Assembly (NCBI GenBank): GCA_049512075.1
Contig: JBEKXL010000021.1
Span: 1 to 42,527, forward strand
Direction: 5' to 3'
DNA length: 42,527 nucleotides
Source: Candidatus Bathyarchaeia archaeon
Lineage (GTDB): Archaea; Thermoproteota; Bathyarchaeia; Bathyarchaeales; Bathycorpusculaceae
Notes under the pieces: generated by a model
Databases searched by the model: none
What the model was told of the DNA's origin: nothing
The model's input: the letters and a program-made list of their open reading frames with translations, nothing else
Program-made: the position numbers and the translations under genes
Shown: piece after piece, positions 1-42,527 of the stretch
Numbering within the stretch: position 1 is the first letter of the stretch
Layout of the letters: every line of letters starts with the position of its first letter

Positions 1-762
1 CAACGTTTGCTGAGACCGTGCCACTTTCTTTCTTTTTTCCATCTTTTCTGTCTCTATCATATGGAGTAGGGTCATAACAGATAACCTTCACAAAACGCAA
101 TTCCTCATATTACGCGTCAGAATTTGAGCGATTAGATCATTAGTCCGCAATTATACAATTACCAAGTGTGTGTAGAATAAACGTTTCGGCATGATAGCGC
201 GCGCTAAGATGCTTGTCGCTGTAGGGCTACAATCACAGGGTACTGTTAAGTCAAGTTAACCCAAAATCTTTGTGATGACCCTTGAATCTTTCTGTTAAGG
301 AAAATATTATTTGGTTAAAGGACTTGTGCTAGTTATAGCGCGTGCGCTATTAGCAATCCTCCACTCCCAAGCACGCACTCTCCATTTATCCCTTCCACTC
401 CACTCACTAACATCAAAGTTCCTTGTGCACAAGTTTTATCTCACACCATTTATGAGGTACTGTTAAGCTACCCAAAAAAGCCTTTGCTATGAAGGAACAC
501 TGTCGTGACATAGCAAGCCGTCACAAAGCGCGCGCGCTAAGGTGCTTATGAGGAAGTAGCGAGGGCTCGCAATCAAGACGGAATAGAGATTACTTTGCGA
601 ACCGTCCAAGAACTAATAGATGGAAAAATACAGGACACGCAAAAAACCTAAGGGGAAGAAAGCAGGTAACTTAAGCGCGCGCGCGCAGTATCTGTCGAAA
701 GGGTACTGGTGCGTTATTGGACATGACTCTTTTTATTTTTTTGTTTATGATGAGAGATTCCA

Positions 763-1029
763 CTAAACAGGTTTAAATGTTGACTCTTTCTGTTTAGCCA
801 TTAGTTCTTTAGGGATGTCGACGGCCCTGACAACATTTTGAGCGTTTATCATATAGACAGGCGATCCATCAGGACCATGCTTCTTAAGTCTCTTGACTCC
901 AACAAGAACTAATTTTATCTTAAGAGTCGTCCCATCCTTAAGCTTATAGACATTCCAATGCTCTTCTTTTTCTTCGAAGTCAATATCATCACCTGAAGCT
1001 ATGTCCTCAGGTGTTATCGGACTAGGCAT
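763..1029 (-). CDS. Small hypothetical protein (beta-rich; EEHWNVYKLKDGT...DGSPVY)
   Basis: ORF 763..1056; ATG at 1029 preferred (GGAGA upstream). Protein-like composition; function not recognised. Confidence 0.75.
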   Translation of the reverse strand: MPSPITPEDIASGDDIDFEEKEEHWNVYKLKDGTTLKIKLVLVGVKRLKKHGPDGSPVYMINAQNVVRAVDIPKELMAKQKESTFKPV

Positions 1030-1292
1030 AGCCAACTGCTCACATCTCCATATCAATATGAGAGAGTTGCCATTTTAAAGGCTTTCATAACAGGGTTCTG
1101 TTACTGTTAACAGTCGACTGGTAGTGAGAATCAGTCCTATGAAGTTCTATAGAGGGATCAGAATATAGAGTTGGCGATAGATAAGTTGGCAAATTCTTAG
1201 GTCTCTAGACTTAAGACATTGATACCTAGAGAATAGATTAAAAGCGCGTGGGTCGCATAGCTCGGGGAGTGTGGTAGCGCGCGCATTTGAAA

Positions 1293-1520
1293 TCACTCCA
1301 TCTTAACTTTAAGAATCCATTTTCCTTTAGGATTACCGTCTAAATCGACTCCTATGCCCTTTAACACTTTAAATTCGCCCTGTTTCAAACCTAAATTTTG
1401 CATGGCGAATTCTGTTGCTTCTTTAAGCGTACAGAATCCAGCTGGTTTCTTTGCCTCGGTCTCTGTAAATCCCCATCCTGGGGGAACTAAACTGCTTATT
1501 TGCAAAACTTTTAATCTCAT
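1293..1520 (-). CDS. Small hypothetical protein, possibly virus/MGE derived
   Basis: 75-aa ORF with a GAGGAGG Shine-Dalgarno upstream; AT-rich; stop lies 8 bp from a (GC)4 motif. Confidence 0.6.
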   Translation of the reverse strand: MRLKVLQISSLVPPGWGFTETEAKKPAGFCTLKEATEFAMQNLGLKQGEFKVLKGIGVDLDGNPKGKWILKVKME

Positions 1521-1775
1521 TCTTCTTTTGCCTCCTCAAGGGAAATAACAGAATAGTCTATGAATCGGCAGTCTCGTCACTTCATGTCTTCGCTCCAGCT
1601 ATTATAGAATGGAAATCGCTGTTAAAGCTTGCTTATCTCTTTAAGAAATCTCCTTCAAGCCAATTTTATGTATCAGAGAAAAATAGGGAATGCGCGGGAA
1701 GCTTCTATACACTGGCAACATAAGACTTTTTAAAGGGCATATAAGCGTCCGCTACCCTATAAGAAGCGGTGTTTA

Positions 1776-2336
1776 ATGCCGAAGACTAAAGCCATAATAC
1801 ACATTCAAAACGTCGTTGCCACTGCCACTCTCAACCAAAGAGTTGACCTGAACGCAGTTGTGAAGAGTTATCCAGGTGTCGAGTATCGACCGGAACAGTT
1901 TCCCGGACTAGTATTTAGGCTTAAGAGACCGAAGACAGCCACGCTGATTTTCAACTCTGGAAAAATGGTTTGCACAGGAGCGAAATCGGAAAAGGAATCC
2001 CGCAGAGCTGTTATGACGGTTGTTAAGGAACTGAAGAAGGGCGGGATAATCATCATCGGCAAGCCGGACTTGAAGGTTGTGAACATGGTTGCTTCTGCAA
2101 GCTTGGGCGGAAGGGTAGAGTTGGAACTGGCAGTGGGTGCGCTTGGAAAAACGATGTATGAGCCGGAGCAGTTTCCAGGGTTGATCTACAGGATGGACGA
2201 GCCTAAAGTGGTTATACTCGTATTCGCAAGCGGGAACCTTGTTTGCACAGGAGCTAAGAAAGAACAGGACGTTTATGACGCCGTGCACAAGCTTCATGAA
2301 AGATTGGAGGAACAAAACCTCATATTCTACGAATAA
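1776..2336 (+). CDS. tbp: TATA-box-binding protein
   Basis: Two TBP repeats: NVVAT..YRPEQFPGLVFR..LIFNSGKMVCTGAKS and NMVAS..YEPEQFPGLIYR..LVFASGNLVCTGAK. TATA-like TTTTTAAA near 1726. Confidence 0.98.
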   Translation: MPKTKAIIHIQNVVATATLNQRVDLNAVVKSYPGVEYRPEQFPGLVFRLKRPKTATLIFNSGKMVCTGAKSEKESRRAVMTVVKELKKGGIIIIGKPDLKVVNMVASASLGGRVELELAVGALGKTMYEPEQFPGLIYRMDEPKVVILVFASGNLVCTGAKKEQDVYDAVHKLHERLEEQNLIFYE

Positions 2337-2462
2337 AAGCTTCATACGTTAATCGCCTAGCGCGCGCAGGGTGTCTTTCGCAAGCTCTCGCTGAAATTGT
2401 TGTTGGACTGTTTCATGTCTGCCAGCCCAGGATTTTGATGGTTTTTCCGAGGCTTCGTACGC

Positions 2463-5039
2463 TCAAATACCGCTTTCATATTTCGCCAGGGCGGCTATTT
2501 CGACGGGGACCACTTTTCTGTATACGCACTCTGGTATTCTCATCACACCATCAACCTTCAAAAGGTCTTCAATTTGTATGCCGAACAACTTTTCGTTTTC
2601 TTTCAGCAACGGCAAGATTTTTTCCCAGTCTTCTTTGGAAATTGTGTTTATTTTGCCGCCGTTAAGCTGGTCTTCACCGACTGTCTCTCTAGGGTCTCTC
2701 AAGTATACAGCGCTGGCTGCTGCGAGAGGGAACAGGTTTCCTCCGGGATAGGGGGTTTCTTGCTCTACCATTTTTCCGTGGTCATCAAATGCTACTCCGT
2801 TAAGAATTGTAAACCCTCTCGCTGCCATGCAGGATTCACCCATGTAATCTTTGCACGAACCGTTGACAACCGCTGTTGCGCTTCCGACGGAATTTATCAA
2901 CGGCCTGTCGATCAAATCCCCCAAAATGAACGTCACTCCGCCCTTGGCCCCGTACTCAAATGCTTTTCCCGCGTCTCCGAAGACTACCAGTTTTCCTGAT
3001 CTGAAGCAATAAGCCACAGAGTCCTGGGCGCTTTCGTGCACATAGAATTCGGGGCCGTCTGCAAACGCCGCGAGGCAGTCGCCGACTCTTCCATAGACGT
3101 CGATTCTGACTCTGTCTCTTGCAATCAGACCAGCTCCGAAGTTTCTCTGCCCTCTGAAGTTGTAGGCGACAAAGTTCTTCCAACCCAGTTTGCAGGCCCT
3201 TTCAAGTAGCTGGCATGTGCCTTCCCCTCCCTCCGGGGGGAATTCGGAAACGTCCATTACGAGGGTCTGATTTGAGTGTGCTGGGCCTTTCAGTCTGTTT
3301 TTTTCTTCGAATTTGATTAAACGATATTTTCCGTTTGTATCGGATTCTGTGGAGCTTGTTGAATTGAAAACGTCAAAGAGTTTTTCTTCAAATAGGGAGA
3401 CGATGTCACTTCTTCTCTTCCTGCCAGTGTCGTATCTTCTGTCTATGAGCAGGGTAAGCGTCTCCACGACGACAGACTTCTCTTCGTCACTTTTGCCGGC
3501 GTATTCCCTCATTGTTTCTGCAAATGAACATACCTCGCCAAAACTCCAGCCTTCAATGTTCTTCGCAGTATATGCGAATAGGTCGACGCCTCTCGGTCTG
3601 TCTTTCAGTTTTTCGTCAATGCTTGGAAATCTAGGCATATCATGACTGCTTATCCTCTTGCAATGTTGCTGGTGGTTTGTGGCCGAGATGGGTTTCCCAA
3701 ACTTGTCCGTGCATAGAAGGTTCTTCGATTCGTCAATAGTGAAGACAAAGGCGCCGCCGTCGGTGTAGCTGCCTCCTCTGGCATACCAGTACAGGTCATT
3801 CATTGGATAGAATCTTGAATCATCCTTCGCTAGGTTCTGTACCATCGTGTCTATTGCCTGTTTCTCGGAAGCTATGAAACCTATTTTAGCCTCTCCTTCT
3901 TGGAGGGAAAAGACTTGTGGCCTCAGCATCGAAGTGTCGGTTATTCCGATTAGCTGAAACTCTCTCCTGTACGGATTGTTTCGGGCAATGATGAAGAACC
4001 AGGGTCCATCGGGGGAGCAATGGATGTGTGTTGCTTGGATTGCCTTATAGATCTTCTTCTTGTCTTCTGGAAGCATGGCGAAATCTCTTTCCGTCGTTGG
4101 GGCAATTGCTTCGATCGCGTATTCCAGCGGGTACTCATATGTTCGCGTCAAAAGATCCCAGTATAGGGCAGCGACCTCTGTGTCCGTTAGGAATAAGGGG
4201 GAGATGTTTCTTTGCCTCAGATATTCTGTTATAGAATGATAATTTGCAAAATCGCCATTGTGGACTAAAGCATCGTGCAGGCCTATGAACGGGTGTGAAC
4301 CTCCGGGGTGCCAGATTTTTCCTTTCGTAGGATATCTTTGATGTCCAATCCAAATGTGGGATTCAAGGTCTTCGAGCTGATAGTAGTGTAGAACTTGCTC
4401 AGCGTATCCTACGATCTTGAAAACGATGATGTTTTTTCCGTGAGATGTAACGAAGGCTTTTTTGTCGCCCAGAGAGGCATAATACTTCTTGTTTAGAGCA
4501 AAACTGTTTCTGTAAATGAACTCGTCCTCAGCGGTTTCTGGTTTGAGCCCTTCGTATCCATTCTTTTCAATAAACTGTCGAAGTTTGTCTTCTTTCGCCC
4601 TTACGAAATATCTCCAAACCTCTGGAGGTTTGACTTCCAGACCTATGCTTCTGTGGTTCTCAATCGTCGCGGTTTTTTCCGCAAGCTCAACGTTGAGGTT
4701 GGAGTTTATGAATTGAGATTCAACTTCCACTCTTGATTTCGGATCAATGTAGGCTACCTGCATTATGTAGTCTTCTTCCAAGACTCTCTCTGAAACGCCC
4801 AGTTGCTTTGCAGAGAGACCGACAGCCGCGATGCCGCCGCCTTTTCCATTTCCCCTGTTGTGCATCTGGATAAGCGGTTGTAGCAAGTATCTTCCTTGTA
4901 TTGGGATGGAGCTAGCTATTCCAAGAACGCCGCATCCGCCTTCCGCCACGTTTTCACGGATCGAGCTGTTAGCGCCGGTGGTAACAGGATGTTTGTCTGA
5001 AACCAGTGGACTGCAAGTGTTCCTGTTCATAGTTGTCAC
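2463..5039 (-). CDS. Glutamate synthase subunit: class II glutamine amidotransferase (GltB1) fused to GXGXG beta-helix (GltB3)
   Basis: Propeptide followed by EGG/CGVLG Ntn cysteine; HNRG, GHQRYPT, HPF, VHNGDFAN, TDTE motifs; C-terminal GXGXG repeats (GDCLAAF, GKLVVFGDAG, YMGE). Confidence 0.88.
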   Translation of the reverse strand: MTTMNRNTCSPLVSDKHPVTTGANSSIRENVAEGGCGVLGIASSIPIQGRYLLQPLIQMHNRGNGKGGGIAAVGLSAKQLGVSERVLEEDYIMQVAYIDPKSRVEVESQFINSNLNVELAEKTATIENHRSIGLEVKPPEVWRYFVRAKEDKLRQFIEKNGYEGLKPETAEDEFIYRNSFALNKKYYASLGDKKAFVTSHGKNIIVFKIVGYAEQVLHYYQLEDLESHIWIGHQRYPTKGKIWHPGGSHPFIGLHDALVHNGDFANYHSITEYLRQRNISPLFLTDTEVAALYWDLLTRTYEYPLEYAIEAIAPTTERDFAMLPEDKKKIYKAIQATHIHCSPDGPWFFIIARNNPYRREFQLIGITDTSMLRPQVFSLQEGEAKIGFIASEKQAIDTMVQNLAKDDSRFYPMNDLYWYARGGSYTDGGAFVFTIDESKNLLCTDKFGKPISATNHQQHCKRISSHDMPRFPSIDEKLKDRPRGVDLFAYTAKNIEGWSFGEVCSFAETMREYAGKSDEEKSVVVETLTLLIDRRYDTGRKRRSDIVSLFEEKLFDVFNSTSSTESDTNGKYRLIKFEEKNRLKGPAHSNQTLVMDVSEFPPEGGEGTCQLLERACKLGWKNFVAYNFRGQRNFGAGLIARDRVRIDVYGRVGDCLAAFADGPEFYVHESAQDSVAYCFRSGKLVVFGDAGKAFEYGAKGGVTFILGDLIDRPLINSVGSATAVVNGSCKDYMGESCMAARGFTILNGVAFDDHGKMVEQETPYPGGNLFPLAAASAVYLRDPRETVGEDQLNGGKINTISKEDWEKILPLLKENEKLFGIQIEDLLKVDGVMRIPECVYRKVVPVEIAALAKYESGI

Positions 5040-6583
5040 TTCAGATGATCGAGATGCACCATGTGATTGAATCTGCCTTTCTTGAACTTCACTTCGTCAT
5101 TGGGTCGAAGTTCCCTGATGTTATCCAGACCAAGCTTTTCTAGAATGTGGCTCCATTGTCTCTTCCATGAGCTGTACAGGTTGATTATCCTCTGAGAACC
5201 CCAGTCTACGTCGATAAAATACCTGAGTGCTGGATCTGTTGTGGCTATTCCGCTTGGACAGCCTTTTCCTCTTTCACAGTTTTCGCATCGTTTACATCCG
5301 ATTGCGACTAGTTCTGCTGTTCCAATTACTGCTCCGTCAGCTCCTAAGGCTATGGCCTTGGCAACGTCGAATGCGGTTCTCAGTCCGCCGCTGGCCATTA
5401 TTGTTATCTGATCTCTGACTCCTTCTCTTACCAAGTAATTGTGAACAATCGGTATTGCATATTCAATTGGCATGGCAATGTTTTTCTTAGCTATGTCGGG
5501 GGCTGCTCCTGTTCCGCCGTACCCACCATCTATTTGCAGAATGTGGGTTCCTGCGTAGTAGCTTCCAATCGCTACCATGTCAACATCAACAGGAGTTGAA
5601 ACTTTCACGGAGATTAATGCTTGAGGATTAACGTCTTCCATTAACTGAACATGCCTGTAGTGGTCTTCAACAGAGTAGACGTTATGAAAGGGAAATGGAG
5701 AAAACAAGCTAATGTAGGGAACTACCTCCCGTATCTTTGCAACGTCAGGAGTGACCTTGTCCGCAAGCAAATGTCCTCCTAACCCGGGTTTCGCGCCCTG
5801 CGCGTACTTTAAGACTATGATCTTTGCTCTCTTGATTGTTTCAGCGTTCACTCCAAAGTGGCCAGTTGCAACCTGCGTTATAACGTGATCTTTGTATTTA
5901 ATCAGCTCATTAGGGTAGCCGCCCTCACCAGTGCTGGTGAAGGTGTTCCAAGCCTCAGCCGCCTTGGCTCTTGCGAGCATCACGTTCAGGCTTATGGAGC
6001 CGTAGGACATATCCGCGCTGTAGACTGGAATGGGGATTCTGATCTCAGGTCGTCCATCATTTCTCTTGTTCAGGACGATGGAAGTGTCGCGGTCCTCGTT
6101 GTTAGATGTGTCATCGTCATAGATTTCTTTGTCGTCTAATTCAAAATCAAATCGTAGCTTGTCAAAACCTCCTCCAGAATCCCCAACTTTATACTCGTAT
6201 TTTTCTGAAACTCTTCCAACTTCAGCCTGCTCCCAAGTTGACATTATTAACTCAGCAGTCCATCGCGCGTCGCCGAGGGCAATGTACTGTGGGCTGAGTT
6301 TAACGGACAAAGCACCGTCTGGGCACTCATGCACGCATCGTTGACACGATAGACCTGTACAAGAAATCTTTGGGACGGCTACGCGCAGGTATCCATTCGG
6401 CTTCTGATAGGCTTCATAATCGATAGATGAAGACCCTATGCAGGTAGGGCAGATTTCCGCGCATTTCCCACACATTGAGCATTTAGACCTTTCGATAATC
6501 ACTTCATACTTTTCTATCGAGGCTGGATATTGGGAAGGCGCGGGTCTTACTATTGGCTTCTTGAAGAGTTCGCCCTGCATCAT
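5036..6583 (-). CDS. gltB: Glutamate synthase FMN-binding subunit (GltB2) with N-terminal 2x[4Fe-4S] ferredoxin domain
   Basis: MSYGSIS, TGEGG, QVATGHFGV, KYAQGAKPGLGGHL, DGGYGGTGAAP, SGGLR, AIALGAD and the CxxCxxC..CPSG cluster motif. Confidence 0.92.
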   Translation of the reverse strand: MMQGELFKKPIVRPAPSQYPASIEKYEVIIERSKCSMCGKCAEICPTCIGSSSIDYEAYQKPNGYLRVAVPKISCTGLSCQRCVHECPDGALSVKLSPQYIALGDARWTAELIMSTWEQAEVGRVSEKYEYKVGDSGGGFDKLRFDFELDDKEIYDDDTSNNEDRDTSIVLNKRNDGRPEIRIPIPVYSADMSYGSISLNVMLARAKAAEAWNTFTSTGEGGYPNELIKYKDHVITQVATGHFGVNAETIKRAKIIVLKYAQGAKPGLGGHLLADKVTPDVAKIREVVPYISLFSPFPFHNVYSVEDHYRHVQLMEDVNPQALISVKVSTPVDVDMVAIGSYYAGTHILQIDGGYGGTGAAPDIAKKNIAMPIEYAIPIVHNYLVREGVRDQITIMASGGLRTAFDVAKAIALGADGAVIGTAELVAIGCKRCENCERGKGCPSGIATTDPALRYFIDVDWGSQRIINLYSSWKRQWSHILEKLGLDNIRELRPNDEVKFKKGRFNHMVHLDHLK

Positions 6584-7956
6584 CCTTTATCACCGAAAAT
6601 TCTGGCTTCAAGATCTTCGTAGAACATCGCTCTGCCTGTCTCGCCTGCTTGCCTCCTCACTTCCCGCAGGCCCATTCCGCCGAGCACTTCCAGCAGTTGG
6701 TCCCTCCATGCGCCGATCAGGTTCATGATTCTCTGAGTTGCCAGTTCAACGTCTCCATCTTCCAGATTTATCAGGCAGCCCTGACTGTGCGTGTTTTCGT
6801 GGCAAACATTGCATCCAAGAGCGATTTGATATGCTAATCCAACTGCGACCGCATTGGCTCCGAGGATGATGGATTTGGGAACATGGGCTGCCTCAGCTAT
6901 TCCCCCACTGAAGATCAAAGTGATCTTGTCTCGATTGCGCTTCTCAACAAGATACGTGTGAACAGAGAGTATGGCGTTTTTGATTGAGTCAGGGTCTCGC
7001 TCAACAACTGCGTCATCAACGTGAAAGTGAACGATGTCGCCCCCTAACTTTGCAAGTGTATCTGCCCTTTCGGGAGCTTCTGCATCATAAATGAATCGGC
7101 AAGAGATCAACACTGAAGGATTAATCGCTTTAACCTTCTTCAGTTCTTCTTCAACATCGCTGCCTCTACACTCGAGTTCAACGATTTGCGATAATTTGAC
7201 CAAATTCTCATATTCGTCTATTTCGTTATGGTTGATTCTGGGTATCAGGCTTGCCTTGTAACGAGCCAGATCGGGTGAATATTCCCTCGCATCCACTATG
7301 GCAAAGGTCTTGAGTCCAACAGCGGCCCTGGCCACGGCTAACTGGAGGTTCCGACTTGTTCCGCATTTGAGCGGAGCATCAAGAATCATTGGTATGGGAA
7401 TCTCTATTGTTTTTGGAACATTGGAAACCAGTTTTTCATTCTCATCAAATTTGAGAGACTGAAGCTTTCTTCCCAAGTCTACCGACGTGGAAATGTACTC
7501 TCTGCCGTGGATTCCATCCCTCGTCGGTCTGACTATCTCTGAAAAATCGAACCAGATGCCGTCAAAACCCTGCCCCGCAAAGGGACCGGTATACCCCGCG
7601 CCGGAAACAGGAACCCTGCCTGTTTCTGCTTCGAAATAGATTGTTTTTATCCTGTCTGGAGAGAAGTAGGAATTTCCAAGTTTTTCAAATTCAGGGTTGA
7701 TTCCGATAGAGATGGCGGCTTTTGGGCATTTCAAGACACACATGTAACAGCCCCTGCACAACTCTTCGTTCGGGTCTGCTATCTTGCCGTCCTCCTTCGC
7801 TTCGTGCACATCGTATATGCAAGCTTGTGTACATTCCTGGGCGTTCGTGCAGTTGTTGTAGCGTTTGACTAGAAATTTCGGGGGCAATTTGATTTTTGCC
7901 GGTGCTTCTTTCACTGCTATGTGGTATCTTTCGTAAAGGGCTTTCATCAGAAGCAC
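6580..7956 (-). CDS. Divergent GltB2-like paralogue with N-terminal ferredoxin domain
   Basis: CxxxxxCxxxC and CRGCYMCVLKCP; GFD..F, IPIP, SGGI..KSIILGA, QRIMNL..W..QLLEVLGGMG are retained. MSYG, TGEGG and QGAKPG are missing. Confidence 0.8.
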   Translation of the reverse strand: MLLMKALYERYHIAVKEAPAKIKLPPKFLVKRYNNCTNAQECTQACIYDVHEAKEDGKIADPNEELCRGCYMCVLKCPKAAISIGINPEFEKLGNSYFSPDRIKTIYFEAETGRVPVSGAGYTGPFAGQGFDGIWFDFSEIVRPTRDGIHGREYISTSVDLGRKLQSLKFDENEKLVSNVPKTIEIPIPMILDAPLKCGTSRNLQLAVARAAVGLKTFAIVDAREYSPDLARYKASLIPRINHNEIDEYENLVKLSQIVELECRGSDVEEELKKVKAINPSVLISCRFIYDAEAPERADTLAKLGGDIVHFHVDDAVVERDPDSIKNAILSVHTYLVEKRNRDKITLIFSGGIAEAAHVPKSIILGANAVAVGLAYQIALGCNVCHENTHSQGCLINLEDGDVELATQRIMNLIGAWRDQLLEVLGGMGLREVRRQAGETGRAMFYEDLEARIFGDKG

Positions 7957-8039
7957 CTAGCCTTCAAATCGCAGTTCGGAATCTAATAAACTCAACGCTT
8001 CCGATGTCGTTACCTCAGTGTGCATATTAGTACGCTGGA

Positions 8040-9461
8040 CTAGCCATAATGTAGATACTGTCTCAGCAGCGAGTCCACTTCGTGTGGCTTTCCAATGAGT
8101 CCTTTCCATAGTTCACGGTCGTCGTATGCTCTAAGCTTCTCGATAGTCTTGTCCACGAGTCTCTTCGGGAAAACATCGTCTGCCTCATAGAACCGCCTGT
8201 CTTCCTCGAGGTTGTCTGCTGATTCGCTGCAGGAGCACGGCAAAGCCTTGAACCTTTTTTCCCCGCTGTTCTTGGCATCTGCGTGCGAATCTTGGGCAAT
8301 TTTCAACGCATCTTTCGGATTCTGCACACCGTAGTCGGCAGCAATCGTCAGCGCGGCGAGGATAAGATACGTGCTTGCGAAGGCATCTGGGGCTCTGTAT
8401 TCGAAAGTTCTCCGACAGTCCTCCTTCTTTGGACCCTCCATTCTGTAGTCCCACCACAACGGGATTCTTACCAGAGCTAACCGGTTTCTGGCGCCCCAGC
8501 AAATGCTCATAGGCGATTCTTTGGTTGAAATGAAACGCAGATACGAAACGGGAACGGTGTTTCCGAAAGCTGCAAGACTTGGCGCAAACCTCAGGATCCC
8601 ACCAATCATTTCCAATGCACAGTCGCTGAGGGCTCCATCCTTGCCTGCAAGAACATTCTCATTATCTTTTATTCCGCACATGTGGATGTGCATCCCTGAT
8701 CCCGCGTGTGTCATCGCGATCTTCGGGGAAAAAGAGGTCGACACCCCGTGGTTCGAACAGACGTTTCGCACAACCCACTTTGCAATAGTCACCGTCTCAG
8801 CCATTTCGCCCATGTCTTTTGGGATTAATTCAATCTCATGCTGCTCAAGCAGCATGTTATCCTCAGTCAAGATTCGCCCAGCTTCACTGTGCCCGTATTT
8901 CGTTGCAATACCAACATTAGCCAAAGCGGCCATGATTTCATTTCTAACATCTTCAAACCTGGCGAAAGGTGCAGAGTCATGATAATTCTTGTCCGCCATC
9001 CCTGCGAAAAGCATCTCAGACTCCAGCCTAGACATGATATAGAACTCCAGCTCACACATAGCTTTCAATTCGAAGCCGACTGAAGAGTGAAGCTTCTTCT
9101 CAGCGCGTTTCAAAACGTTCGCAGGAGCAATACTCAGTGGGTTTCCTTTCTCATCCAAATAGTCACACAGAATATTCAACGTCGGAACCGTCGCAAAGGG
9201 GTTAATGAAAACCCTGCCGATCCTCGGTTTTATGTATATGTCGCTTCGCCCAGGCTCAATGAAAGAGAACAAGCTTGAACCATCAACTCTCTCCCCGAAA
9301 TCCAACATTTCCAACAATCGCTTTTCGTCTGTTGCCGAAAAGCTCAGTGTCTTCAGCCTGCCGTCTTCCGGAATGTGACACAAATTGGCAATCTTGATGC
9401 TATTGTCCGAAACAAACTTCACAACTTCCACATTCTGAGAAAAACCAAACGACATGTCCAC
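8040..9461 (-). CDS. glnA: Glutamine synthetase (GS type I family)
   Basis: VDGSS, ELEFY, HSE..QHEIE, PKI..GSGMHIH, SYLRF, NR.ALVRIP, FEYRAPD; first gene of the glt operon. Confidence 0.92.
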   Translation of the reverse strand: MDMSFGFSQNVEVVKFVSDNSIKIANLCHIPEDGRLKTLSFSATDEKRLLEMLDFGERVDGSSLFSFIEPGRSDIYIKPRIGRVFINPFATVPTLNILCDYLDEKGNPLSIAPANVLKRAEKKLHSSVGFELKAMCELEFYIMSRLESEMLFAGMADKNYHDSAPFARFEDVRNEIMAALANVGIATKYGHSEAGRILTEDNMLLEQHEIELIPKDMGEMAETVTIAKWVVRNVCSNHGVSTSFSPKIAMTHAGSGMHIHMCGIKDNENVLAGKDGALSDCALEMIGGILRFAPSLAAFGNTVPVSYLRFISTKESPMSICWGARNRLALVRIPLWWDYRMEGPKKEDCRRTFEYRAPDAFASTYLILAALTIAADYGVQNPKDALKIAQDSHADAKNSGEKRFKALPCSCSESADNLEEDRRFYEADDVFPKRLVDKTIEKLRAYDDRELWKGLIGKPHEVDSLLRQYLHYG

Positions 9462-9812
9462 ACGCGGTCACTCCTGCGACTCAGAATTTGCACCGTTATG
9501 GAAATCCGCTATTTTAGTTTTGCGCGCTAAATACGATGTTTCCAATAGAAGACAAATCCCGTGCACTCTTTAATCGCTTTGAGTCCGTACGCCCCCCGCT
9601 GCGCGCGCTTATGCGGAATGTACGGCTTTGCATGGAAAACTGTAACAAAATGTGTAACAATTCTGTCACTTTCCATATTTTCAGTCAGTTCTCAAAAAGA
9701 CAATTAACGCAGCATCAATTTTTAGGTGCTAATGGAAGAATCCTCTGGTCTTTTCTCAGTTTCAGTTTCTGCATAGAGTGTTTTCAGAAAAAGTGAAGCT
9801 GGTTATCATGAG

Positions 9813-10250
9813 TCACCGTGGCATCTTTCTTGAGTGGCTCTTTATTCTGTGTGCGGGCATTTTCCTATAGGCTAGGGAGCACTTTTTCCTTTTTGAGCCT
9901 TGCCTTGTTGCCGCCCATTTGAGGATAGGCACAACCGCTTCTCTTAGCCCTTGTCCGTCTTCTGTCAATGAGTATTCAACACGAGGCGGGATTTCAGCGA
10001 ATGACTCTCTCTTGAGCAACTGTTCATTTTGAAGTCGTTTCAACGTGTCTGCAAGAGTTTTGGGGCTTATGCCATCCAGTTCTTCTATAAGTTTGTTGAA
10101 TCTGAGGCTACCGTAGTTCCCGATTGCATTTATGATAAGAAGTGCCCATTTTTTGCTAATCACGTCTATGACTCCTTCAATCGGACAATAACAAACCACT
10201 TCATTTCTGTTCTGCATACACTCACTTTCGCTGTCAATAGCAACTATCAC
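9813..10250 (-). CDS. HxlR-family winged-helix transcriptional regulator
   Basis: CYCPIE..ISKKWALLII..LRFNKL..GISPKTL..LKRL..PPRVEYSLT. True start may be ATG 10217. Confidence 0.92.
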   Translation of the reverse strand: MIVAIDSESECMQNRNEVVCYCPIEGVIDVISKKWALLIINAIGNYGSLRFNKLIEELDGISPKTLADTLKRLQNEQLLKRESFAEIPPRVEYSLTEDGQGLREAVVPILKWAATRQGSKRKKCSLAYRKMPAHRIKSHSRKMPR

Positions 10251-10305
10251 ACTATAAACTTGATAGTTTAAATACTTTACTTTCTATAGTTAAACGAAAA
10301 GTGAG

Positions 10306-10518
10306 GTGAATCAAGACATGAACGATGAATGTGGTTGTGGTATGCATCATGGAAGACATGATAGTTACTGTGGCTGTGGTATGCATGAACATGAGCAAGG
10401 TTACAGAAGACGTTTCCTAACCAAGGGTGAGAAGACTGAGAAGCTAAAGAACTACGCAGAAGAACTGAAGAAAGAGCTTGAAGCAGTCGAAGAGAAAATC
10501 AAAGAAATGCAAAGTTAA
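10306..10518 (+). CDS. Small Cys/His-rich coiled-coil protein (DUF5320-like)
   Basis: Two CGCGMH repeats, then RRFLTK.EK.EKLKNY.EELKKELEAVEEKIKE; GTGAGGTG Shine-Dalgarno-like sequence. Confidence 0.8.
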   Translation: MNQDMNDECGCGMHHGRHDSYCGCGMHEHEQGYRRRFLTKGEKTEKLKNYAEELKKELEAVEEKIKEMQS

Positions 10519-10551
10519 GTATCCATACAAGTAATTGGTGTGGGAAAGAAT

Positions 10552-11250
10552 ATGTCGAAACAAAACAATCTCCATGTTTTTTCCGCTGGTGCAGTAGCAC
10601 CCCCTATAAAGAAATGTGCGGAAGAGTTCAAAGCAAAATTCGGAACAGAATTTGAGTTTACCGTTGGAAAAGCTGAAAATCTTATTGAAGAAATCGCAGA
10701 AACTAAAGAAGGCGACTTGTTGACTTGTGGTTCAGAGTATATACTTGACCATGCACAGTTGAAGGGATTAGTTCTTAAAGAAACAAGAAGAAGCCTTGGT
10801 TCAAGAACCTCTGCTATTCTTGTGCAAGCTGAAAATCCGAAAAGGATAAAGTCAATGTCTGATTTGGCGAAAGAAGGAATTCACGTTGGTGTTTCTGTAA
10901 GTGGTTGCTTGACTGGAGTCTGGGATGATTTAGCAACTAAAGCGGGATTTGCCGAGCAAATCAGAACGAATACCGTTGCTTATGCCGATGGGTGCGGGGA
11001 ATTGATGTCTTTTATCAACAAGAAAAAAGTGGATGCAATTCTGGGATGGGATGCCTTCAAGAACTTGAACATGCAAACCATGGATATTATAGAGTTGCCA
11101 AAAGATCTTCAAGTGCATAGAAGCACGGCAATAGGTGTAATAACCTTCTCCAAGAACAAAGAACTAGCTGAGAGATTCATTGACTTTCTGGTATCCGAAA
11201 AAGGCAAGAAGATTTATGAAGAATATGGATGGCACCATACATCCAGATAG
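10552..11250 (+). CDS. ModA/WtpA-like oxyanion substrate-binding protein without a signal peptide
   Basis: VFSAGA..P, ILV..NPKRIKS..DLAK.G, G.VDAILGW-like, LAERFIDFL.SE.GKKIYEEYGW. Confidence 0.8.
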   Translation: MSKQNNLHVFSAGAVAPPIKKCAEEFKAKFGTEFEFTVGKAENLIEEIAETKEGDLLTCGSEYILDHAQLKGLVLKETRRSLGSRTSAILVQAENPKRIKSMSDLAKEGIHVGVSVSGCLTGVWDDLATKAGFAEQIRTNTVAYADGCGELMSFINKKKVDAILGWDAFKNLNMQTMDIIELPKDLQVHRSTAIGVITFSKNKELAERFIDFLVSEKGKKIYEEYGWHHTSR

Positions 11251-11413
11251 GCGAAAGCCCTGAGCAAGGACGTCAAAAGCCTCCTCAGAATCGACAGAAA
11301 ATTCAAGAGCCATGGACCTCAACAGCTCAGACGAGCCTACAGAAGGCGCGTGGCAGTCGAACGAGTGTTCAACGACTCAAGAACCTCACGGGCTTAACCC
11401 AACACAACCTGAG
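11251..11413 (+). pseudogene. C-terminal fragment of a DDE transposase (IS4/IS5/IS1182-like Y(2)R(3)E(6)K motif)
   Basis: Translates to ...GPQQLRRAYRRRVAVERVF, then after a 1-nt frameshift at ~11371 RLKNLTGLTQHNL; ends abruptly at the GCGCGCGC motif. Confidence 0.7.
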
Positions 11414-11534
11414 CGCGCGCGGTTTTTTTCTCCATTGTTGCAAGTGTCTTTGCGCGCCCTCAGCTCATAAAATTGCGATACCACTCCTTCGGTGATCGTT
11501 TTTCAGAAACCCATGACATGGATGAAATGGTTGG

Positions 11535-11915
11535 TCACGTTTTTGTCACTATGATGGTGGCGGTTGCGCCGTTATCGGCGCCAACAGAGAAAACGTAGGG
11601 CCCGGTTTGAGGAACCGTCCAGGTGAAAGTGAACATTGTTTGTTCTTCTTCGTCAACTAGTGGATGAGATGGGGAACTAGGCTGTGTTATTTTCAAATTC
11701 ACCAGGTCGCCGTTGCCGGAAAGCTGGATGTTCAATTGGTCGCCCTTGTTCAGCGCGAGATTGTACTGTGTCTGGTAGTTATCTTGAGTGAGAACAACTG
11801 TTTGGTTCAGAAGTAGGACTGGTTGCGTGGGATGGACTATCCGCGGGGCTAGGAAAGTGAAGCTTAGAACTATGATAGCCAATGAAATGAGAAGGGATTG
11901 AGTTTGAGTTATCAT
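11535..11915 (-). CDS. Membrane-anchored small beta-sandwich protein
   Basis: N-terminal TM helix; FTWTVPQTGPYVF pattern typical of GOLD/PPC-like domains. Confidence 0.7.
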   Translation of the reverse strand: MITQTQSLLISLAIIVLSFTFLAPRIVHPTQPVLLLNQTVVLTQDNYQTQYNLALNKGDQLNIQLSGNGDLVNLKITQPSSPSHPLVDEEEQTMFTFTWTVPQTGPYVFSVGADNGATATIIVTKT

Positions 11916-12155
11916 GGTATTGTTGCCCGCCGATTTTCTTGGGCTTGAGAGGAACTTTGACTGCTAGTTGTTGAGGAGCGATTATGAAGTTTATGAAGAA
12001 TTGGTCTTGATACAGTGTTCAGATTCTGGATATCTGTCCCGAAATAGGATTCTGCACAGACGCTTTGCGTGTGTTCATCAGTGCGTGCCAGACATATTTT
12101 TTTTGTCCAACGTGTCATGAATAGTGAAATGACCTCGGCTTGTTGGTATGTCCGC

Positions 12156-13241
12156 TCATATTTTCCGTTTCATGTTTACCAGTGGAAGTATCCCACCTGC
12201 AATCGGCAAACATCCTACCACAAGAGCTACGACGATGCTTGATATGGAAGAACCGAAGACTTCGAGCAACATGAGGGCTGAGAAATAGGCAGGCGCAATT
12301 GGGAAAAGACCAAAAATTATGCTCATCAACGCGCCAGACACATAGTTCCTTAGCAGAATGAGGACACCTCCAACCCCGACTAGGAATCCAGGCGCAAACA
12401 TTAGGAGGCCTGAATAGCTCAATGGGCCGCCTCCGAATGGACTTGCTGGAGACGTGTAGATGTATGCGGCGAGGATTGTCAAGGCTCCGCTGATTATGCT
12501 CATCGTGCCTCCGATAAGGCCGCGAGTTGACGGTTTGATGTGTTGGATCCCGAGGAATCCTCTGACAGGCTTCCTAAAAGCCAAAAACAATGCTACCGCC
12601 TCGGCCGCGAGAATTGCCGAATCGACTGCAAGGTTGAACGCGTTAACCGGAATAGGAACGCCCGCGTTCTGATACGTTATCCAGAGAAGAGGAAGGTAGA
12701 AAAATGGGACAAGACGCTGGAAAACTGTTAAAGCCGATTTGACTATGACCGTTTTCCAGCTCCAAGTTTTCCCTGTGAGCACTCCGATGACTGAAGTTAT
12801 GCCGAGGAGTGAGACGACTGCGCTGATGAACAGTCCGGGGAGACCGAACAGCAGGAAAGGTGAGGCTGGCGAAAACGTTGATAACGCAACGTAAGTCACT
12901 AACGCTGCCGTAGCGAGTTCTAGCAGGGCGAGTGCAAGCGCCTCTATTGGCACTTTTGCAAGTGGTCTTATCTTGTGTTTTTCTGTTTCCTTCCACTGCT
13001 CTATTGCTTCGATGGAGAGCAGTGCTTCTTTTCCCGCGTCGGTGAGGCAATATAATCCGTCCGCGCGGACCTTGGTGAGTTGTGCCAGCTTTTTCAGATG
13101 GTGGTCGAGGTTGCCGCTGCTTTCTATGTTCAACTGTCTCTTCAAAGAAGCGAAGCTTGTGGGTTGTTTCTCGAGGATTTTCAGAATCCTGATTCGGACT
13201 GGGTGCGAAATCGCCTCAAAAAGCTCCGCCGAATCATCCAT
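12156..13241 (-). CDS. ArsR-type wHTH fused to a multi-pass membrane domain
   Basis: LFEAISHPVRIRILKIL..SFASLKRQL..SSGNLDHHLKKL..YCLTDAG, followed by roughly 8 hydrophobic helices. Confidence 0.85.
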   Translation of the reverse strand: MDDSAELFEAISHPVRIRILKILEKQPTSFASLKRQLNIESSGNLDHHLKKLAQLTKVRADGLYCLTDAGKEALLSIEAIEQWKETEKHKIRPLAKVPIEALALALLELATAALVTYVALSTFSPASPFLLFGLPGLFISAVVSLLGITSVIGVLTGKTWSWKTVIVKSALTVFQRLVPFFYLPLLWITYQNAGVPIPVNAFNLAVDSAILAAEAVALFLAFRKPVRGFLGIQHIKPSTRGLIGGTMSIISGALTILAAYIYTSPASPFGGGPLSYSGLLMFAPGFLVGVGGVLILLRNYVSGALMSIIFGLFPIAPAYFSALMLLEVFGSSISSIVVALVVGCLPIAGGILPLVNMKRKI

Positions 13242-13390
13242 CTGACAGCCCTCAATGTATTATTGGGAATACACATAGATAATTCTTGCATCGCTGACCA
13301 GATTTGACTGGCCGGTCAGGAACTCTTGACAAGACCGCATTCATCATTTCAAAATGAAGGCGATGATGAAAAACCGATGGCATGTGTTTT

Positions 13391-14554
13391 TCATTCGGTG
13401 AGCGAATGATGCCAGTTGATTATGTATTCGGGGAGCCTGAGCCCTCTTTCGCCCAGTCTTTCAACTAGTCTTACGGGCAATGGGCTTAAAACGTACGCTG
13501 CCCTCATGTAAAACCTCCTAGGCTGCCCCGGCTTAACTTCTTCCTCTAAAGTTATCTGAAGGTCTGATTTTTCTTTCAAGGTTGATTTTTTTGTCCCAGT
13601 GATCGACAGGACTGTTCCGTTCATTTTTTTCAGGATGTCACACCAGGCTATGACGGGTTTGGTTTCGCCAGAGTATGACACAAGGATTTCCAGGTCGCCT
13701 GGTCTTGGCGGTGGAGTGTTCACACCCCTGGTAACGTAAACGTTGTCTCCAAGCGTGCTCTTTATGTGAAAGAGTCTTATGGCCGCCATCTTGACTATTT
13801 CGTTTGCTGTACCTTTTCCCCCGAGAAAGACGTCGGTCCTCTTTTCCAAAATGTCTACGAGCCGCGAGTAGGTCTCAGATTCTGTTATAGAATCGATCAT
13901 CGGTCCAAGCTTGGCGAACTCTTCTTCGCAGAGCTGAAGCACTTCGTGCGGCTCTAGGTTTCGGAACATGGCCTCGGTCATCATGCACAGGAGGAGGAGG
14001 CTTCCCAGCTCAAAGATGTCGCCCATTATGCCCGTCTCACTATAGTCAAGCGAGGGTTTCGCTCTACCTCGCCCCGTCAACTCGATAACGTGTCCACATT
14101 TGCAAGCAATGTCTGCCAGCGGCGAGTTCAGGTTAGAGGTTATGAGTCCCATAGAGAACTTTGACGACTTCTTTTCGCCGATGTATTTTGAAAGGTCTTG
14201 TGCCAAACCCAGCGGATCGCCCGATACGCCGCTTCCAGAGTTTATCAAGAAAAAGATTTTGTTGTACCGCCTTTCAAGCTCGGCTGCGGCGTCATACATG
14301 TTCTTCCCCGGAAAACCCGGGTCGTCAGGAGTCAGTACAACCTTGTTTCTCCAGCCTATGTGACTGATGGCTATCTGACTCATGGCCGCATTCAGCGAGT
14401 ACAGCGATCGCCCCGACCCCCCGCAAACGACACAGTCCGCCGACTTCAGATCCTCGTACAGAGACGCCAATTCTCTCTTTCTGACATTAAGCAAGTTGTC
14501 CCTGATCCTGTTAATGTATCCGATGCCGCTGACCTTGCTTCTAATCTCCACCAC
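13391..14554 (-). CDS. Tandem SIS-domain protein (6-phospho-3-hexuloisomerase-like)
   Basis: Repeat 1: GSGRS..INSGSG..MGDIFE. Repeat 2: GKGTA..GDLEILVSYSGETK..LSITG..STL...SD. Confidence 0.8.
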   Translation of the reverse strand: MVEIRSKVSGIGYINRIRDNLLNVRKRELASLYEDLKSADCVVCGGSGRSLYSLNAAMSQIAISHIGWRNKVVLTPDDPGFPGKNMYDAAAELERRYNKIFFLINSGSGVSGDPLGLAQDLSKYIGEKKSSKFSMGLITSNLNSPLADIACKCGHVIELTGRGRAKPSLDYSETGIMGDIFELGSLLLLCMMTEAMFRNLEPHEVLQLCEEEFAKLGPMIDSITESETYSRLVDILEKRTDVFLGGKGTANEIVKMAAIRLFHIKSTLGDNVYVTRGVNTPPPRPGDLEILVSYSGETKPVIAWCDILKKMNGTVLSITGTKKSTLKEKSDLQITLEEEVKPGQPRRFYMRAAYVLSPLPVRLVERLGERGLRLPEYIINWHHSLTE

Positions 14555-14709
14555 GCTCGGTTTAATCCAAAACTCGGCAACTCTATATTTGTCTTGCGTG
14601 CACTGGCCAAGATCCTACATCACCGGAACCGTTCTTGCCCTGCATAAACTTTTTTTCTAGCTTCAGCTTTTGCTTTGACCAAGAGTGCTGTGGATAGGGA
14701 AGTGAAGCG

Positions 14710-15699
14710 TTGGAGAATGCTATAGAGACTAGCGAGCTTACGAGGCGCTTTAACGGTCTTGTGGCAGTTGATAAGCTCAACATTTCAGTTGAGCGTGGGG
14801 AAGTTTTCGGTCTGCTGGGGCCTAACGGTGCAGGGAAGACGACGACGATTTCGATGCTTTGTGCCATTTTGAAACCTACTTCTGGAACCGCGAGGGTCAA
14901 TGGTTTTGATGTTGTTAAGCAGGATATGCAGGTGCGGAAGTCGATTGGCATTGTTTTTCAAGATCCAAGTATTGATGATCGGCTGACGGGACGCGAAAAC
15001 CTTTACATGCATGCCAACCTATATGGTGTGCCTCCGGGCGAGCAGAAGTCGCGTATTGACGGCGTTTTGAAGCTCGTTGAGCTTGAGGACAGAGCCGACG
15101 ATTTGATGCGGACTTATTCGGGCGGGATGCGGAGGCGGTTGGAGATTGCGAGGGGGCTGATTCATTCTCCAAAGGTCTTGTTTCTTGACGAGCCAACGAT
15201 TGGACTTGATCCTCAGACGCGGGAGCATATTTGGTCGCATATTGAGGGGTTGAGAAAGGCTCATGACGTTACCATAGTTTTAACGACACATTACATGGAT
15301 GAAGCTGACAGGCTTTCTGACCGCATAGCAATTATGGATTACGGTAAGATTGTGGCTTCAGACACTCCTGCCGCGTTGAAGGAAACGCTTGAGGGTGACG
15401 TTATAACGGTGAACACCAAAGAGGCGTTGAAGCTCTCTTCTGTCGTTGCTGGGACTGAAGGCATTCTGAGGACCAACGTGGTAGGCAACGCACTTGAACT
15501 CACGGTTCGTGGTGGAAAGGCTCTTTTGCCCAGGATCGTGGAAGCGGCGGCGAAAAGCGGCATTTTCATAGAGTCGGTCTCCTTGCGAGAGCCGAACCTT
15601 GGAGATGTCTTCTTACACTACACTGGTCGAGCGATTCGTGTTGAAGGTGGTGAGGAACTGCACGGTATGGCGGCTATTCAAAGGAGGAGCATCAAATGA
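14710..15699 (+). CDS. ABC exporter ATP-binding subunit (DrrA-like)
   Basis: GPNGAGKTT, YSGGMRRRLE, LFLDEPT, LTTHYMDEA. Confidence 0.95.
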   Translation: MENAIETSELTRRFNGLVAVDKLNISVERGEVFGLLGPNGAGKTTTISMLCAILKPTSGTARVNGFDVVKQDMQVRKSIGIVFQDPSIDDRLTGRENLYMHANLYGVPPGEQKSRIDGVLKLVELEDRADDLMRTYSGGMRRRLEIARGLIHSPKVLFLDEPTIGLDPQTREHIWSHIEGLRKAHDVTIVLTTHYMDEADRLSDRIAIMDYGKIVASDTPAALKETLEGDVITVNTKEALKLSSVVAGTEGILRTNVVGNALELTVRGGKALLPRIVEAAAKSGIFIESVSLREPNLGDVFLHYTGRAIRVEGGEELHGMAAIQRRSIK

Positions 15700-16463
15700 C
15701 CGAGATCAGGGGGATTTATACGCTTTGGCTACGTGAGGTCAAGCGGTACGTCAGGGACAGGGCGAGAATCGTGAGTAGCTTTGTTCAGCCGCTACTGTGG
15801 CTTGTAATATTTGGGAGCGCCCTCAGCGCTTTGGTCCGGATTTCGATCCCCGGCCTAACCTATCAACAGTACATCTTTCCTGGAATCATTGGACAAACAC
15901 TTCTTTTTACATCGATGTTTATAGGCATCTCCGTGATATGGGACAGAGAATTCGGTTTTCTAAAAGAAATAATGGTGGCACCGATTTCGCGTTTTTCCGT
16001 TTTTGCAGGTAAGCTGTTGGGTGCCAGCACGGATGCCATGATTCAGGGAATATTCGTATTCGTGCTGGGCGCACTCTTGGGGATAACTTCCAATCCTTTG
16101 ATTCTTGGAGAGGCGTTGCCAGTCATGATTCTAATAACGTTTGGACTGGTAAGCATCGGGCTTACAGTGGCAAGTTTCATGCAAAGCCTAGAAAGCTTCG
16201 GGTTGATCGTGAACTTCATTAACATGCCAATGTTCTTCCTAAGTGGGGCAATATTCCTTATTCGGGGCCCGGGTGTTCCAAGCTGGTTGCAGATAGTCGC
16301 AAGCCTCAACCCGTTCACTTATGCCGTTGACGCTTTGAGAACAGTGATCCTCGGCGGGTCGTGGCAGCCCCTGTACCCCCTCTACGTCGAACTCCTCGTG
16401 GTGACCTGCTTCGATCTTGCCATGATAGCGATCGGAACTTGGGCGTTCGGCAGAAGAAAATAG
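15696..16463 (+). CDS. ABC-2 type permease (DrrB-like)
   Basis: DREFGFLKEIMVAP, MPMFFLSGA, NPFTYAVDALR; ATGA overlap with the ATPase gene. Confidence 0.95.
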   Translation: MTEIRGIYTLWLREVKRYVRDRARIVSSFVQPLLWLVIFGSALSALVRISIPGLTYQQYIFPGIIGQTLLFTSMFIGISVIWDREFGFLKEIMVAPISRFSVFAGKLLGASTDAMIQGIFVFVLGALLGITSNPLILGEALPVMILITFGLVSIGLTVASFMQSLESFGLIVNFINMPMFFLSGAIFLIRGPGVPSWLQIVASLNPFTYAVDALRTVILGGSWQPLYPLYVELLVVTCFDLAMIAIGTWAFGRRK

Positions 16464-16986
16464 CTGACATCCAGAACCGCAAATCACGTCCAATCGTCAT
16501 TCCAGCTCGCATCATGCCAGACAAGCCTAATCAGCGTGATTCCCAGCCAGTCTCGGTCAATGCCCGCTAAGCGTAGCGCTCAAACAGGCACCGCAGCATC
16601 AACCTTCACACTCGTCCATTCCCCGCTGTTCCTTCCCAAAGCAACATTACGGCTGACGCAAAGAAAAAAGAAGGAGGGCATCGGACAACATAACATTGCA
16701 ATTTTACAGTAACGAGACCACGAGTATTAATATTTAGCTTAGTCATGGAGACCGCAAGACTTCGCCTTTCGTTGAAAGCGCGCGCGCTAATTTCAATGGA
16801 GCTTTTTTTATCTAGTTGGTTAACTCGTTTTCTTGTGCTTTTTCGCCTTATCTCGCACTTCACAGAAGACAGCGAAAACAAGAGAGGGTCTACATAGGCG
16901 CAAAAATTTTTTTCGGATTTTGAGCAAAGTCATAGAGATTTAAGTTTTCTCTTCGTAAGATTCTTTCAGCTTCACTAAGGCTTTTT

Positions 16987-17295
16987 CTATGTCGTTTCCT
17001 TGATTAGTTTTTCGTGCCATTCTTGAATAATCTTTTCTAGGTCTTCTTCATCTTCTTTTCTTTCTAAGTGACCTTTAACAAGTTCGAAGTATTCGTGAAA
17101 TTTCTTTTTGTGTTCGGTAAGGTATTGTTCTTCATAGGATGCAACTTTAAATGTATAGAATATCACCTTTTTTCTGAAATCTTCTTCACTTGGTTCGGAT
17201 TTGTGGAGAAGTTTCACGTCTTTGTAATATTCCAAGTAAGCTTGGCCTGCTCCTAGATTGAGAATAACTTCTGTGAAATTTCTCCATTCCGACAA
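16987..17295 (-). CDS. Hypothetical protein in an AT-rich island
   Basis: GTGAGG Shine-Dalgarno before TTG; Lys/Glu-rich. A shifted frame continues ..DIEKALVKLKESYEEKT, so the 3' end may be frameshifted. Confidence 0.55.
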   Translation of the reverse strand: MSEWRNFTEVILNLGAGQAYLEYYKDVKLLHKSEPSEEDFRKKVIFYTFKVASYEEQYLTEHKKKFHEYFELVKGHLERKEDEEDLEKIIQEWHEKLIKETT

Positions 17296-17389
17296 TTACG
17301 TTTCCTCACTCCAGTGATTGTTCGACTTTCGCTATTAGCTTTTCTCGGTTTCTCGAAAAGTTTAATTTGAGTTTGACACACATAGAAAA

Positions 17390-17632
17390 TCAGTCAACGT
17401 AACTGTTCTTCTGAGCTTTCTGCAATATCTCCTCACTCTTTCTAAAGTCTTTCTTTAGCTCAACAGCTTCCTTGGCAATGTTTTTAGGCATTTTCTCCAA
17501 AAGAGAAAGCATTTGTTCGAATAAACTCTTGAAAACCTGATTTGTAACGTTAATCACGTAAACGATGGATTCAGTTTTCTTTTCCAATTCCTCAACCTTC
17601 CTTTTCAAATGCTCCAGTTCGTCTTCACTCAT
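17390..17632 (-). CDS. Small coiled-coil hypothetical protein
   Basis: ATG 17632 (MSEDELEHLKRKVEELEKK) avoids overlap with the upstream gene. Confidence 0.6.
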   Translation of the reverse strand: MSEDELEHLKRKVEELEKKTESIVYVINVTNQVFKSLFEQMLSLLEKMPKNIAKEAVELKKDFRKSEEILQKAQKNSYVD

Positions 17633-17699
17633 TTTTGAACCCCTAGTTTGTTTCTTGTTGCTGTGCCGATTTGAGATTTCTGTCTTCTTGAAGAACGGT

Positions 17700-18299
17700 C
17701 TAGGTGGAACTAGGTTGTGGAGGATTGCTGTGAGGCGGAGGTTCAACGCTTGTTTCTTCTTGGTGGACTCGCCAAGCACCAGCTATTCCTACGACTAACG
17801 AGACAGTTCCAGCAACCGCTAGGCTAACAGAATATCGGGCATAAGGATAATCTACAACAGGGGGGTAACCCCAATACCAAGTCTGCTGATAAAGGGTTGA
17901 GAGCATTCCTAACACCAAGAATAGTACACCAAAAATTATTCCTATGATGCCAATTAGTTGGTAATACGCTATCTTCGGAAGCTCACTTTCTGGAAACTTT
18001 CTTTCTCTAAATGCCAACACACCACCAACAATCAGCAAGATGAAAGGGAGTATCCCGAAAAAGGGTGTAGCAATCAAAGCCAACACGCCAGAGATAATTA
18101 GAATCGCTCCACCTTTCCTATTACCTACCACACCACCGACTATACCCAGAATCCCTGCTAGGAAAGCCAAGACTATAAGTATGGTCAAACCCGTATCAAC
18201 CGCTCCGTAATTACTAATCGCCATTGGCAAAACCACTAATACGCCCATTGAGAAGGAGAAAATCCCCCCTAGAATTCCCAAAAGGAAACTAGGTTTCAT
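17700..18299 (-). CDS. Multi-pass membrane hypothetical protein
   Basis: About 6 Gly-rich hydrophobic segments; GGAG upstream. Confidence 0.75.
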   Translation of the reverse strand: MKPSFLLGILGGIFSFSMGVLVVLPMAISNYGAVDTGLTILIVLAFLAGILGIVGGVVGNRKGGAILIISGVLALIATPFFGILPFILLIVGGVLAFRERKFPESELPKIAYYQLIGIIGIIFGVLFLVLGMLSTLYQQTWYWGYPPVVDYPYARYSVSLAVAGTVSLVVGIAGAWRVHQEETSVEPPPHSNPPQPSST

Positions 18300-18646
18300 T
18301 TGCCTTTTTCACGCTCCTAATCTCAATAATCATACTCAAGGGTGCTGTTTAAGTTCTGTTACCTTCGTCACGTGTATTCTAGAGTGGGTTTTTCTGCTCT
18401 GCACTTTCGATGTGCTTCACGAACCTTCCGTCTTTCTTCTGCACGAATACACGAGCTTATTTTCCATTTTCTCACGCAAGTATTGTAGAGTCATATCTTA
18501 CGTAGCTCGCGCGCGCTAAATGCGGGAGGGACACAACAATGCAACATTACAATGCCACATTACCCTGAGGTTTGTTACCATCAACATCACATCTGGCGTT
18601 ACAACTGAACAGTAGAAAGTAAACCCTACCTACAATCCCTGACTCA

Positions 18647-18762
18647 TACAATGAAAATTACATTTGACATTACAAATAAACGGGACGAGTTGGCTCTGAA
18701 CAGCGTTCCAAGCCTGTTTTCAACATGGTTTGTAACAATACACATTACATCTGACATTACAA
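18647..18762. repeat. Dispersed ~117-bp repeat, copy A, bounded by paired 12-bp TTACA boxes
   Basis: Hand alignment to 40929-41045 gives about 80% identity; both copies end in ATTACATCTGACATTACAA. Confidence 0.9.
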
Positions 18763-18843
18763 GTGAAAAAGAGGAGCGACTCAAGACTCGTTACCATACA
18801 ATGTTACGTATGACCTTTGGCGAAGGAGAGGAGTGTCGAGATT

Positions 18844-20217
18844 CTAGTGGGGGCTTCGTTTGCTCCTGCCTTTTCCAACGCCTCTGTACGTGAGTCCGGC
18901 TTTGATTGCCGCTTCTTCAGTGAAGGCGTTTCTACCGTCGACCAGAACCGGCGTTGCCAGTTTCCTCTTCAGTCTGCCGAGATCCAGTTTCAGGTACCCT
19001 TTGTGCTTCGTTGATAGAATCACCGCGTCCGCACCCGTCAATGCCTCGTCGAGGTCATTCGTGAAGGGAAGGTCAAAGCTGCGCACGACAGGATCATGAA
19101 GCACTGGTATTGCGCCTCTCTCCTCTAATTCAGAGTACAGAGTGGCCGAGGGCGTGTTCCGTGTGTCGTCAGAGTTTTCGATGAAAGCCACACCCAGGAT
19201 CGCCACCTTTGCCCCTTTCAACTTCTTACCGTGCTCCGCCAACGCATCCTCAACCAGGTCGACAGTATGCTTCGGCATCGAGTCGTTACGCTCACGGCTA
19301 GAAACAATGACCTTTGGGAAAAACTTGGATCCACCATACTCGTCCAGACCGTACTTCAGCAGCCACGGATCCTTCGGTAAGCAGTGTCCCCCAACACCAG
19401 CTCCCGGATAATGCATGTTCCTAACAGGGTTTGACGCTGGATTCTTAGGATCGTTGGGCAAAGTGTTCACTAACTCACGAACCCTGTAAGCGTCAACTCC
19501 TAGACTTTCGCATATGAGTCCCACTTCGTTTGCGAAGGCGACATTCACGTCTCTGTACGTGTTTTCCACAACCTTGGCCACTTCAGCAGTGAGCGCATCG
19601 GTGGGGCAGAGCTTTGCCTTCACGATATGACCATACAATTCCATGGCACGGCCAGTGCTCTCCTCATCAATTCCTCCCACTACTCTAGGAAGATCCACGA
19701 CGTTCTTGATCAAACGTCCAACCATCACCCTTTCGTAGCAAAACGCCAGAGAGAAATCCTTCCCAGCCTTCATGCCTGAAGACTCCTCCAGGAGAGGCTT
19801 CACGACATTATCCGTGGTGCCCGGAGCAACGGTCGACTCAACCACGACAAGCGTCCCGCGCCGCACGTACTTCCCAACATTCGCACTGACCTCTTCGAGA
19901 GACTCGTAATCGGGAACCTTATCCGCATCGACAGGAGTCTGAACATCTATCAGAATCGCATCCGCATCCTTGCAGACGGACACATCCTCCACGACCCTGA
20001 AAGTGCCCTTCTCAACAACTCGCGCCACGAGTTCAGAAAGGTCCGGCTCATCTCCGCCAATAGGATTCCTGCCCTCGTTCAGCCAGTCGATTTTCCAGCC
20101 CGAACGCTTAGATCTACGCTGCACACCCACGACGCTGAAGCCCTCCACGTCGGCGAACAGCGCGGCCACTGGGATTCCGACATAACCCATGCCTATGACA
20201 ACGACTTTCCTAACCAT
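18844..20217 (-). CDS. Nucleotide-sugar 6-dehydrogenase (UDP-ManNAc/GlcNAc dehydrogenase family)
   Basis: GMGYVG, VQTP, ESTVAPGTT, AKVVENTYRDVNVAFANE, PGAGVGGHCLPKD, DDTRNTP, VDGRN. ATG 20217 chosen. Confidence 0.93.
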   Translation of the reverse strand: MVRKVVVIGMGYVGIPVAALFADVEGFSVVGVQRRSKRSGWKIDWLNEGRNPIGGDEPDLSELVARVVEKGTFRVVEDVSVCKDADAILIDVQTPVDADKVPDYESLEEVSANVGKYVRRGTLVVVESTVAPGTTDNVVKPLLEESSGMKAGKDFSLAFCYERVMVGRLIKNVVDLPRVVGGIDEESTGRAMELYGHIVKAKLCPTDALTAEVAKVVENTYRDVNVAFANEVGLICESLGVDAYRVRELVNTLPNDPKNPASNPVRNMHYPGAGVGGHCLPKDPWLLKYGLDEYGGSKFFPKVIVSSRERNDSMPKHTVDLVEDALAEHGKKLKGAKVAILGVAFIENSDDTRNTPSATLYSELEERGAIPVLHDPVVRSFDLPFTNDLDEALTGADAVILSTKHKGYLKLDLGRLKRKLATPVLVDGRNAFTEEAAIKAGLTYRGVGKGRSKRSPH

Positions 20218-20289
20218 GAACAATGCCAAATGTAAGTTGACTATATCTCGCTTTTGCTTCTTCTTCACAAGATCCGAAACGAACCGCTC

Positions 20290-20787
20290 TTATGTGCCTT
20301 TGGCATCCGCGCGAAGTTTGACGCCAACGGTTTTTGCAAGTCGTTGCAGATCGTCATCACTCATCCATTCAGTCCTGAGATACTCACAGATTCTGTCATC
20401 ACCCATTCCCAACCTCCTGGCCTCCTTAACCGCGTGGCGATAAGCCTCAACCTCAGTAGGCCTCTCAATGTAAGCGTAGTCACTGTCAAACAGTTCTTTT
20501 CCCTCCATAAACTGTCTAACGTGAACCAACTCGTGGATAATGTCGAGATAAATGTCAACAATGTTGCCCTCATTCAGATACCGCGCGCCTATTATGAGGT
20601 GCCCGTCCATCTCGCTCACTCCCATATACCCCCTTATCCCCGCGAACTCGACCATAAGGCCGCTCAGCACCTTCTCTGTCTCTTCACCAAAAACCTCTCT
20701 GACCGCAGCAACACTTTCAAAACCCTTGAAATACCCCGTGAAGCGATGCATTGCAATCTTGACGTCGCGTGGAATCTTGACTTTCAA
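20290..20787 (-). CDS. Small HExxH zincin-like protein
   Basis: IIHELVHVRQ ... RPTEVEAY. Confidence 0.75.
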   Translation of the reverse strand: MKVKIPRDVKIAMHRFTGYFKGFESVAAVREVFGEETEKVLSGLMVEFAGIRGYMGVSEMDGHLIIGARYLNEGNIVDIYLDIIHELVHVRQFMEGKELFDSDYAYIERPTEVEAYRHAVKEARRLGMGDDRICEYLRTEWMSDDDLQRLAKTVGVKLRADAKGT

Positions 20788-20914
20788 CTGGGATTCTATT
20801 CCTGCCAGTCCTCCTCTCAGAGCCTATTCTGGAAGAACGCGAATTAGTAAAGTTTATGCTCTCGAAGTGGTCTTGACAATGGCGAAAACCAAGCTGACTG
20901 GAGGTCCTGTTCAC

Positions 20915-21754
20915 ATGTTCCACGTCAAGACTATGTCTCCGGAAGATTTCGATTTTGCAGTTCAAATCACAGACACGATGAACTGGAACCTCACAACCGC
21001 AGACTTCGAATTCATGATCGAGCTTGAGCCCGCCGGCTGTTTCGTCCTCCTCGAAAACTCGAAAAAGATAGGTCTCGCCACGACAGTCAGCTTCGGAACC
21101 ATAGCCTGGTTTGGCAACCTAATCGTCAACGAGAACCACCGAAAAAGAGGCGCAGGCTCACAGCTTGTAAAACACTCAGTCGAATATTTGACGCACAAAC
21201 ACGTAAAAACTGTCGGCCTTTACGCCTACATGGACCGAATCCCTTTCTATGAGAGGCTCGGCTTCAAACGCGACTCAGAATTCACAGTTTTAACTGGAAA
21301 AGGCTTTTCCTTGCCAGTCAAATCCGTAGCTGGGAAAGCCGAGAAGCAAGACTTGCAAGAAATCATCGAATTCGACAGATCTTGTTTCAGCTCATCTAGA
21401 AGAAAACTACTCGAACCCATAATTCTCGATCCAGACAACCTATGTTGCATTTCTGCCGAAGCGGAACGTATGGTCGGTTACGTTGTGGCCAAAGTGTACA
21501 GGCAGATGAGTGAGATAGGGCCGCTAATATGCCAAAAAGGACGTGAAGACGCAGCCGTCAACCTTTTAAGGTCAGTTCTCAGCAGGTTGGAAGGATATGA
21601 GGTTTCCATGTACGTTCCCAACAAAGAAAGCACAATTCTCAACTCCCTCAAAACGTTGGGGTTTACTAAGAGTTTCCGAGTAGCAAGAATGTTTTTCGGA
21701 TCGCCCATCGCCAAAGACTGCATATGCATGGCCGAATCACTAGAGAGAGGTTGA
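20915..21754 (+). CDS. Tandem GNAT N-acetyltransferase
   Basis: LIVNENHRKRGAGSQL, FYERLGF and a second GNAT-like domain (IGPL); GGAGG Shine-Dalgarno before ATG 20915. Confidence 0.9.
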   Translation: MFHVKTMSPEDFDFAVQITDTMNWNLTTADFEFMIELEPAGCFVLLENSKKIGLATTVSFGTIAWFGNLIVNENHRKRGAGSQLVKHSVEYLTHKHVKTVGLYAYMDRIPFYERLGFKRDSEFTVLTGKGFSLPVKSVAGKAEKQDLQEIIEFDRSCFSSSRRKLLEPIILDPDNLCCISAEAERMVGYVVAKVYRQMSEIGPLICQKGREDAAVNLLRSVLSRLEGYEVSMYVPNKESTILNSLKTLGFTKSFRVARMFFGSPIAKDCICMAESLERG

Positions 21755-21759
21755 ACCCG

Positions 21760-23130
21760 ATGTCAGAGTTGGCTAGAATAATCGTTGAAGATTTCCTTAA
21801 GAGTTCCTGGTCCTGCGTCGAAGCCTTGGTTGGAGAATTGGCTACTTACAAACCGGATGCGGGAAAAAAGATTCGCTTCTTCCACTTCAAAAACGGACGG
21901 AAGAATGAGGCGACGTTTGACAGTGGCCACTTCTTCTTGAGGGCCTCAGTTGAATACTCAAATCCGCAGTTGACAGTGGAAGAAGTTCAGGGAATCATAG
22001 CCGCCCGTCTGCTTGAGGTCTGCGGAAACCACTTCTACTACTACGGTCTCCACACTGTCGACGACAAGGACGTTAACGAAATACGTGAAATGCTCAGTGA
22101 CCCTTCCCAAGGAATAATAGTTCCGTTCCTGCTCAACACGGACGAGATTGAACCAGACAGATACTCGATGAACCCGCTGAAAGAGTCCATAGTAAACAGC
22201 GGACAGAGCGCGTTTCCATGCGCCACAGTCAAGACAGAAACTCTGGAAATAGACAAGAACTTCGCACAAAAATACCAAGGTTCATTGATTTGTAAGGAAG
22301 AAATCGACATCATAGGTCATCACCTCAAAACTTGCAACAACAGCTACGTCGACATGGTTGACGCCGTCAAATATGAACAATTAGAAAAGCTTTCCCAAGC
22401 CTTCGGAATAAACCTCAGCATATACTCAATTCGTATGCCCCTGACCGTTCTTGGCGAGGAGAAACCTGACGGGCTGCTGCATCACATAATAAGGGAAACA
22501 CACTCTGGTTACGAGTCAATCGAATGCATCTACAAGTGCATGGGCCGAAGCATGAAAAACCTCACCACCCTTCTAACCGTCCCGCACTCAAGCAAGGGCT
22601 ACGCTTCCAAACGCGCTGTCAGAGGAAGAATCTACTTCGACGGGGCCAAACTCAAAAGCGTAAAAGTCGACTACAAAACGGCCCTGCTTTACCCGAACGC
22701 GATTGACCCTGGCGACGTAAGCATAGCAAAAGCCGACGACGCCTTCAACGTTGAAGGAGACAAACTCGCGAACTACGACTTCAAAGAGACCCCATCCTCA
22801 CCCCAATTCTTCCTATACTCCTTGGCCTCGCCCGAGAATGCTGTCCTATGGCACGGAATCGGAGCCTTCGGCGCGTCCGAACTGCTCAAAAGCTATACAA
22901 CCACCCGCGTAGCCTGCGCCAAAGAACTAATAGTCAAAGGGCTCAGCGAGAAGTATGGCGTTACGACAAAAATACCCCTGCAATTCAATCTCGTCCCAAA
23001 ATACATGTGGTTCCACCCCGTACACCGAAACATAGATGCAAGCATCGGCTGCGTCCAAAACATGAAAGATCTGGCCGACCTAGGCATGAAAATGGAACGC
23101 CTCCAAACCGACCAATACATCCGCACCTGA
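21760..23130 (+). CDS. Hypothetical protein, 456 aa, no recognised domain
   Basis: Long ORF with core-like codon style, 5 bp after the GNAT stop; GAGG upstream. Confidence 0.85.
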   Translation: MSELARIIVEDFLKSSWSCVEALVGELATYKPDAGKKIRFFHFKNGRKNEATFDSGHFFLRASVEYSNPQLTVEEVQGIIAARLLEVCGNHFYYYGLHTVDDKDVNEIREMLSDPSQGIIVPFLLNTDEIEPDRYSMNPLKESIVNSGQSAFPCATVKTETLEIDKNFAQKYQGSLICKEEIDIIGHHLKTCNNSYVDMVDAVKYEQLEKLSQAFGINLSIYSIRMPLTVLGEEKPDGLLHHIIRETHSGYESIECIYKCMGRSMKNLTTLLTVPHSSKGYASKRAVRGRIYFDGAKLKSVKVDYKTALLYPNAIDPGDVSIAKADDAFNVEGDKLANYDFKETPSSPQFFLYSLASPENAVLWHGIGAFGASELLKSYTTTRVACAKELIVKGLSEKYGVTTKIPLQFNLVPKYMWFHPVHRNIDASIGCVQNMKDLADLGMKMERLQTDQYIRT

Positions 23131-23348
23131 GAACTTGGACATTATCGAGTCCCGATCTCTAAGCGGTTCGGGCGGCAGAGTGTTAACAAGGGTGACGCGT
23201 GATGCGCGCTCTGACGGATTGAAAGAAAAGTATTGATGAGCCAGCAAGTCGTGATGAACGGTGTGTTAGTTGTATTGAATGTTTTTATAACGCGCGCTAA
23301 GAGCAACGTTTTTAAGAAGCAAAAGAAGAATTTTGACGGTTGATTTTC

Positions 23349-23960
23349 ATGTTCTTCAAACAGATCAAGTATCGAGGCGACAACTTCTCCTACATTATCG
23401 CAGACGTTGGTTCCAGAGAAGTGGGAGTTGTTGATCCTAGCTTCAACGTCGACGCAATAATTCTCATCCTTAAAGACCAGAATTTCAACTTGAAATACAT
23501 CATCAACACTCACGGCCACCCTGACCACACGGCTGGGAACGAGGAACTCAAATCAGCTTTCCACTCGAAAATCGTTGCCCACAAACTCTCACACGTAAGC
23601 CAAGACATTAGCGTAGTCGACGGAGACAGAATCCGCCTAGGCACCGTTACAATCGAAATCATACACACGCCAGGTCACACCCCCGACAGCATCTGCCTCC
23701 TAACCGAGGGCAAACTGCTCACGGGCGACACACTCTTCGTAGGCGAATGCGGGCGAACCGATCTCCCCGGCGGTAACGTCAAAGACATGTACGTCAGCCT
23801 TCTACAAAGAATAGCAAAACTGGATGACAGCATCGAAGTCTACCCCGGCCATGATTACGGGCCCTCCCCAAACTCAACTATCGGCAGAGAAAAACAAACA
23901 AATTATACCCTACAAAACCGAACCCTCCAACAATTCATCCAATTCATGCAAACACCATAA
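23349..23960 (+). CDS. MBL-fold metallo-hydrolase (glyoxalase II-like)
   Basis: THGHPDH, TPGHT, TGDTLF..GRTD, PGHDY. Confidence 0.93.
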   Translation: MFFKQIKYRGDNFSYIIADVGSREVGVVDPSFNVDAIILILKDQNFNLKYIINTHGHPDHTAGNEELKSAFHSKIVAHKLSHVSQDISVVDGDRIRLGTVTIEIIHTPGHTPDSICLLTEGKLLTGDTLFVGECGRTDLPGGNVKDMYVSLLQRIAKLDDSIEVYPGHDYGPSPNSTIGREKQTNYTLQNRTLQQFIQFMQTP

Positions 23961-24119
23961 AATAAGAAAGCAGAGAACGAAGCAAAATTGAGTCTCAAGG
24001 AACTCAAAGATTAAGTGCTCATAGCAAGGACTCGAAATCTTAACATTCAGACTGCAACCTTAAAAAACAGGAAGACCATATGACAAAACAGGCAAAACGC
24101 AGAGAACAGCGGGTAAGAC

Positions 24120-25571
24120 ATGTTCGATAATACCGTTTCTTACATTCTCGAAACCGAGGTTCCCAACAACTACATAGGAAACATGCTGGACTTCATCTAC
24201 CAAAAATACCTATTGGCCCAGAAACAGCGTTTCATCAACATCTCCAGATCCACCGAAAATGGTGAATCCACCCTCAACTACGACGTGATTGACAGGCAGG
24301 CAAAACGCAGCCTCAGCGTCACGGTCAACGGCAGTAACCCGCTAAAAATCAAAATAACTCCCCTCAGCGAAGCCGTAACTGCAAAAGCTATAGAAGAAGC
24401 CCGACAGGACGTCGCCATCGGAGTTGACTATTTTGAGGAGCAAGTCAGGCAGAACACCCTCTACTTCGCATGGCGGGAAGGAGAAGAAATAGTTCCTGAA
24501 GTAGTTTCTACAAAAGAGAAGAAGCCCATCAACCGGCTTTTCCTCGAAACCCAAATCCTCCTCTTTGTTGTCTTCACCACAGTGGGCCTGTTCCTCTTCA
24601 TCTTCCTCGAGAGCATGAGCTACGGTTGGATAGCGCCCATCGCGATTCTGGCAATCCAGTTGGTCTTCGTCTTCTACTCTAACAAGTTCATCGAGAGGAC
24701 AGCTGACTGGCGTATAACCCGAGACAACCCCAGCATCCACCTGCTCGAATACCGCATACCCCTCGGACAACAAGAAAGCTTCAAGAAAAACTATCCTCCC
24801 GACAAGCTGAGGAGCATAAAGAAAGAAGTGTACGAACAAACCATCCTCAAAAAAGGAGAAATCGACTGCCAAACCACCGGCCAAATCTTCAGCAAGTACG
24901 GCCTCGAATGCAGCCCGGAAAACCTCTTAGCAAAAAAAGTCAACATCTACGAGCTCGTGGAGAAAACCCGCCAGAAATTCGGTTTTCCAATGCCAAGAAT
25001 TGTCGTGTCCAACACGATGCTCCCCAACGCGGCAGCCTCAGGACCAAGCCCAAGCCGCGGAACCGTTCTCATCACGACAGGCCTCCTTGCCCAACTGAAC
25101 GAAGACGAAATCATAGGCGTCCTAGGACACGAATTCGGCCACCTCAAAGGACGGGATCCCCTTCTTCTCTTCGGCCTGATGTCAACCGAGTTTCTCTTCC
25201 GATTCTACGTGCTCCTGCCCTTGCTTCCGTTTATCTTCACCTCACTGCTCTTTCTAGTGTATTTCTGGGCCGTCATGACCCTCATATTCTTCATAGCTAA
25301 GTTCTTCGAGGCTCGAGCAGACCTCACTTCCGCCATCGTCATCCGACAACCCCACATCTTGGCCGATGCCCTCGAAAAAATAGGTTTCAAACGTCTGCTG
25401 TTTGAACGTGTACCCTCCTATCGTATTCAGGAGTGGATAAGCTTGGATCCACACCCGCCCATCTACTTCCGAGTCGACCGGCTCAGAAAACTCCAAGACA
25501 CGACGAATATAAGATATCCGCTCTTTCAATCGGCAACAGAAGTAATTAGAGGCTTCATCAACAGCATATGA
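24120..25571 (+). CDS. M48 (HtpX-like) membrane zinc metalloprotease with long N-terminal extension
   Basis: PNAAASG, LITTGLL..L.EDEI.GVLGHEFGH, EARAD, HPP..RV. Confidence 0.9.
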   Translation: MFDNTVSYILETEVPNNYIGNMLDFIYQKYLLAQKQRFINISRSTENGESTLNYDVIDRQAKRSLSVTVNGSNPLKIKITPLSEAVTAKAIEEARQDVAIGVDYFEEQVRQNTLYFAWREGEEIVPEVVSTKEKKPINRLFLETQILLFVVFTTVGLFLFIFLESMSYGWIAPIAILAIQLVFVFYSNKFIERTADWRITRDNPSIHLLEYRIPLGQQESFKKNYPPDKLRSIKKEVYEQTILKKGEIDCQTTGQIFSKYGLECSPENLLAKKVNIYELVEKTRQKFGFPMPRIVVSNTMLPNAAASGPSPSRGTVLITTGLLAQLNEDEIIGVLGHEFGHLKGRDPLLLFGLMSTEFLFRFYVLLPLLPFIFTSLLFLVYFWAVMTLIFFIAKFFEARADLTSAIVIRQPHILADALEKIGFKRLLFERVPSYRIQEWISLDPHPPIYFRVDRLRKLQDTTNIRYPLFQSATEVIRGFINSI

Positions 25572-25643
25572 TGGGCAGAAGAGCCGCACCTTTTGGCGAA
25601 GCACGAAAACAAAGTTCGGGTGAGTGCGTGCGTCGTAAGCCTC

Positions 25644-25949
25644 TCAGACGTCAGCTAGGATTTGTTCTCCTTCTATTTTCGTCTGATATGTAGGTTCAGG
25701 CTTCTTTGCGGGTCCTTTCATCACGCTTCCTGTTGTAACGTCGAAAGTCGAACCGTGACACGGGCATGTTACGTTTCCTCCTTTGAGCGTACCGTCCGAC
25801 AGCATACAACTCATATGAGTGCAACGATTTCCAATGGCATAGACCGTGCCCTCTAGGTTGACCACGACAATTTCCTTGCCACCGGCCTCTACGCCAATCA
25901 TGTGGCCCGGCTCCAAATCCTTCATAAGGGCAACTTTCACAAACGCCAT
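25644..25949 (-). CDS. Rieske [2Fe-2S] ferredoxin
   Basis: CTH ... CPCHGSTFD..TG..GPA; GGAGGTGA Shine-Dalgarno. Confidence 0.95.
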   Translation of the reverse strand: MAFVKVALMKDLEPGHMIGVEAGGKEIVVVNLEGTVYAIGNRCTHMSCMLSDGTLKGGNVTCPCHGSTFDVTTGSVMKGPAKKPEPTYQTKIEGEQILADV

Positions 25950-26202
25950 CCCGGCTCACCTCCTGAACATTCTCTCAACTCGATAGGTAACAACCCGAAA
26001 AGATCGTATAAAAAACTTGTCGTTTTTCGCCATGAATCAGGAAACAGCTTCTATTCCTGCTTTTCCACGTAGAGCAAAGATGATGTGGCCAGTAAACCTT
26101 TTTATAGAAGGCCTACCCTCTAATGGACTGTCACATTAATTCATGCTTATCAAAGCTTTTGAAAGCTTCAGAAATTGCATGCAAAATTTTGTGGCAGGAG
26201 AA

Positions 26203-27321
26203 ATGAAACATATGCAGATGCAACACTTTAGAGACTTGCCACTGAGTCCGGAAGTAATGAAGGGCATCGAGGAGCTTGGATTCACGGATCTTTTTCCAAT
26301 TCAAGCTCAGGCCATAACTCCATTACTTGAAGGCAAGGACGTTATCGGACAAGCGCAAACCGGGACCGGCAAAACTGCCGCTTTCGGAATTCCAATGATT
26401 GAACGCTTAGACCCAAACGACAACAGGGTCCAAGGGTTGGTCTTGGAGCCAACACGCGAACTTGCTGAACAAGTCGCGGAACACATGCATCGATTCGGCA
26501 AGTACGCTGGGTTCAAGGTTCTGCCAGTCTATGGCGGCGAACCTATCCAGAAACAAATACGCACCCTTGAAATGGGTGTTCAAATCGTAGTGGGCACGCC
26601 TGGACGTATAATAGACTTGATTGAAAGGCGCGTGCTAAACCTGGCACACGTGAAAATAGTCGTCCTGGACGAAGCTGACAGAATGCTTGACATGGGGTTC
26701 ATCGAAGACATAGAATACATCCTCTCGCAGGTTCCGACCAACCGGCAGACAAGCCTCTTCTCGGCAACGATAGAGCAGACAGTGATGAACGTGTGCCACA
26801 GGTACATGAAGAACCCTGAGAAAATACTCGTTAGCAAGGATGAAATAGCTCTAACGCAGATACACCAGTACTACACGGTTGTGAACCCTCACAGCAAATT
26901 TGAAAGCCTCTGCAACATACTCGACGCAAACCACATAGGGAGAGCCATAATCTTCTGCAAGACCCGAAGAGAGACAAGCTTCTTGGCCGACAAATTGAGG
27001 GCAAGAGGATACGATGCAAAACCTTTACATGCTGGCTTCACGCAACCGCAGAGAAACTTTGTCATAGACTGTTTCAAGAGGGGAAAGCTGAAACTGCTCG
27101 TTGCGACCGATGTTGCAGCAAGAGGTCTGGACATTCAGGGAATCACCCATATAATCAACTACGACGTTCCATTAGACGCCTTGGTCTACTTCCACAGGAT
27201 CGGACGGACTGCGAGGATGGGACTGGAAGGCACGGCCATAACGCTGGTGGGCTATGGAGAACTGGGAGAGCTGGAGCAGATTAAGGCTTTAACCAAAACC
27301 AACATAGAGGAAATCGAATAG
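26203..27321 (+). CDS. DEAD-box RNA helicase (core domains only)
   Basis: Q motif, AQTGTGKT, PTRELA, TPGR, DEAD, SAT, ARGLD, HRIGRTAR. Start uncertain (26203, 26212 or 26218). Confidence 0.96.
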   Translation: MKHMQMQHFRDLPLSPEVMKGIEELGFTDLFPIQAQAITPLLEGKDVIGQAQTGTGKTAAFGIPMIERLDPNDNRVQGLVLEPTRELAEQVAEHMHRFGKYAGFKVLPVYGGEPIQKQIRTLEMGVQIVVGTPGRIIDLIERRVLNLAHVKIVVLDEADRMLDMGFIEDIEYILSQVPTNRQTSLFSATIEQTVMNVCHRYMKNPEKILVSKDEIALTQIHQYYTVVNPHSKFESLCNILDANHIGRAIIFCKTRRETSFLADKLRARGYDAKPLHAGFTQPQRNFVIDCFKRGKLKLLVATDVAARGLDIQGITHIINYDVPLDALVYFHRIGRTARMGLEGTAITLVGYGELGELEQIKALTKTNIEEIE

Positions 27322-27375
27322 AGCCTTGAGATTGCACGGCATTTATAAGGAACGGTGACACATTATAACAGCGCG

Positions 27376-27418
27376 GTAGCGTTCTGTTCTTGAATAGGAA
27401 ACAGCGACACAACGCTAC
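27376..27418 (+). promoter_or_regulatory. Stem-loop in the predicted 5' leader of alba
   Basis: GTAGCGTT 27376-83 pairs with AACGCTAC 27411-18; inner CTGTT/AACAG; TATA ATTTATAA at 27341. Confidence 0.5.
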
Positions 27419-27454
27419 ACAAAACAACCAAAAAAACAAAAAGGAGTGAGAAAA

Positions 27455-27742
27455 ATGGCGGAAAATCAGAAGACTGTTTTCATTGGCAGGAAACCAGCAA
27501 TGAGCTACGTACTGGCGATCATCACAAGCCTCTCAGCAAGCAACTCTAAGGAAATAACCTTGAAGGCGCGCGGGCAAGCTATAACGACAGCTGTTGACGT
27601 TGCTGAAATCACGAGAAGCCGGTTCTTGAAAGACCTGAAAGTTAGCAAGATCGCCATAGGAACGGAGCAGATGCCACCTCGAGAAGGAGAAAACAGTGCA
27701 CGAATGGTTTCTACAATGGAAATAACACTGGCGAAAGAGTAG
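27455..27742 (+). CDS. albA: DNA/RNA-binding protein Alba
   Basis: VFIGRKP.MSYVLA, TLKARGQAITTAVDVAE, VSTMEI; AGGAGTGA Shine-Dalgarno. Confidence 0.95.
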   Translation: MAENQKTVFIGRKPAMSYVLAIITSLSASNSKEITLKARGQAITTAVDVAEITRSRFLKDLKVSKIAIGTEQMPPREGENSARMVSTMEITLAKE

Positions 27743-27749
27743 AAATACA

Positions 27750-28382
27750 TTGAGAAACAAAGTATCCGTAGGCGAGTATCTCGCCTTTCTTTCTTTGAAA
27801 TATGAAGTCGACCCGGATCAGCTTTTTCACGCGTTGTGTTTGGCATGGGAGAACCTGAAAGCCACGTGCGGGGGGCTTCTTATTCAGTGCCGCAGCAAGA
27901 CTCAGGACAAAGCGGTGTTCCTGATGACCAAGGACTCCAAAGTTGTTTCTCAGTTTCCAATACCGAAGGAGTTTCTTTTCGAGAAAGCCAATCCTATCAG
28001 GACTTTGCAGAGAGCTGAAATGTTCGGGAGACGCGCAGTCAAGAAGCCTGAAACGGCTTATTCTTTCCAAATAAAGGATTTAAGAGTTGGAATGAAAAAG
28101 ATCAGCTTAACGGCTAAAGTGTTGGAAATTCCGAAGCCTACTTTTGTTTTTACGAGGTTTGGCAACTATGCTAGTGTGGCTAATGCCTCTGTGGCTGACG
28201 AGACTGGCACGGTGAAGTTGTGTTTGTGGAATGAGCAGATAGACGCCGTTTCAACCGGGGACATGATACAGATAGAGAATGCTCACATGTCTCTGTTCAG
28301 GGGCGAACGCCAGCTGAGAATTGGGAAGAATGGGAAGCTCAGTATCGTGGGGAAGATGGATTCGGCGAAGCTGGAGAATTGA
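27750..28382 (+). CDS. OB-fold single-stranded DNA-binding protein with an extra N-terminal domain
   Basis: IKDLRVGMKKISL.AKVLE, VADETGTVKLCLWN, GD.IQIENA, FRGE.QL.IG. Confidence 0.88.
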   Translation: MRNKVSVGEYLAFLSLKYEVDPDQLFHALCLAWENLKATCGGLLIQCRSKTQDKAVFLMTKDSKVVSQFPIPKEFLFEKANPIRTLQRAEMFGRRAVKKPETAYSFQIKDLRVGMKKISLTAKVLEIPKPTFVFTRFGNYASVANASVADETGTVKLCLWNEQIDAVSTGDMIQIENAHMSLFRGERQLRIGKNGKLSIVGKMDSAKLEN

Positions 28383-28408
28383 AGAGCTTAGCGCTGGGCT
28401 TATTGGTT

Positions 28409-29077
28409 TTAGTCTCTGCTTGCGAGTATCACGATGTAGTCGGCCGTGTCGGCGCACTGGTCTGCGGCTTGTTCGAGGAATTCGATGAGGTCATCGAATA
28501 TTACCATGGCGCCGATGTTCATTTGCTGTCCATATTTGATGAATGACGCTTTCGTTTTGAAGTAGTCGTCATCGATTTCATGTTCGATTTCTTCAACTTT
28601 TTGGGCGCCTGCTATGGCTTCGGCTGGGGCAACCGTGATTTTTTCTATGCACACGCGTAGGGCTTGAGCGCAGTCTACCAAGAGGGAGGTCATGTGCACC
28701 GTTTTGTCGTACATTTCTTGTGGAAGGCGTGTGCCCGCAAGCATTTCCATGCATCGTGCTGCGTCTTTCACGTGGTCGGCGAGGGTGTCGAGCCTTTTCA
28801 CGAGGTGGAGCAGGTCTTCGCGGTAGTCGGCGAATAATGCTGCGCCCTTGGATAGTTCTTTGAAGACTTCTGTTCGAAGTTTGTCAACCTCTTCTTCTTC
28901 TTTGAAGAGGTTTTCGATGCGTTGCATCGCTTCTTTTTCATTTCCTTCTGAGAGGCTTCGCGTTGCCTGACTGAGGAGTGTTACGGTGTCGAGGGCTTTT
29001 GTTATCTGGTCTTGAGCCAGGTCCAAGGCTTTGGTTCTGCGGCGTCTTTCGAACCAGGCGTAACTTCGCTTCTCCAT
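28409..29077 (-). CDS. DUF47 / PhoU-like phosphate transport regulator
   Basis: EEEVDKLR, REDLLHLVKRLD.LAD, IEHEIDD, LEQAADQCADTAD. Confidence 0.9.
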   Translation of the reverse strand: MEKRSYAWFERRRRTKALDLAQDQITKALDTVTLLSQATRSLSEGNEKEAMQRIENLFKEEEEVDKLRTEVFKELSKGAALFADYREDLLHLVKRLDTLADHVKDAARCMEMLAGTRLPQEMYDKTVHMTSLLVDCAQALRVCIEKITVAPAEAIAGAQKVEEIEHEIDDDYFKTKASFIKYGQQMNIGAMVIFDDLIEFLEQAADQCADTADYIVILASRD

Positions 29078-29302
29078 GTGCATATCTCCGTTAAACAATA
29101 ATTTTGATATTCTGCTTATAACCTTTCTCGGAACTTGCACAGCGTGTTTGCCCTTGCACTGAAGGGCGCGCGCTATTAAGAATTAGGCTTTCTTTGCCAT
29201 GTTGTGCATCATTCTTCTAAATCTAAGATAATTCCTAATCTCTTTGTCTTCTTTTCCAAACCTGTACACGATTCTGGGAGCAGGCTTCTCTATTTCAAGG
29301 GT

Positions 29303-29830
29303 GTGGGGGAAGAGAACCCCGGGGCTTGCCCCGGGCGGTGAATTCCCCCACTTAAGCCTTTATACCGAGCGTGTGTTACGAAAATGGAGATAACCTTGGA
29401 GATGGAGGCCGGGGCGCACACAGTACACAACCTTTACTGCCACGTCGTCTGGGTTCCAAAGTACCGGCGGAGCATACTGCGGGGCAAGGTGGGTGAAAGG
29501 GCTGAGCAGGTTATCCGTCGAGTCGCTGACGAATACGGCTACACTCTGGATGAACTTAAAGTCTCCCCCGACCACATACACGTCCTACTCAAACTACAAC
29601 CCAAACAGGCCATACCTGACGTTGTGAGAACCCTGAAAAGCATAACCGCCAGGACGCTCTTCCAAGAGTTTCCAGACCTAAAAAGGCACCTCTGGAAAGG
29701 AAGCCTCTGGGCAGAAGGATACTGCGCCAACACGGTAGGCGGACTAAACCTCGACGCCGTCAGAAAATACATACGAGAAGAACAACAAGAAGCCCTACCG
29801 TAGAGCCCCGGAGCTTGCTCCGGGGGAAAC
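29303..29830 (+). mobile_element. IS200-type element (tnpA only) with subterminal hairpins
   Basis: Left hairpin CCCGGGGC-TT-GCCCCGGG at 29318-35; right hairpin CCCCGGAGC-TT-GCTCCGGGG at 29806-25; no tnpB. Exact ends not determined. Confidence 0.88.
29384..29803 (+). CDS. tnpA: IS200/IS605 Y1 HUH transposase
   Basis: HVVWVPKYRR, PDHIH (HUH), LKS.TAR, LW..GY, VRKYI (catalytic Tyr). Confidence 0.95.
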   Translation: MEITLEMEAGAHTVHNLYCHVVWVPKYRRSILRGKVGERAEQVIRRVADEYGYTLDELKVSPDHIHVLLKLQPKQAIPDVVRTLKSITARTLFQEFPDLKRHLWKGSLWAEGYCANTVGGLNLDAVRKYIREEQQEALP

Positions 29831-29998
29831 TACTTTCCTTCCAATCCTGAGACAACTACTTTCTTTAATGCCTGCATAAGAGCATACTTCACTAAAGGCA
29901 GATTCTTCAATCGCCTACCTTCAACCGTAAGAGCACGATAGAGCAACTCAATTTGTAATGTGCAGTGCACGTTCTCTGTCCGTAGCGCGCGGGTGGTC

Positions 29999-30448
29999 CT
30001 ATACGTATTTCTGTTCTTTGTCGCAGTACCATCGCTGATGCTGCTGAACGTACCTGAGCGGCTGACCGCAAGTGGGACACGTGGGTGACGGCGGTGCAAT
30101 CGCGGGAGCACTGGGAGAATAGGCGGGGTAGGCTGGAGGAAGACCGAAGTATTCTCTCACGTCTGGAGCCTGCGCCCATGCTCTGTTGCTATATCCACCA
30201 ATCGTCAGAGCCCAGCGCTGTCCAATGAACAGGCCGACCCCGCCGATGAAGGTCAGCGCCGCTAACAGGACGGTAATTACACCAATGACATATGACCAGG
30301 GTGGAGTGTAGAAAATGAAGTCAATAACTGCGAATACAGTGATGATTATACTCGCAACGAACAGATAGGTTGCGTACTTGGTCACGGCACTCGGCCTCGC
30401 CTTGGTGGGGCCAATCGGCGGCGGAGGCGGAGGATAAGGAGCACTCAC
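29999..30448 (-). CDS. Membrane protein with Pro-rich linkers and a C-terminal zinc-ribbon-like motif
   Basis: Two TM helices; CPTCGQPLRYV..QRWYC. Confidence 0.8.
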   Translation of the reverse strand: MSAPYPPPPPPIGPTKARPSAVTKYATYLFVASIIITVFAVIDFIFYTPPWSYVIGVITVLLAALTFIGGVGLFIGQRWALTIGGYSNRAWAQAPDVREYFGLPPAYPAYSPSAPAIAPPSPTCPTCGQPLRYVQQHQRWYCDKEQKYV

Positions 30449-30654
30449 GATGAACAGCCTCTCCAGTGAGTCAGACTTCTCGATATTTAACAGTTTTCAA
30501 GCTCAAGTTATGGCCTCGCGCGTCCCATGTCCGGACATGTCCTTCTCCGCGAGCATCAGCCCTCAAACGAGACCCATCATGGCGAGGCGGTGGTTCTTCA
30601 TCCATACTGGGCGGAAGAGGCGCGCGCAAATGTTCTGTCCTACGCGTTTCCAGA

Positions 30655-33303
30655 TCATTCGATCCGATAGTTTTCTTTTCCATTCTTAGCGGTTCTAGGT
30701 ATCGTTATCGTGAATTGCGCGCCCTTTCCCGACTCGCCCGTTTCCTCAATTCTCCAGCCGTAGACGTCCATCAACGTTTTTATCAAGAAAAGCCCGTAAC
30801 CTGAGCCTCTGCCCGTTGAAAAGCCTTCCCTGAACAAGTTCGGTCGGACATTCTGCGGTATGCCTACGCCATCGTCCTGATAGACAATCCTCAGCCCATC
30901 TTCCCCGACTTGCTGGCGGAAGATTCTGATCTGAGAGACTTTGCAACCGTACTTCAACGAGTTGTCAACAAGGTTATAGAACATCTGTCTCAAAAGGGAA
31001 TCAGCCAAAACATTCAGACCCTGACACTCGTTTGACACCTTGGCTCCTTTCAAGTCCGAGAAGAGTGAAACAGCTTTCTGAACAGCTTCGTGCACATCCG
31101 TGTAGGTCAACTCTTCAACACCCAACAATTCATAGTTCCTCGCAAAATCGAGGATTCTCACGATTTGTCCACACGCTGACTCCATATCCTTGAAGCTCTC
31201 GAGAAGCTCTGGATTATCCCTTGTCCACTTCTTTTCCAGGAAGATGTTGCCGGTGATTACGGAAAGCTTGTTTCGAATGTCATGCCTCGTCAACCCGCCA
31301 ACAACCTGCAGTTTTTCGTTCATTGTCGCCAGTTTTTGCATCATCTCCTTCATGGCTGCTTCTGTTCTCTTCAACTCAGAAATGTCCTTGTACACGCCCA
31401 CGTACCCAACGACTGTGCCTTCAAATTTCATAGGGGCAGCAGACACGGCTACTGGAACCAAAGCCCCATCTTTCCTTCTTCTTACCGTATTGTGGTAAAC
31501 GTACCCGTCTGAAGCTTTCCTGTCCAACGTTTCAGCTTCTTCCATCTTATCCATCTGCACAATCAAATCAACAAGGTGTTTTCCCTTGATTTCTGCGAGA
31601 GAATATCCGAAAAGCTCCTCAAACCGCGGGTTAATGTCCAAAATGGAGAAGTCCGATCCGAGGTAAACAGCAGCTTCAGGGTTGCCCATAAACAAGCTCT
31701 CGAACTTCTTCTGACTAGTGTAGGCACGATTTTCTGCTTTTTTGCGTTCAGTTATGTTTCGAACGATATCCACGAATCCTATTGGCTCGCCTTGTTCTCC
31801 TTTTATGAATCCTGTGGTTATCTCTACTGGAATTTCGGTACCATTCTTTGTGAGGGCCCTGTACTCTATTGTTTTGCCCTGTCCCGTTTTCATGGATTCC
31901 ATCGAGTCTTGTAGTGCCCGCGCTCGGTCGCCTTCAACCAAAAAGTCAAGCACGTTCTTTCCTATCAGGTCGCTTTTGTCGGCGCTGCCAAACATTCTGA
32001 GTAGAGCTTCATTTACGTCGGCAATGTTCCCGTTCAAGTCACCTGTAACGATGCCGTCCAGAGAAGCTCTGATTGCAGCAGAAAACCGACGTGATTCTTG
32101 TTCCGCCTTCTTGCGTTCTGTGACTTCATGGAATACCGTAGCAAACTTTCCCCTAGATGGAGAAAAGACAGATATTTGGAACTGCTTGTTCATTGGTGGG
32201 AAAAACGTCTCAAATGAAGCAGGTTCTCCGGAAGCAGCCACTCTTGCGTAGATTCCTAGATAAGGCGGCTCGCCTGCTCCATAAAGCGCTGAGGCTTTGC
32301 TTCCAATAGCTTCTTCTCTCTTGATCCCAGTGAGCGATTCAAAAGCTGGGTTAACATCCAGAATAATGTAATCAACTGCCCCGCCGCCTGCTCCATCATA
32401 TACAATCTCATGGAGACAAAACCCTTCGCTCATTGAAGAATACAAAGAATGATATTTCTTCTCACTCTCCATCAGTGTGTTTTCTGCTTTCTTGCGTTCT
32501 GAGACGTCCCTTATTATGTTTACAAAGCCAACAGGGTTGCCCCTGGAATCATTTAGAATGCTCCCGGATAGTTCTGCCACGTATGTTTCTCCATTCATCT
32601 TCAAAGCAGTGTACTCAACGTTTTTCATTGTTCCCTGTTCAGACATTTTTCTCAGGTTCTCTAAGGCTTTGCTGCGGTCTTTTTCTGCCAAGAATTCAAT
32701 GGCGTTCTTGCCAATAACGCAGCGTGCAGATGAATATCCTCCCAGCTCCAGAGCCGCTTCATTGCAATCGATGACATTTCCATTCAAGTCATTGATCATT
32801 ATTCCATCTGGAGAGGAAACGAATATGGCCCTCAGTCTCTCCTTCTCTCGCCAAACGTCCATTTCTGCCCTTTTACTTTCCACGACGGCACGTAAGTCTT
32901 TAGCTAATTCGCAGTAGACTGATTCCGAGTCGCCAGCTTTGTTGAGATATCGGTCAGCTCCAAGGTTCAGAGCTTTGATGGCAACTTCTTCTTTGCCCTT
33001 CCCAGTGAACACGATAAACGGGATAGCATTGCCTCCCTGCCGCAGTTCCTTCAGAAACTCAAGCCCGTCTTTTCCGGGCATCCGATAGTCTGAAACGATT
33101 GCATCATAACTCCCCTTCCCCAGCTTCCCTAATGCTTCCTCCACAGACTCTGCAGTGTCAACTTGGAAAGGGCCTTGCATCTCCAAACATTGCTTCGCAA
33201 CCCTCAACAAGGAAGGCTCATCGTCAACATGCAAGATATGCAACTTTGCTTTCTCAGCAGAATCCACGACTATCTCAACTGGAGACTGAACAGACTCAAC
33301 CAT
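30655..33303 (-). CDS. Hybrid sensor kinase: REC - 4x PAS - HisKA - HATPase
   Basis: ILHVDDE..SDYRMPGKDG..YLNK; four PAS/PAC repeats; TRHDIRNKL; NLVDNSLKY, DDGVG, GYGL. Confidence 0.95.
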   Translation of the reverse strand: MVESVQSPVEIVVDSAEKAKLHILHVDDEPSLLRVAKQCLEMQGPFQVDTAESVEEALGKLGKGSYDAIVSDYRMPGKDGLEFLKELRQGGNAIPFIVFTGKGKEEVAIKALNLGADRYLNKAGDSESVYCELAKDLRAVVESKRAEMDVWREKERLRAIFVSSPDGIMINDLNGNVIDCNEAALELGGYSSARCVIGKNAIEFLAEKDRSKALENLRKMSEQGTMKNVEYTALKMNGETYVAELSGSILNDSRGNPVGFVNIIRDVSERKKAENTLMESEKKYHSLYSSMSEGFCLHEIVYDGAGGGAVDYIILDVNPAFESLTGIKREEAIGSKASALYGAGEPPYLGIYARVAASGEPASFETFFPPMNKQFQISVFSPSRGKFATVFHEVTERKKAEQESRRFSAAIRASLDGIVTGDLNGNIADVNEALLRMFGSADKSDLIGKNVLDFLVEGDRARALQDSMESMKTGQGKTIEYRALTKNGTEIPVEITTGFIKGEQGEPIGFVDIVRNITERKKAENRAYTSQKKFESLFMGNPEAAVYLGSDFSILDINPRFEELFGYSLAEIKGKHLVDLIVQMDKMEEAETLDRKASDGYVYHNTVRRRKDGALVPVAVSAAPMKFEGTVVGYVGVYKDISELKRTEAAMKEMMQKLATMNEKLQVVGGLTRHDIRNKLSVITGNIFLEKKWTRDNPELLESFKDMESACGQIVRILDFARNYELLGVEELTYTDVHEAVQKAVSLFSDLKGAKVSNECQGLNVLADSLLRQMFYNLVDNSLKYGCKVSQIRIFRQQVGEDGLRIVYQDDGVGIPQNVRPNLFREGFSTGRGSGYGLFLIKTLMDVYGWRIEETGESGKGAQFTITIPRTAKNGKENYRIE

Positions 33304-33489
33304 GCAAAACGCCCTTCACACTCACCATCGCACCGCTAGCACTATGCATCATTTGAAAGGTTTCTGCACAATTAAACAGTTATGAATACTCTATCAATAT
33401 TCAAAACAACTTCCGATAAGGGCTATACTAAGACTCATTCTGGCTACGCTTTGCTTCCAGCGACTGAACAATATTTCCTTCTGCGAAGG

Positions 33490-33789
33490 TCATCTCGTCG
33501 CCGTCTTCGTACTCTTTTTCATCACGTAATCGAAGAAGCGTTCCGTCGTCTCGCCGCAGGTCCACTCAGCCCGCAGTCTGGTCCGCCTCTCCGCCCTACG
33601 TAGCTCCGAGAGTAATGAACGATTCAACTCTTTCGAGTCTTCCCCTTCCATCTCAGCTTCGATTCGAAACTCTTTCTCGCCCATTCGCGTAACACATCCT
33701 TTGCTTACAAGCCTCTCAAGAACCGGCCGAACTGCCTCGGGGCTCTCAGTGTTAACGCTCGCAACGACCGAAAAACGCATTTTCGCCAT
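33490..33789 (-). CDS. Small hypothetical protein
   Basis: About 100-aa ORF (ELNRSLLSELRR.ERRTRLRAEWT..TTERFFDYV); function not recognised. Confidence 0.7.
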   Translation of the reverse strand: MAKMRFSVVASVNTESPEAVRPVLERLVSKGCVTRMGEKEFRIEAEMEGEDSKELNRSLLSELRRAERRTRLRAEWTCGETTERFFDYVMKKSTKTATR

Positions 33790-33889
33790 CACTGTTCACG
33801 AAACAGAGTGCTCATATGAAAACGTTCCGCTCTTCCCTCAATCGAAATAACAGAACGATTAACCTCTATCAACGTTAATAATACATGGA

Positions 33890-34241
33890 GTGGATATACA
33901 GTTGAGATACTTGGAAAACGGAGCATCCCGAGAAGACAACCCGCTTCACCCCTCAACGATTAGCCCGCGAGCTTTTTAGCGTTGATGGAAACGGGCTTGC
34001 GAGGAGAAGAGCACGTTCTTTGAATGGTAGATTTCATCGGCACCGAGGGAGAAAGGAAAATGGGAAAATCCTCGGTTGCCTTGTCTACCATCAAATTAGG
34101 AGTTGCAGAGTGCAATTTATGTTTTTCGCAATCAATACAACTTCTTGGGATTCGCTGACGTTGAGCAGGGACCAGTCTGAATCGGATGAAAACAGAAAGG
34201 CACACGCAGGGGTAAGAGCCCGAGCTTTACCGTGAATCCAC
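33890..34241 (+). ncRNA. Putative large structured non-coding RNA (~350 nt), family unrecognised
   Basis: 5'/3' closing stem plus at least 8 compatible helices; G-U pairs favour the + strand; no credible ORF; TATA-like element about 30 nt upstream. Confidence 0.65.
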
Positions 34242-34266
34242 ATTGGCGCGCGCGGCGCGGCTCTGG

Positions 34267-35199
34267 TCATTTTGCAGCCATAACCTTTGCGGCCAGAGAA
34301 ACAGAGCTTTCAACATCCTTCATTATCGTGTCCGCCACCGACACTCTCAAGCCGAGCCCTTCTACGCGCGTCCTGAGGCCTGCGTCAGCCCTATCAATGA
34401 TTAGGTGATCAAGAAAATCCTCATAGAACTTGGCCACACCATACGCAGACGCTTCAAGCCCGAGACTGGACATGATTCTGTCAGCCGGCCCCTTAACCGC
34501 TTTCCCACCCACGATAGGACTGACACCGACTACGTAGCCCCTCATGTTCTTCAACGCGTTCCTGATCCCTGGAATCGACAGAATCGGATTGACACTCAGA
34601 ACAGGGTTGCTGGGACACACTACCAATCGTTCGGCACTGTTTATCGCCTCGATAACTCCCGGAGCAGGCCTTGCATTCGCACTTCCGTCAAACAGCACGC
34701 CCGTAACCTCATCCCTTGCTCGCCTCTTCACAAAGTACTCCTGAAAACCCAAACGCACACAACCCGACAGAACCACCGTCCGCACAGCATCGTTGCTCAT
34801 CGGCACCAGCCTAACGTTCACCCCCAACAAACGACAAAGGTGAGCAACCGCTTCGGACAGACTCACACCGCTCTTTAACAAATCCGTTCTGACCATTTGA
34901 ACCGCAAGATCCTTGTCACCCAGCTTAAACCAAGTTTCAAAACCGAGCCTCTCCAACATTCCCAGACAGCTGAACGTGTCGCCCGCGATACCGTAGCCCT
35001 TCGCCGCATCAACAATACCTGCCAAAGTGTACATAACGATGTCCAAATCCGGACTGACATGAAGCCCGTGAAACTCAAAATCGTCGCCAGTGTTCCCCAC
35101 TATCACAAGATCCTCGGGCGAGATAACGCGAACAAGCCCCCTCAACAGTTTAGCGGCGCCTACGCCTCCAGCAAGAGCCACCACGAGCCCCATGAACAT
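34267..35199 (-). CDS. cofD: 2-phospho-L-lactate transferase (F420 biosynthesis)
   Basis: LAGGVGAAKL, NTGDD..GLHVSPDLD.VMYTLAG, WFKLGDKD, FQEYFV, PSNP.LS, SPIVGG..VKGPA. Confidence 0.96.
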   Translation of the reverse strand: MFMGLVVALAGGVGAAKLLRGLVRVISPEDLVIVGNTGDDFEFHGLHVSPDLDIVMYTLAGIVDAAKGYGIAGDTFSCLGMLERLGFETWFKLGDKDLAVQMVRTDLLKSGVSLSEAVAHLCRLLGVNVRLVPMSNDAVRTVVLSGCVRLGFQEYFVKRRARDEVTGVLFDGSANARPAPGVIEAINSAERLVVCPSNPVLSVNPILSIPGIRNALKNMRGYVVGVSPIVGGKAVKGPADRIMSSLGLEASAYGVAKFYEDFLDHLIIDRADAGLRTRVEGLGLRVSVADTIMKDVESSVSLAAKVMAAK

Positions 35200-35281
35200 C
35201 GCAAGCGAACATTATGACTACAAACACTCATAAGATTAACCTAGGACCTTGCTTCCACTGTCGTGACGTGAAAGAAAAAGT

Positions 35282-36322
35282 CTACAGGCTAGCTTTCGAT
35301 CTGTGCTTTCTGTTTGAAAGCCTGACAAGCAGGTTAAGAGCTGGCTCATCCCTTCTGATGGGCTTAGTTTTCAGAACTCCCGTTTTCTCTGCTGATTTGA
35401 GCATGTTTTCGCCCTCTTTCGTGCGTGTAATAACGCAGGTCCAGCCTTCAAGTCCAAGACCGCCCGCTGACAGATCAGCCACTTCGGAGCTGAAGTCTCT
35501 GCACGACGCGCAGCTCTTCTGGGCATACTCCTTCAGTTCTGCCAGCGGAATCGTTTTTGCAGACCCCGATTTCAGCGTGACTATCATTCTTCCCTTTATG
35601 TTCATGCCCTTGATGCTCCCCAAGTCGATGCCCAGCTCTTCACCAACGTGTTTTTCAATGAGTCCTTCATAGCTGAAGCACTCTGAACACATGAGCCCTA
35701 TCAACAGTTTCACATCTGCAGCAAGTTTCATCCCGAGCATTTGCATCTTCCTCACTGCCTGAATTTGGCAAGGCGTTCCAACAAACGCCACGCTTGTCTT
35801 TCCCTGCTTTACGGCTTCGGGCAAGGCCAGCAGATTAGGCGAGCACGAATACCTTGTTCCGGCACAGCTCAGAATCTCCTCAGAAGTGGAGGCTAGCTTT
35901 GGAACGGGGTAGAAGGGCTTCTGAGCACTTACACCTGAGACCACGGCCCCGTCAATACGCTTGTTTTCCAACGCGTGGAGCAACAGCGCCGTCACGGTCC
36001 CCCCGTCCTGACAGACCTTCAACACTCTGCTGTCTGTTGCTCTGGCTATGTAGATCCGGCGATGTATTCCAAACTGTTCCTGGGATTTTCTCTCTCTGCC
36101 AAAAACGAAAGACTCAAGCTCAGACATCGGCAAGTCATACCTGGGGCAAACTCTGGCGCAAAAACCGCACCATGTGCACTCCTTGTGCAGGTCTGGCCTT
36201 CTCTTCCCCCATCTGAGGCAACCGTTCGGACATACCGCCACACATGCGCCGCACCCGGCACAGATGCCAGCCGAAACAACCTTCTTCCCCAGTGAATCCG
36301 CAAAACCCACTTTGGAACTCAT
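35282..36322 (-). CDS. FrhB/FdhB-family F420-binding subunit with N-terminal 2x[4Fe-4S] domain
   Basis: CAGCGACVAVCP, CTWCGFCARVCP, QDGGTVTALL, AGTRY, VGTPCQ, IGLMCSECF, CASC.DF..ADLSAG. Confidence 0.92.
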   Translation of the reverse strand: MSSKVGFADSLGKKVVSAGICAGCGACVAVCPNGCLRWGKRRPDLHKECTWCGFCARVCPRYDLPMSELESFVFGRERKSQEQFGIHRRIYIARATDSRVLKVCQDGGTVTALLLHALENKRIDGAVVSGVSAQKPFYPVPKLASTSEEILSCAGTRYSCSPNLLALPEAVKQGKTSVAFVGTPCQIQAVRKMQMLGMKLAADVKLLIGLMCSECFSYEGLIEKHVGEELGIDLGSIKGMNIKGRMIVTLKSGSAKTIPLAELKEYAQKSCASCRDFSSEVADLSAGGLGLEGWTCVITRTKEGENMLKSAEKTGVLKTKPIRRDEPALNLLVRLSNRKHRSKASL

Positions 36323-36402
36323 CACTTTTCACCCTAGAAACGGCCAAGCTATAAGTTTAAGTCTTGCCCCAAAACAGATAATCTCCACGTAACCTGGCAG
36401 AG

Positions 36403-37170
36403 ATGTTTCTCTTGGACACCGTTCAGATAATCGCAGTTACAGGTTTGCCCATCATAGAGAAGGGAGACCGGCTGGGCGAGCTCGTGTGCAACGCAGCTGA
36501 AAAACAGGGCACTCCCATTCTGGATGGGGACATACTTGTGGTCACACACGTCGTCGTCTCACGTGCAGAAGGAAATACCGTCAACCTCGACGAGGTCCAA
36601 CCGTCTGAATTTGCGAAGAAAATCGCCGAACAGCACCAGAAGGATCCCGCCCTGGTTGAAGTTATTCTCAGGGAGTCAAAGGGCATCGTGCGCATGGGCA
36701 ACGGCAACCTAATAACAGAAACCAAACAGGGCTTCGTATGCGCAAACGCAGGCATTGACAGATCTAACATACAAGGAGAAAGAAACGTAGCCCTGCTGCC
36801 CAGAGACCCCGACCGTTCCGCAGAGACTATAAGACAGGAAATCAGAAAACTGACAGGACACAGAGTCGCGGTAATCGTCTCCGACACTCACGGACGACCC
36901 TTGAGGATGGGCGAAATAAACGTGGCCATAGGCGTTGCAGGCATAAAACCCATAAGAGACAGAAGAGGCGAAAAAGACTTGTTCGGATACGTCCTGAGAG
37001 TGAAACAAACCGCAATCGTCGACGAATTGTCCTCCGCAGCGGAGCTCGTCATAGGACAAGCAGACGAAGCCGTCCCCGCGGCCATAATAAGAGGATACAA
37101 ATACCCAGAAGCCGAAAACACGAAGGCAACCGAACTCATCAGACCCAAAGAAAAAGACCTCTTCATATAG
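36403..37170 (+). CDS. cofE: F420-0:gamma-glutamyl ligase
   Basis: GLP.I..GD.L, VSRAEG, GFVCANAGIDRSN, LLP.DPD.SA, SDTHGRPLR.G, DELSSAAELV.GQ. Confidence 0.96.
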   Translation: MFLLDTVQIIAVTGLPIIEKGDRLGELVCNAAEKQGTPILDGDILVVTHVVVSRAEGNTVNLDEVQPSEFAKKIAEQHQKDPALVEVILRESKGIVRMGNGNLITETKQGFVCANAGIDRSNIQGERNVALLPRDPDRSAETIRQEIRKLTGHRVAVIVSDTHGRPLRMGEINVAIGVAGIKPIRDRRGEKDLFGYVLRVKQTAIVDELSSAAELVIGQADEAVPAAIIRGYKYPEAENTKATELIRPKEKDLFI

Positions 37171-37267
37171 AATACAGACGGCAAACCGGCAGAGCTCATG
37201 ACAAAGTTATTTAGGCTCCAGGCAAACCAGATAAGTTCATATTGCTGAGTTAAGAAGGTGAAAAACA

Positions 37268-37597
37268 TTGGAGGCAAAGACGCCTAAAGAGTTTTTTGAG
37301 AAGGTTCTTCCAACCAAGTTCAAACCGGACAAAGCTGAAGGTTTTGATGCGGTCGCTCAGGTAAACTTGGCCGGCGCCAACGGTGGCAACTGGATCATAA
37401 CAGTAAAAAACCATAAAATCGACACAAAAGAAGGAGTTGCCGCCAACCCTGACATCACGCTCAAGATGGCAGACACGGACTTCGTAGCTCTGGTCAACGG
37501 AAAACTCAACGCCGTCACAGCCTTCATGACCGGAAAACTCGAATTCAACGGAAGCATGGCCACTGGCCTAAAACTGCTAGACATGGGCTTCATGTAG
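37268..37597 (+). CDS. SCP2 sterol/lipid-binding domain protein
   Basis: GGNW.I, PDITL.M...DFVALVNGKLN.VTAFMTGKL...G. Confidence 0.9.
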   Translation: MEAKTPKEFFEKVLPTKFKPDKAEGFDAVAQVNLAGANGGNWIITVKNHKIDTKEGVAANPDITLKMADTDFVALVNGKLNAVTAFMTGKLEFNGSMATGLKLLDMGFM

Positions 37598-37690
37598 CCT
37601 AGCAGAAGAAAAAAGCGCCTTCCTAATCATCTAGATCAGAATTATCAACAAGACAAGGATCTTTAACGCCGAACATCCTATCTCACAAAG

Positions 37691-38413
37691 CTAAACCTTC
37701 GATGCTCTTCCAGACTCCGGGCTAGCATCCGGCCTGTACGTGAGTTTGAGCCTACTGATGAACGTGACACAAGATAGAATCAGAAATGGAGATGCGAAAA
37801 TGGCCGAAACGAAAGGGAAAATGGAGAAGAAGGAATACATGTTTGAGAAAAGTGCAAAGCTGTATCCAACGATAAAGGCAAGGATTCCCCACAAAGCGGA
37901 GATTCTTCCGCGCCTGAGATTCAGACCGAACTTTTTCTCCAACTGCCCGACATTGTGACCCTCAACAACCGTATAGATTCCCCACAATGCCAGTTGAACC
38001 AGAAAAACTACGCCTAAAGCGATGTCTGAGGAGAACGAACTCCAAAATCCGACAATGGGCGACAACAGTCAGCCCAACGGAGAAACGGCCAAGAGAACCG
38101 CACAAAGCCACATAATCGTTTCTGTTTGCCCGAAACCCAAGAGCCTCCAACCGCTCGCCCGATAATAAATGCCAAGAAAATACACGGCTGGCAGAGCAAC
38201 AAACAAGAACCCCAGTCCCAAGAAGACCAATCCCAAAGGGCTCAACGCGAACAGGACAACCGAGACTATCGAAAACGTAAAGCCAAGCCTCAGCTTCCCA
38301 AACCCTTCCGATGTCCGAGACTCAACGGCCGACGCTTCGCTTCTTTCATGTTGGCCTTCCACAGCATCCACCCACAATAGCCTGCAGCCAACACGCACAG
38401 ATAACTCCTCCAT
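37691..38413 (-). pseudogene. Multi-pass membrane protein interrupted by an in-frame TGA at 38069-38071
   Basis: ORFs 38069..38413 and 37691..38065 are in the same frame (..SPLG*LLSPIVGFW..). Confidence 0.7.
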
Positions 38414-39089
38414 CCTTGACCAAAACTAAACCCCAGGTCAACAACTTTTGACAACAACACATAAGCCTTTGCACCCGCTAAAACTACAGACTACTCCTTC
38501 CTAGCCCCTCCCCGCAGCGTGCACCGAGAGCAAACAAGCTTAAACACTAGCGCGCTAAGTTAGACTAGTTCAGCTTCAAGGTCCCAGCCTTCCTACGTTC
38601 AGCACGTAGCCCTATGTTTCTGTTTTTGACATACTAGCATTATCGCAATTTCGTTTATATCGCGTCCTAGGCTAACTCTTCTTGGGGCTTAGGGATGAAG
38701 AGAAGGAGAAGGCTGTCACGAGAGGATTTCCTAAAGACACTGGACGTAATCATGCAGGACGGCCCAAACGTAGAATACAGAAACCCAGAGAAATGGAGAA
38801 ACCCTCAACATAACGCTTAACATAGCGGCGCTATGCAACAAAGAACCCTGGCTTCTTACACTCAAAAGTCTAGCCTACATTGAGCTTTCGAGTGCTGTCT
38901 GTCCGAAAGCTCGTTTATTCAACAGATAACAGAAAAGCTGAGGAAGATTGCGTTCTCACGTATTTTGCGTGGCCCGCGGGCTAAAAATGAATAATGCCTC
39001 TCTGCTCTTCCTCATACTATATTACAGAAAATCAGTCTGCAACATCGCCTTCCTGCGTATCGGCGCGCTGTTACAATCTCAACTTTGAG

Positions 39090-39144
39090 ACCTCTTAGAC
39101 CAATGTTGAGAGCAACATCATTTGTTACAAACGACTTAGCGCGC
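39090..39144. repeat. 55-bp dispersed direct repeat, copy 1, ending in TTAGCGCGC
   Basis: Ungapped match to 40848-40902, 43/55 identical by hand count. Confidence 0.85.
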
Positions 39145-39464
39145 TAGTCGGGAGCACATTGATTGCATAGTCCAGAGTTCTCTAAATATTCTTCCTCAGG
39201 GATTTCCTTGTCACATTGGATGCAATGATACTTTTCTTCCTCTTCCTCTTCTGATTCTGGTTCTTGTACTTTGGCTTCAATAGTGGCAGAAGTTAGAGGA
39301 TAATACCACTCTTTGATTGTGGTAGAGTCCTCAGTTGCTCCCGCAAAGCCTTCTTGGAGAAGATGATGTATGGAAGTATCCAAGTTTCCTATTTCCTCTG
39401 GGGTCAGAGTCAAGGCATCGTATATCTCATGGTTCTTTTTACATTCTTTCAGGTTACATTTCAT
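39144..39464 (-). CDS. Small acidic hypothetical protein with a C-terminal Zn finger (virus-like)
   Basis: CIQC...CNQC; its TAG stop is part of a TAGCGCGCTA palindrome. Confidence 0.65.
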   Translation of the reverse strand: MKCNLKECKKNHEIYDALTLTPEEIGNLDTSIHHLLQEGFAGATEDSTTIKEWYYPLTSATIEAKVQEPESEEEEEEKYHCIQCDKEIPEEEYLENSGLCNQCAPD

Positions 39465-39696
39465 TCCTTTTCCTCTCCTGTGAATTCTGCTAGGATTTTC
39501 AAGTCCTCGATTGTTTTTTTCCTCTTCTCTCGCATTGAAATTTTTGAAGGTACTGCTGGAAAGTTCTGCTTCCTTATCTCTTCAGCTGCAAACCTACTGA
39601 TAGTTCTCGCAACTTGTCTAAGTTCCTCAGCTTAGCGCGCTCTGTTCCATCAGCTGCACTGCGAACACTTCATTCTGAGCTTAGCTTTAGACAGCA

Positions 39697-40050
39697 CTAG
39701 CGGTAATCGACGAACTGTTTCAAAGCCCGAAACAAATCTTCTTTAATGTCCTTGACTGCTCTGAGCATTCTCTCTTTCACATTGCTAGCGGAGGCATGGC
39801 TAATGCGCTTGCGGCCAATGTACATGCGAGATAGACACCTGAGCGTAGTCCATGGCGTCTTGGTTACAAGTATGGACGTCTTGAGCAAATGCATATCCCA
39901 AATCATCCCACACACAATTTTCGAGAGCTCGTAACGGAGAACCAATATCAATTCATTCGCGGTTTTGCTTCTCCGTCGTCTCCACAATTCTGCTAGCAGT
40001 CTTGTATTTTGTCCCCTGAGCGAGTAGGCAATGTTGGTTTGCATGCTCAA
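39697..40050 (-). CDS. Hypothetical protein
   Basis: 117-aa ORF filling a motif-bounded segment; TTATAA upstream. Confidence 0.45.
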   Translation of the reverse strand: MSMQTNIAYSLRGQNTRLLAELWRRRRSKTANELILVLRYELSKIVCGMIWDMHLLKTSILVTKTPWTTLRCLSRMYIGRKRISHASASNVKERMLRAVKDIKEDLFRALKQFVDYR

Positions 40051-40181
40051 TTAAACGATTCGGGTTATAAGAAGCTTGTTTAGCCGTAATATTTACTATT
40101 GATAAGCGCGCGCGAATCAGAAAGAGTAATGTAGATAGGAAACTTGAGGGAATGGCTAAAAAAAAGCGCCATCACCAAAAT

Positions 40182-40508
40182 CTAGTGTTTAGTCTGCTTT
40201 TGTTTCCTTGTCGATTGGCTAAGGTTTTGAATGATTTGTTGAAAGATTCCTCTTTCTTTGGTAAGGATTTCAACAAAATTTGCGAGTTCCTCCCTTTGAA
40301 AACGCAGGTTGTTTGTTTCTCCTTGAAGCTGCGAGATTCTTTGTTTAGACGCCTTAATCTCGTTTCTCAACTCTCTAGCCTCTTTTCGAAGCTTCTCCAT
40401 CTCACTAGTCAAGATTTTCATATACGCCTTTAACTCATTCACCTGCTTCTGCAACTCTTCATATCTGGACCTCCGAACTAGACCAAAAATCACGGAAGAT
40501 TCCTCCAA
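40182..40508 (-). CDS. Coiled-coil hypothetical protein
   Basis: Clear heptad pattern (YEELQKQVNELK..LRKEARELRNEIK); start uncertain. Confidence 0.65.
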   Translation of the reverse strand: MEESSVIFGLVRRSRYEELQKQVNELKAYMKILTSEMEKLRKEARELRNEIKASKQRISQLQGETNNLRFQREELANFVEILTKERGIFQQIIQNLSQSTRKQKQTKH

Positions 40509-40847
40509 CGAGTAGGCATGGCAGCGCTTACGAGATCTAATATTGAGAAATCGATTGTCGGTCGGTAGCGCGCGCGCTTACTGAATGAAGAACATTGCAC
40601 GAACAAAACCGATCTATCTGCCATCACCGTCATCTCCATGACTGATTGAAGTCTCTGACCAATCCGTTATTAAAGGATTTTTCAGAATTAGAGCGCGCGC
40701 GTTTTACGACGCTACATACGCAATTCCAAAAAAACCACGAACTTGAGAAAGGTTTCTTCGACATTCTTGATAAATTCTTCCTCATGAGTAACCAAGAGTA
40801 TTATTCTGCAATGATAAGATAGGGCTTTCCCGATTTGAGTTTTGGCA

Positions 40848-40902
40848 ACCTCTTCAAGCAATGTTGAACAGAATATCAAATGTTACAAATGATTTAGCGC
40901 GC
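40848..40902. repeat. 55-bp dispersed direct repeat, copy 2
   Basis: Matches 39090-39144. Confidence 0.85.
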
Positions 40903-40928
40903 ACGAGGGAACCTCAACGGCAAAACGT

Positions 40929-41045
40929 TACAATGAACATTACATCTGACGTTACAAATAGACGGAACGGATTAGCTCTGAACGGTGTTCCAGCCCGTTT
41001 TTCTTCATGGTTTGTTAGAGTTACAGATTACATCTGACATTACAA
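40929..41045. repeat. Dispersed ~117-bp repeat, copy B
   Basis: Matches 18647-18762. Confidence 0.9.
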
Positions 41046-41171
41046 ACAAAGGGGGAGGGGGTCACTTTCGCGCGTTTCTCCCGAAGAAGACGCACTCCCA
41101 GATGCCAACGTTTAGAGCCCTGAAAAACCCAACCGCAAACTCAGCCCGCCCGCGTCAGCCTATGAAATCCT

Positions 41172-42023
41172 TTACTCCATCAACCATGAACCATCGCACA
41201 CTCCCGTGTTCAATTGGCTAAAGCCTTCCCTGCACGTGCCAAACTTCATCCCACACTTCCCAGCCAAACCTCCCACCCTCTCCATCAGCCTAAGCCTCAA
41301 ATCTTCAGGCAAGTAAAGATAACCCGCCTTTCTCACCCCTTCTTCAAAGTACAAAGACCTCAGCTTCTCCGCAACCTCAGGCAACTTGGCACTGAACCTT
41401 CGCCAACCGTCAGGCCTAACCTTAAACGTCGAACTCGTAACATGCCTCACACCCACAGAAGCCAACCTTCTCATCAAACTCTCCGGATCATCGTTCACAA
41501 ACGGAATAACCGGATCAACCCGCACAGAAACCGGTATGCCCTTCTCAACAAGAGCTTCAACCGCCCTCAAACGCGCTGAAGGCAGCGGAGCACCCGGCTC
41601 AATCAGCCCAGCCACGCAATCATCGTCCGTCGTCACCGTCAAAGAAACCATCGAAGGAACCCTCCTCAAAAGGTCAACATCTCTCACCACCAACGGAGAC
41701 TTCGTAACTATCTGAACCCTGCAATCGTGCTCCGACAAAATTTCCAAGCAATTTCGCATCAGCCCCGCTTCCGCTTCCACAGTGGGATAGGGATCTGAAG
41801 AATTAGAGATGGACAACGTTTCACCGTTCAACCTGCCAGCCTCCCTCGCCAACCTCTGGATCAGATCCTTCTTGGGCCGGCAACATGAAAACCTCGGCAC
41901 ATAACTCGAAGCATAACAGTACGTGCACGCGTGATCGCAACCAGTGTAAGGATTAAGAGTCAACTTCGAAGGACAAGTGCACAGACCAGAACGCCAAGGA
42001 TCAAACCTCGAAATCAAACCCAC
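41172..42023 (-). CDS. Radical SAM protein, spore photoproduct lyase-like family
   Basis: LNPYTGCDHACTYCY, SNSSDPY..E, IVTKS..V.RD.DLL, IEPGAP...RL, RVDPVIP. GTG 42023 preferred; the longer ORF runs into the rRNA trailer. Confidence 0.9.
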   Translation of the reverse strand: MGLISRFDPWRSGLCTCPSKLTLNPYTGCDHACTYCYASSYVPRFSCCRPKKDLIQRLAREAGRLNGETLSISNSSDPYPTVEAEAGLMRNCLEILSEHDCRVQIVTKSPLVVRDVDLLRRVPSMVSLTVTTDDDCVAGLIEPGAPLPSARLRAVEALVEKGIPVSVRVDPVIPFVNDDPESLMRRLASVGVRHVTSSTFKVRPDGWRRFSAKLPEVAEKLRSLYFEEGVRKAGYLYLPEDLRLRLMERVGGLAGKCGMKFGTCREGFSQLNTGVCDGSWLME

Positions 42024-42179
42024 ACAGTTCACTGACACAAACTCAGGTGTAGCGCATTCAAAAACGTTCGCCCTTGCCTGAAGAACCCGCCTTGAAAGAA
42101 GTGTTGAGGCACCGTGCATAAACCCGTTTTCACCCGCACACAGCAAGTTTCCCGATTAATTCGTCCAGACACTGCCTAT

Positions 42180-42527
<348 letters not shown>

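Follow-up and report, generated by a model that had tools for sequence, protein, structure and literature searches.

Short alternating-GC runs in the intergenic DNA of a Bathyarchaeia archaeon as possible scars of DNA breakage and joining

Short runs of alternating G and C are enriched in the intergenic DNA of a Candidatus Bathyarchaeia archaeon and are spread patchily beyond its genus; they lie at joints of homology between sister genomes, have arisen de novo at several sites and lack extra conservation. With confidence just short of even, we read them as the residue (scars or fillers) of a patchily distributed, undescribed DNA break-and-join process rather than as a gene-expression signal, the tract presumably being added during the joining step. 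The window, i.e., the whole stretch of DNA analyzed, comprises 42,527 nt of contig JBEKXL010000021.1, and the genome to which it belongs is designated G000 in the comparisons. The observation made in an earlier note on this DNA, a highly iterated intergenic palindrome, was confirmed and its interpretation was partly supported.

Abundance, Placement and Length of the Runs

The window contains 28 alternating-GC runs of 6–12 nt, namely 24 intergenic runs, one on a stop codon (39139) and three in coding sequence (20582, 27566, 30717), matching all 28 sites listed in the earlier note and the three that it had placed in genes. GCGCGC occurs in 48 copies vs. 8.0 ± 2.6 (maximum 16) in 100 dinucleotide-preserving shuffles, and the expected number of runs was 2.13 ± 1.53 (maximum 9) in 500 first-order Markov simulations based on the intergenic DNA of the window. 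Run density is 2.68 per kb in intergenic DNA (9,344 bp) vs. 0.09 per kb in genic DNA (33,183 bp), a split that depends on home-made gene calls supplemented with Pfam.

The proposed genome-wide character of the element was borne out by the 1227 runs of G000, where GCGCGCGC is the most over-represented 8-mer (1292 copies on both strands vs. 89 expected under a third-order Markov model; 1032 vs. 11.7 in intergenic DNA under a first-order model). The proposed intergenic bias likewise holds genome-wide (1.54 runs per kb vs. 0.175 per kb in genes, about 9-fold). Runs occupy about a quarter of intergenic regions and are found in divergent (1.36 per kb), tandem (1.62 per kb) and convergent (2.01 per kb) spacers, with the same spread over these types in G107, a run-rich single-contig genome of 1.98 Mb related to G007. 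No fixed position or distance relative to gene starts or stops was found in G000 or G107; a stop is no more than 20 nt away for 129 of 789 runs, and a start for 37 of 749. Run flanks are unique in 2288 of 2448 cases in G000.

That most copies are flanked by TA is an overstatement: among the 25 non-CDS runs of the window (24 intergenic and the stop-straddling one), TA borders at least one side in 15 and both sides in only 3, and genome-wide both sides carry it in 33 of 822 runs. It was found on 21% of run sides genome-wide, about 4-fold over the 5% background, and the enrichment of TA flanks ranges from 4- to 8-fold.

Window runs measure 6 nt (9 runs), 7 nt (4), 8 nt (6), 9 nt (5), 10 nt (3) and 12 nt (1). 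Genome-wide the lengths form a cliff with a sharp stop at 10 nt ((GC)3 680, (GC)4 451, (GC)5 93, (GC)6 3), and a G follows (GC)5 on 1% of sides vs. 24–26% for shorter runs. The counts for lengths 6 to 10 are flat in G107 (32, 26, 28, 26, 25) and drop beyond that to 5, 3, 1 and 2, while other dinucleotide repeats drop about 10-fold per unit. The cliff fits a unit of bounded size.

We hold it highly improbable that a methyltransferase, together with biased mismatch repair, drives the runs as a HIP1-like palindrome, that they result from ordinary slippage at dinucleotides, or that they are artefacts of assembly. HIP1 and the alternate HIPs are, according to PMC4390886, likewise GC-rich palindromes that track cognate methyltransferases, and the earlier note had suggested a methylation-linked mark of this kind. 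Genes, however, contain almost no runs, in contrast to HIP1, and a repair bias is unable to make insertions. C5 methyltransferases (PF00145) were not found in G000 or the run-rich genomes of its genus, with a single sub-threshold match in G002 and G030 among 31 genomes, and no N4/N6 methyltransferase (PF01555) was found in G107. Slippage, which the earlier note had also raised, is in line with orthologous runs that differ by one or two GC units but has a minor effect, since it predicts a long-run tail and hypervariable length, whereas the cliff was seen and 25 orthologous runs had identical lengths vs. 9 changed. Chimera junctions of assembly or library origin are contradicted by the same sites in separately assembled genomes, by the tracts in the single-contig genome and by the recovery of at least 97% of sampled words of window positions 33000–42527 in 5 runs of 5 studies, 4 of which are possibly the source.

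Runs at Joints of Homology

Among the intergenic ends of G002–G000 homology blocks, 87 of 332 fall within 3 nt of a run vs. 2.06% when 20,000 intergenic positions were drawn at random (odds ratio 16.9). Both flanks are collinear in G000 for 30 of 165 intergenic G002 runs vs. 296 of 600 random intergenic sites, and by our reading of the list a run borders 21 of the 34 listed G002–G000 indels or replacements on at least one side. Segments were inserted, lost or inverted at runs between sister genomes, which upholds the suggested tie to recombination or insertion, and copies of a 200-bp repeat are truncated at varying internal points with a run at each cut.

The runs might have come first, as fragile or recombinogenic sites (through a non-B structure, or as palindromic microhomology of 6–10 bp at ~1200 places) with joints forming at existing copies, in which case their initial making would be a separate matter. 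We regard this as somewhat unlikely; it is compatible with the break-and-join explanation as a second step. It would account for alleles with run, segment and run facing a single run, as in event 31 (429 bp) and at the (GC)5 run at 528..537, which is single in the window and in G002 is replaced by a run, ~1.4 kb and a run. It would equally suit events 2, 13, 23, 26 and 28, where the run is common to both genomes and the difference is confined to one flank, and the (GC)4 run at the block joint 197..204, whose left flank continues without a run in G004 and which in G002 is fused, together with its right flank, to the right flank of run 2360 in inverted orientation, an inversion-type joint.

The 7-nt run at 23291..23297 marks a deletion joint, this genome reading tttttataa-CGCGCGC-ta-agagcaacg. 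Its counterparts in G002 (950 bp) and G004 (7.8 kb) both go on from tttttataa with c(c)agttgacca on the left and have ctca gagcaacg on the right. The run may derive from GCGCGC-taag retained inside the G002 segment and its novelty is ambiguous, so that this site, outwardly the most convincing case of the window, can also be read, against the break-and-join reading, as a deletion that ended at a pre-existing run.

Several alleles speak against runs being the starting point. The segment with the TBP gene has a (GC)4 run at both homology ends in G000 (left joint 1277..1284, right joint 2360..2367) and none in G001 or G004: homology to these begins at the edge of the left run, with 0 and 2 unaligned nt, respectively, and homology to G001 stops 1 nt from the right run, at which a 9.9-kb block common to G002 begins. 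In events 3, 7 and 10 a run stands on both sides of one genome's variant segment, whereas the other genome's variant is without runs. In favor of pre-existing runs, Z-DNA-forming repeats are reported in PMC6957503 to provoke breakage and deletions in cells of yeast and humans. The present tracts stop at 10 bp, however, and 6–10 bp is short for Z-DNA. The gyrase A subunit, which would supply negative supercoils, was found in none of the 40 genomes searched, whether run-rich or run-poor, and Z-DNA as the working form, which the earlier note had brought up, is doubtful. Single-strand hairpins of the runs have little stability (-1.4 to -4.2 kcal/mol) and do not surpass those of shuffles, and the origin of 1200 runs would be left unexplained.

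De Novo Origin and Conservation

A run at G000 C13:24739-24746 occupies the joint of a derived deletion of ~780 bp, while G002 and G004 retain the segment intact and run-free in and beside it, contrary to what pre-existing runs would require. Bare insertions relative to the sister genome comprise GCGCGCGC, AGCGAGCGCGC, (G)AGCGCGCGC(G) and TAGCGCGCGC, and the (GC)6 run at 675..686, the only 12-nt run of the window, faces acttaGCagtatc at the equivalent place in G002, which points to a bare insertion or expansion of ~11 nt. G002 has (GC)5 where G000 and G004 have gagc. One insertion is accompanied by a 10-bp direct duplication and looks more like integration than filling-in. Polarity was assignable for only a handful of events.

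We consider it very unlikely that the run is a selected cis element, whether a DNA-uptake signal or a site bound by a nucleoid protein, an insulator protein or a terminator protein. High copy number, the palindrome, weakly conserved TA shoulders, intergenic restriction, the presence in so many spacers and the mild excess near stops and in convergent spacers would suit such an element. Against it, all spacer types carry runs at no set distance from starts or stops, and column identity is 0.940 and 0.915 in orthologous runs vs. 0.905 and 0.912 in their 25-nt flanks, conservation thus being no better than in the flanks; the nucleoid-protein site of the earlier note finds no support here. Indels distinguish 11 of 50 alignable orthologous run sites at a flank divergence of ~9%, the majority of runs lie in DNA absent even from the 95%-identical sister, the runs are patchy at the species level, and de novo runs exactly at joints need a mutational source regardless.

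Proposed Process and Taxonomic Spread

In the break-and-join explanation, an alternating G/C block of at most 10 nt, often led by A or TA, would be added to the chromosome at sites of homology-independent joining. It would appear as a bare insertion of 8–11 nt, at the joint of a deletion, or at both joints of a replaced or moved segment. Selection would purge the copies that land in genes, and the remainder would accumulate between genes, reaching the highest density where genes are few and rearrangement is fast, as at the two ends of the window, and drifting like neutral DNA once written. Since one short palindrome recurs in every copy, the runs probably go on to provide microhomology for further deletions and inversions and would then be new breakpoints as well as scars. 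Counting against this explanation, no counterpart could be aligned for 87 of 145 runs from four syntenic sets, and simple filling-in does not account for the enrichment of TA flanks.

Genomes loaded with runs (at least 40 copies of TAGCGCGCGC) number 18 of 301 in the class, G107 among them, and belong to 5 families, so that the trait is wider than the genus of G000. Copy numbers of TAGCGCGCGC diverge widely even among members of one genus, as in g104 (150 vs. 0–11). The process would accordingly be active in the genus of G000 and patchily in at least 4 other families, and the patchy spread fits an activity gained and lost.

Elements with GCGCGC Tips

An IS5/IS1182-like element at G000 C32:7469-8577 (DDE_Tnp_1 plus DUF772) and ~30 MITE pairs of 109–292 bp share the ends TA-GCGCGC-WKGCNTGTYCC, with TA outside 53 of 89 IS/MITE ends. 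The runs could thus be excision footprints of a cut-and-paste transposon with GCGCGC inverted-repeat tips that inserts at TA, its leftover tips annealing in different registers or being filled in to give 6, 8 or 10 nt, and IS-mediated rearrangement giving the joints. Two 5-nt tips would set a hard limit of 10 nt, and the full Ku-LigD operon of G000 could seal excision gaps. Close homologs of the transposase (72% identity or more) occur in all five genomes of the genus, and the nine panel genomes with the tip pattern are all run-rich. We nevertheless judge this origin quite unlikely. At least 10 run-rich genomes showed no such tip pattern (G107, G115, G142, G234, G317, G104, G172, G261, G207, G018), and in the 440 kb of G107 searched, 22% of the genome, no run-tipped element of any family was found and all 296 run flanks were unique, none resembling another. 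Solo runs bear TA on 16–32% of sides vs. 60% at MITE ends, in G107 runs of odd length (7 and 9 nt) match those of even length in frequency, and G000 has ~1100 solo runs vs. ~45 elements. The simpler reading is that the IS5-like family has its sequence in common with the runs or lives on them, and is not their maker.

Searches for a Responsible Protein

No enzyme was found for the break-and-join process. No link to RAYT, reverse transcriptase, PolX or protelomerase was found, and a z-alpha search gave no match, its control being silent too. Nor was a link found to Ku and the LigD primase-polymerase, which occur in G000 but in only 7 of the genomes searched, run-poor G010 among them, and were not found in run-rich G107, G018 and G003.

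Further Sites in the Window

Both imperfect variants mentioned in the earlier note are present. TA-GCGCGTGCGC-TA at 336..349 is a decayed tract equal to (GC)5 with one transition, and intergenic DNA has a 3.7-fold excess of transition variants such as GCGTGCGC (88 vs. 23.7); the other, TA-GCGGCGC-TA, lies at 38823..38833.

The three coding runs are background. The 7-nt run at 20582..20588 in a GNAT acetyltransferase gene is identical in all five genomes of the genus and stands outside the process. Relatives have GCACGCG at the 7-nt run of the Alba gene (27566..27572), which indicates origin by point change, and a (GC)3 lies in a PAS histidine-kinase gene (30717..30722).

In the middle of the window, the (GC)3 run at 9522..9527 is common to G002 and G003, whose homology stops ~35 nt past it in the latter. 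G002 differs by one base at the (GC)4 run at 9601..9608 (ACGCGCGC), is identical at the 9-nt run at 11413..11421, which ends a repeat matching 11263-11410, and at the (GC)3 run at 11452..11457, and has GCGTGC at the (GC)3 run at 23204..23209. The (GC)5 run at 16778..16787 falls within 16546-18511, which 673 other bases replace in G002; a 9-nt run occupies the block joint at 18508..18516, where G002 has GCGCGC with another left flank and a shared 4.8-kb block begins at 18511. Synteny with G003 and G004 stops at ~29145, by the (GC)4 run at 29166..29173, and an IS200 element follows. Flanks of the 7-nt run at 29985..29991 were not found in the syntenic stretches of four relatives, and another intergenic (GC)4 run lies at 30620..30627.

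Towards the right end, the 9-nt run at 34246..34254 begins 13 nt past the cofD stop, and G004 has only its right flank, without a preceding run. TA-(GC)3-TA is found at 38550..38555 and, on the stop codon of ORF 39144-39464, at 39139..39144; the left flank of the latter occurs in G004 in one copy with a run and in another with GGCCGC. A (GC)3 run marks the edge of a repeat copy at 39063..39068, and its right-flank copies in G004 adjoin other DNA and no run. The scan further gave a (GC)3 run at 39635..39640, 9-nt runs at 40106..40114 and 40693..40701, TA-(GC)5-T at 40568..40577 and, at the edge of a 'cattacaa' repeat copy, a (GC)3 run at 40897..40902.

Occurrence of Alternating-GC Runs in the Window and the Source Genome

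Runs were defined as maximal alternating G/C stretches of at least 6 nt. The window contains 28 of them, and every run coordinate listed in the earlier note was recovered. GCGCGC occurs 48 times in the window, compared with 8.0 ± 2.6 times in dinucleotide-preserving shuffles. Genes were called with a home-made dicodon scorer and checked against Pfam. These calls place 24 runs in intergenic DNA, one on a stop codon, and three in genes, the last being the same three that had been placed in coding sequence before, at 20582 (GNAT gene), 27566 (Alba gene), and 30717 (PAS kinase gene). The resulting run density is 2.68/kb in intergenic and 0.09/kb in genic DNA, and simulated intergenic DNA of the window held 2.1 ± 1.5 runs compared with the 24 observed. 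The two variant tracts pointed out earlier, (GC)5 with one transition at 336-349 and GCGGCGC at 38823-38833, are likewise present, each between TA dinucleotides. The earlier ascription of TA flanks to most copies is correct only in part: of the 25 non-CDS runs, 15 adjoin a TA on one side or both and 3 on both, and genome-wide TA adjoins 21% of run sides (background 5%). An Rfam scan of the window gave no match at the runs, the sole match being the 3′ end of a 23S rRNA at the contig edge (42179-42527, minus strand; RF02540, 320 bits).

The assembly of the source genome (G000; 2.73 Mb, 86 contigs) contains 1227 runs. The enrichment claimed from the window extends to the whole genome, where Markov models of first, third, and fifth order all ranked GCGCGCGC first among over-represented 8-mers, with 1292 copies compared with 89 expected and, in intergenic DNA, 1032 copies compared with 11.7 expected (first-order model). 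The claimed scarcity in coding sequence was also found genome-wide: 824 runs are intergenic (1.54/kb), 384 lie in called genes (0.175/kb), and 19 cross a gene edge, making runs about 9-fold rarer in genes than in intergenic DNA. About one quarter of the spacers contain a run.

By number of units, 680 runs are (GC)3, 451 (GC)4, 93 (GC)5, and 3 (GC)6; other dinucleotide repeats drop about 10-fold per unit. Since a G adjoins (GC)5 on only 1% of sides and shorter runs on 24-26% of sides, it is the whole alternating stretch that is capped, at 10 nt. The flank consensus is T at +1 and A at +2 with nothing further, TA flanks become more frequent with run length (16%, 20%, and 32%), and 2288 of 2448 run flanks are unlike any other flank.

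Taxonomic Distribution of Run-Rich Genomes

All five species of genus g1, to which the source genome and four congeners (G001-G004) belong, are run-rich, with 168-646 copies of GCGCGCGC, and most other genera of the same family hold 0-14 copies. The class was surveyed in 301 genomes using TAGCGCGCGC as query and a cut-off of at least 40 matches together with low controls. By this definition 18 of the 301 genomes are run-rich, and they are spread over five families. Run richness differs sharply even within single genera, and because run-rich and run-poor species thus coexist, the gene responsible should be findable by comparative genomics.

The run-rich genome G107 of the same class consists of one contig (1.98 Mb, 39% GC). 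In the 440 kb examined it has 148 runs, with a density of 1.32/kb in intergenic DNA and 0.083/kb in ORFs, no preference for a spacer type, and a unique sequence at each run flank. Lengths of 6-10 nt occur with equal frequency (32, 26, 28, 26, and 25 runs), longer runs are rare (5, 3, 1, and 2), and TA is found on 26-40% of run sides. Two further genomes of the class (G018 and G024) have the same pattern with fewer runs. As a conjecture, the flat length distribution, the cliff above 10 nt, and the rising share of TA flanks would be consistent with a unit close to TA(GC)5TA that is trimmed raggedly.

The tracts are not the artefact of one assembly, since they occur in several genomes including a single-contig one and orthologous intergenic runs are common to separately assembled genomes. 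Parts of window positions 33000-42527 were found in 24 public sequencing runs from 21 studies, none of them an RNA run. Five of these cover at least 97% of the sampled words of this segment, and four of the five are possibly the source.

Runs at the Boundaries of Homology Blocks

BLAST homology blocks between the window and the congeners begin or end at runs (197-537, 529-673, 1281-2358, 2358-12215, and from 18511 onward). For the closest sister species (G002) 800 kb were compared, which are about 95% identical to the source genome in synteny. In the source genome 87 of 332 intergenic block ends lie no more than 3 nt from a run, compared with 2.06% of intergenic positions chosen at random (odds ratio 16.9), and in the first 400 kb of G002 the block ends fall at a run in 58 of 240 and 62 of 260 cases, compared with 0.65% of random genome positions. 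Both 120-nt flanks were collinear in the source genome for 30 of 165 intergenic G002 runs compared with 296 of 600 random intergenic sites.

Among the collinear indel or replacement events listed between the two genomes, 21 of 34 have a run at a boundary by our own count; among the remainder are classical IS insertions showing target duplications (events 4, 8, and 9). The run-associated events are of several types. In some, one genome has a run where the other has a unique 280-1150-bp segment (events 15, 21, 22, 24, and 32), or a run-segment-run arrangement stands against a single run (event 31 and the window run at 528). In other cases a run is common to both genomes and one flank is replaced (events 2, 13, 23, 26, and 28), or runs enclose the variant segment in just one of the two genomes (events 3, 7, and 10). 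A joint of the inversion type involves the window runs at 197 and 2360, and copies of a 200-bp repeat end at differing internal points with a run at each cut. The segment at 1285-2359 has a run at each end in the window and is present without runs in G001 and G004.

This 1.1-kb segment carries a TATA-binding-protein (TBP) paralogue (1776-2336, plus strand; PF00352, E-value 2e-59). Many partial copies of the segment with 65-92% identity occur in all four congeners, and genus g1 seems to carry a multi-copy TBP family.

Origin and Fate of Runs

For rooting, three further genomes were used as outgroups, and few events could be rooted. Across four syntenic sets with 145 run sites, the flanks were collinear in no other genome at 87 sites, in one genome at 35, and in at least two at 23, most of the last being coding hexamers born by point change. 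Some runs are bare insertions relative to the sister genome, namely GCGCGCGC, AGCGAGCGCGC, (G)AGCGCGCGC(G), and TAGCGCGCGC, and the window run at 675 is one of about 11 nt. The insertions creating runs measure 8-11 nt and lack a target duplication except in one case, which is accompanied by a 10-bp duplication of a low-complexity flank. G002 has (GC)5 where the source genome and G004 have gagc. On contig C13 of the source genome (24739-24746) a run marks a deletion joint, the missing ~780 bp being present without a run in both G002 and G004. The deletion at 23291 of the window is derived, since G002 and G004 have both continuations in common; the run there, however, could descend from a GCGCGC-taag inside the lost segment, which G002 retains. 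The reverse arrangement is seen at 12215-13360, where G002 and G003 have a run and the source genome a 1.1-kb gene. At this place the window encodes a 360-aa HTH protein (DUF7347/ArsR-like; 12156-13241, minus strand) found only in the source genome, and G001 and G004 have neither gene nor run.

Some runs thus arose when and where the DNA was joined, and other joints used an existing run. The simplest account, to which we give a little less than an even chance, is that a mutational process would write a bounded alternating-GC block where DNA joins without homology, that selection would then remove blocks from genes, and that the remainder would decay neutrally. As the copies are identical palindromes, they should in turn favor subsequent deletions and inversions through microhomology, and the events at pre-existing runs would be accounted for in this way. 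The reverse order, in which runs come first and act as fragile sites, is a lesser but real possibility. The replaced flanks beside shared runs are consistent with it, as is the capacity of alternating CG repeats, the classic Z-DNA formers, to provoke breaks and deletions that is described in the available part of PMC6957503; it does not account for the origin of the runs and is partly complementary to the writing of blocks at joints.

At alignable intergenic sites the identity of run columns was 94.0% (G002-based) and 91.5% (G000-based), compared with 90.5% and 91.2% in the 25-nt flanks, and there is no sign of selection holding the run sequence. Per kb, divergent spacers contain 1.36 runs, tandem spacers 1.62, and convergent spacers 2.01, and runs lie slightly closer to stops than to starts, at no fixed distance. 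That the runs are a selected binding site is accordingly placed among the very doubtful readings. Transition variants of the run are enriched 2.5- to 3.7-fold, as expected of decaying copies. When 50 alignable G002 runs were compared with the source genome, 25 were identical, 9 differed in length, 5 carried point mutations, and 11 contained an indel. Dinucleotide slippage, which the earlier note offered as one possible cause of the variable unit number, is disfavored by the excess of identical over length-changed orthologs and by the fall from 93 to 3 copies between (GC)5 and (GC)6; a dinucleotide microsatellite would vary in length among close relatives and have a length distribution with a tail.

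Candidate Enzymes and Systems

A link to methylation, also suggested before, did not find support in the search for C5 methyltransferases (PF00145), a family that was not found in G000, G001, G003, and G004 and gave only a sub-threshold match in G002; across 31 relatives the matches were confined to G030 and, below threshold, G002. N4/N6 enzymes (PF01555) are present in the source genome, and a search in five genomes did not find them in the run-rich G107. Methylation drive, slippage, and artefact are, even jointly, left with very little probability.

The tracts alternate purine and pyrimidine by sequence, as a Z-DNA element does, yet they measure only 6-10 bp. A search for Z-alpha domains gave no match in five genomes, with control genomes equally silent, and gyrase A, which could supply the negative supercoiling that the Z form needs, was found in none of 40 genomes. 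Given the 10-bp limit and the lack of gyrase A matches, a Z-DNA mechanism appears less likely. The center of the telomere site of phages N15 and KO2 is TA-CGCGCG-TA, for which reason protelomerases (ResT/TelK) were searched for; none was found in five genomes. No reverse transcriptase was found in the source genome, and the distribution of PolX shows no match to run richness.

REP elements are imperfect hairpins of 20-40 nt with a conserved tetranucleotide head that accompany a flanked Y1 transposase gene. REP/BIME sequences with their RAYT (TnpA_REP) and REPINs resemble the tracts in being intergenic, palindromic, present in hundreds of copies, and located at rearrangement boundaries. Unlike these, the tracts form weak hairpins (4-bp stems, −1.4 to −4.2 kcal/mol, z-scores 0.2-0.6) and do not co-occur with Y1_Tnp (PF01797), which was detected in 6 of 36 panel genomes without a pattern and not in G107, G115, G142, and G234. 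By RAYT logic, genes with runs on both sides were counted (82 compared with 52 expected); inspected by eye, their paralog groups resemble surface, glycosyltransferase, membrane, and CBS proteins. The Y1 copy of the window belongs to an ordinary IS200 with its own hairpins. This IS200-type element spans 29290-29830, with the transposase at 29384-29803 and CCCCGGGG-type hairpins at approximately 29318-29336 and 29806-29826, and a 94%-identical copy exists in G001.

Contig C16 of the source genome (5124-8191) carries a complete bacterial-type NHEJ operon composed of a LigD primase-polymerase, Ku, and an ATP-ligase fused to a 3′-phosphoesterase domain, and the same set is present in G002, G004, G010, G207, G121, and G119. 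As a source of the runs Ku/LigD was rejected: among run-rich genomes it was found only in G000, G002, G004, G207, G121, and G119, it also occurs in the run-poor G010, and it was not found in the run-rich G107, G018, and G003. Known filler DNA at NHEJ junctions, like N and P nucleotides, is random or templated from nearby DNA. The tracts resemble such filler as extra nucleotides without a counterpart in either parent and as bare insertions without target duplication; they differ in always having the same alternating sequence and a bounded length, and Ku and LigD are not required.

A more specific form of block-writing, which we consider unlikely, is an end-joining route that would tail broken ends with a few alternating G/C, at most about 5 nt per end, through a new and patchily inherited polymerase or ligase activity unrelated to Ku/LigD. 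The tail being self-complementary, any two tailed ends could pair and be sealed, and a contribution of at most about 5 nt from each end would produce the hard limit of 10. If so, every illegitimate joint, be it a deletion, a captured fragment, or an inversion, would bear the same palindrome, and the ~1200 tracts would form a readable ledger of genome rearrangements.

An IS5-Like Element and Associated MITEs

Tc1/mariner and PIF/Harbinger, the latter being eukaryotic kin of IS5, are TA-targeting cut-and-paste transposons that leave excision footprints. The source genome has an IS5/IS1182-like element with DDE_Tnp_1 and DUF772 domains (contig C32, 7469-8577), whose inverted repeats read GCGCGC-TGSCTTGTCCC with TA outside. 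About 30 MITE pairs of 109-292 bp have the same ends, the consensus for element and MITEs being TA-GCGCGC-WKGCNTGTYCC. The hexamer forms the inverted-repeat tip and is no target duplication, since 81 of 108 core matches have GCGCGC without deviation, the two ends of a pair vary in length independently of each other, and the tip decays through point mutations. Empty sites of MITEs were sought in the sister genome, and none of the four pairs was informative.

All nine genomes with the tip pattern are run-rich, and the pattern search did not find it in at least 10 run-rich genomes. A parent element with matching ends is present in genus g1, and none was found in the 440 kb examined of G107. Because the IS5-like family is found only in run-rich genomes yet is missing from at least 10 of these, it is more likely a tenant of runs than their source. 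The runs themselves would, as transposon footprints, be short palindromic remnants between TAs, and a family with GCGCGC tips and TA flanks exists in genus g1. We nevertheless consider this reading quite improbable: many run-rich genomes show no such element, only a minority of solo runs have TA flanks, and the tracts join unrelated DNA and not only empty sites. The target-site duplication expected of a MITE, solo repeat, or footprint is not generally seen, with TA on both sides of 33 of 822 runs in the source genome.

Comparison With Iterated Palindromes

The nearest described class is that of the highly iterated palindromes (HIPs) of cyanobacteria, HIP1 (GCGATCGC) and its alternates, which in the available part of the source accompany a cognate methyltransferase and are thought to be born by biased repair of point mismatches (Elhai, 2015; PMC4390886). 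Both are short, GC-rich palindromes with hundreds to thousands of copies per genome, lineage-specific and lost or replaced between relatives. As in HIPs one fixed word, here GCGCGCGC, reaches high frequency, though the tracts vary from 6 to 10 nt. Unlike HIPs, which are present in coding DNA too, the tracts occur without a C5 methyltransferase having been found, are depleted in genes, and are born as insertions or at joints. The words GCGCGC, intergenic, and archaea are absent from that article (PMC4390886). From DNA uptake sequences (DUS/USS), which bias uptake by a competence machine, the tracts differ by their palindromic form, exclusion from genes, and insertion origin. Searches of the literature outside subscription journals found no archaeal paper in which tracts of alternating G and C are described as iterated elements of intergenic DNA.

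Alternating-GC words are generally suppressed across the prokaryotic genomes covered in the available part of PMC4060949. Here the opposite is seen, with such a word the most over-represented one in the source genome, and no other word in comparable excess in at least 18 genomes belonging to a single archaeal class. Should the tracts be written during re-joining of DNA, they would indicate an undescribed repair or recombination activity in uncultured archaea, and would provide a built-in cut-and-paste marker that helps to trace how these lineages gained and lost genes. If they are breakpoints instead, they would be a lineage-specific driver of genome shuffling.

Other Features of the Window

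The repeat of about 200 bp consists of ‘cattacaa’-like words and is present at 18582-18781 and 40917-41082, with ~39 matches in the source genome. Its copies are often truncated, many occur in all congeners, and TGTAATGT is itself among the top over-represented 8-mers. Two further short dispersed repeats lie at 17624-17686 (~60 bp) and 16637-16678 (42 bp), the latter with more than 15 copies in G003. A conserved nitrogen-assimilation cluster at 2463-9461 (minus strand) comprises three split glutamate-synthase-type genes and glutamine synthetase; it is free of runs and 95% identical to G002 over 9.9 kb.

What the first reader, a model, noticed from the sequence alone, without database searches (positions are those of the whole stretch)
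39063..41045. Cassette-like array: short foreign-looking segments separated by the palindrome, next to a repeated leader-like element
Seen: seven motif copies cut this region into segments of about 70, 490, 465, 454, 115 and 196 bp. The three ~460-490-bp segments each hold one small ORF, all on the - strand, pointing away from the TTACA-box repeat at 40929-41045. The same layout recurs at 16778-18810, and motif-separated - strand mini-genes also occur at 195-1520. The 115-bp segment (40578-40692) looks like a lone BRE/TATA (AAAAATCCTTTAATAA on -) plus a gene start. Inference: an integron- or CRISPR-like leader-plus-array architecture that accumulates DNA fragments at TAGCGCGCTA sites. No integrase or Cas gene and no canonical attC (RYYYAAC..GTTRRRY) were found in this window, so any enzyme must act in trans.
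Basis: partly seen in the sequence, partly recalled or inferred. Interest (0 to 1): 0.8.

Follow-up and report, generated by a model that had tools for sequence, protein, structure and literature searches.

The report
Transposon-end scars punctuating a variable island
The short GCGCGC palindromes that cut this stretch into gene-sized pieces are most likely the tips of an insertion-sequence family and the scars it leaves, marking a fast-changing island of small unknown genes in a Bathyarchaeia genome, not an integron- or CRISPR-like collecting device.

Summary
In detail: window 38550-41074 carries 9 alternating G/C runs (6-10 nt), three small minus-strand ORFs and a TTACA-box repeat. The integron/CRISPR-like reading does not hold. 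GCGCGC is the most over-represented hexamer of the whole 2.7-Mb genome (1445 runs, 69% intergenic). The same hexamer is the outermost part of the inverted repeats of a 1.1-kb IS5/IS1182-like DDE element, of its MITEs and of one passenger-gene cassette. Close homologues of the transposase occur in the six run-rich genomes of two genera among 41 searched; a seventh run-rich genome has none. About 90% of runs are solo. Their form, A(GC)3-5T, symmetric, hardly ever over 10 nt, fits two tips joined with 6, 4 or 2 nt of overlap. They decay at about the neutral rate and are eight times denser in non-shared DNA. 37.5% of 384 synteny breakpoints against a 95%-identical relative lie within 5 nt of a run (controls 1-3%). 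Two of the finding's segments lie elsewhere in a third genome, with homology ending in the runs. The TTACA box is a dispersed repeat (36 copies aligned), not a leader. That solo runs are excision or deletion scars is inferred; I found one clean filled/empty pair.

The parts
37268..37597 (+). SCP2-family gene, conserved left border of the variable interval
   Evidence: Pfam SCP2 5.5e-19. dN/dS 0.03 against G002 and 0.14 against G004. Homology with G004 ends at 37611.
38541..39064 (.). Segment bounded by runs 38550-55 and 39063-68. Its last ~75 nt (38990-39064) are a short unit repeated in several genomes.
   Evidence: 85% identical copy at G004 C4:149266-149760, with runs at both ends of the homology. 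Partial paralogue at G000 C5:126465-127102.
39063..39068 (.). GCGCGC run (solo)
   Evidence: Contigs of runs X6 and X7 join 39064 to 40902 on opposite strands. G004 L019 has the same arrangement.
39069..39145 (.). 77-nt unit between two runs. Its 3' part (39090-39144) resembles 40848-40902.
   Evidence: 87% copy at G004 C7:195792-195868, further copies in G021. 78% identity to 40848-40902.
39139..39144 (.). TAGCGCGCTA run (solo)
39144..39464 (-). ORF1, 106 aa, acidic, C-terminal CxxC-x16-CxxC; no known family
   Evidence: translation. No Pfam or NCBIfam hit. dN/dS 0.16 against G002. Atlas gave nothing usable.
39634..40110 (.). Run-to-run module holding ORF2 (39697-40050, minus strand, 117 aa)
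   Evidence: 87% copy at G004 C3:167568-168044, with homology starting and ending in the runs. A second G004 copy at 72%. Frame open in all three; dN/dS 0.55, 0.49 and 0.53. No family.
40106..40114 (.). GCGCGCGCG run (solo)
   Evidence: Reads GCGCGC in G002.
40182..40508 (-). ORF3, 108 aa, coiled-coil-like
   Evidence: Only sub-threshold coiled-coil hits. 82% copy at G004 C7:212955-213291 covering the ORF only, not reaching the runs. dN/dS 0.34 and 0.52.
40568..40577 (.). (GC)5 run (solo)
   Evidence: Interrupted in G002, which reads GCGAGCGCGC.
40578..40692 (-). 115-bp piece with a TATA-like AAAAATCCTTTAATAA on the minus strand
   Evidence: Sequence only; promoter function not tested.
40693..40701 (.). 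GCGCGCGCG run (solo)
40848..40902 (.). Short repeated unit ending in run 40897-40902
   Evidence: 94% copy at G004 C4:149207-149257 and 89-90% copies in G021. Joint with 39064 in X6 and X7.
40929..41059 (.). TTACA-box element: a dispersed repeat, here lying between runs 40897-902 and 41069-74
   Evidence: 36 copies of at least 100 nt in G000, aligned. Five longer copies (~288 bp) are bounded by (GC)4 runs. No conserved RNA fold. No Rfam hit.
41172..42146 (-). Radical-SAM gene, conserved right border
   Evidence: Pfam Radical_SAM 9.1e-15. Homology with G004 resumes at 41160. dN/dS 0.23 and 0.17.

Best explanation
Window 38.5-41.1 kb is one of about 50 fast-turning-over islands in this Bathyarchaeia genome. 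It consists of small, rapidly evolving genes of unknown function and fragments of miniature repeats. The A(GC)3-5T palindromes that punctuate it come from a transposon family. GCGCGC is the outermost hexamer of the terminal inverted repeats ((T)A-GCGCGC-N5-TGTYCC-KAAAWT...) of a 1.1-kb IS5/IS1182-like element. That element encodes a 289-aa DDE transposase. It has 164-306-bp MITE derivatives and at least one passenger-gene cassette. Because the tip is its own reverse complement, the two ends of an element are also direct repeats. Loss of an element by excision repaired through microhomology, or by slippage between the tips, then leaves one solo run of 6, 8 or 10 nt (overlap of 6, 4 or 2). Such scars accumulate where the elements land, which is in dispensable DNA. 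They then decay neutrally and offer microhomology for further deletions, inversions and replacements. That is why segment borders and synteny breaks fall on them. Shown: the tip-to-IS link, the breakpoint association, the neutral decay and the phyletic co-occurrence. Inferred: that solo runs descend from tips, and how.
For: The motif is genome-wide. GCGCGC occurs 1873 times against 527 expected from dinucleotides and is the top-ranked hexamer. There are 1445 runs, and 1001 lie in the ~22% of the genome called intergenic.

The motif is the tip of the inverted repeats. MITE families A, C and D and the 1109-bp element at G000 C32:7469-8577 all begin and end with it. The element's ORF matches DDE_Tnp_1 (5.9e-17) and DUF772. 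The same repeats flank homologues in G001, G003, G021, G002 and G020, and one end in G004. G020 has only 6 GCGCGCGC in 2.4 Mb, yet its copy carries GCGCGC at both ends. Tip length is exactly 6 in 83 of the 97 ends that carry a run of 6 nt or more.

Phyletic pattern: homologues with E below 1e-47 occur in 6 of 41 genomes (G000-G004, G021). These hold 168-646 GCGCGCGC each, while most other genomes hold 0-53.

Form of the solo runs: of (GC)4 and (GC)5 solos, 47% and 56% have A on the left and T on the right. Run lengths are 6:669, 8:284, 10:105 and 12:2.

Orthologous tip and solo: in 9 of 26 inverted-repeat ends with a conserved outer flank, the other genome keeps the run followed by unrelated DNA. 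In 8 it has no run. There is one clean pair: filled CTAACGCGC[MITE]GCGCGCAAGAAGG against empty CTAACGCGAGCAAAAAGG.

Decay: 25 of 86 runs in aligned blocks are lost by substitution at about 5% divergence.

Location: runs of 8 nt or more number 33 in 727 kb of shared DNA, 176 in 481 kb of non-shared DNA and 42 at borders. 144 of 384 breakpoints lie within 5 nt of a run, against 1.3% and 2.9% in the two controls.

Cassette: a 912-bp element bounded by the inverted repeats carries a 233-aa membrane-protein gene and sits in different contexts in G000 and G002.
Against: No inverted repeat of this family lies in the window itself (0 matches at up to 3 mismatches), so for this region the link is by genome-level inference.

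Only about 123 of 2798 run flanks are inverted repeats, and there is no continuum of decayed repeats.

Within 263 kb of aligned G000/G002 sequence, no run appears as a clean small insertion that would be a fresh footprint. There is 1 'absent by gap' case and 4 short-gap cases.

Only 1 filled/empty pair was found. Of the 35 G000 elements tested (36 detected), 23 have no conserved flank in the 52% of G002 I held.

Several short alleles that consist of a run face long alleles with no inverted repeat at all, for example ATAGCGCGCG against 229 bp.

Target duplications are not consistent: TA is outside 56 of 98 tips, but often on one side only.

G018 is run-rich (227 GCGCGCGC) without the transposase. 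It has both registers in equal numbers and longer runs, so it may be a different phenomenon.

The cut-off at 10 nt is sharp in G000 and weaker in G021, where (GC)5/(GC)6 occurrences are 78/15.

All genomes are metagenome assemblies, so joins at the longer repeats could be assembly errors. The 6-10-nt runs themselves are too short to cause them.
Confidence: 0.6

Rival explanations
1. Live cassette shuffling. The (GC)n runs are recombination sites at which gene-sized modules without inverted repeats are cut out, inverted and re-inserted, by the DDE transposase acting on minimal ends or by another recombinase. The array would then be a product of ongoing module exchange.
For: Two modules of the finding lie at other loci in G004 with homology ending in the runs. 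A joint 39064->40902 on opposite strands, at two runs, is seen in contigs of two runs and in G004. 37.5% of breakpoints lie at runs, often with unrelated DNA on one side and no inverted repeat. Truncated inverted repeats are joined directly to a run: at +17 and at the left end of the G002 cassette. A cassette bounded by the inverted repeats carries a passenger gene.
Against: A 6-10-bp site without conserved flanks is too small for any known site-specific recombinase or for transposase binding. Runs decay at about the neutral rate. The array is collinear in G002 and in two further populations. No circular or joined-module forms were seen, though contigs are poor evidence for that. ORF3's homology in G004 does not reach the runs.
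Confidence: 0.15
2. Host-function motif. A(GC)nT is a selected signal of the cell, such as a Z-DNA-prone insulator, a terminator or promoter element, or a chromatin-protein site. The IS merely shares or mimics it.
For: Strong intergenic bias: 223 of 250 (GC)4 runs and 80 of 90 (GC)5 runs are intergenic. Runs occur in all four intergenic orientations at 24-34%. The near absence of runs over 10 nt could reflect avoidance of stable Z-DNA; the Z-DNA threshold is recalled knowledge, not tested here.
Against: Confined to two genera among 41 relatives, which share the general transcription machinery. Loss at about the neutral rate between G000 and G002. Runs of 8 nt or more are eight-fold rarer per kb in shared DNA than in non-shared DNA. 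No fixed distance to genes was found, though I did not model it in detail.
Confidence: 0.1
3. Restriction-site scars. A BssHII-like enzyme cuts G^CGCGC, and rejoining after register-shifted annealing or fill-in yields 6, 8 and 10 nt and rearrangements at the sites.
For: The (GC)n register and the 6/8/10 series with a cut-off at 10 fit arithmetically. The enzyme's specificity is recalled, not tested.
Against: Recognition sites of resident restriction systems are usually avoided, not the most enriched word (established knowledge). No C5-cytosine methyltransferase (PF00145) was found in G000, G001, G003, G004 or G021; N4 and N6 enzymes were not searched. It does not explain the A...T flanks or the identity with the IS tips.
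Confidence: 0.04
4. REP/RAYT-like system. The runs are repetitive extragenic palindromes handled by a domesticated IS200/IS605-type Y1 transposase.
For: G000 has 5 Y1_Tnp hits. One lies in the window at 29420-29779, between runs 29166-73 and 29985-91.
Against: Y1_Tnp was not found in the run-rich G003, G004 and G021, and is present in the run-poor G014 and G020. A 6-10-nt perfect palindrome without a loop cannot form the hairpin that REPs have (sequence). The Y1 gene is multi-copy, like an ordinary IS.
Confidence: 0.03
5. An integron or CRISPR-like array in the strict sense.
For: Small same-strand ORFs separated by a short palindrome next to a repeat.
Against: No attC-like imperfect hairpins and no conserved arms. 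The 'repeats' are 6-10 nt at irregular spacing of 70-500 nt. The 'leader' is a dispersed repeat with 36 aligned copies. Each ORF module seems to carry its own upstream region, but this was not tested.
Confidence: 0.02

Closest known systems
IS5/IS1182-group insertion sequences (DDE_Tnp_1 transposases) with MITE derivatives
   Same: A single ORF with DUF772 and DDE_Tnp_1 domains, a ~1.1-kb element, inverted repeats of about 25 nt, multiple copies, short non-autonomous derivatives sharing the repeats, and TA-rich target flanks.
   Different: All NCBIfam IS-family models score below their cut-offs (best IS1182 at 77 bits against 270). The tip is a perfect GCGCGC palindrome. A roughly ten-fold excess of solo tips is not a described feature of these families, as far as my searches and recall go (listings and abstracts only).
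Transposon excision footprints (Tc1/mariner, hAT) and 'nearly precise excision' of Tn10/Tn5 between short repeats in the ends
   Same: A few terminal nucleotides of both ends remain at the donor site, flanked by the target duplication, and loss is favoured by inverted ends.
   Different: Here the footprint is inferred, not observed forming. It would be self-complementary, and it has become the most enriched word of a prokaryotic genome.
Mobile insertion cassettes (MICs): passenger genes between IS-type inverted repeats without a transposase
   Same: G000 C2:331-1242 has family-A inverted repeats around a 233-aa membrane-protein gene and sits in a different context in G002.
   Different: Only one such cassette was found. 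The three ORF modules of the finding have runs at their ends but no inverted repeats.
Highly iterated palindrome HIP1 (GCGATCGC) of cyanobacteria, and REP/BIME elements
   Same: A short G+C-rich palindrome that is lineage-specific and enriched far above expectation. The comparison itself is recalled.
   Different: HIP1 is frequent inside genes and conserved. These runs are intergenic, concentrated in non-shared DNA and decay neutrally. REPs are longer hairpins tied to Y1 transposases, which do not co-occur here.
Integron cassette arrays
   Same: Homology between copies of a module ends inside the short site that separates modules, and the small genes share one strand.
   Different: No attC structure, no adjacent integrase, sites spread over the whole genome, and no polarity.

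Membership tests
IS5/IS1182-like insertion sequence with MITEs (for the motif's source) | DDE transposase of the DDE_Tnp_1 type | tested here: met
   PF01609 5.9e-17 (62.5 bits, cut-off 23) and DUF772 6.6e-6 for L073:191-1060.
IS5/IS1182-like insertion sequence with MITEs (for the motif's source) | Assignment to a named IS family by a curated model | tested here: not met
   The NCBIfam IS1182, IS5, ISNCY, IS4 and IS982 models all score below their cut-offs. The superfamily is clear; the family is not.
IS5/IS1182-like insertion sequence with MITEs (for the motif's source) | Terminal inverted repeats shared by autonomous and miniature copies | tested here: met
   GCGCGC-N5-TGTYCC-KAAAWT occurs at both ends of the 1.1-kb elements in 5 genomes (G000, G001, G003, G021, G002) plus G020, and at the ends of MITE families A, C and D.
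IS5/IS1182-like insertion sequence with MITEs (for the motif's source) | Target-site duplication | tested here: inconclusive
   TA lies outside 56 of 98 tips and on both sides of 2 of 6 recent family-D copies. Many copies have unmatched flanks.
IS5/IS1182-like insertion sequence with MITEs (for the motif's source) | An element of the family inside the finding's coordinates | tested here: not met
   0 matches to the inverted-repeat pattern in the window at up to 3 mismatches. The window's 34 runs are all solo.
Excision footprint / solo tip | Filled and empty alleles at one site, the empty one keeping tip nucleotides | tested here: inconclusive
   One pair: G002 C6:~159227 filled, G000 C10:~72384 empty with an 8-nt degenerate run. 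In 9 further ends the other genome keeps only the run, but with unrelated DNA beyond it.
Integron | attC sites: imperfect 60-130-nt hairpins with conserved cores | tested here: not met
   The runs are 6-10 nt and their flanks are indistinguishable from control sequence, except for about 5% that are IS inverted repeats. No attC model was run.
Integron | IntI integrase and attI next to the array | not tested
   The genome has 17 PF00589 hits over the cut-off, none in the window's contig C21. IntI-specific features were not examined.
CRISPR | Regularly spaced repeats of about 23-50 nt with unique spacers, a leader, and cas genes | tested here: not met
   Run length is 6-10 nt and spacing 71-508 nt in this cluster. 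The 'leader' has 36 dispersed aligned copies. Cas1 genes lie on other contigs.
REP/RAYT | Co-occurrence with a Y1 (RAYT) transposase, and hairpin-forming repeats | tested here: not met
   Y1_Tnp was not found in 3 of the 6 run-rich genomes and is present in 2 run-poor ones. The runs have no loop.
Mobile insertion cassette | Passenger gene between functional IS inverted repeats, no transposase, found in different contexts | tested here: met
   Met for G000 C2:331-1242. Not met for the three ORF modules of the finding.

The most novel reading that the evidence does not exclude
The (GC)3-5 runs are live joints, not only dead scars. Breaks made by the DDE transposase at GCGCGC tips would be repaired against any of the ~1400 palindromic runs, in either orientation. 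Gene-sized modules that lack inverted repeats would then be deleted, inverted and moved between islands and strains. That would be an archaeal cassette-shuffling process with a 6-10-bp site, which would explain why over a third of strain-level synteny breaks fall on the motif.
Probability: 0.17. Interest if true: 0.75.

Novelty: new variant of a known kind. Interest (0 to 1): 0.45.

Why it matters
If this reading is right, the most enriched word of a genome would be a by-product of one transposon family, and it would serve as a readable marker of where the flexible genome has been cut and rejoined. That would give a simple sequence marker for variable islands and strain-level rearrangements in Bathyarchaeia, an abundant group known here only from metagenome-assembled genomes. 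Footprints of IS excision are rarely recognised in prokaryotes, and this would be a case where they dominate intergenic sequence. It also warns against reading short palindromes between small genes as integron-like sites.

Tried and rejected
- Rfam at gathering threshold found only the 3' end of 23S rRNA at 42179-42527. No tRNA was found.
- RNAalifold on the 36 TTACA-element copies gave 0.0 and -1.9 kcal/mol, no better than column shuffles, so it is not a structured RNA.
- The ESM Atlas gave no family for ORF1 or ORF2. Pfam and NCBIfam gave none for the eight small ORFs of the three islands.
- blastn of 38400-41200 against the phage and plasmid collections found no match.
- The look-up of sequencing runs: no RNA holder listed, so expression could not be examined.
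- Read laying on four DNA runs showed no contig joining across a whole run-to-run module; contigs cannot show absence.
- The search for clean MITE insertion polymorphisms between G000 and 1.21 Mb of G002 tested 35 G000 elements (of 36 detected) and all 7 G002 elements. It gave one shared element and no polymorphic one. Flanks of two family-D copies were not conserved in G001-G004.
- The target-duplication reading (run belongs to the target, not the element) was considered and set aside. Tips are 6 nt in 83 of 97 ends while solos vary from 6 to 10. G020's copy has both tips in a genome almost free of runs.
- A decayed-inverted-repeat origin of solos was rejected: there is no excess of flanks with 4 or more mismatches over control.
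- My first thought, template-independent 'filler' synthesis at end joining, was dropped once the inverted repeats were seen.
- Earlier scan notes: none for this genome.
- Literature: three full-text searches and one term look-up in PMC13343696 (passages only) turned up nothing on GCGCGC-tipped archaeal IS or on such runs. This does not show it is unpublished.
Full report
**What is there.** The window is a whole 42.5-kb contig (C21) of a 2.73-Mb, 86-contig archaeal genome, G000. Record titles of two close relatives name them Candidatus Bathyarchaeia MAGs. In 38550-41074 there are nine alternating G/C runs of 6-10 nt. Only two are exactly TAGCGCGCTA. The three ~470-bp segments each hold one minus-strand ORF of 106, 117 or 108 aa. 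GCGCGC is six-fold enriched in the window, with 48 matches against 8.0 +/- 2.6. The three run-rich parts of the window (1-2 kb, 17-18 kb, 39-41 kb) are also its lowest-G+C parts, at 39-44% against 47.5% for the genome.

**The ORFs are real but unplaceable.**
- ORF2 stays open in G002 and in two G004 copies down to 71% nucleotide identity, with dN/dS 0.49-0.55.
- ORF3 gives dN/dS 0.34-0.52, and ORF1 0.16 on few changes.
- The neighbouring housekeeping genes give 0.03-0.23.
- None has a Pfam or NCBIfam family; for ORF1 and ORF2 the Atlas gave no usable lead. The same holds for the small ORFs of the other two islands.

**The motif is a property of the genome, not of this locus.**
- GCGCGC is the most over-represented hexamer of G000, at 1873 observed against 527 expected from dinucleotides.
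- There are 1445 runs of 6 nt or more, and 1001 lie in the ~22% of the genome that my crude gene caller leaves intergenic.
- Runs of 8 and 10 nt are about 90% intergenic. They are almost all in the (GC)n register and flanked A...T.
- Run lengths are 6:669, 7:195, 8:284, 9:186, 10:105, 11:3, 12:2 and 13:1.
- Runs cluster. There are 52 groups of 5 or more with gaps of 800 nt or less, and the finding's group, with 9 runs, ties for fourth largest.

**Phyletic pattern.** Among G000 and 40 relatives, GCGCGCGC counts are 646, 168, 460, 253 and 447 in the five genomes of genus g1. They are 439 in G021 (genus g18) and 227 in G018. All the others have 0-53. A signal of the general transcription or chromatin machinery would not be expected to be this patchy.

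**Source of the motif.**
- Self-comparison of G000 gave repeat families whose copies begin and end in runs.
- Three of these families are MITEs: D (164 bp, 6 copies at 96-99% identity), C (~189 bp) and A (~305 bp). Their inverted repeats read (T)A-GCGCGC-N5-TGTYCC-KAAAWTGG.
- The same repeats bound a 1109-bp element at G000 C32:7469-8577. Its single 289-aa ORF matches DDE_Tnp_1 and DUF772. The NCBIfam IS1182 and IS5 models hit it, but below their cut-offs.
- Homologues with E below 1e-47 were found in G000-G004 and G021 only, that is in 6 of 41 genomes, and these are run-rich. Seven other genomes have weak hits, and G018 has none.
- In G001, G003, G021, G002 and G020 the transposase gene is flanked on both sides by the same GCGCGC-tipped repeats. 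In G004 one end is.
- G020 has only 6 GCGCGCGC in 2.4 Mb. Its two tips therefore cannot be duplications of a common target.
- The tip is exactly 6 nt in 83 of the 97 ends that carry a run of 6 nt or more, whereas solo runs vary from 6 to 10.
- I conclude that the hexamer belongs to the element.

**Most runs are solo.**
- Only about 123 of 2798 run flanks resemble the inverted repeat, and there is no tail of half-decayed repeats. The window has none.
- Solo (GC)4 and (GC)5 runs are symmetric, with A on the left and T on the right in 47% and 56%. That is expected if two tips, each bringing its outer A, were fused.
- Two GCGCGC tips overlapped by 6, 4 or 2 nt give 6, 8 or 10 nt, always in the (GC)n register. 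Twelve would need a join with no overlap, and it is nearly absent in G000.
- In other g1 genomes the occurrences of (GC)5 against (GC)6 are 59/3, 64/6 and 20/0. The drop is weaker in G021 (78/15). G018 (75/18) has both registers in equal numbers and looks like a different phenomenon.
- Because the tip is palindromic, the two ends of an element are also direct repeats. Slippage, or microhomology repair after excision, would then leave one run. This mechanism is inferred from the sequence pattern and from recalled knowledge of footprints and nearly precise excision.

**Direct comparisons.** I fetched 1.21 Mb (52%) of G002, which is about 95% identical in shared parts.
- Of 26 inverted-repeat ends whose outer flank is conserved in the other genome, 8 belong to shared elements.
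- In 8 more, homology stops at the tip (-2 to +1) and the other genome has no run.
- In 9, homology runs through the run (+3 to +9), after which the other genome continues with unrelated DNA.
- In 1, a repeat truncated at +17 abuts a fresh GCGCGCGC.
- One site is a clean filled/empty pair. G002 reads CTAACGCGC[family-D MITE]GCGCGCAAGAAGG. G000 reads CTAACGCGAGCAAAAAGG, an 8-nt degenerate run that shares the tip's G-to-A variant.
- This is the only such pair. Of the 35 G000 elements tested (36 detected), 23 have no conserved flank in the G002 DNA I held.

**Runs, turnover and breakpoints.**
- Inside aligned blocks, 86 G000 runs were followed. 46 are unchanged, 13 changed length, 25 were lost by substitution and 2 by small gaps. 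That is about what 5% neutral divergence does to a 6-8-nt word.
- Runs of 8 nt or more number 33 in 727 kb of shared G002 DNA, 176 in 481 kb of non-shared DNA and 42 at the borders.
- Of 384 ends of alignment blocks, 144 (37.5%) lie within 5 nt of a run in one or the other genome. The figure is 1.3% for interior positions and 2.9% for random intergenic positions of one genome. The first 415 kb alone gave 36% of 122.
- In the window itself, homology with G002 starts or stops at runs 2360, 29985 and 34246. An ordinary 1448-bp insertion with a 9-bp duplication at 33527-33535 has no run at its ends.

**The interval itself across relatives.**
- G002 is collinear over 34254-42409 at 95% identity, with most runs in place but varying in length or degraded.
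- Contigs of two further populations (X8, X11) tile 37200-42033 in the same order.
- G004 (~82% identical) keeps the SCP2 and radical-SAM borders but has 2455 bp of unrelated sequence between them. One run sits exactly at its left breakpoint.
- G004 holds window 38541-39064 on its contig C4, 39634-40110 on C3 and 40189-40525 on C7. For the first two, homology ends in runs at both ends.

**The 'leader'.**
- The TTACA-box element has 36 aligned copies of at least 100 nt in G000 and further copies in G001 and G002.
- Five ~288-bp copies lie between (GC)4 runs.
- It is near 11 of the 52 run clusters.
- It has no conserved RNA fold.
- It is another module of the same landscape, rich in TTACA repeats that might be protein-binding sites, which is speculation. 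It is not a leader.

**A genuine cassette exists, elsewhere.**
- G000 C2:331-1242 has family-A inverted repeats around a 233-aa membrane-protein gene and no transposase.
- G002 has it at C2:141284-142177 (93%), while the G000 right flank maps to G002 C15. The last 88 nt match the IS end in four genomes.
- This is a mobile-insertion-cassette-like element. It shows that the family can carry passenger genes, but the finding's three modules lack the repeats.

**Rivals tested.**
- No C5 methyltransferase was found in five of the six run-rich genomes that carry the transposase.
- Y1 transposases do not co-occur with run richness.
- The genome is rich in tyrosine recombinases and Cas1, so a recombinase acting in trans cannot be excluded. 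However, a 6-10-bp site without arms fits none that I know.

**Caveats.**
- All genomes are metagenome assemblies.
- My gene calls are crude.
- The six positive genomes represent two genera, so the phyletic agreement is few independent events.
- For this region, the link between solo runs and elements is inference.

**Verdict.** The region is an ordinary-in-kind but unusual-in-degree transposon landscape, not an acquisition array.

Noticed in passing
window 29420-29779 (+), with runs at 29166-29173 and 29985-29991: An IS200/IS605-type Y1 transposase gene (PF01797, 2.8e-40) sits between two runs. Synteny with G002 C3 starts at 29983, and two G002 contigs end inside this element. G000 has 5 Y1 hits.
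   Followed up: partly
window 33527-33535: G002 carries a 1448-bp insertion here with a 9-bp target duplication (TAATCGAAG). It contains three tandem ~120-bp units, each holding AGCGCGCGT.
   Followed up: partly
window 35240-36274: The FrhB/FdhB-like gene (35282-36325) has no counterpart at this position in G004, where only 53 bp separate the flanking homologies. There are no runs at these breakpoints.
   Followed up: no
window 39064 and 40902; G004 locus L019 2708-3261: Contigs of two public runs (depth 7.9 and 1654) and G004 join the unit ending at 39064 to the unit ending at 40902 on opposite strands across one run. This is either a high-copy element made of the two units or an inversion between the two palindromic runs.
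   Followed up: partly
G000 C2:331-1242 (locus L074 132-1043): A 912-bp cassette bounded by the IS inverted repeats carries a 233-aa multi-pass membrane-protein gene with no Pfam family. It sits in a different context in G002, where its left repeat is truncated and joined to a (GC)4 run.
   Followed up: yes
loci L133-L139 (IMG/VR contigs): The inverted-repeat pattern TAGCGCGC-N5-TGTYCCKAAAWTNG occurs on 7 stretches of 6 predicted viral contigs. These include a 188-bp MITE-like pair, and two ends about 5 kb apart on one 31.8-kb contig. The family may travel on viruses or proviruses of these archaea.
   Followed up: no
genome G018 (same family, genus g15): It is run-rich (227 GCGCGCGC, 75 (GC)5, 18 (GC)6) with both registers equally common and no homologue of the transposase. 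It is probably a different, microsatellite-like or compositional phenomenon.
   Followed up: partly
G000, whole genome: 17 tyrosine-recombinase hits over the Pfam cut-off, 6 Cas1 hits over the cut-off (4 strong, two of them short partial matches), and about 295 kb (11%) of DNA with another copy in the genome. This is very rich in mobile elements for a 2.7-Mb archaeon.
   Followed up: no
window 1759-2367: The TBP gene (1776-2336) is shared with G002 (92%), and the homology ends exactly at run 2360-2367. The rest of window 1-29000 was not found in the 52% of G002 that I held.
   Followed up: no
window 42179-42527 (-): The 3' end of the 23S rRNA gene runs off the contig end. G002's contig C3 ends at the corresponding place.
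   Followed up: no
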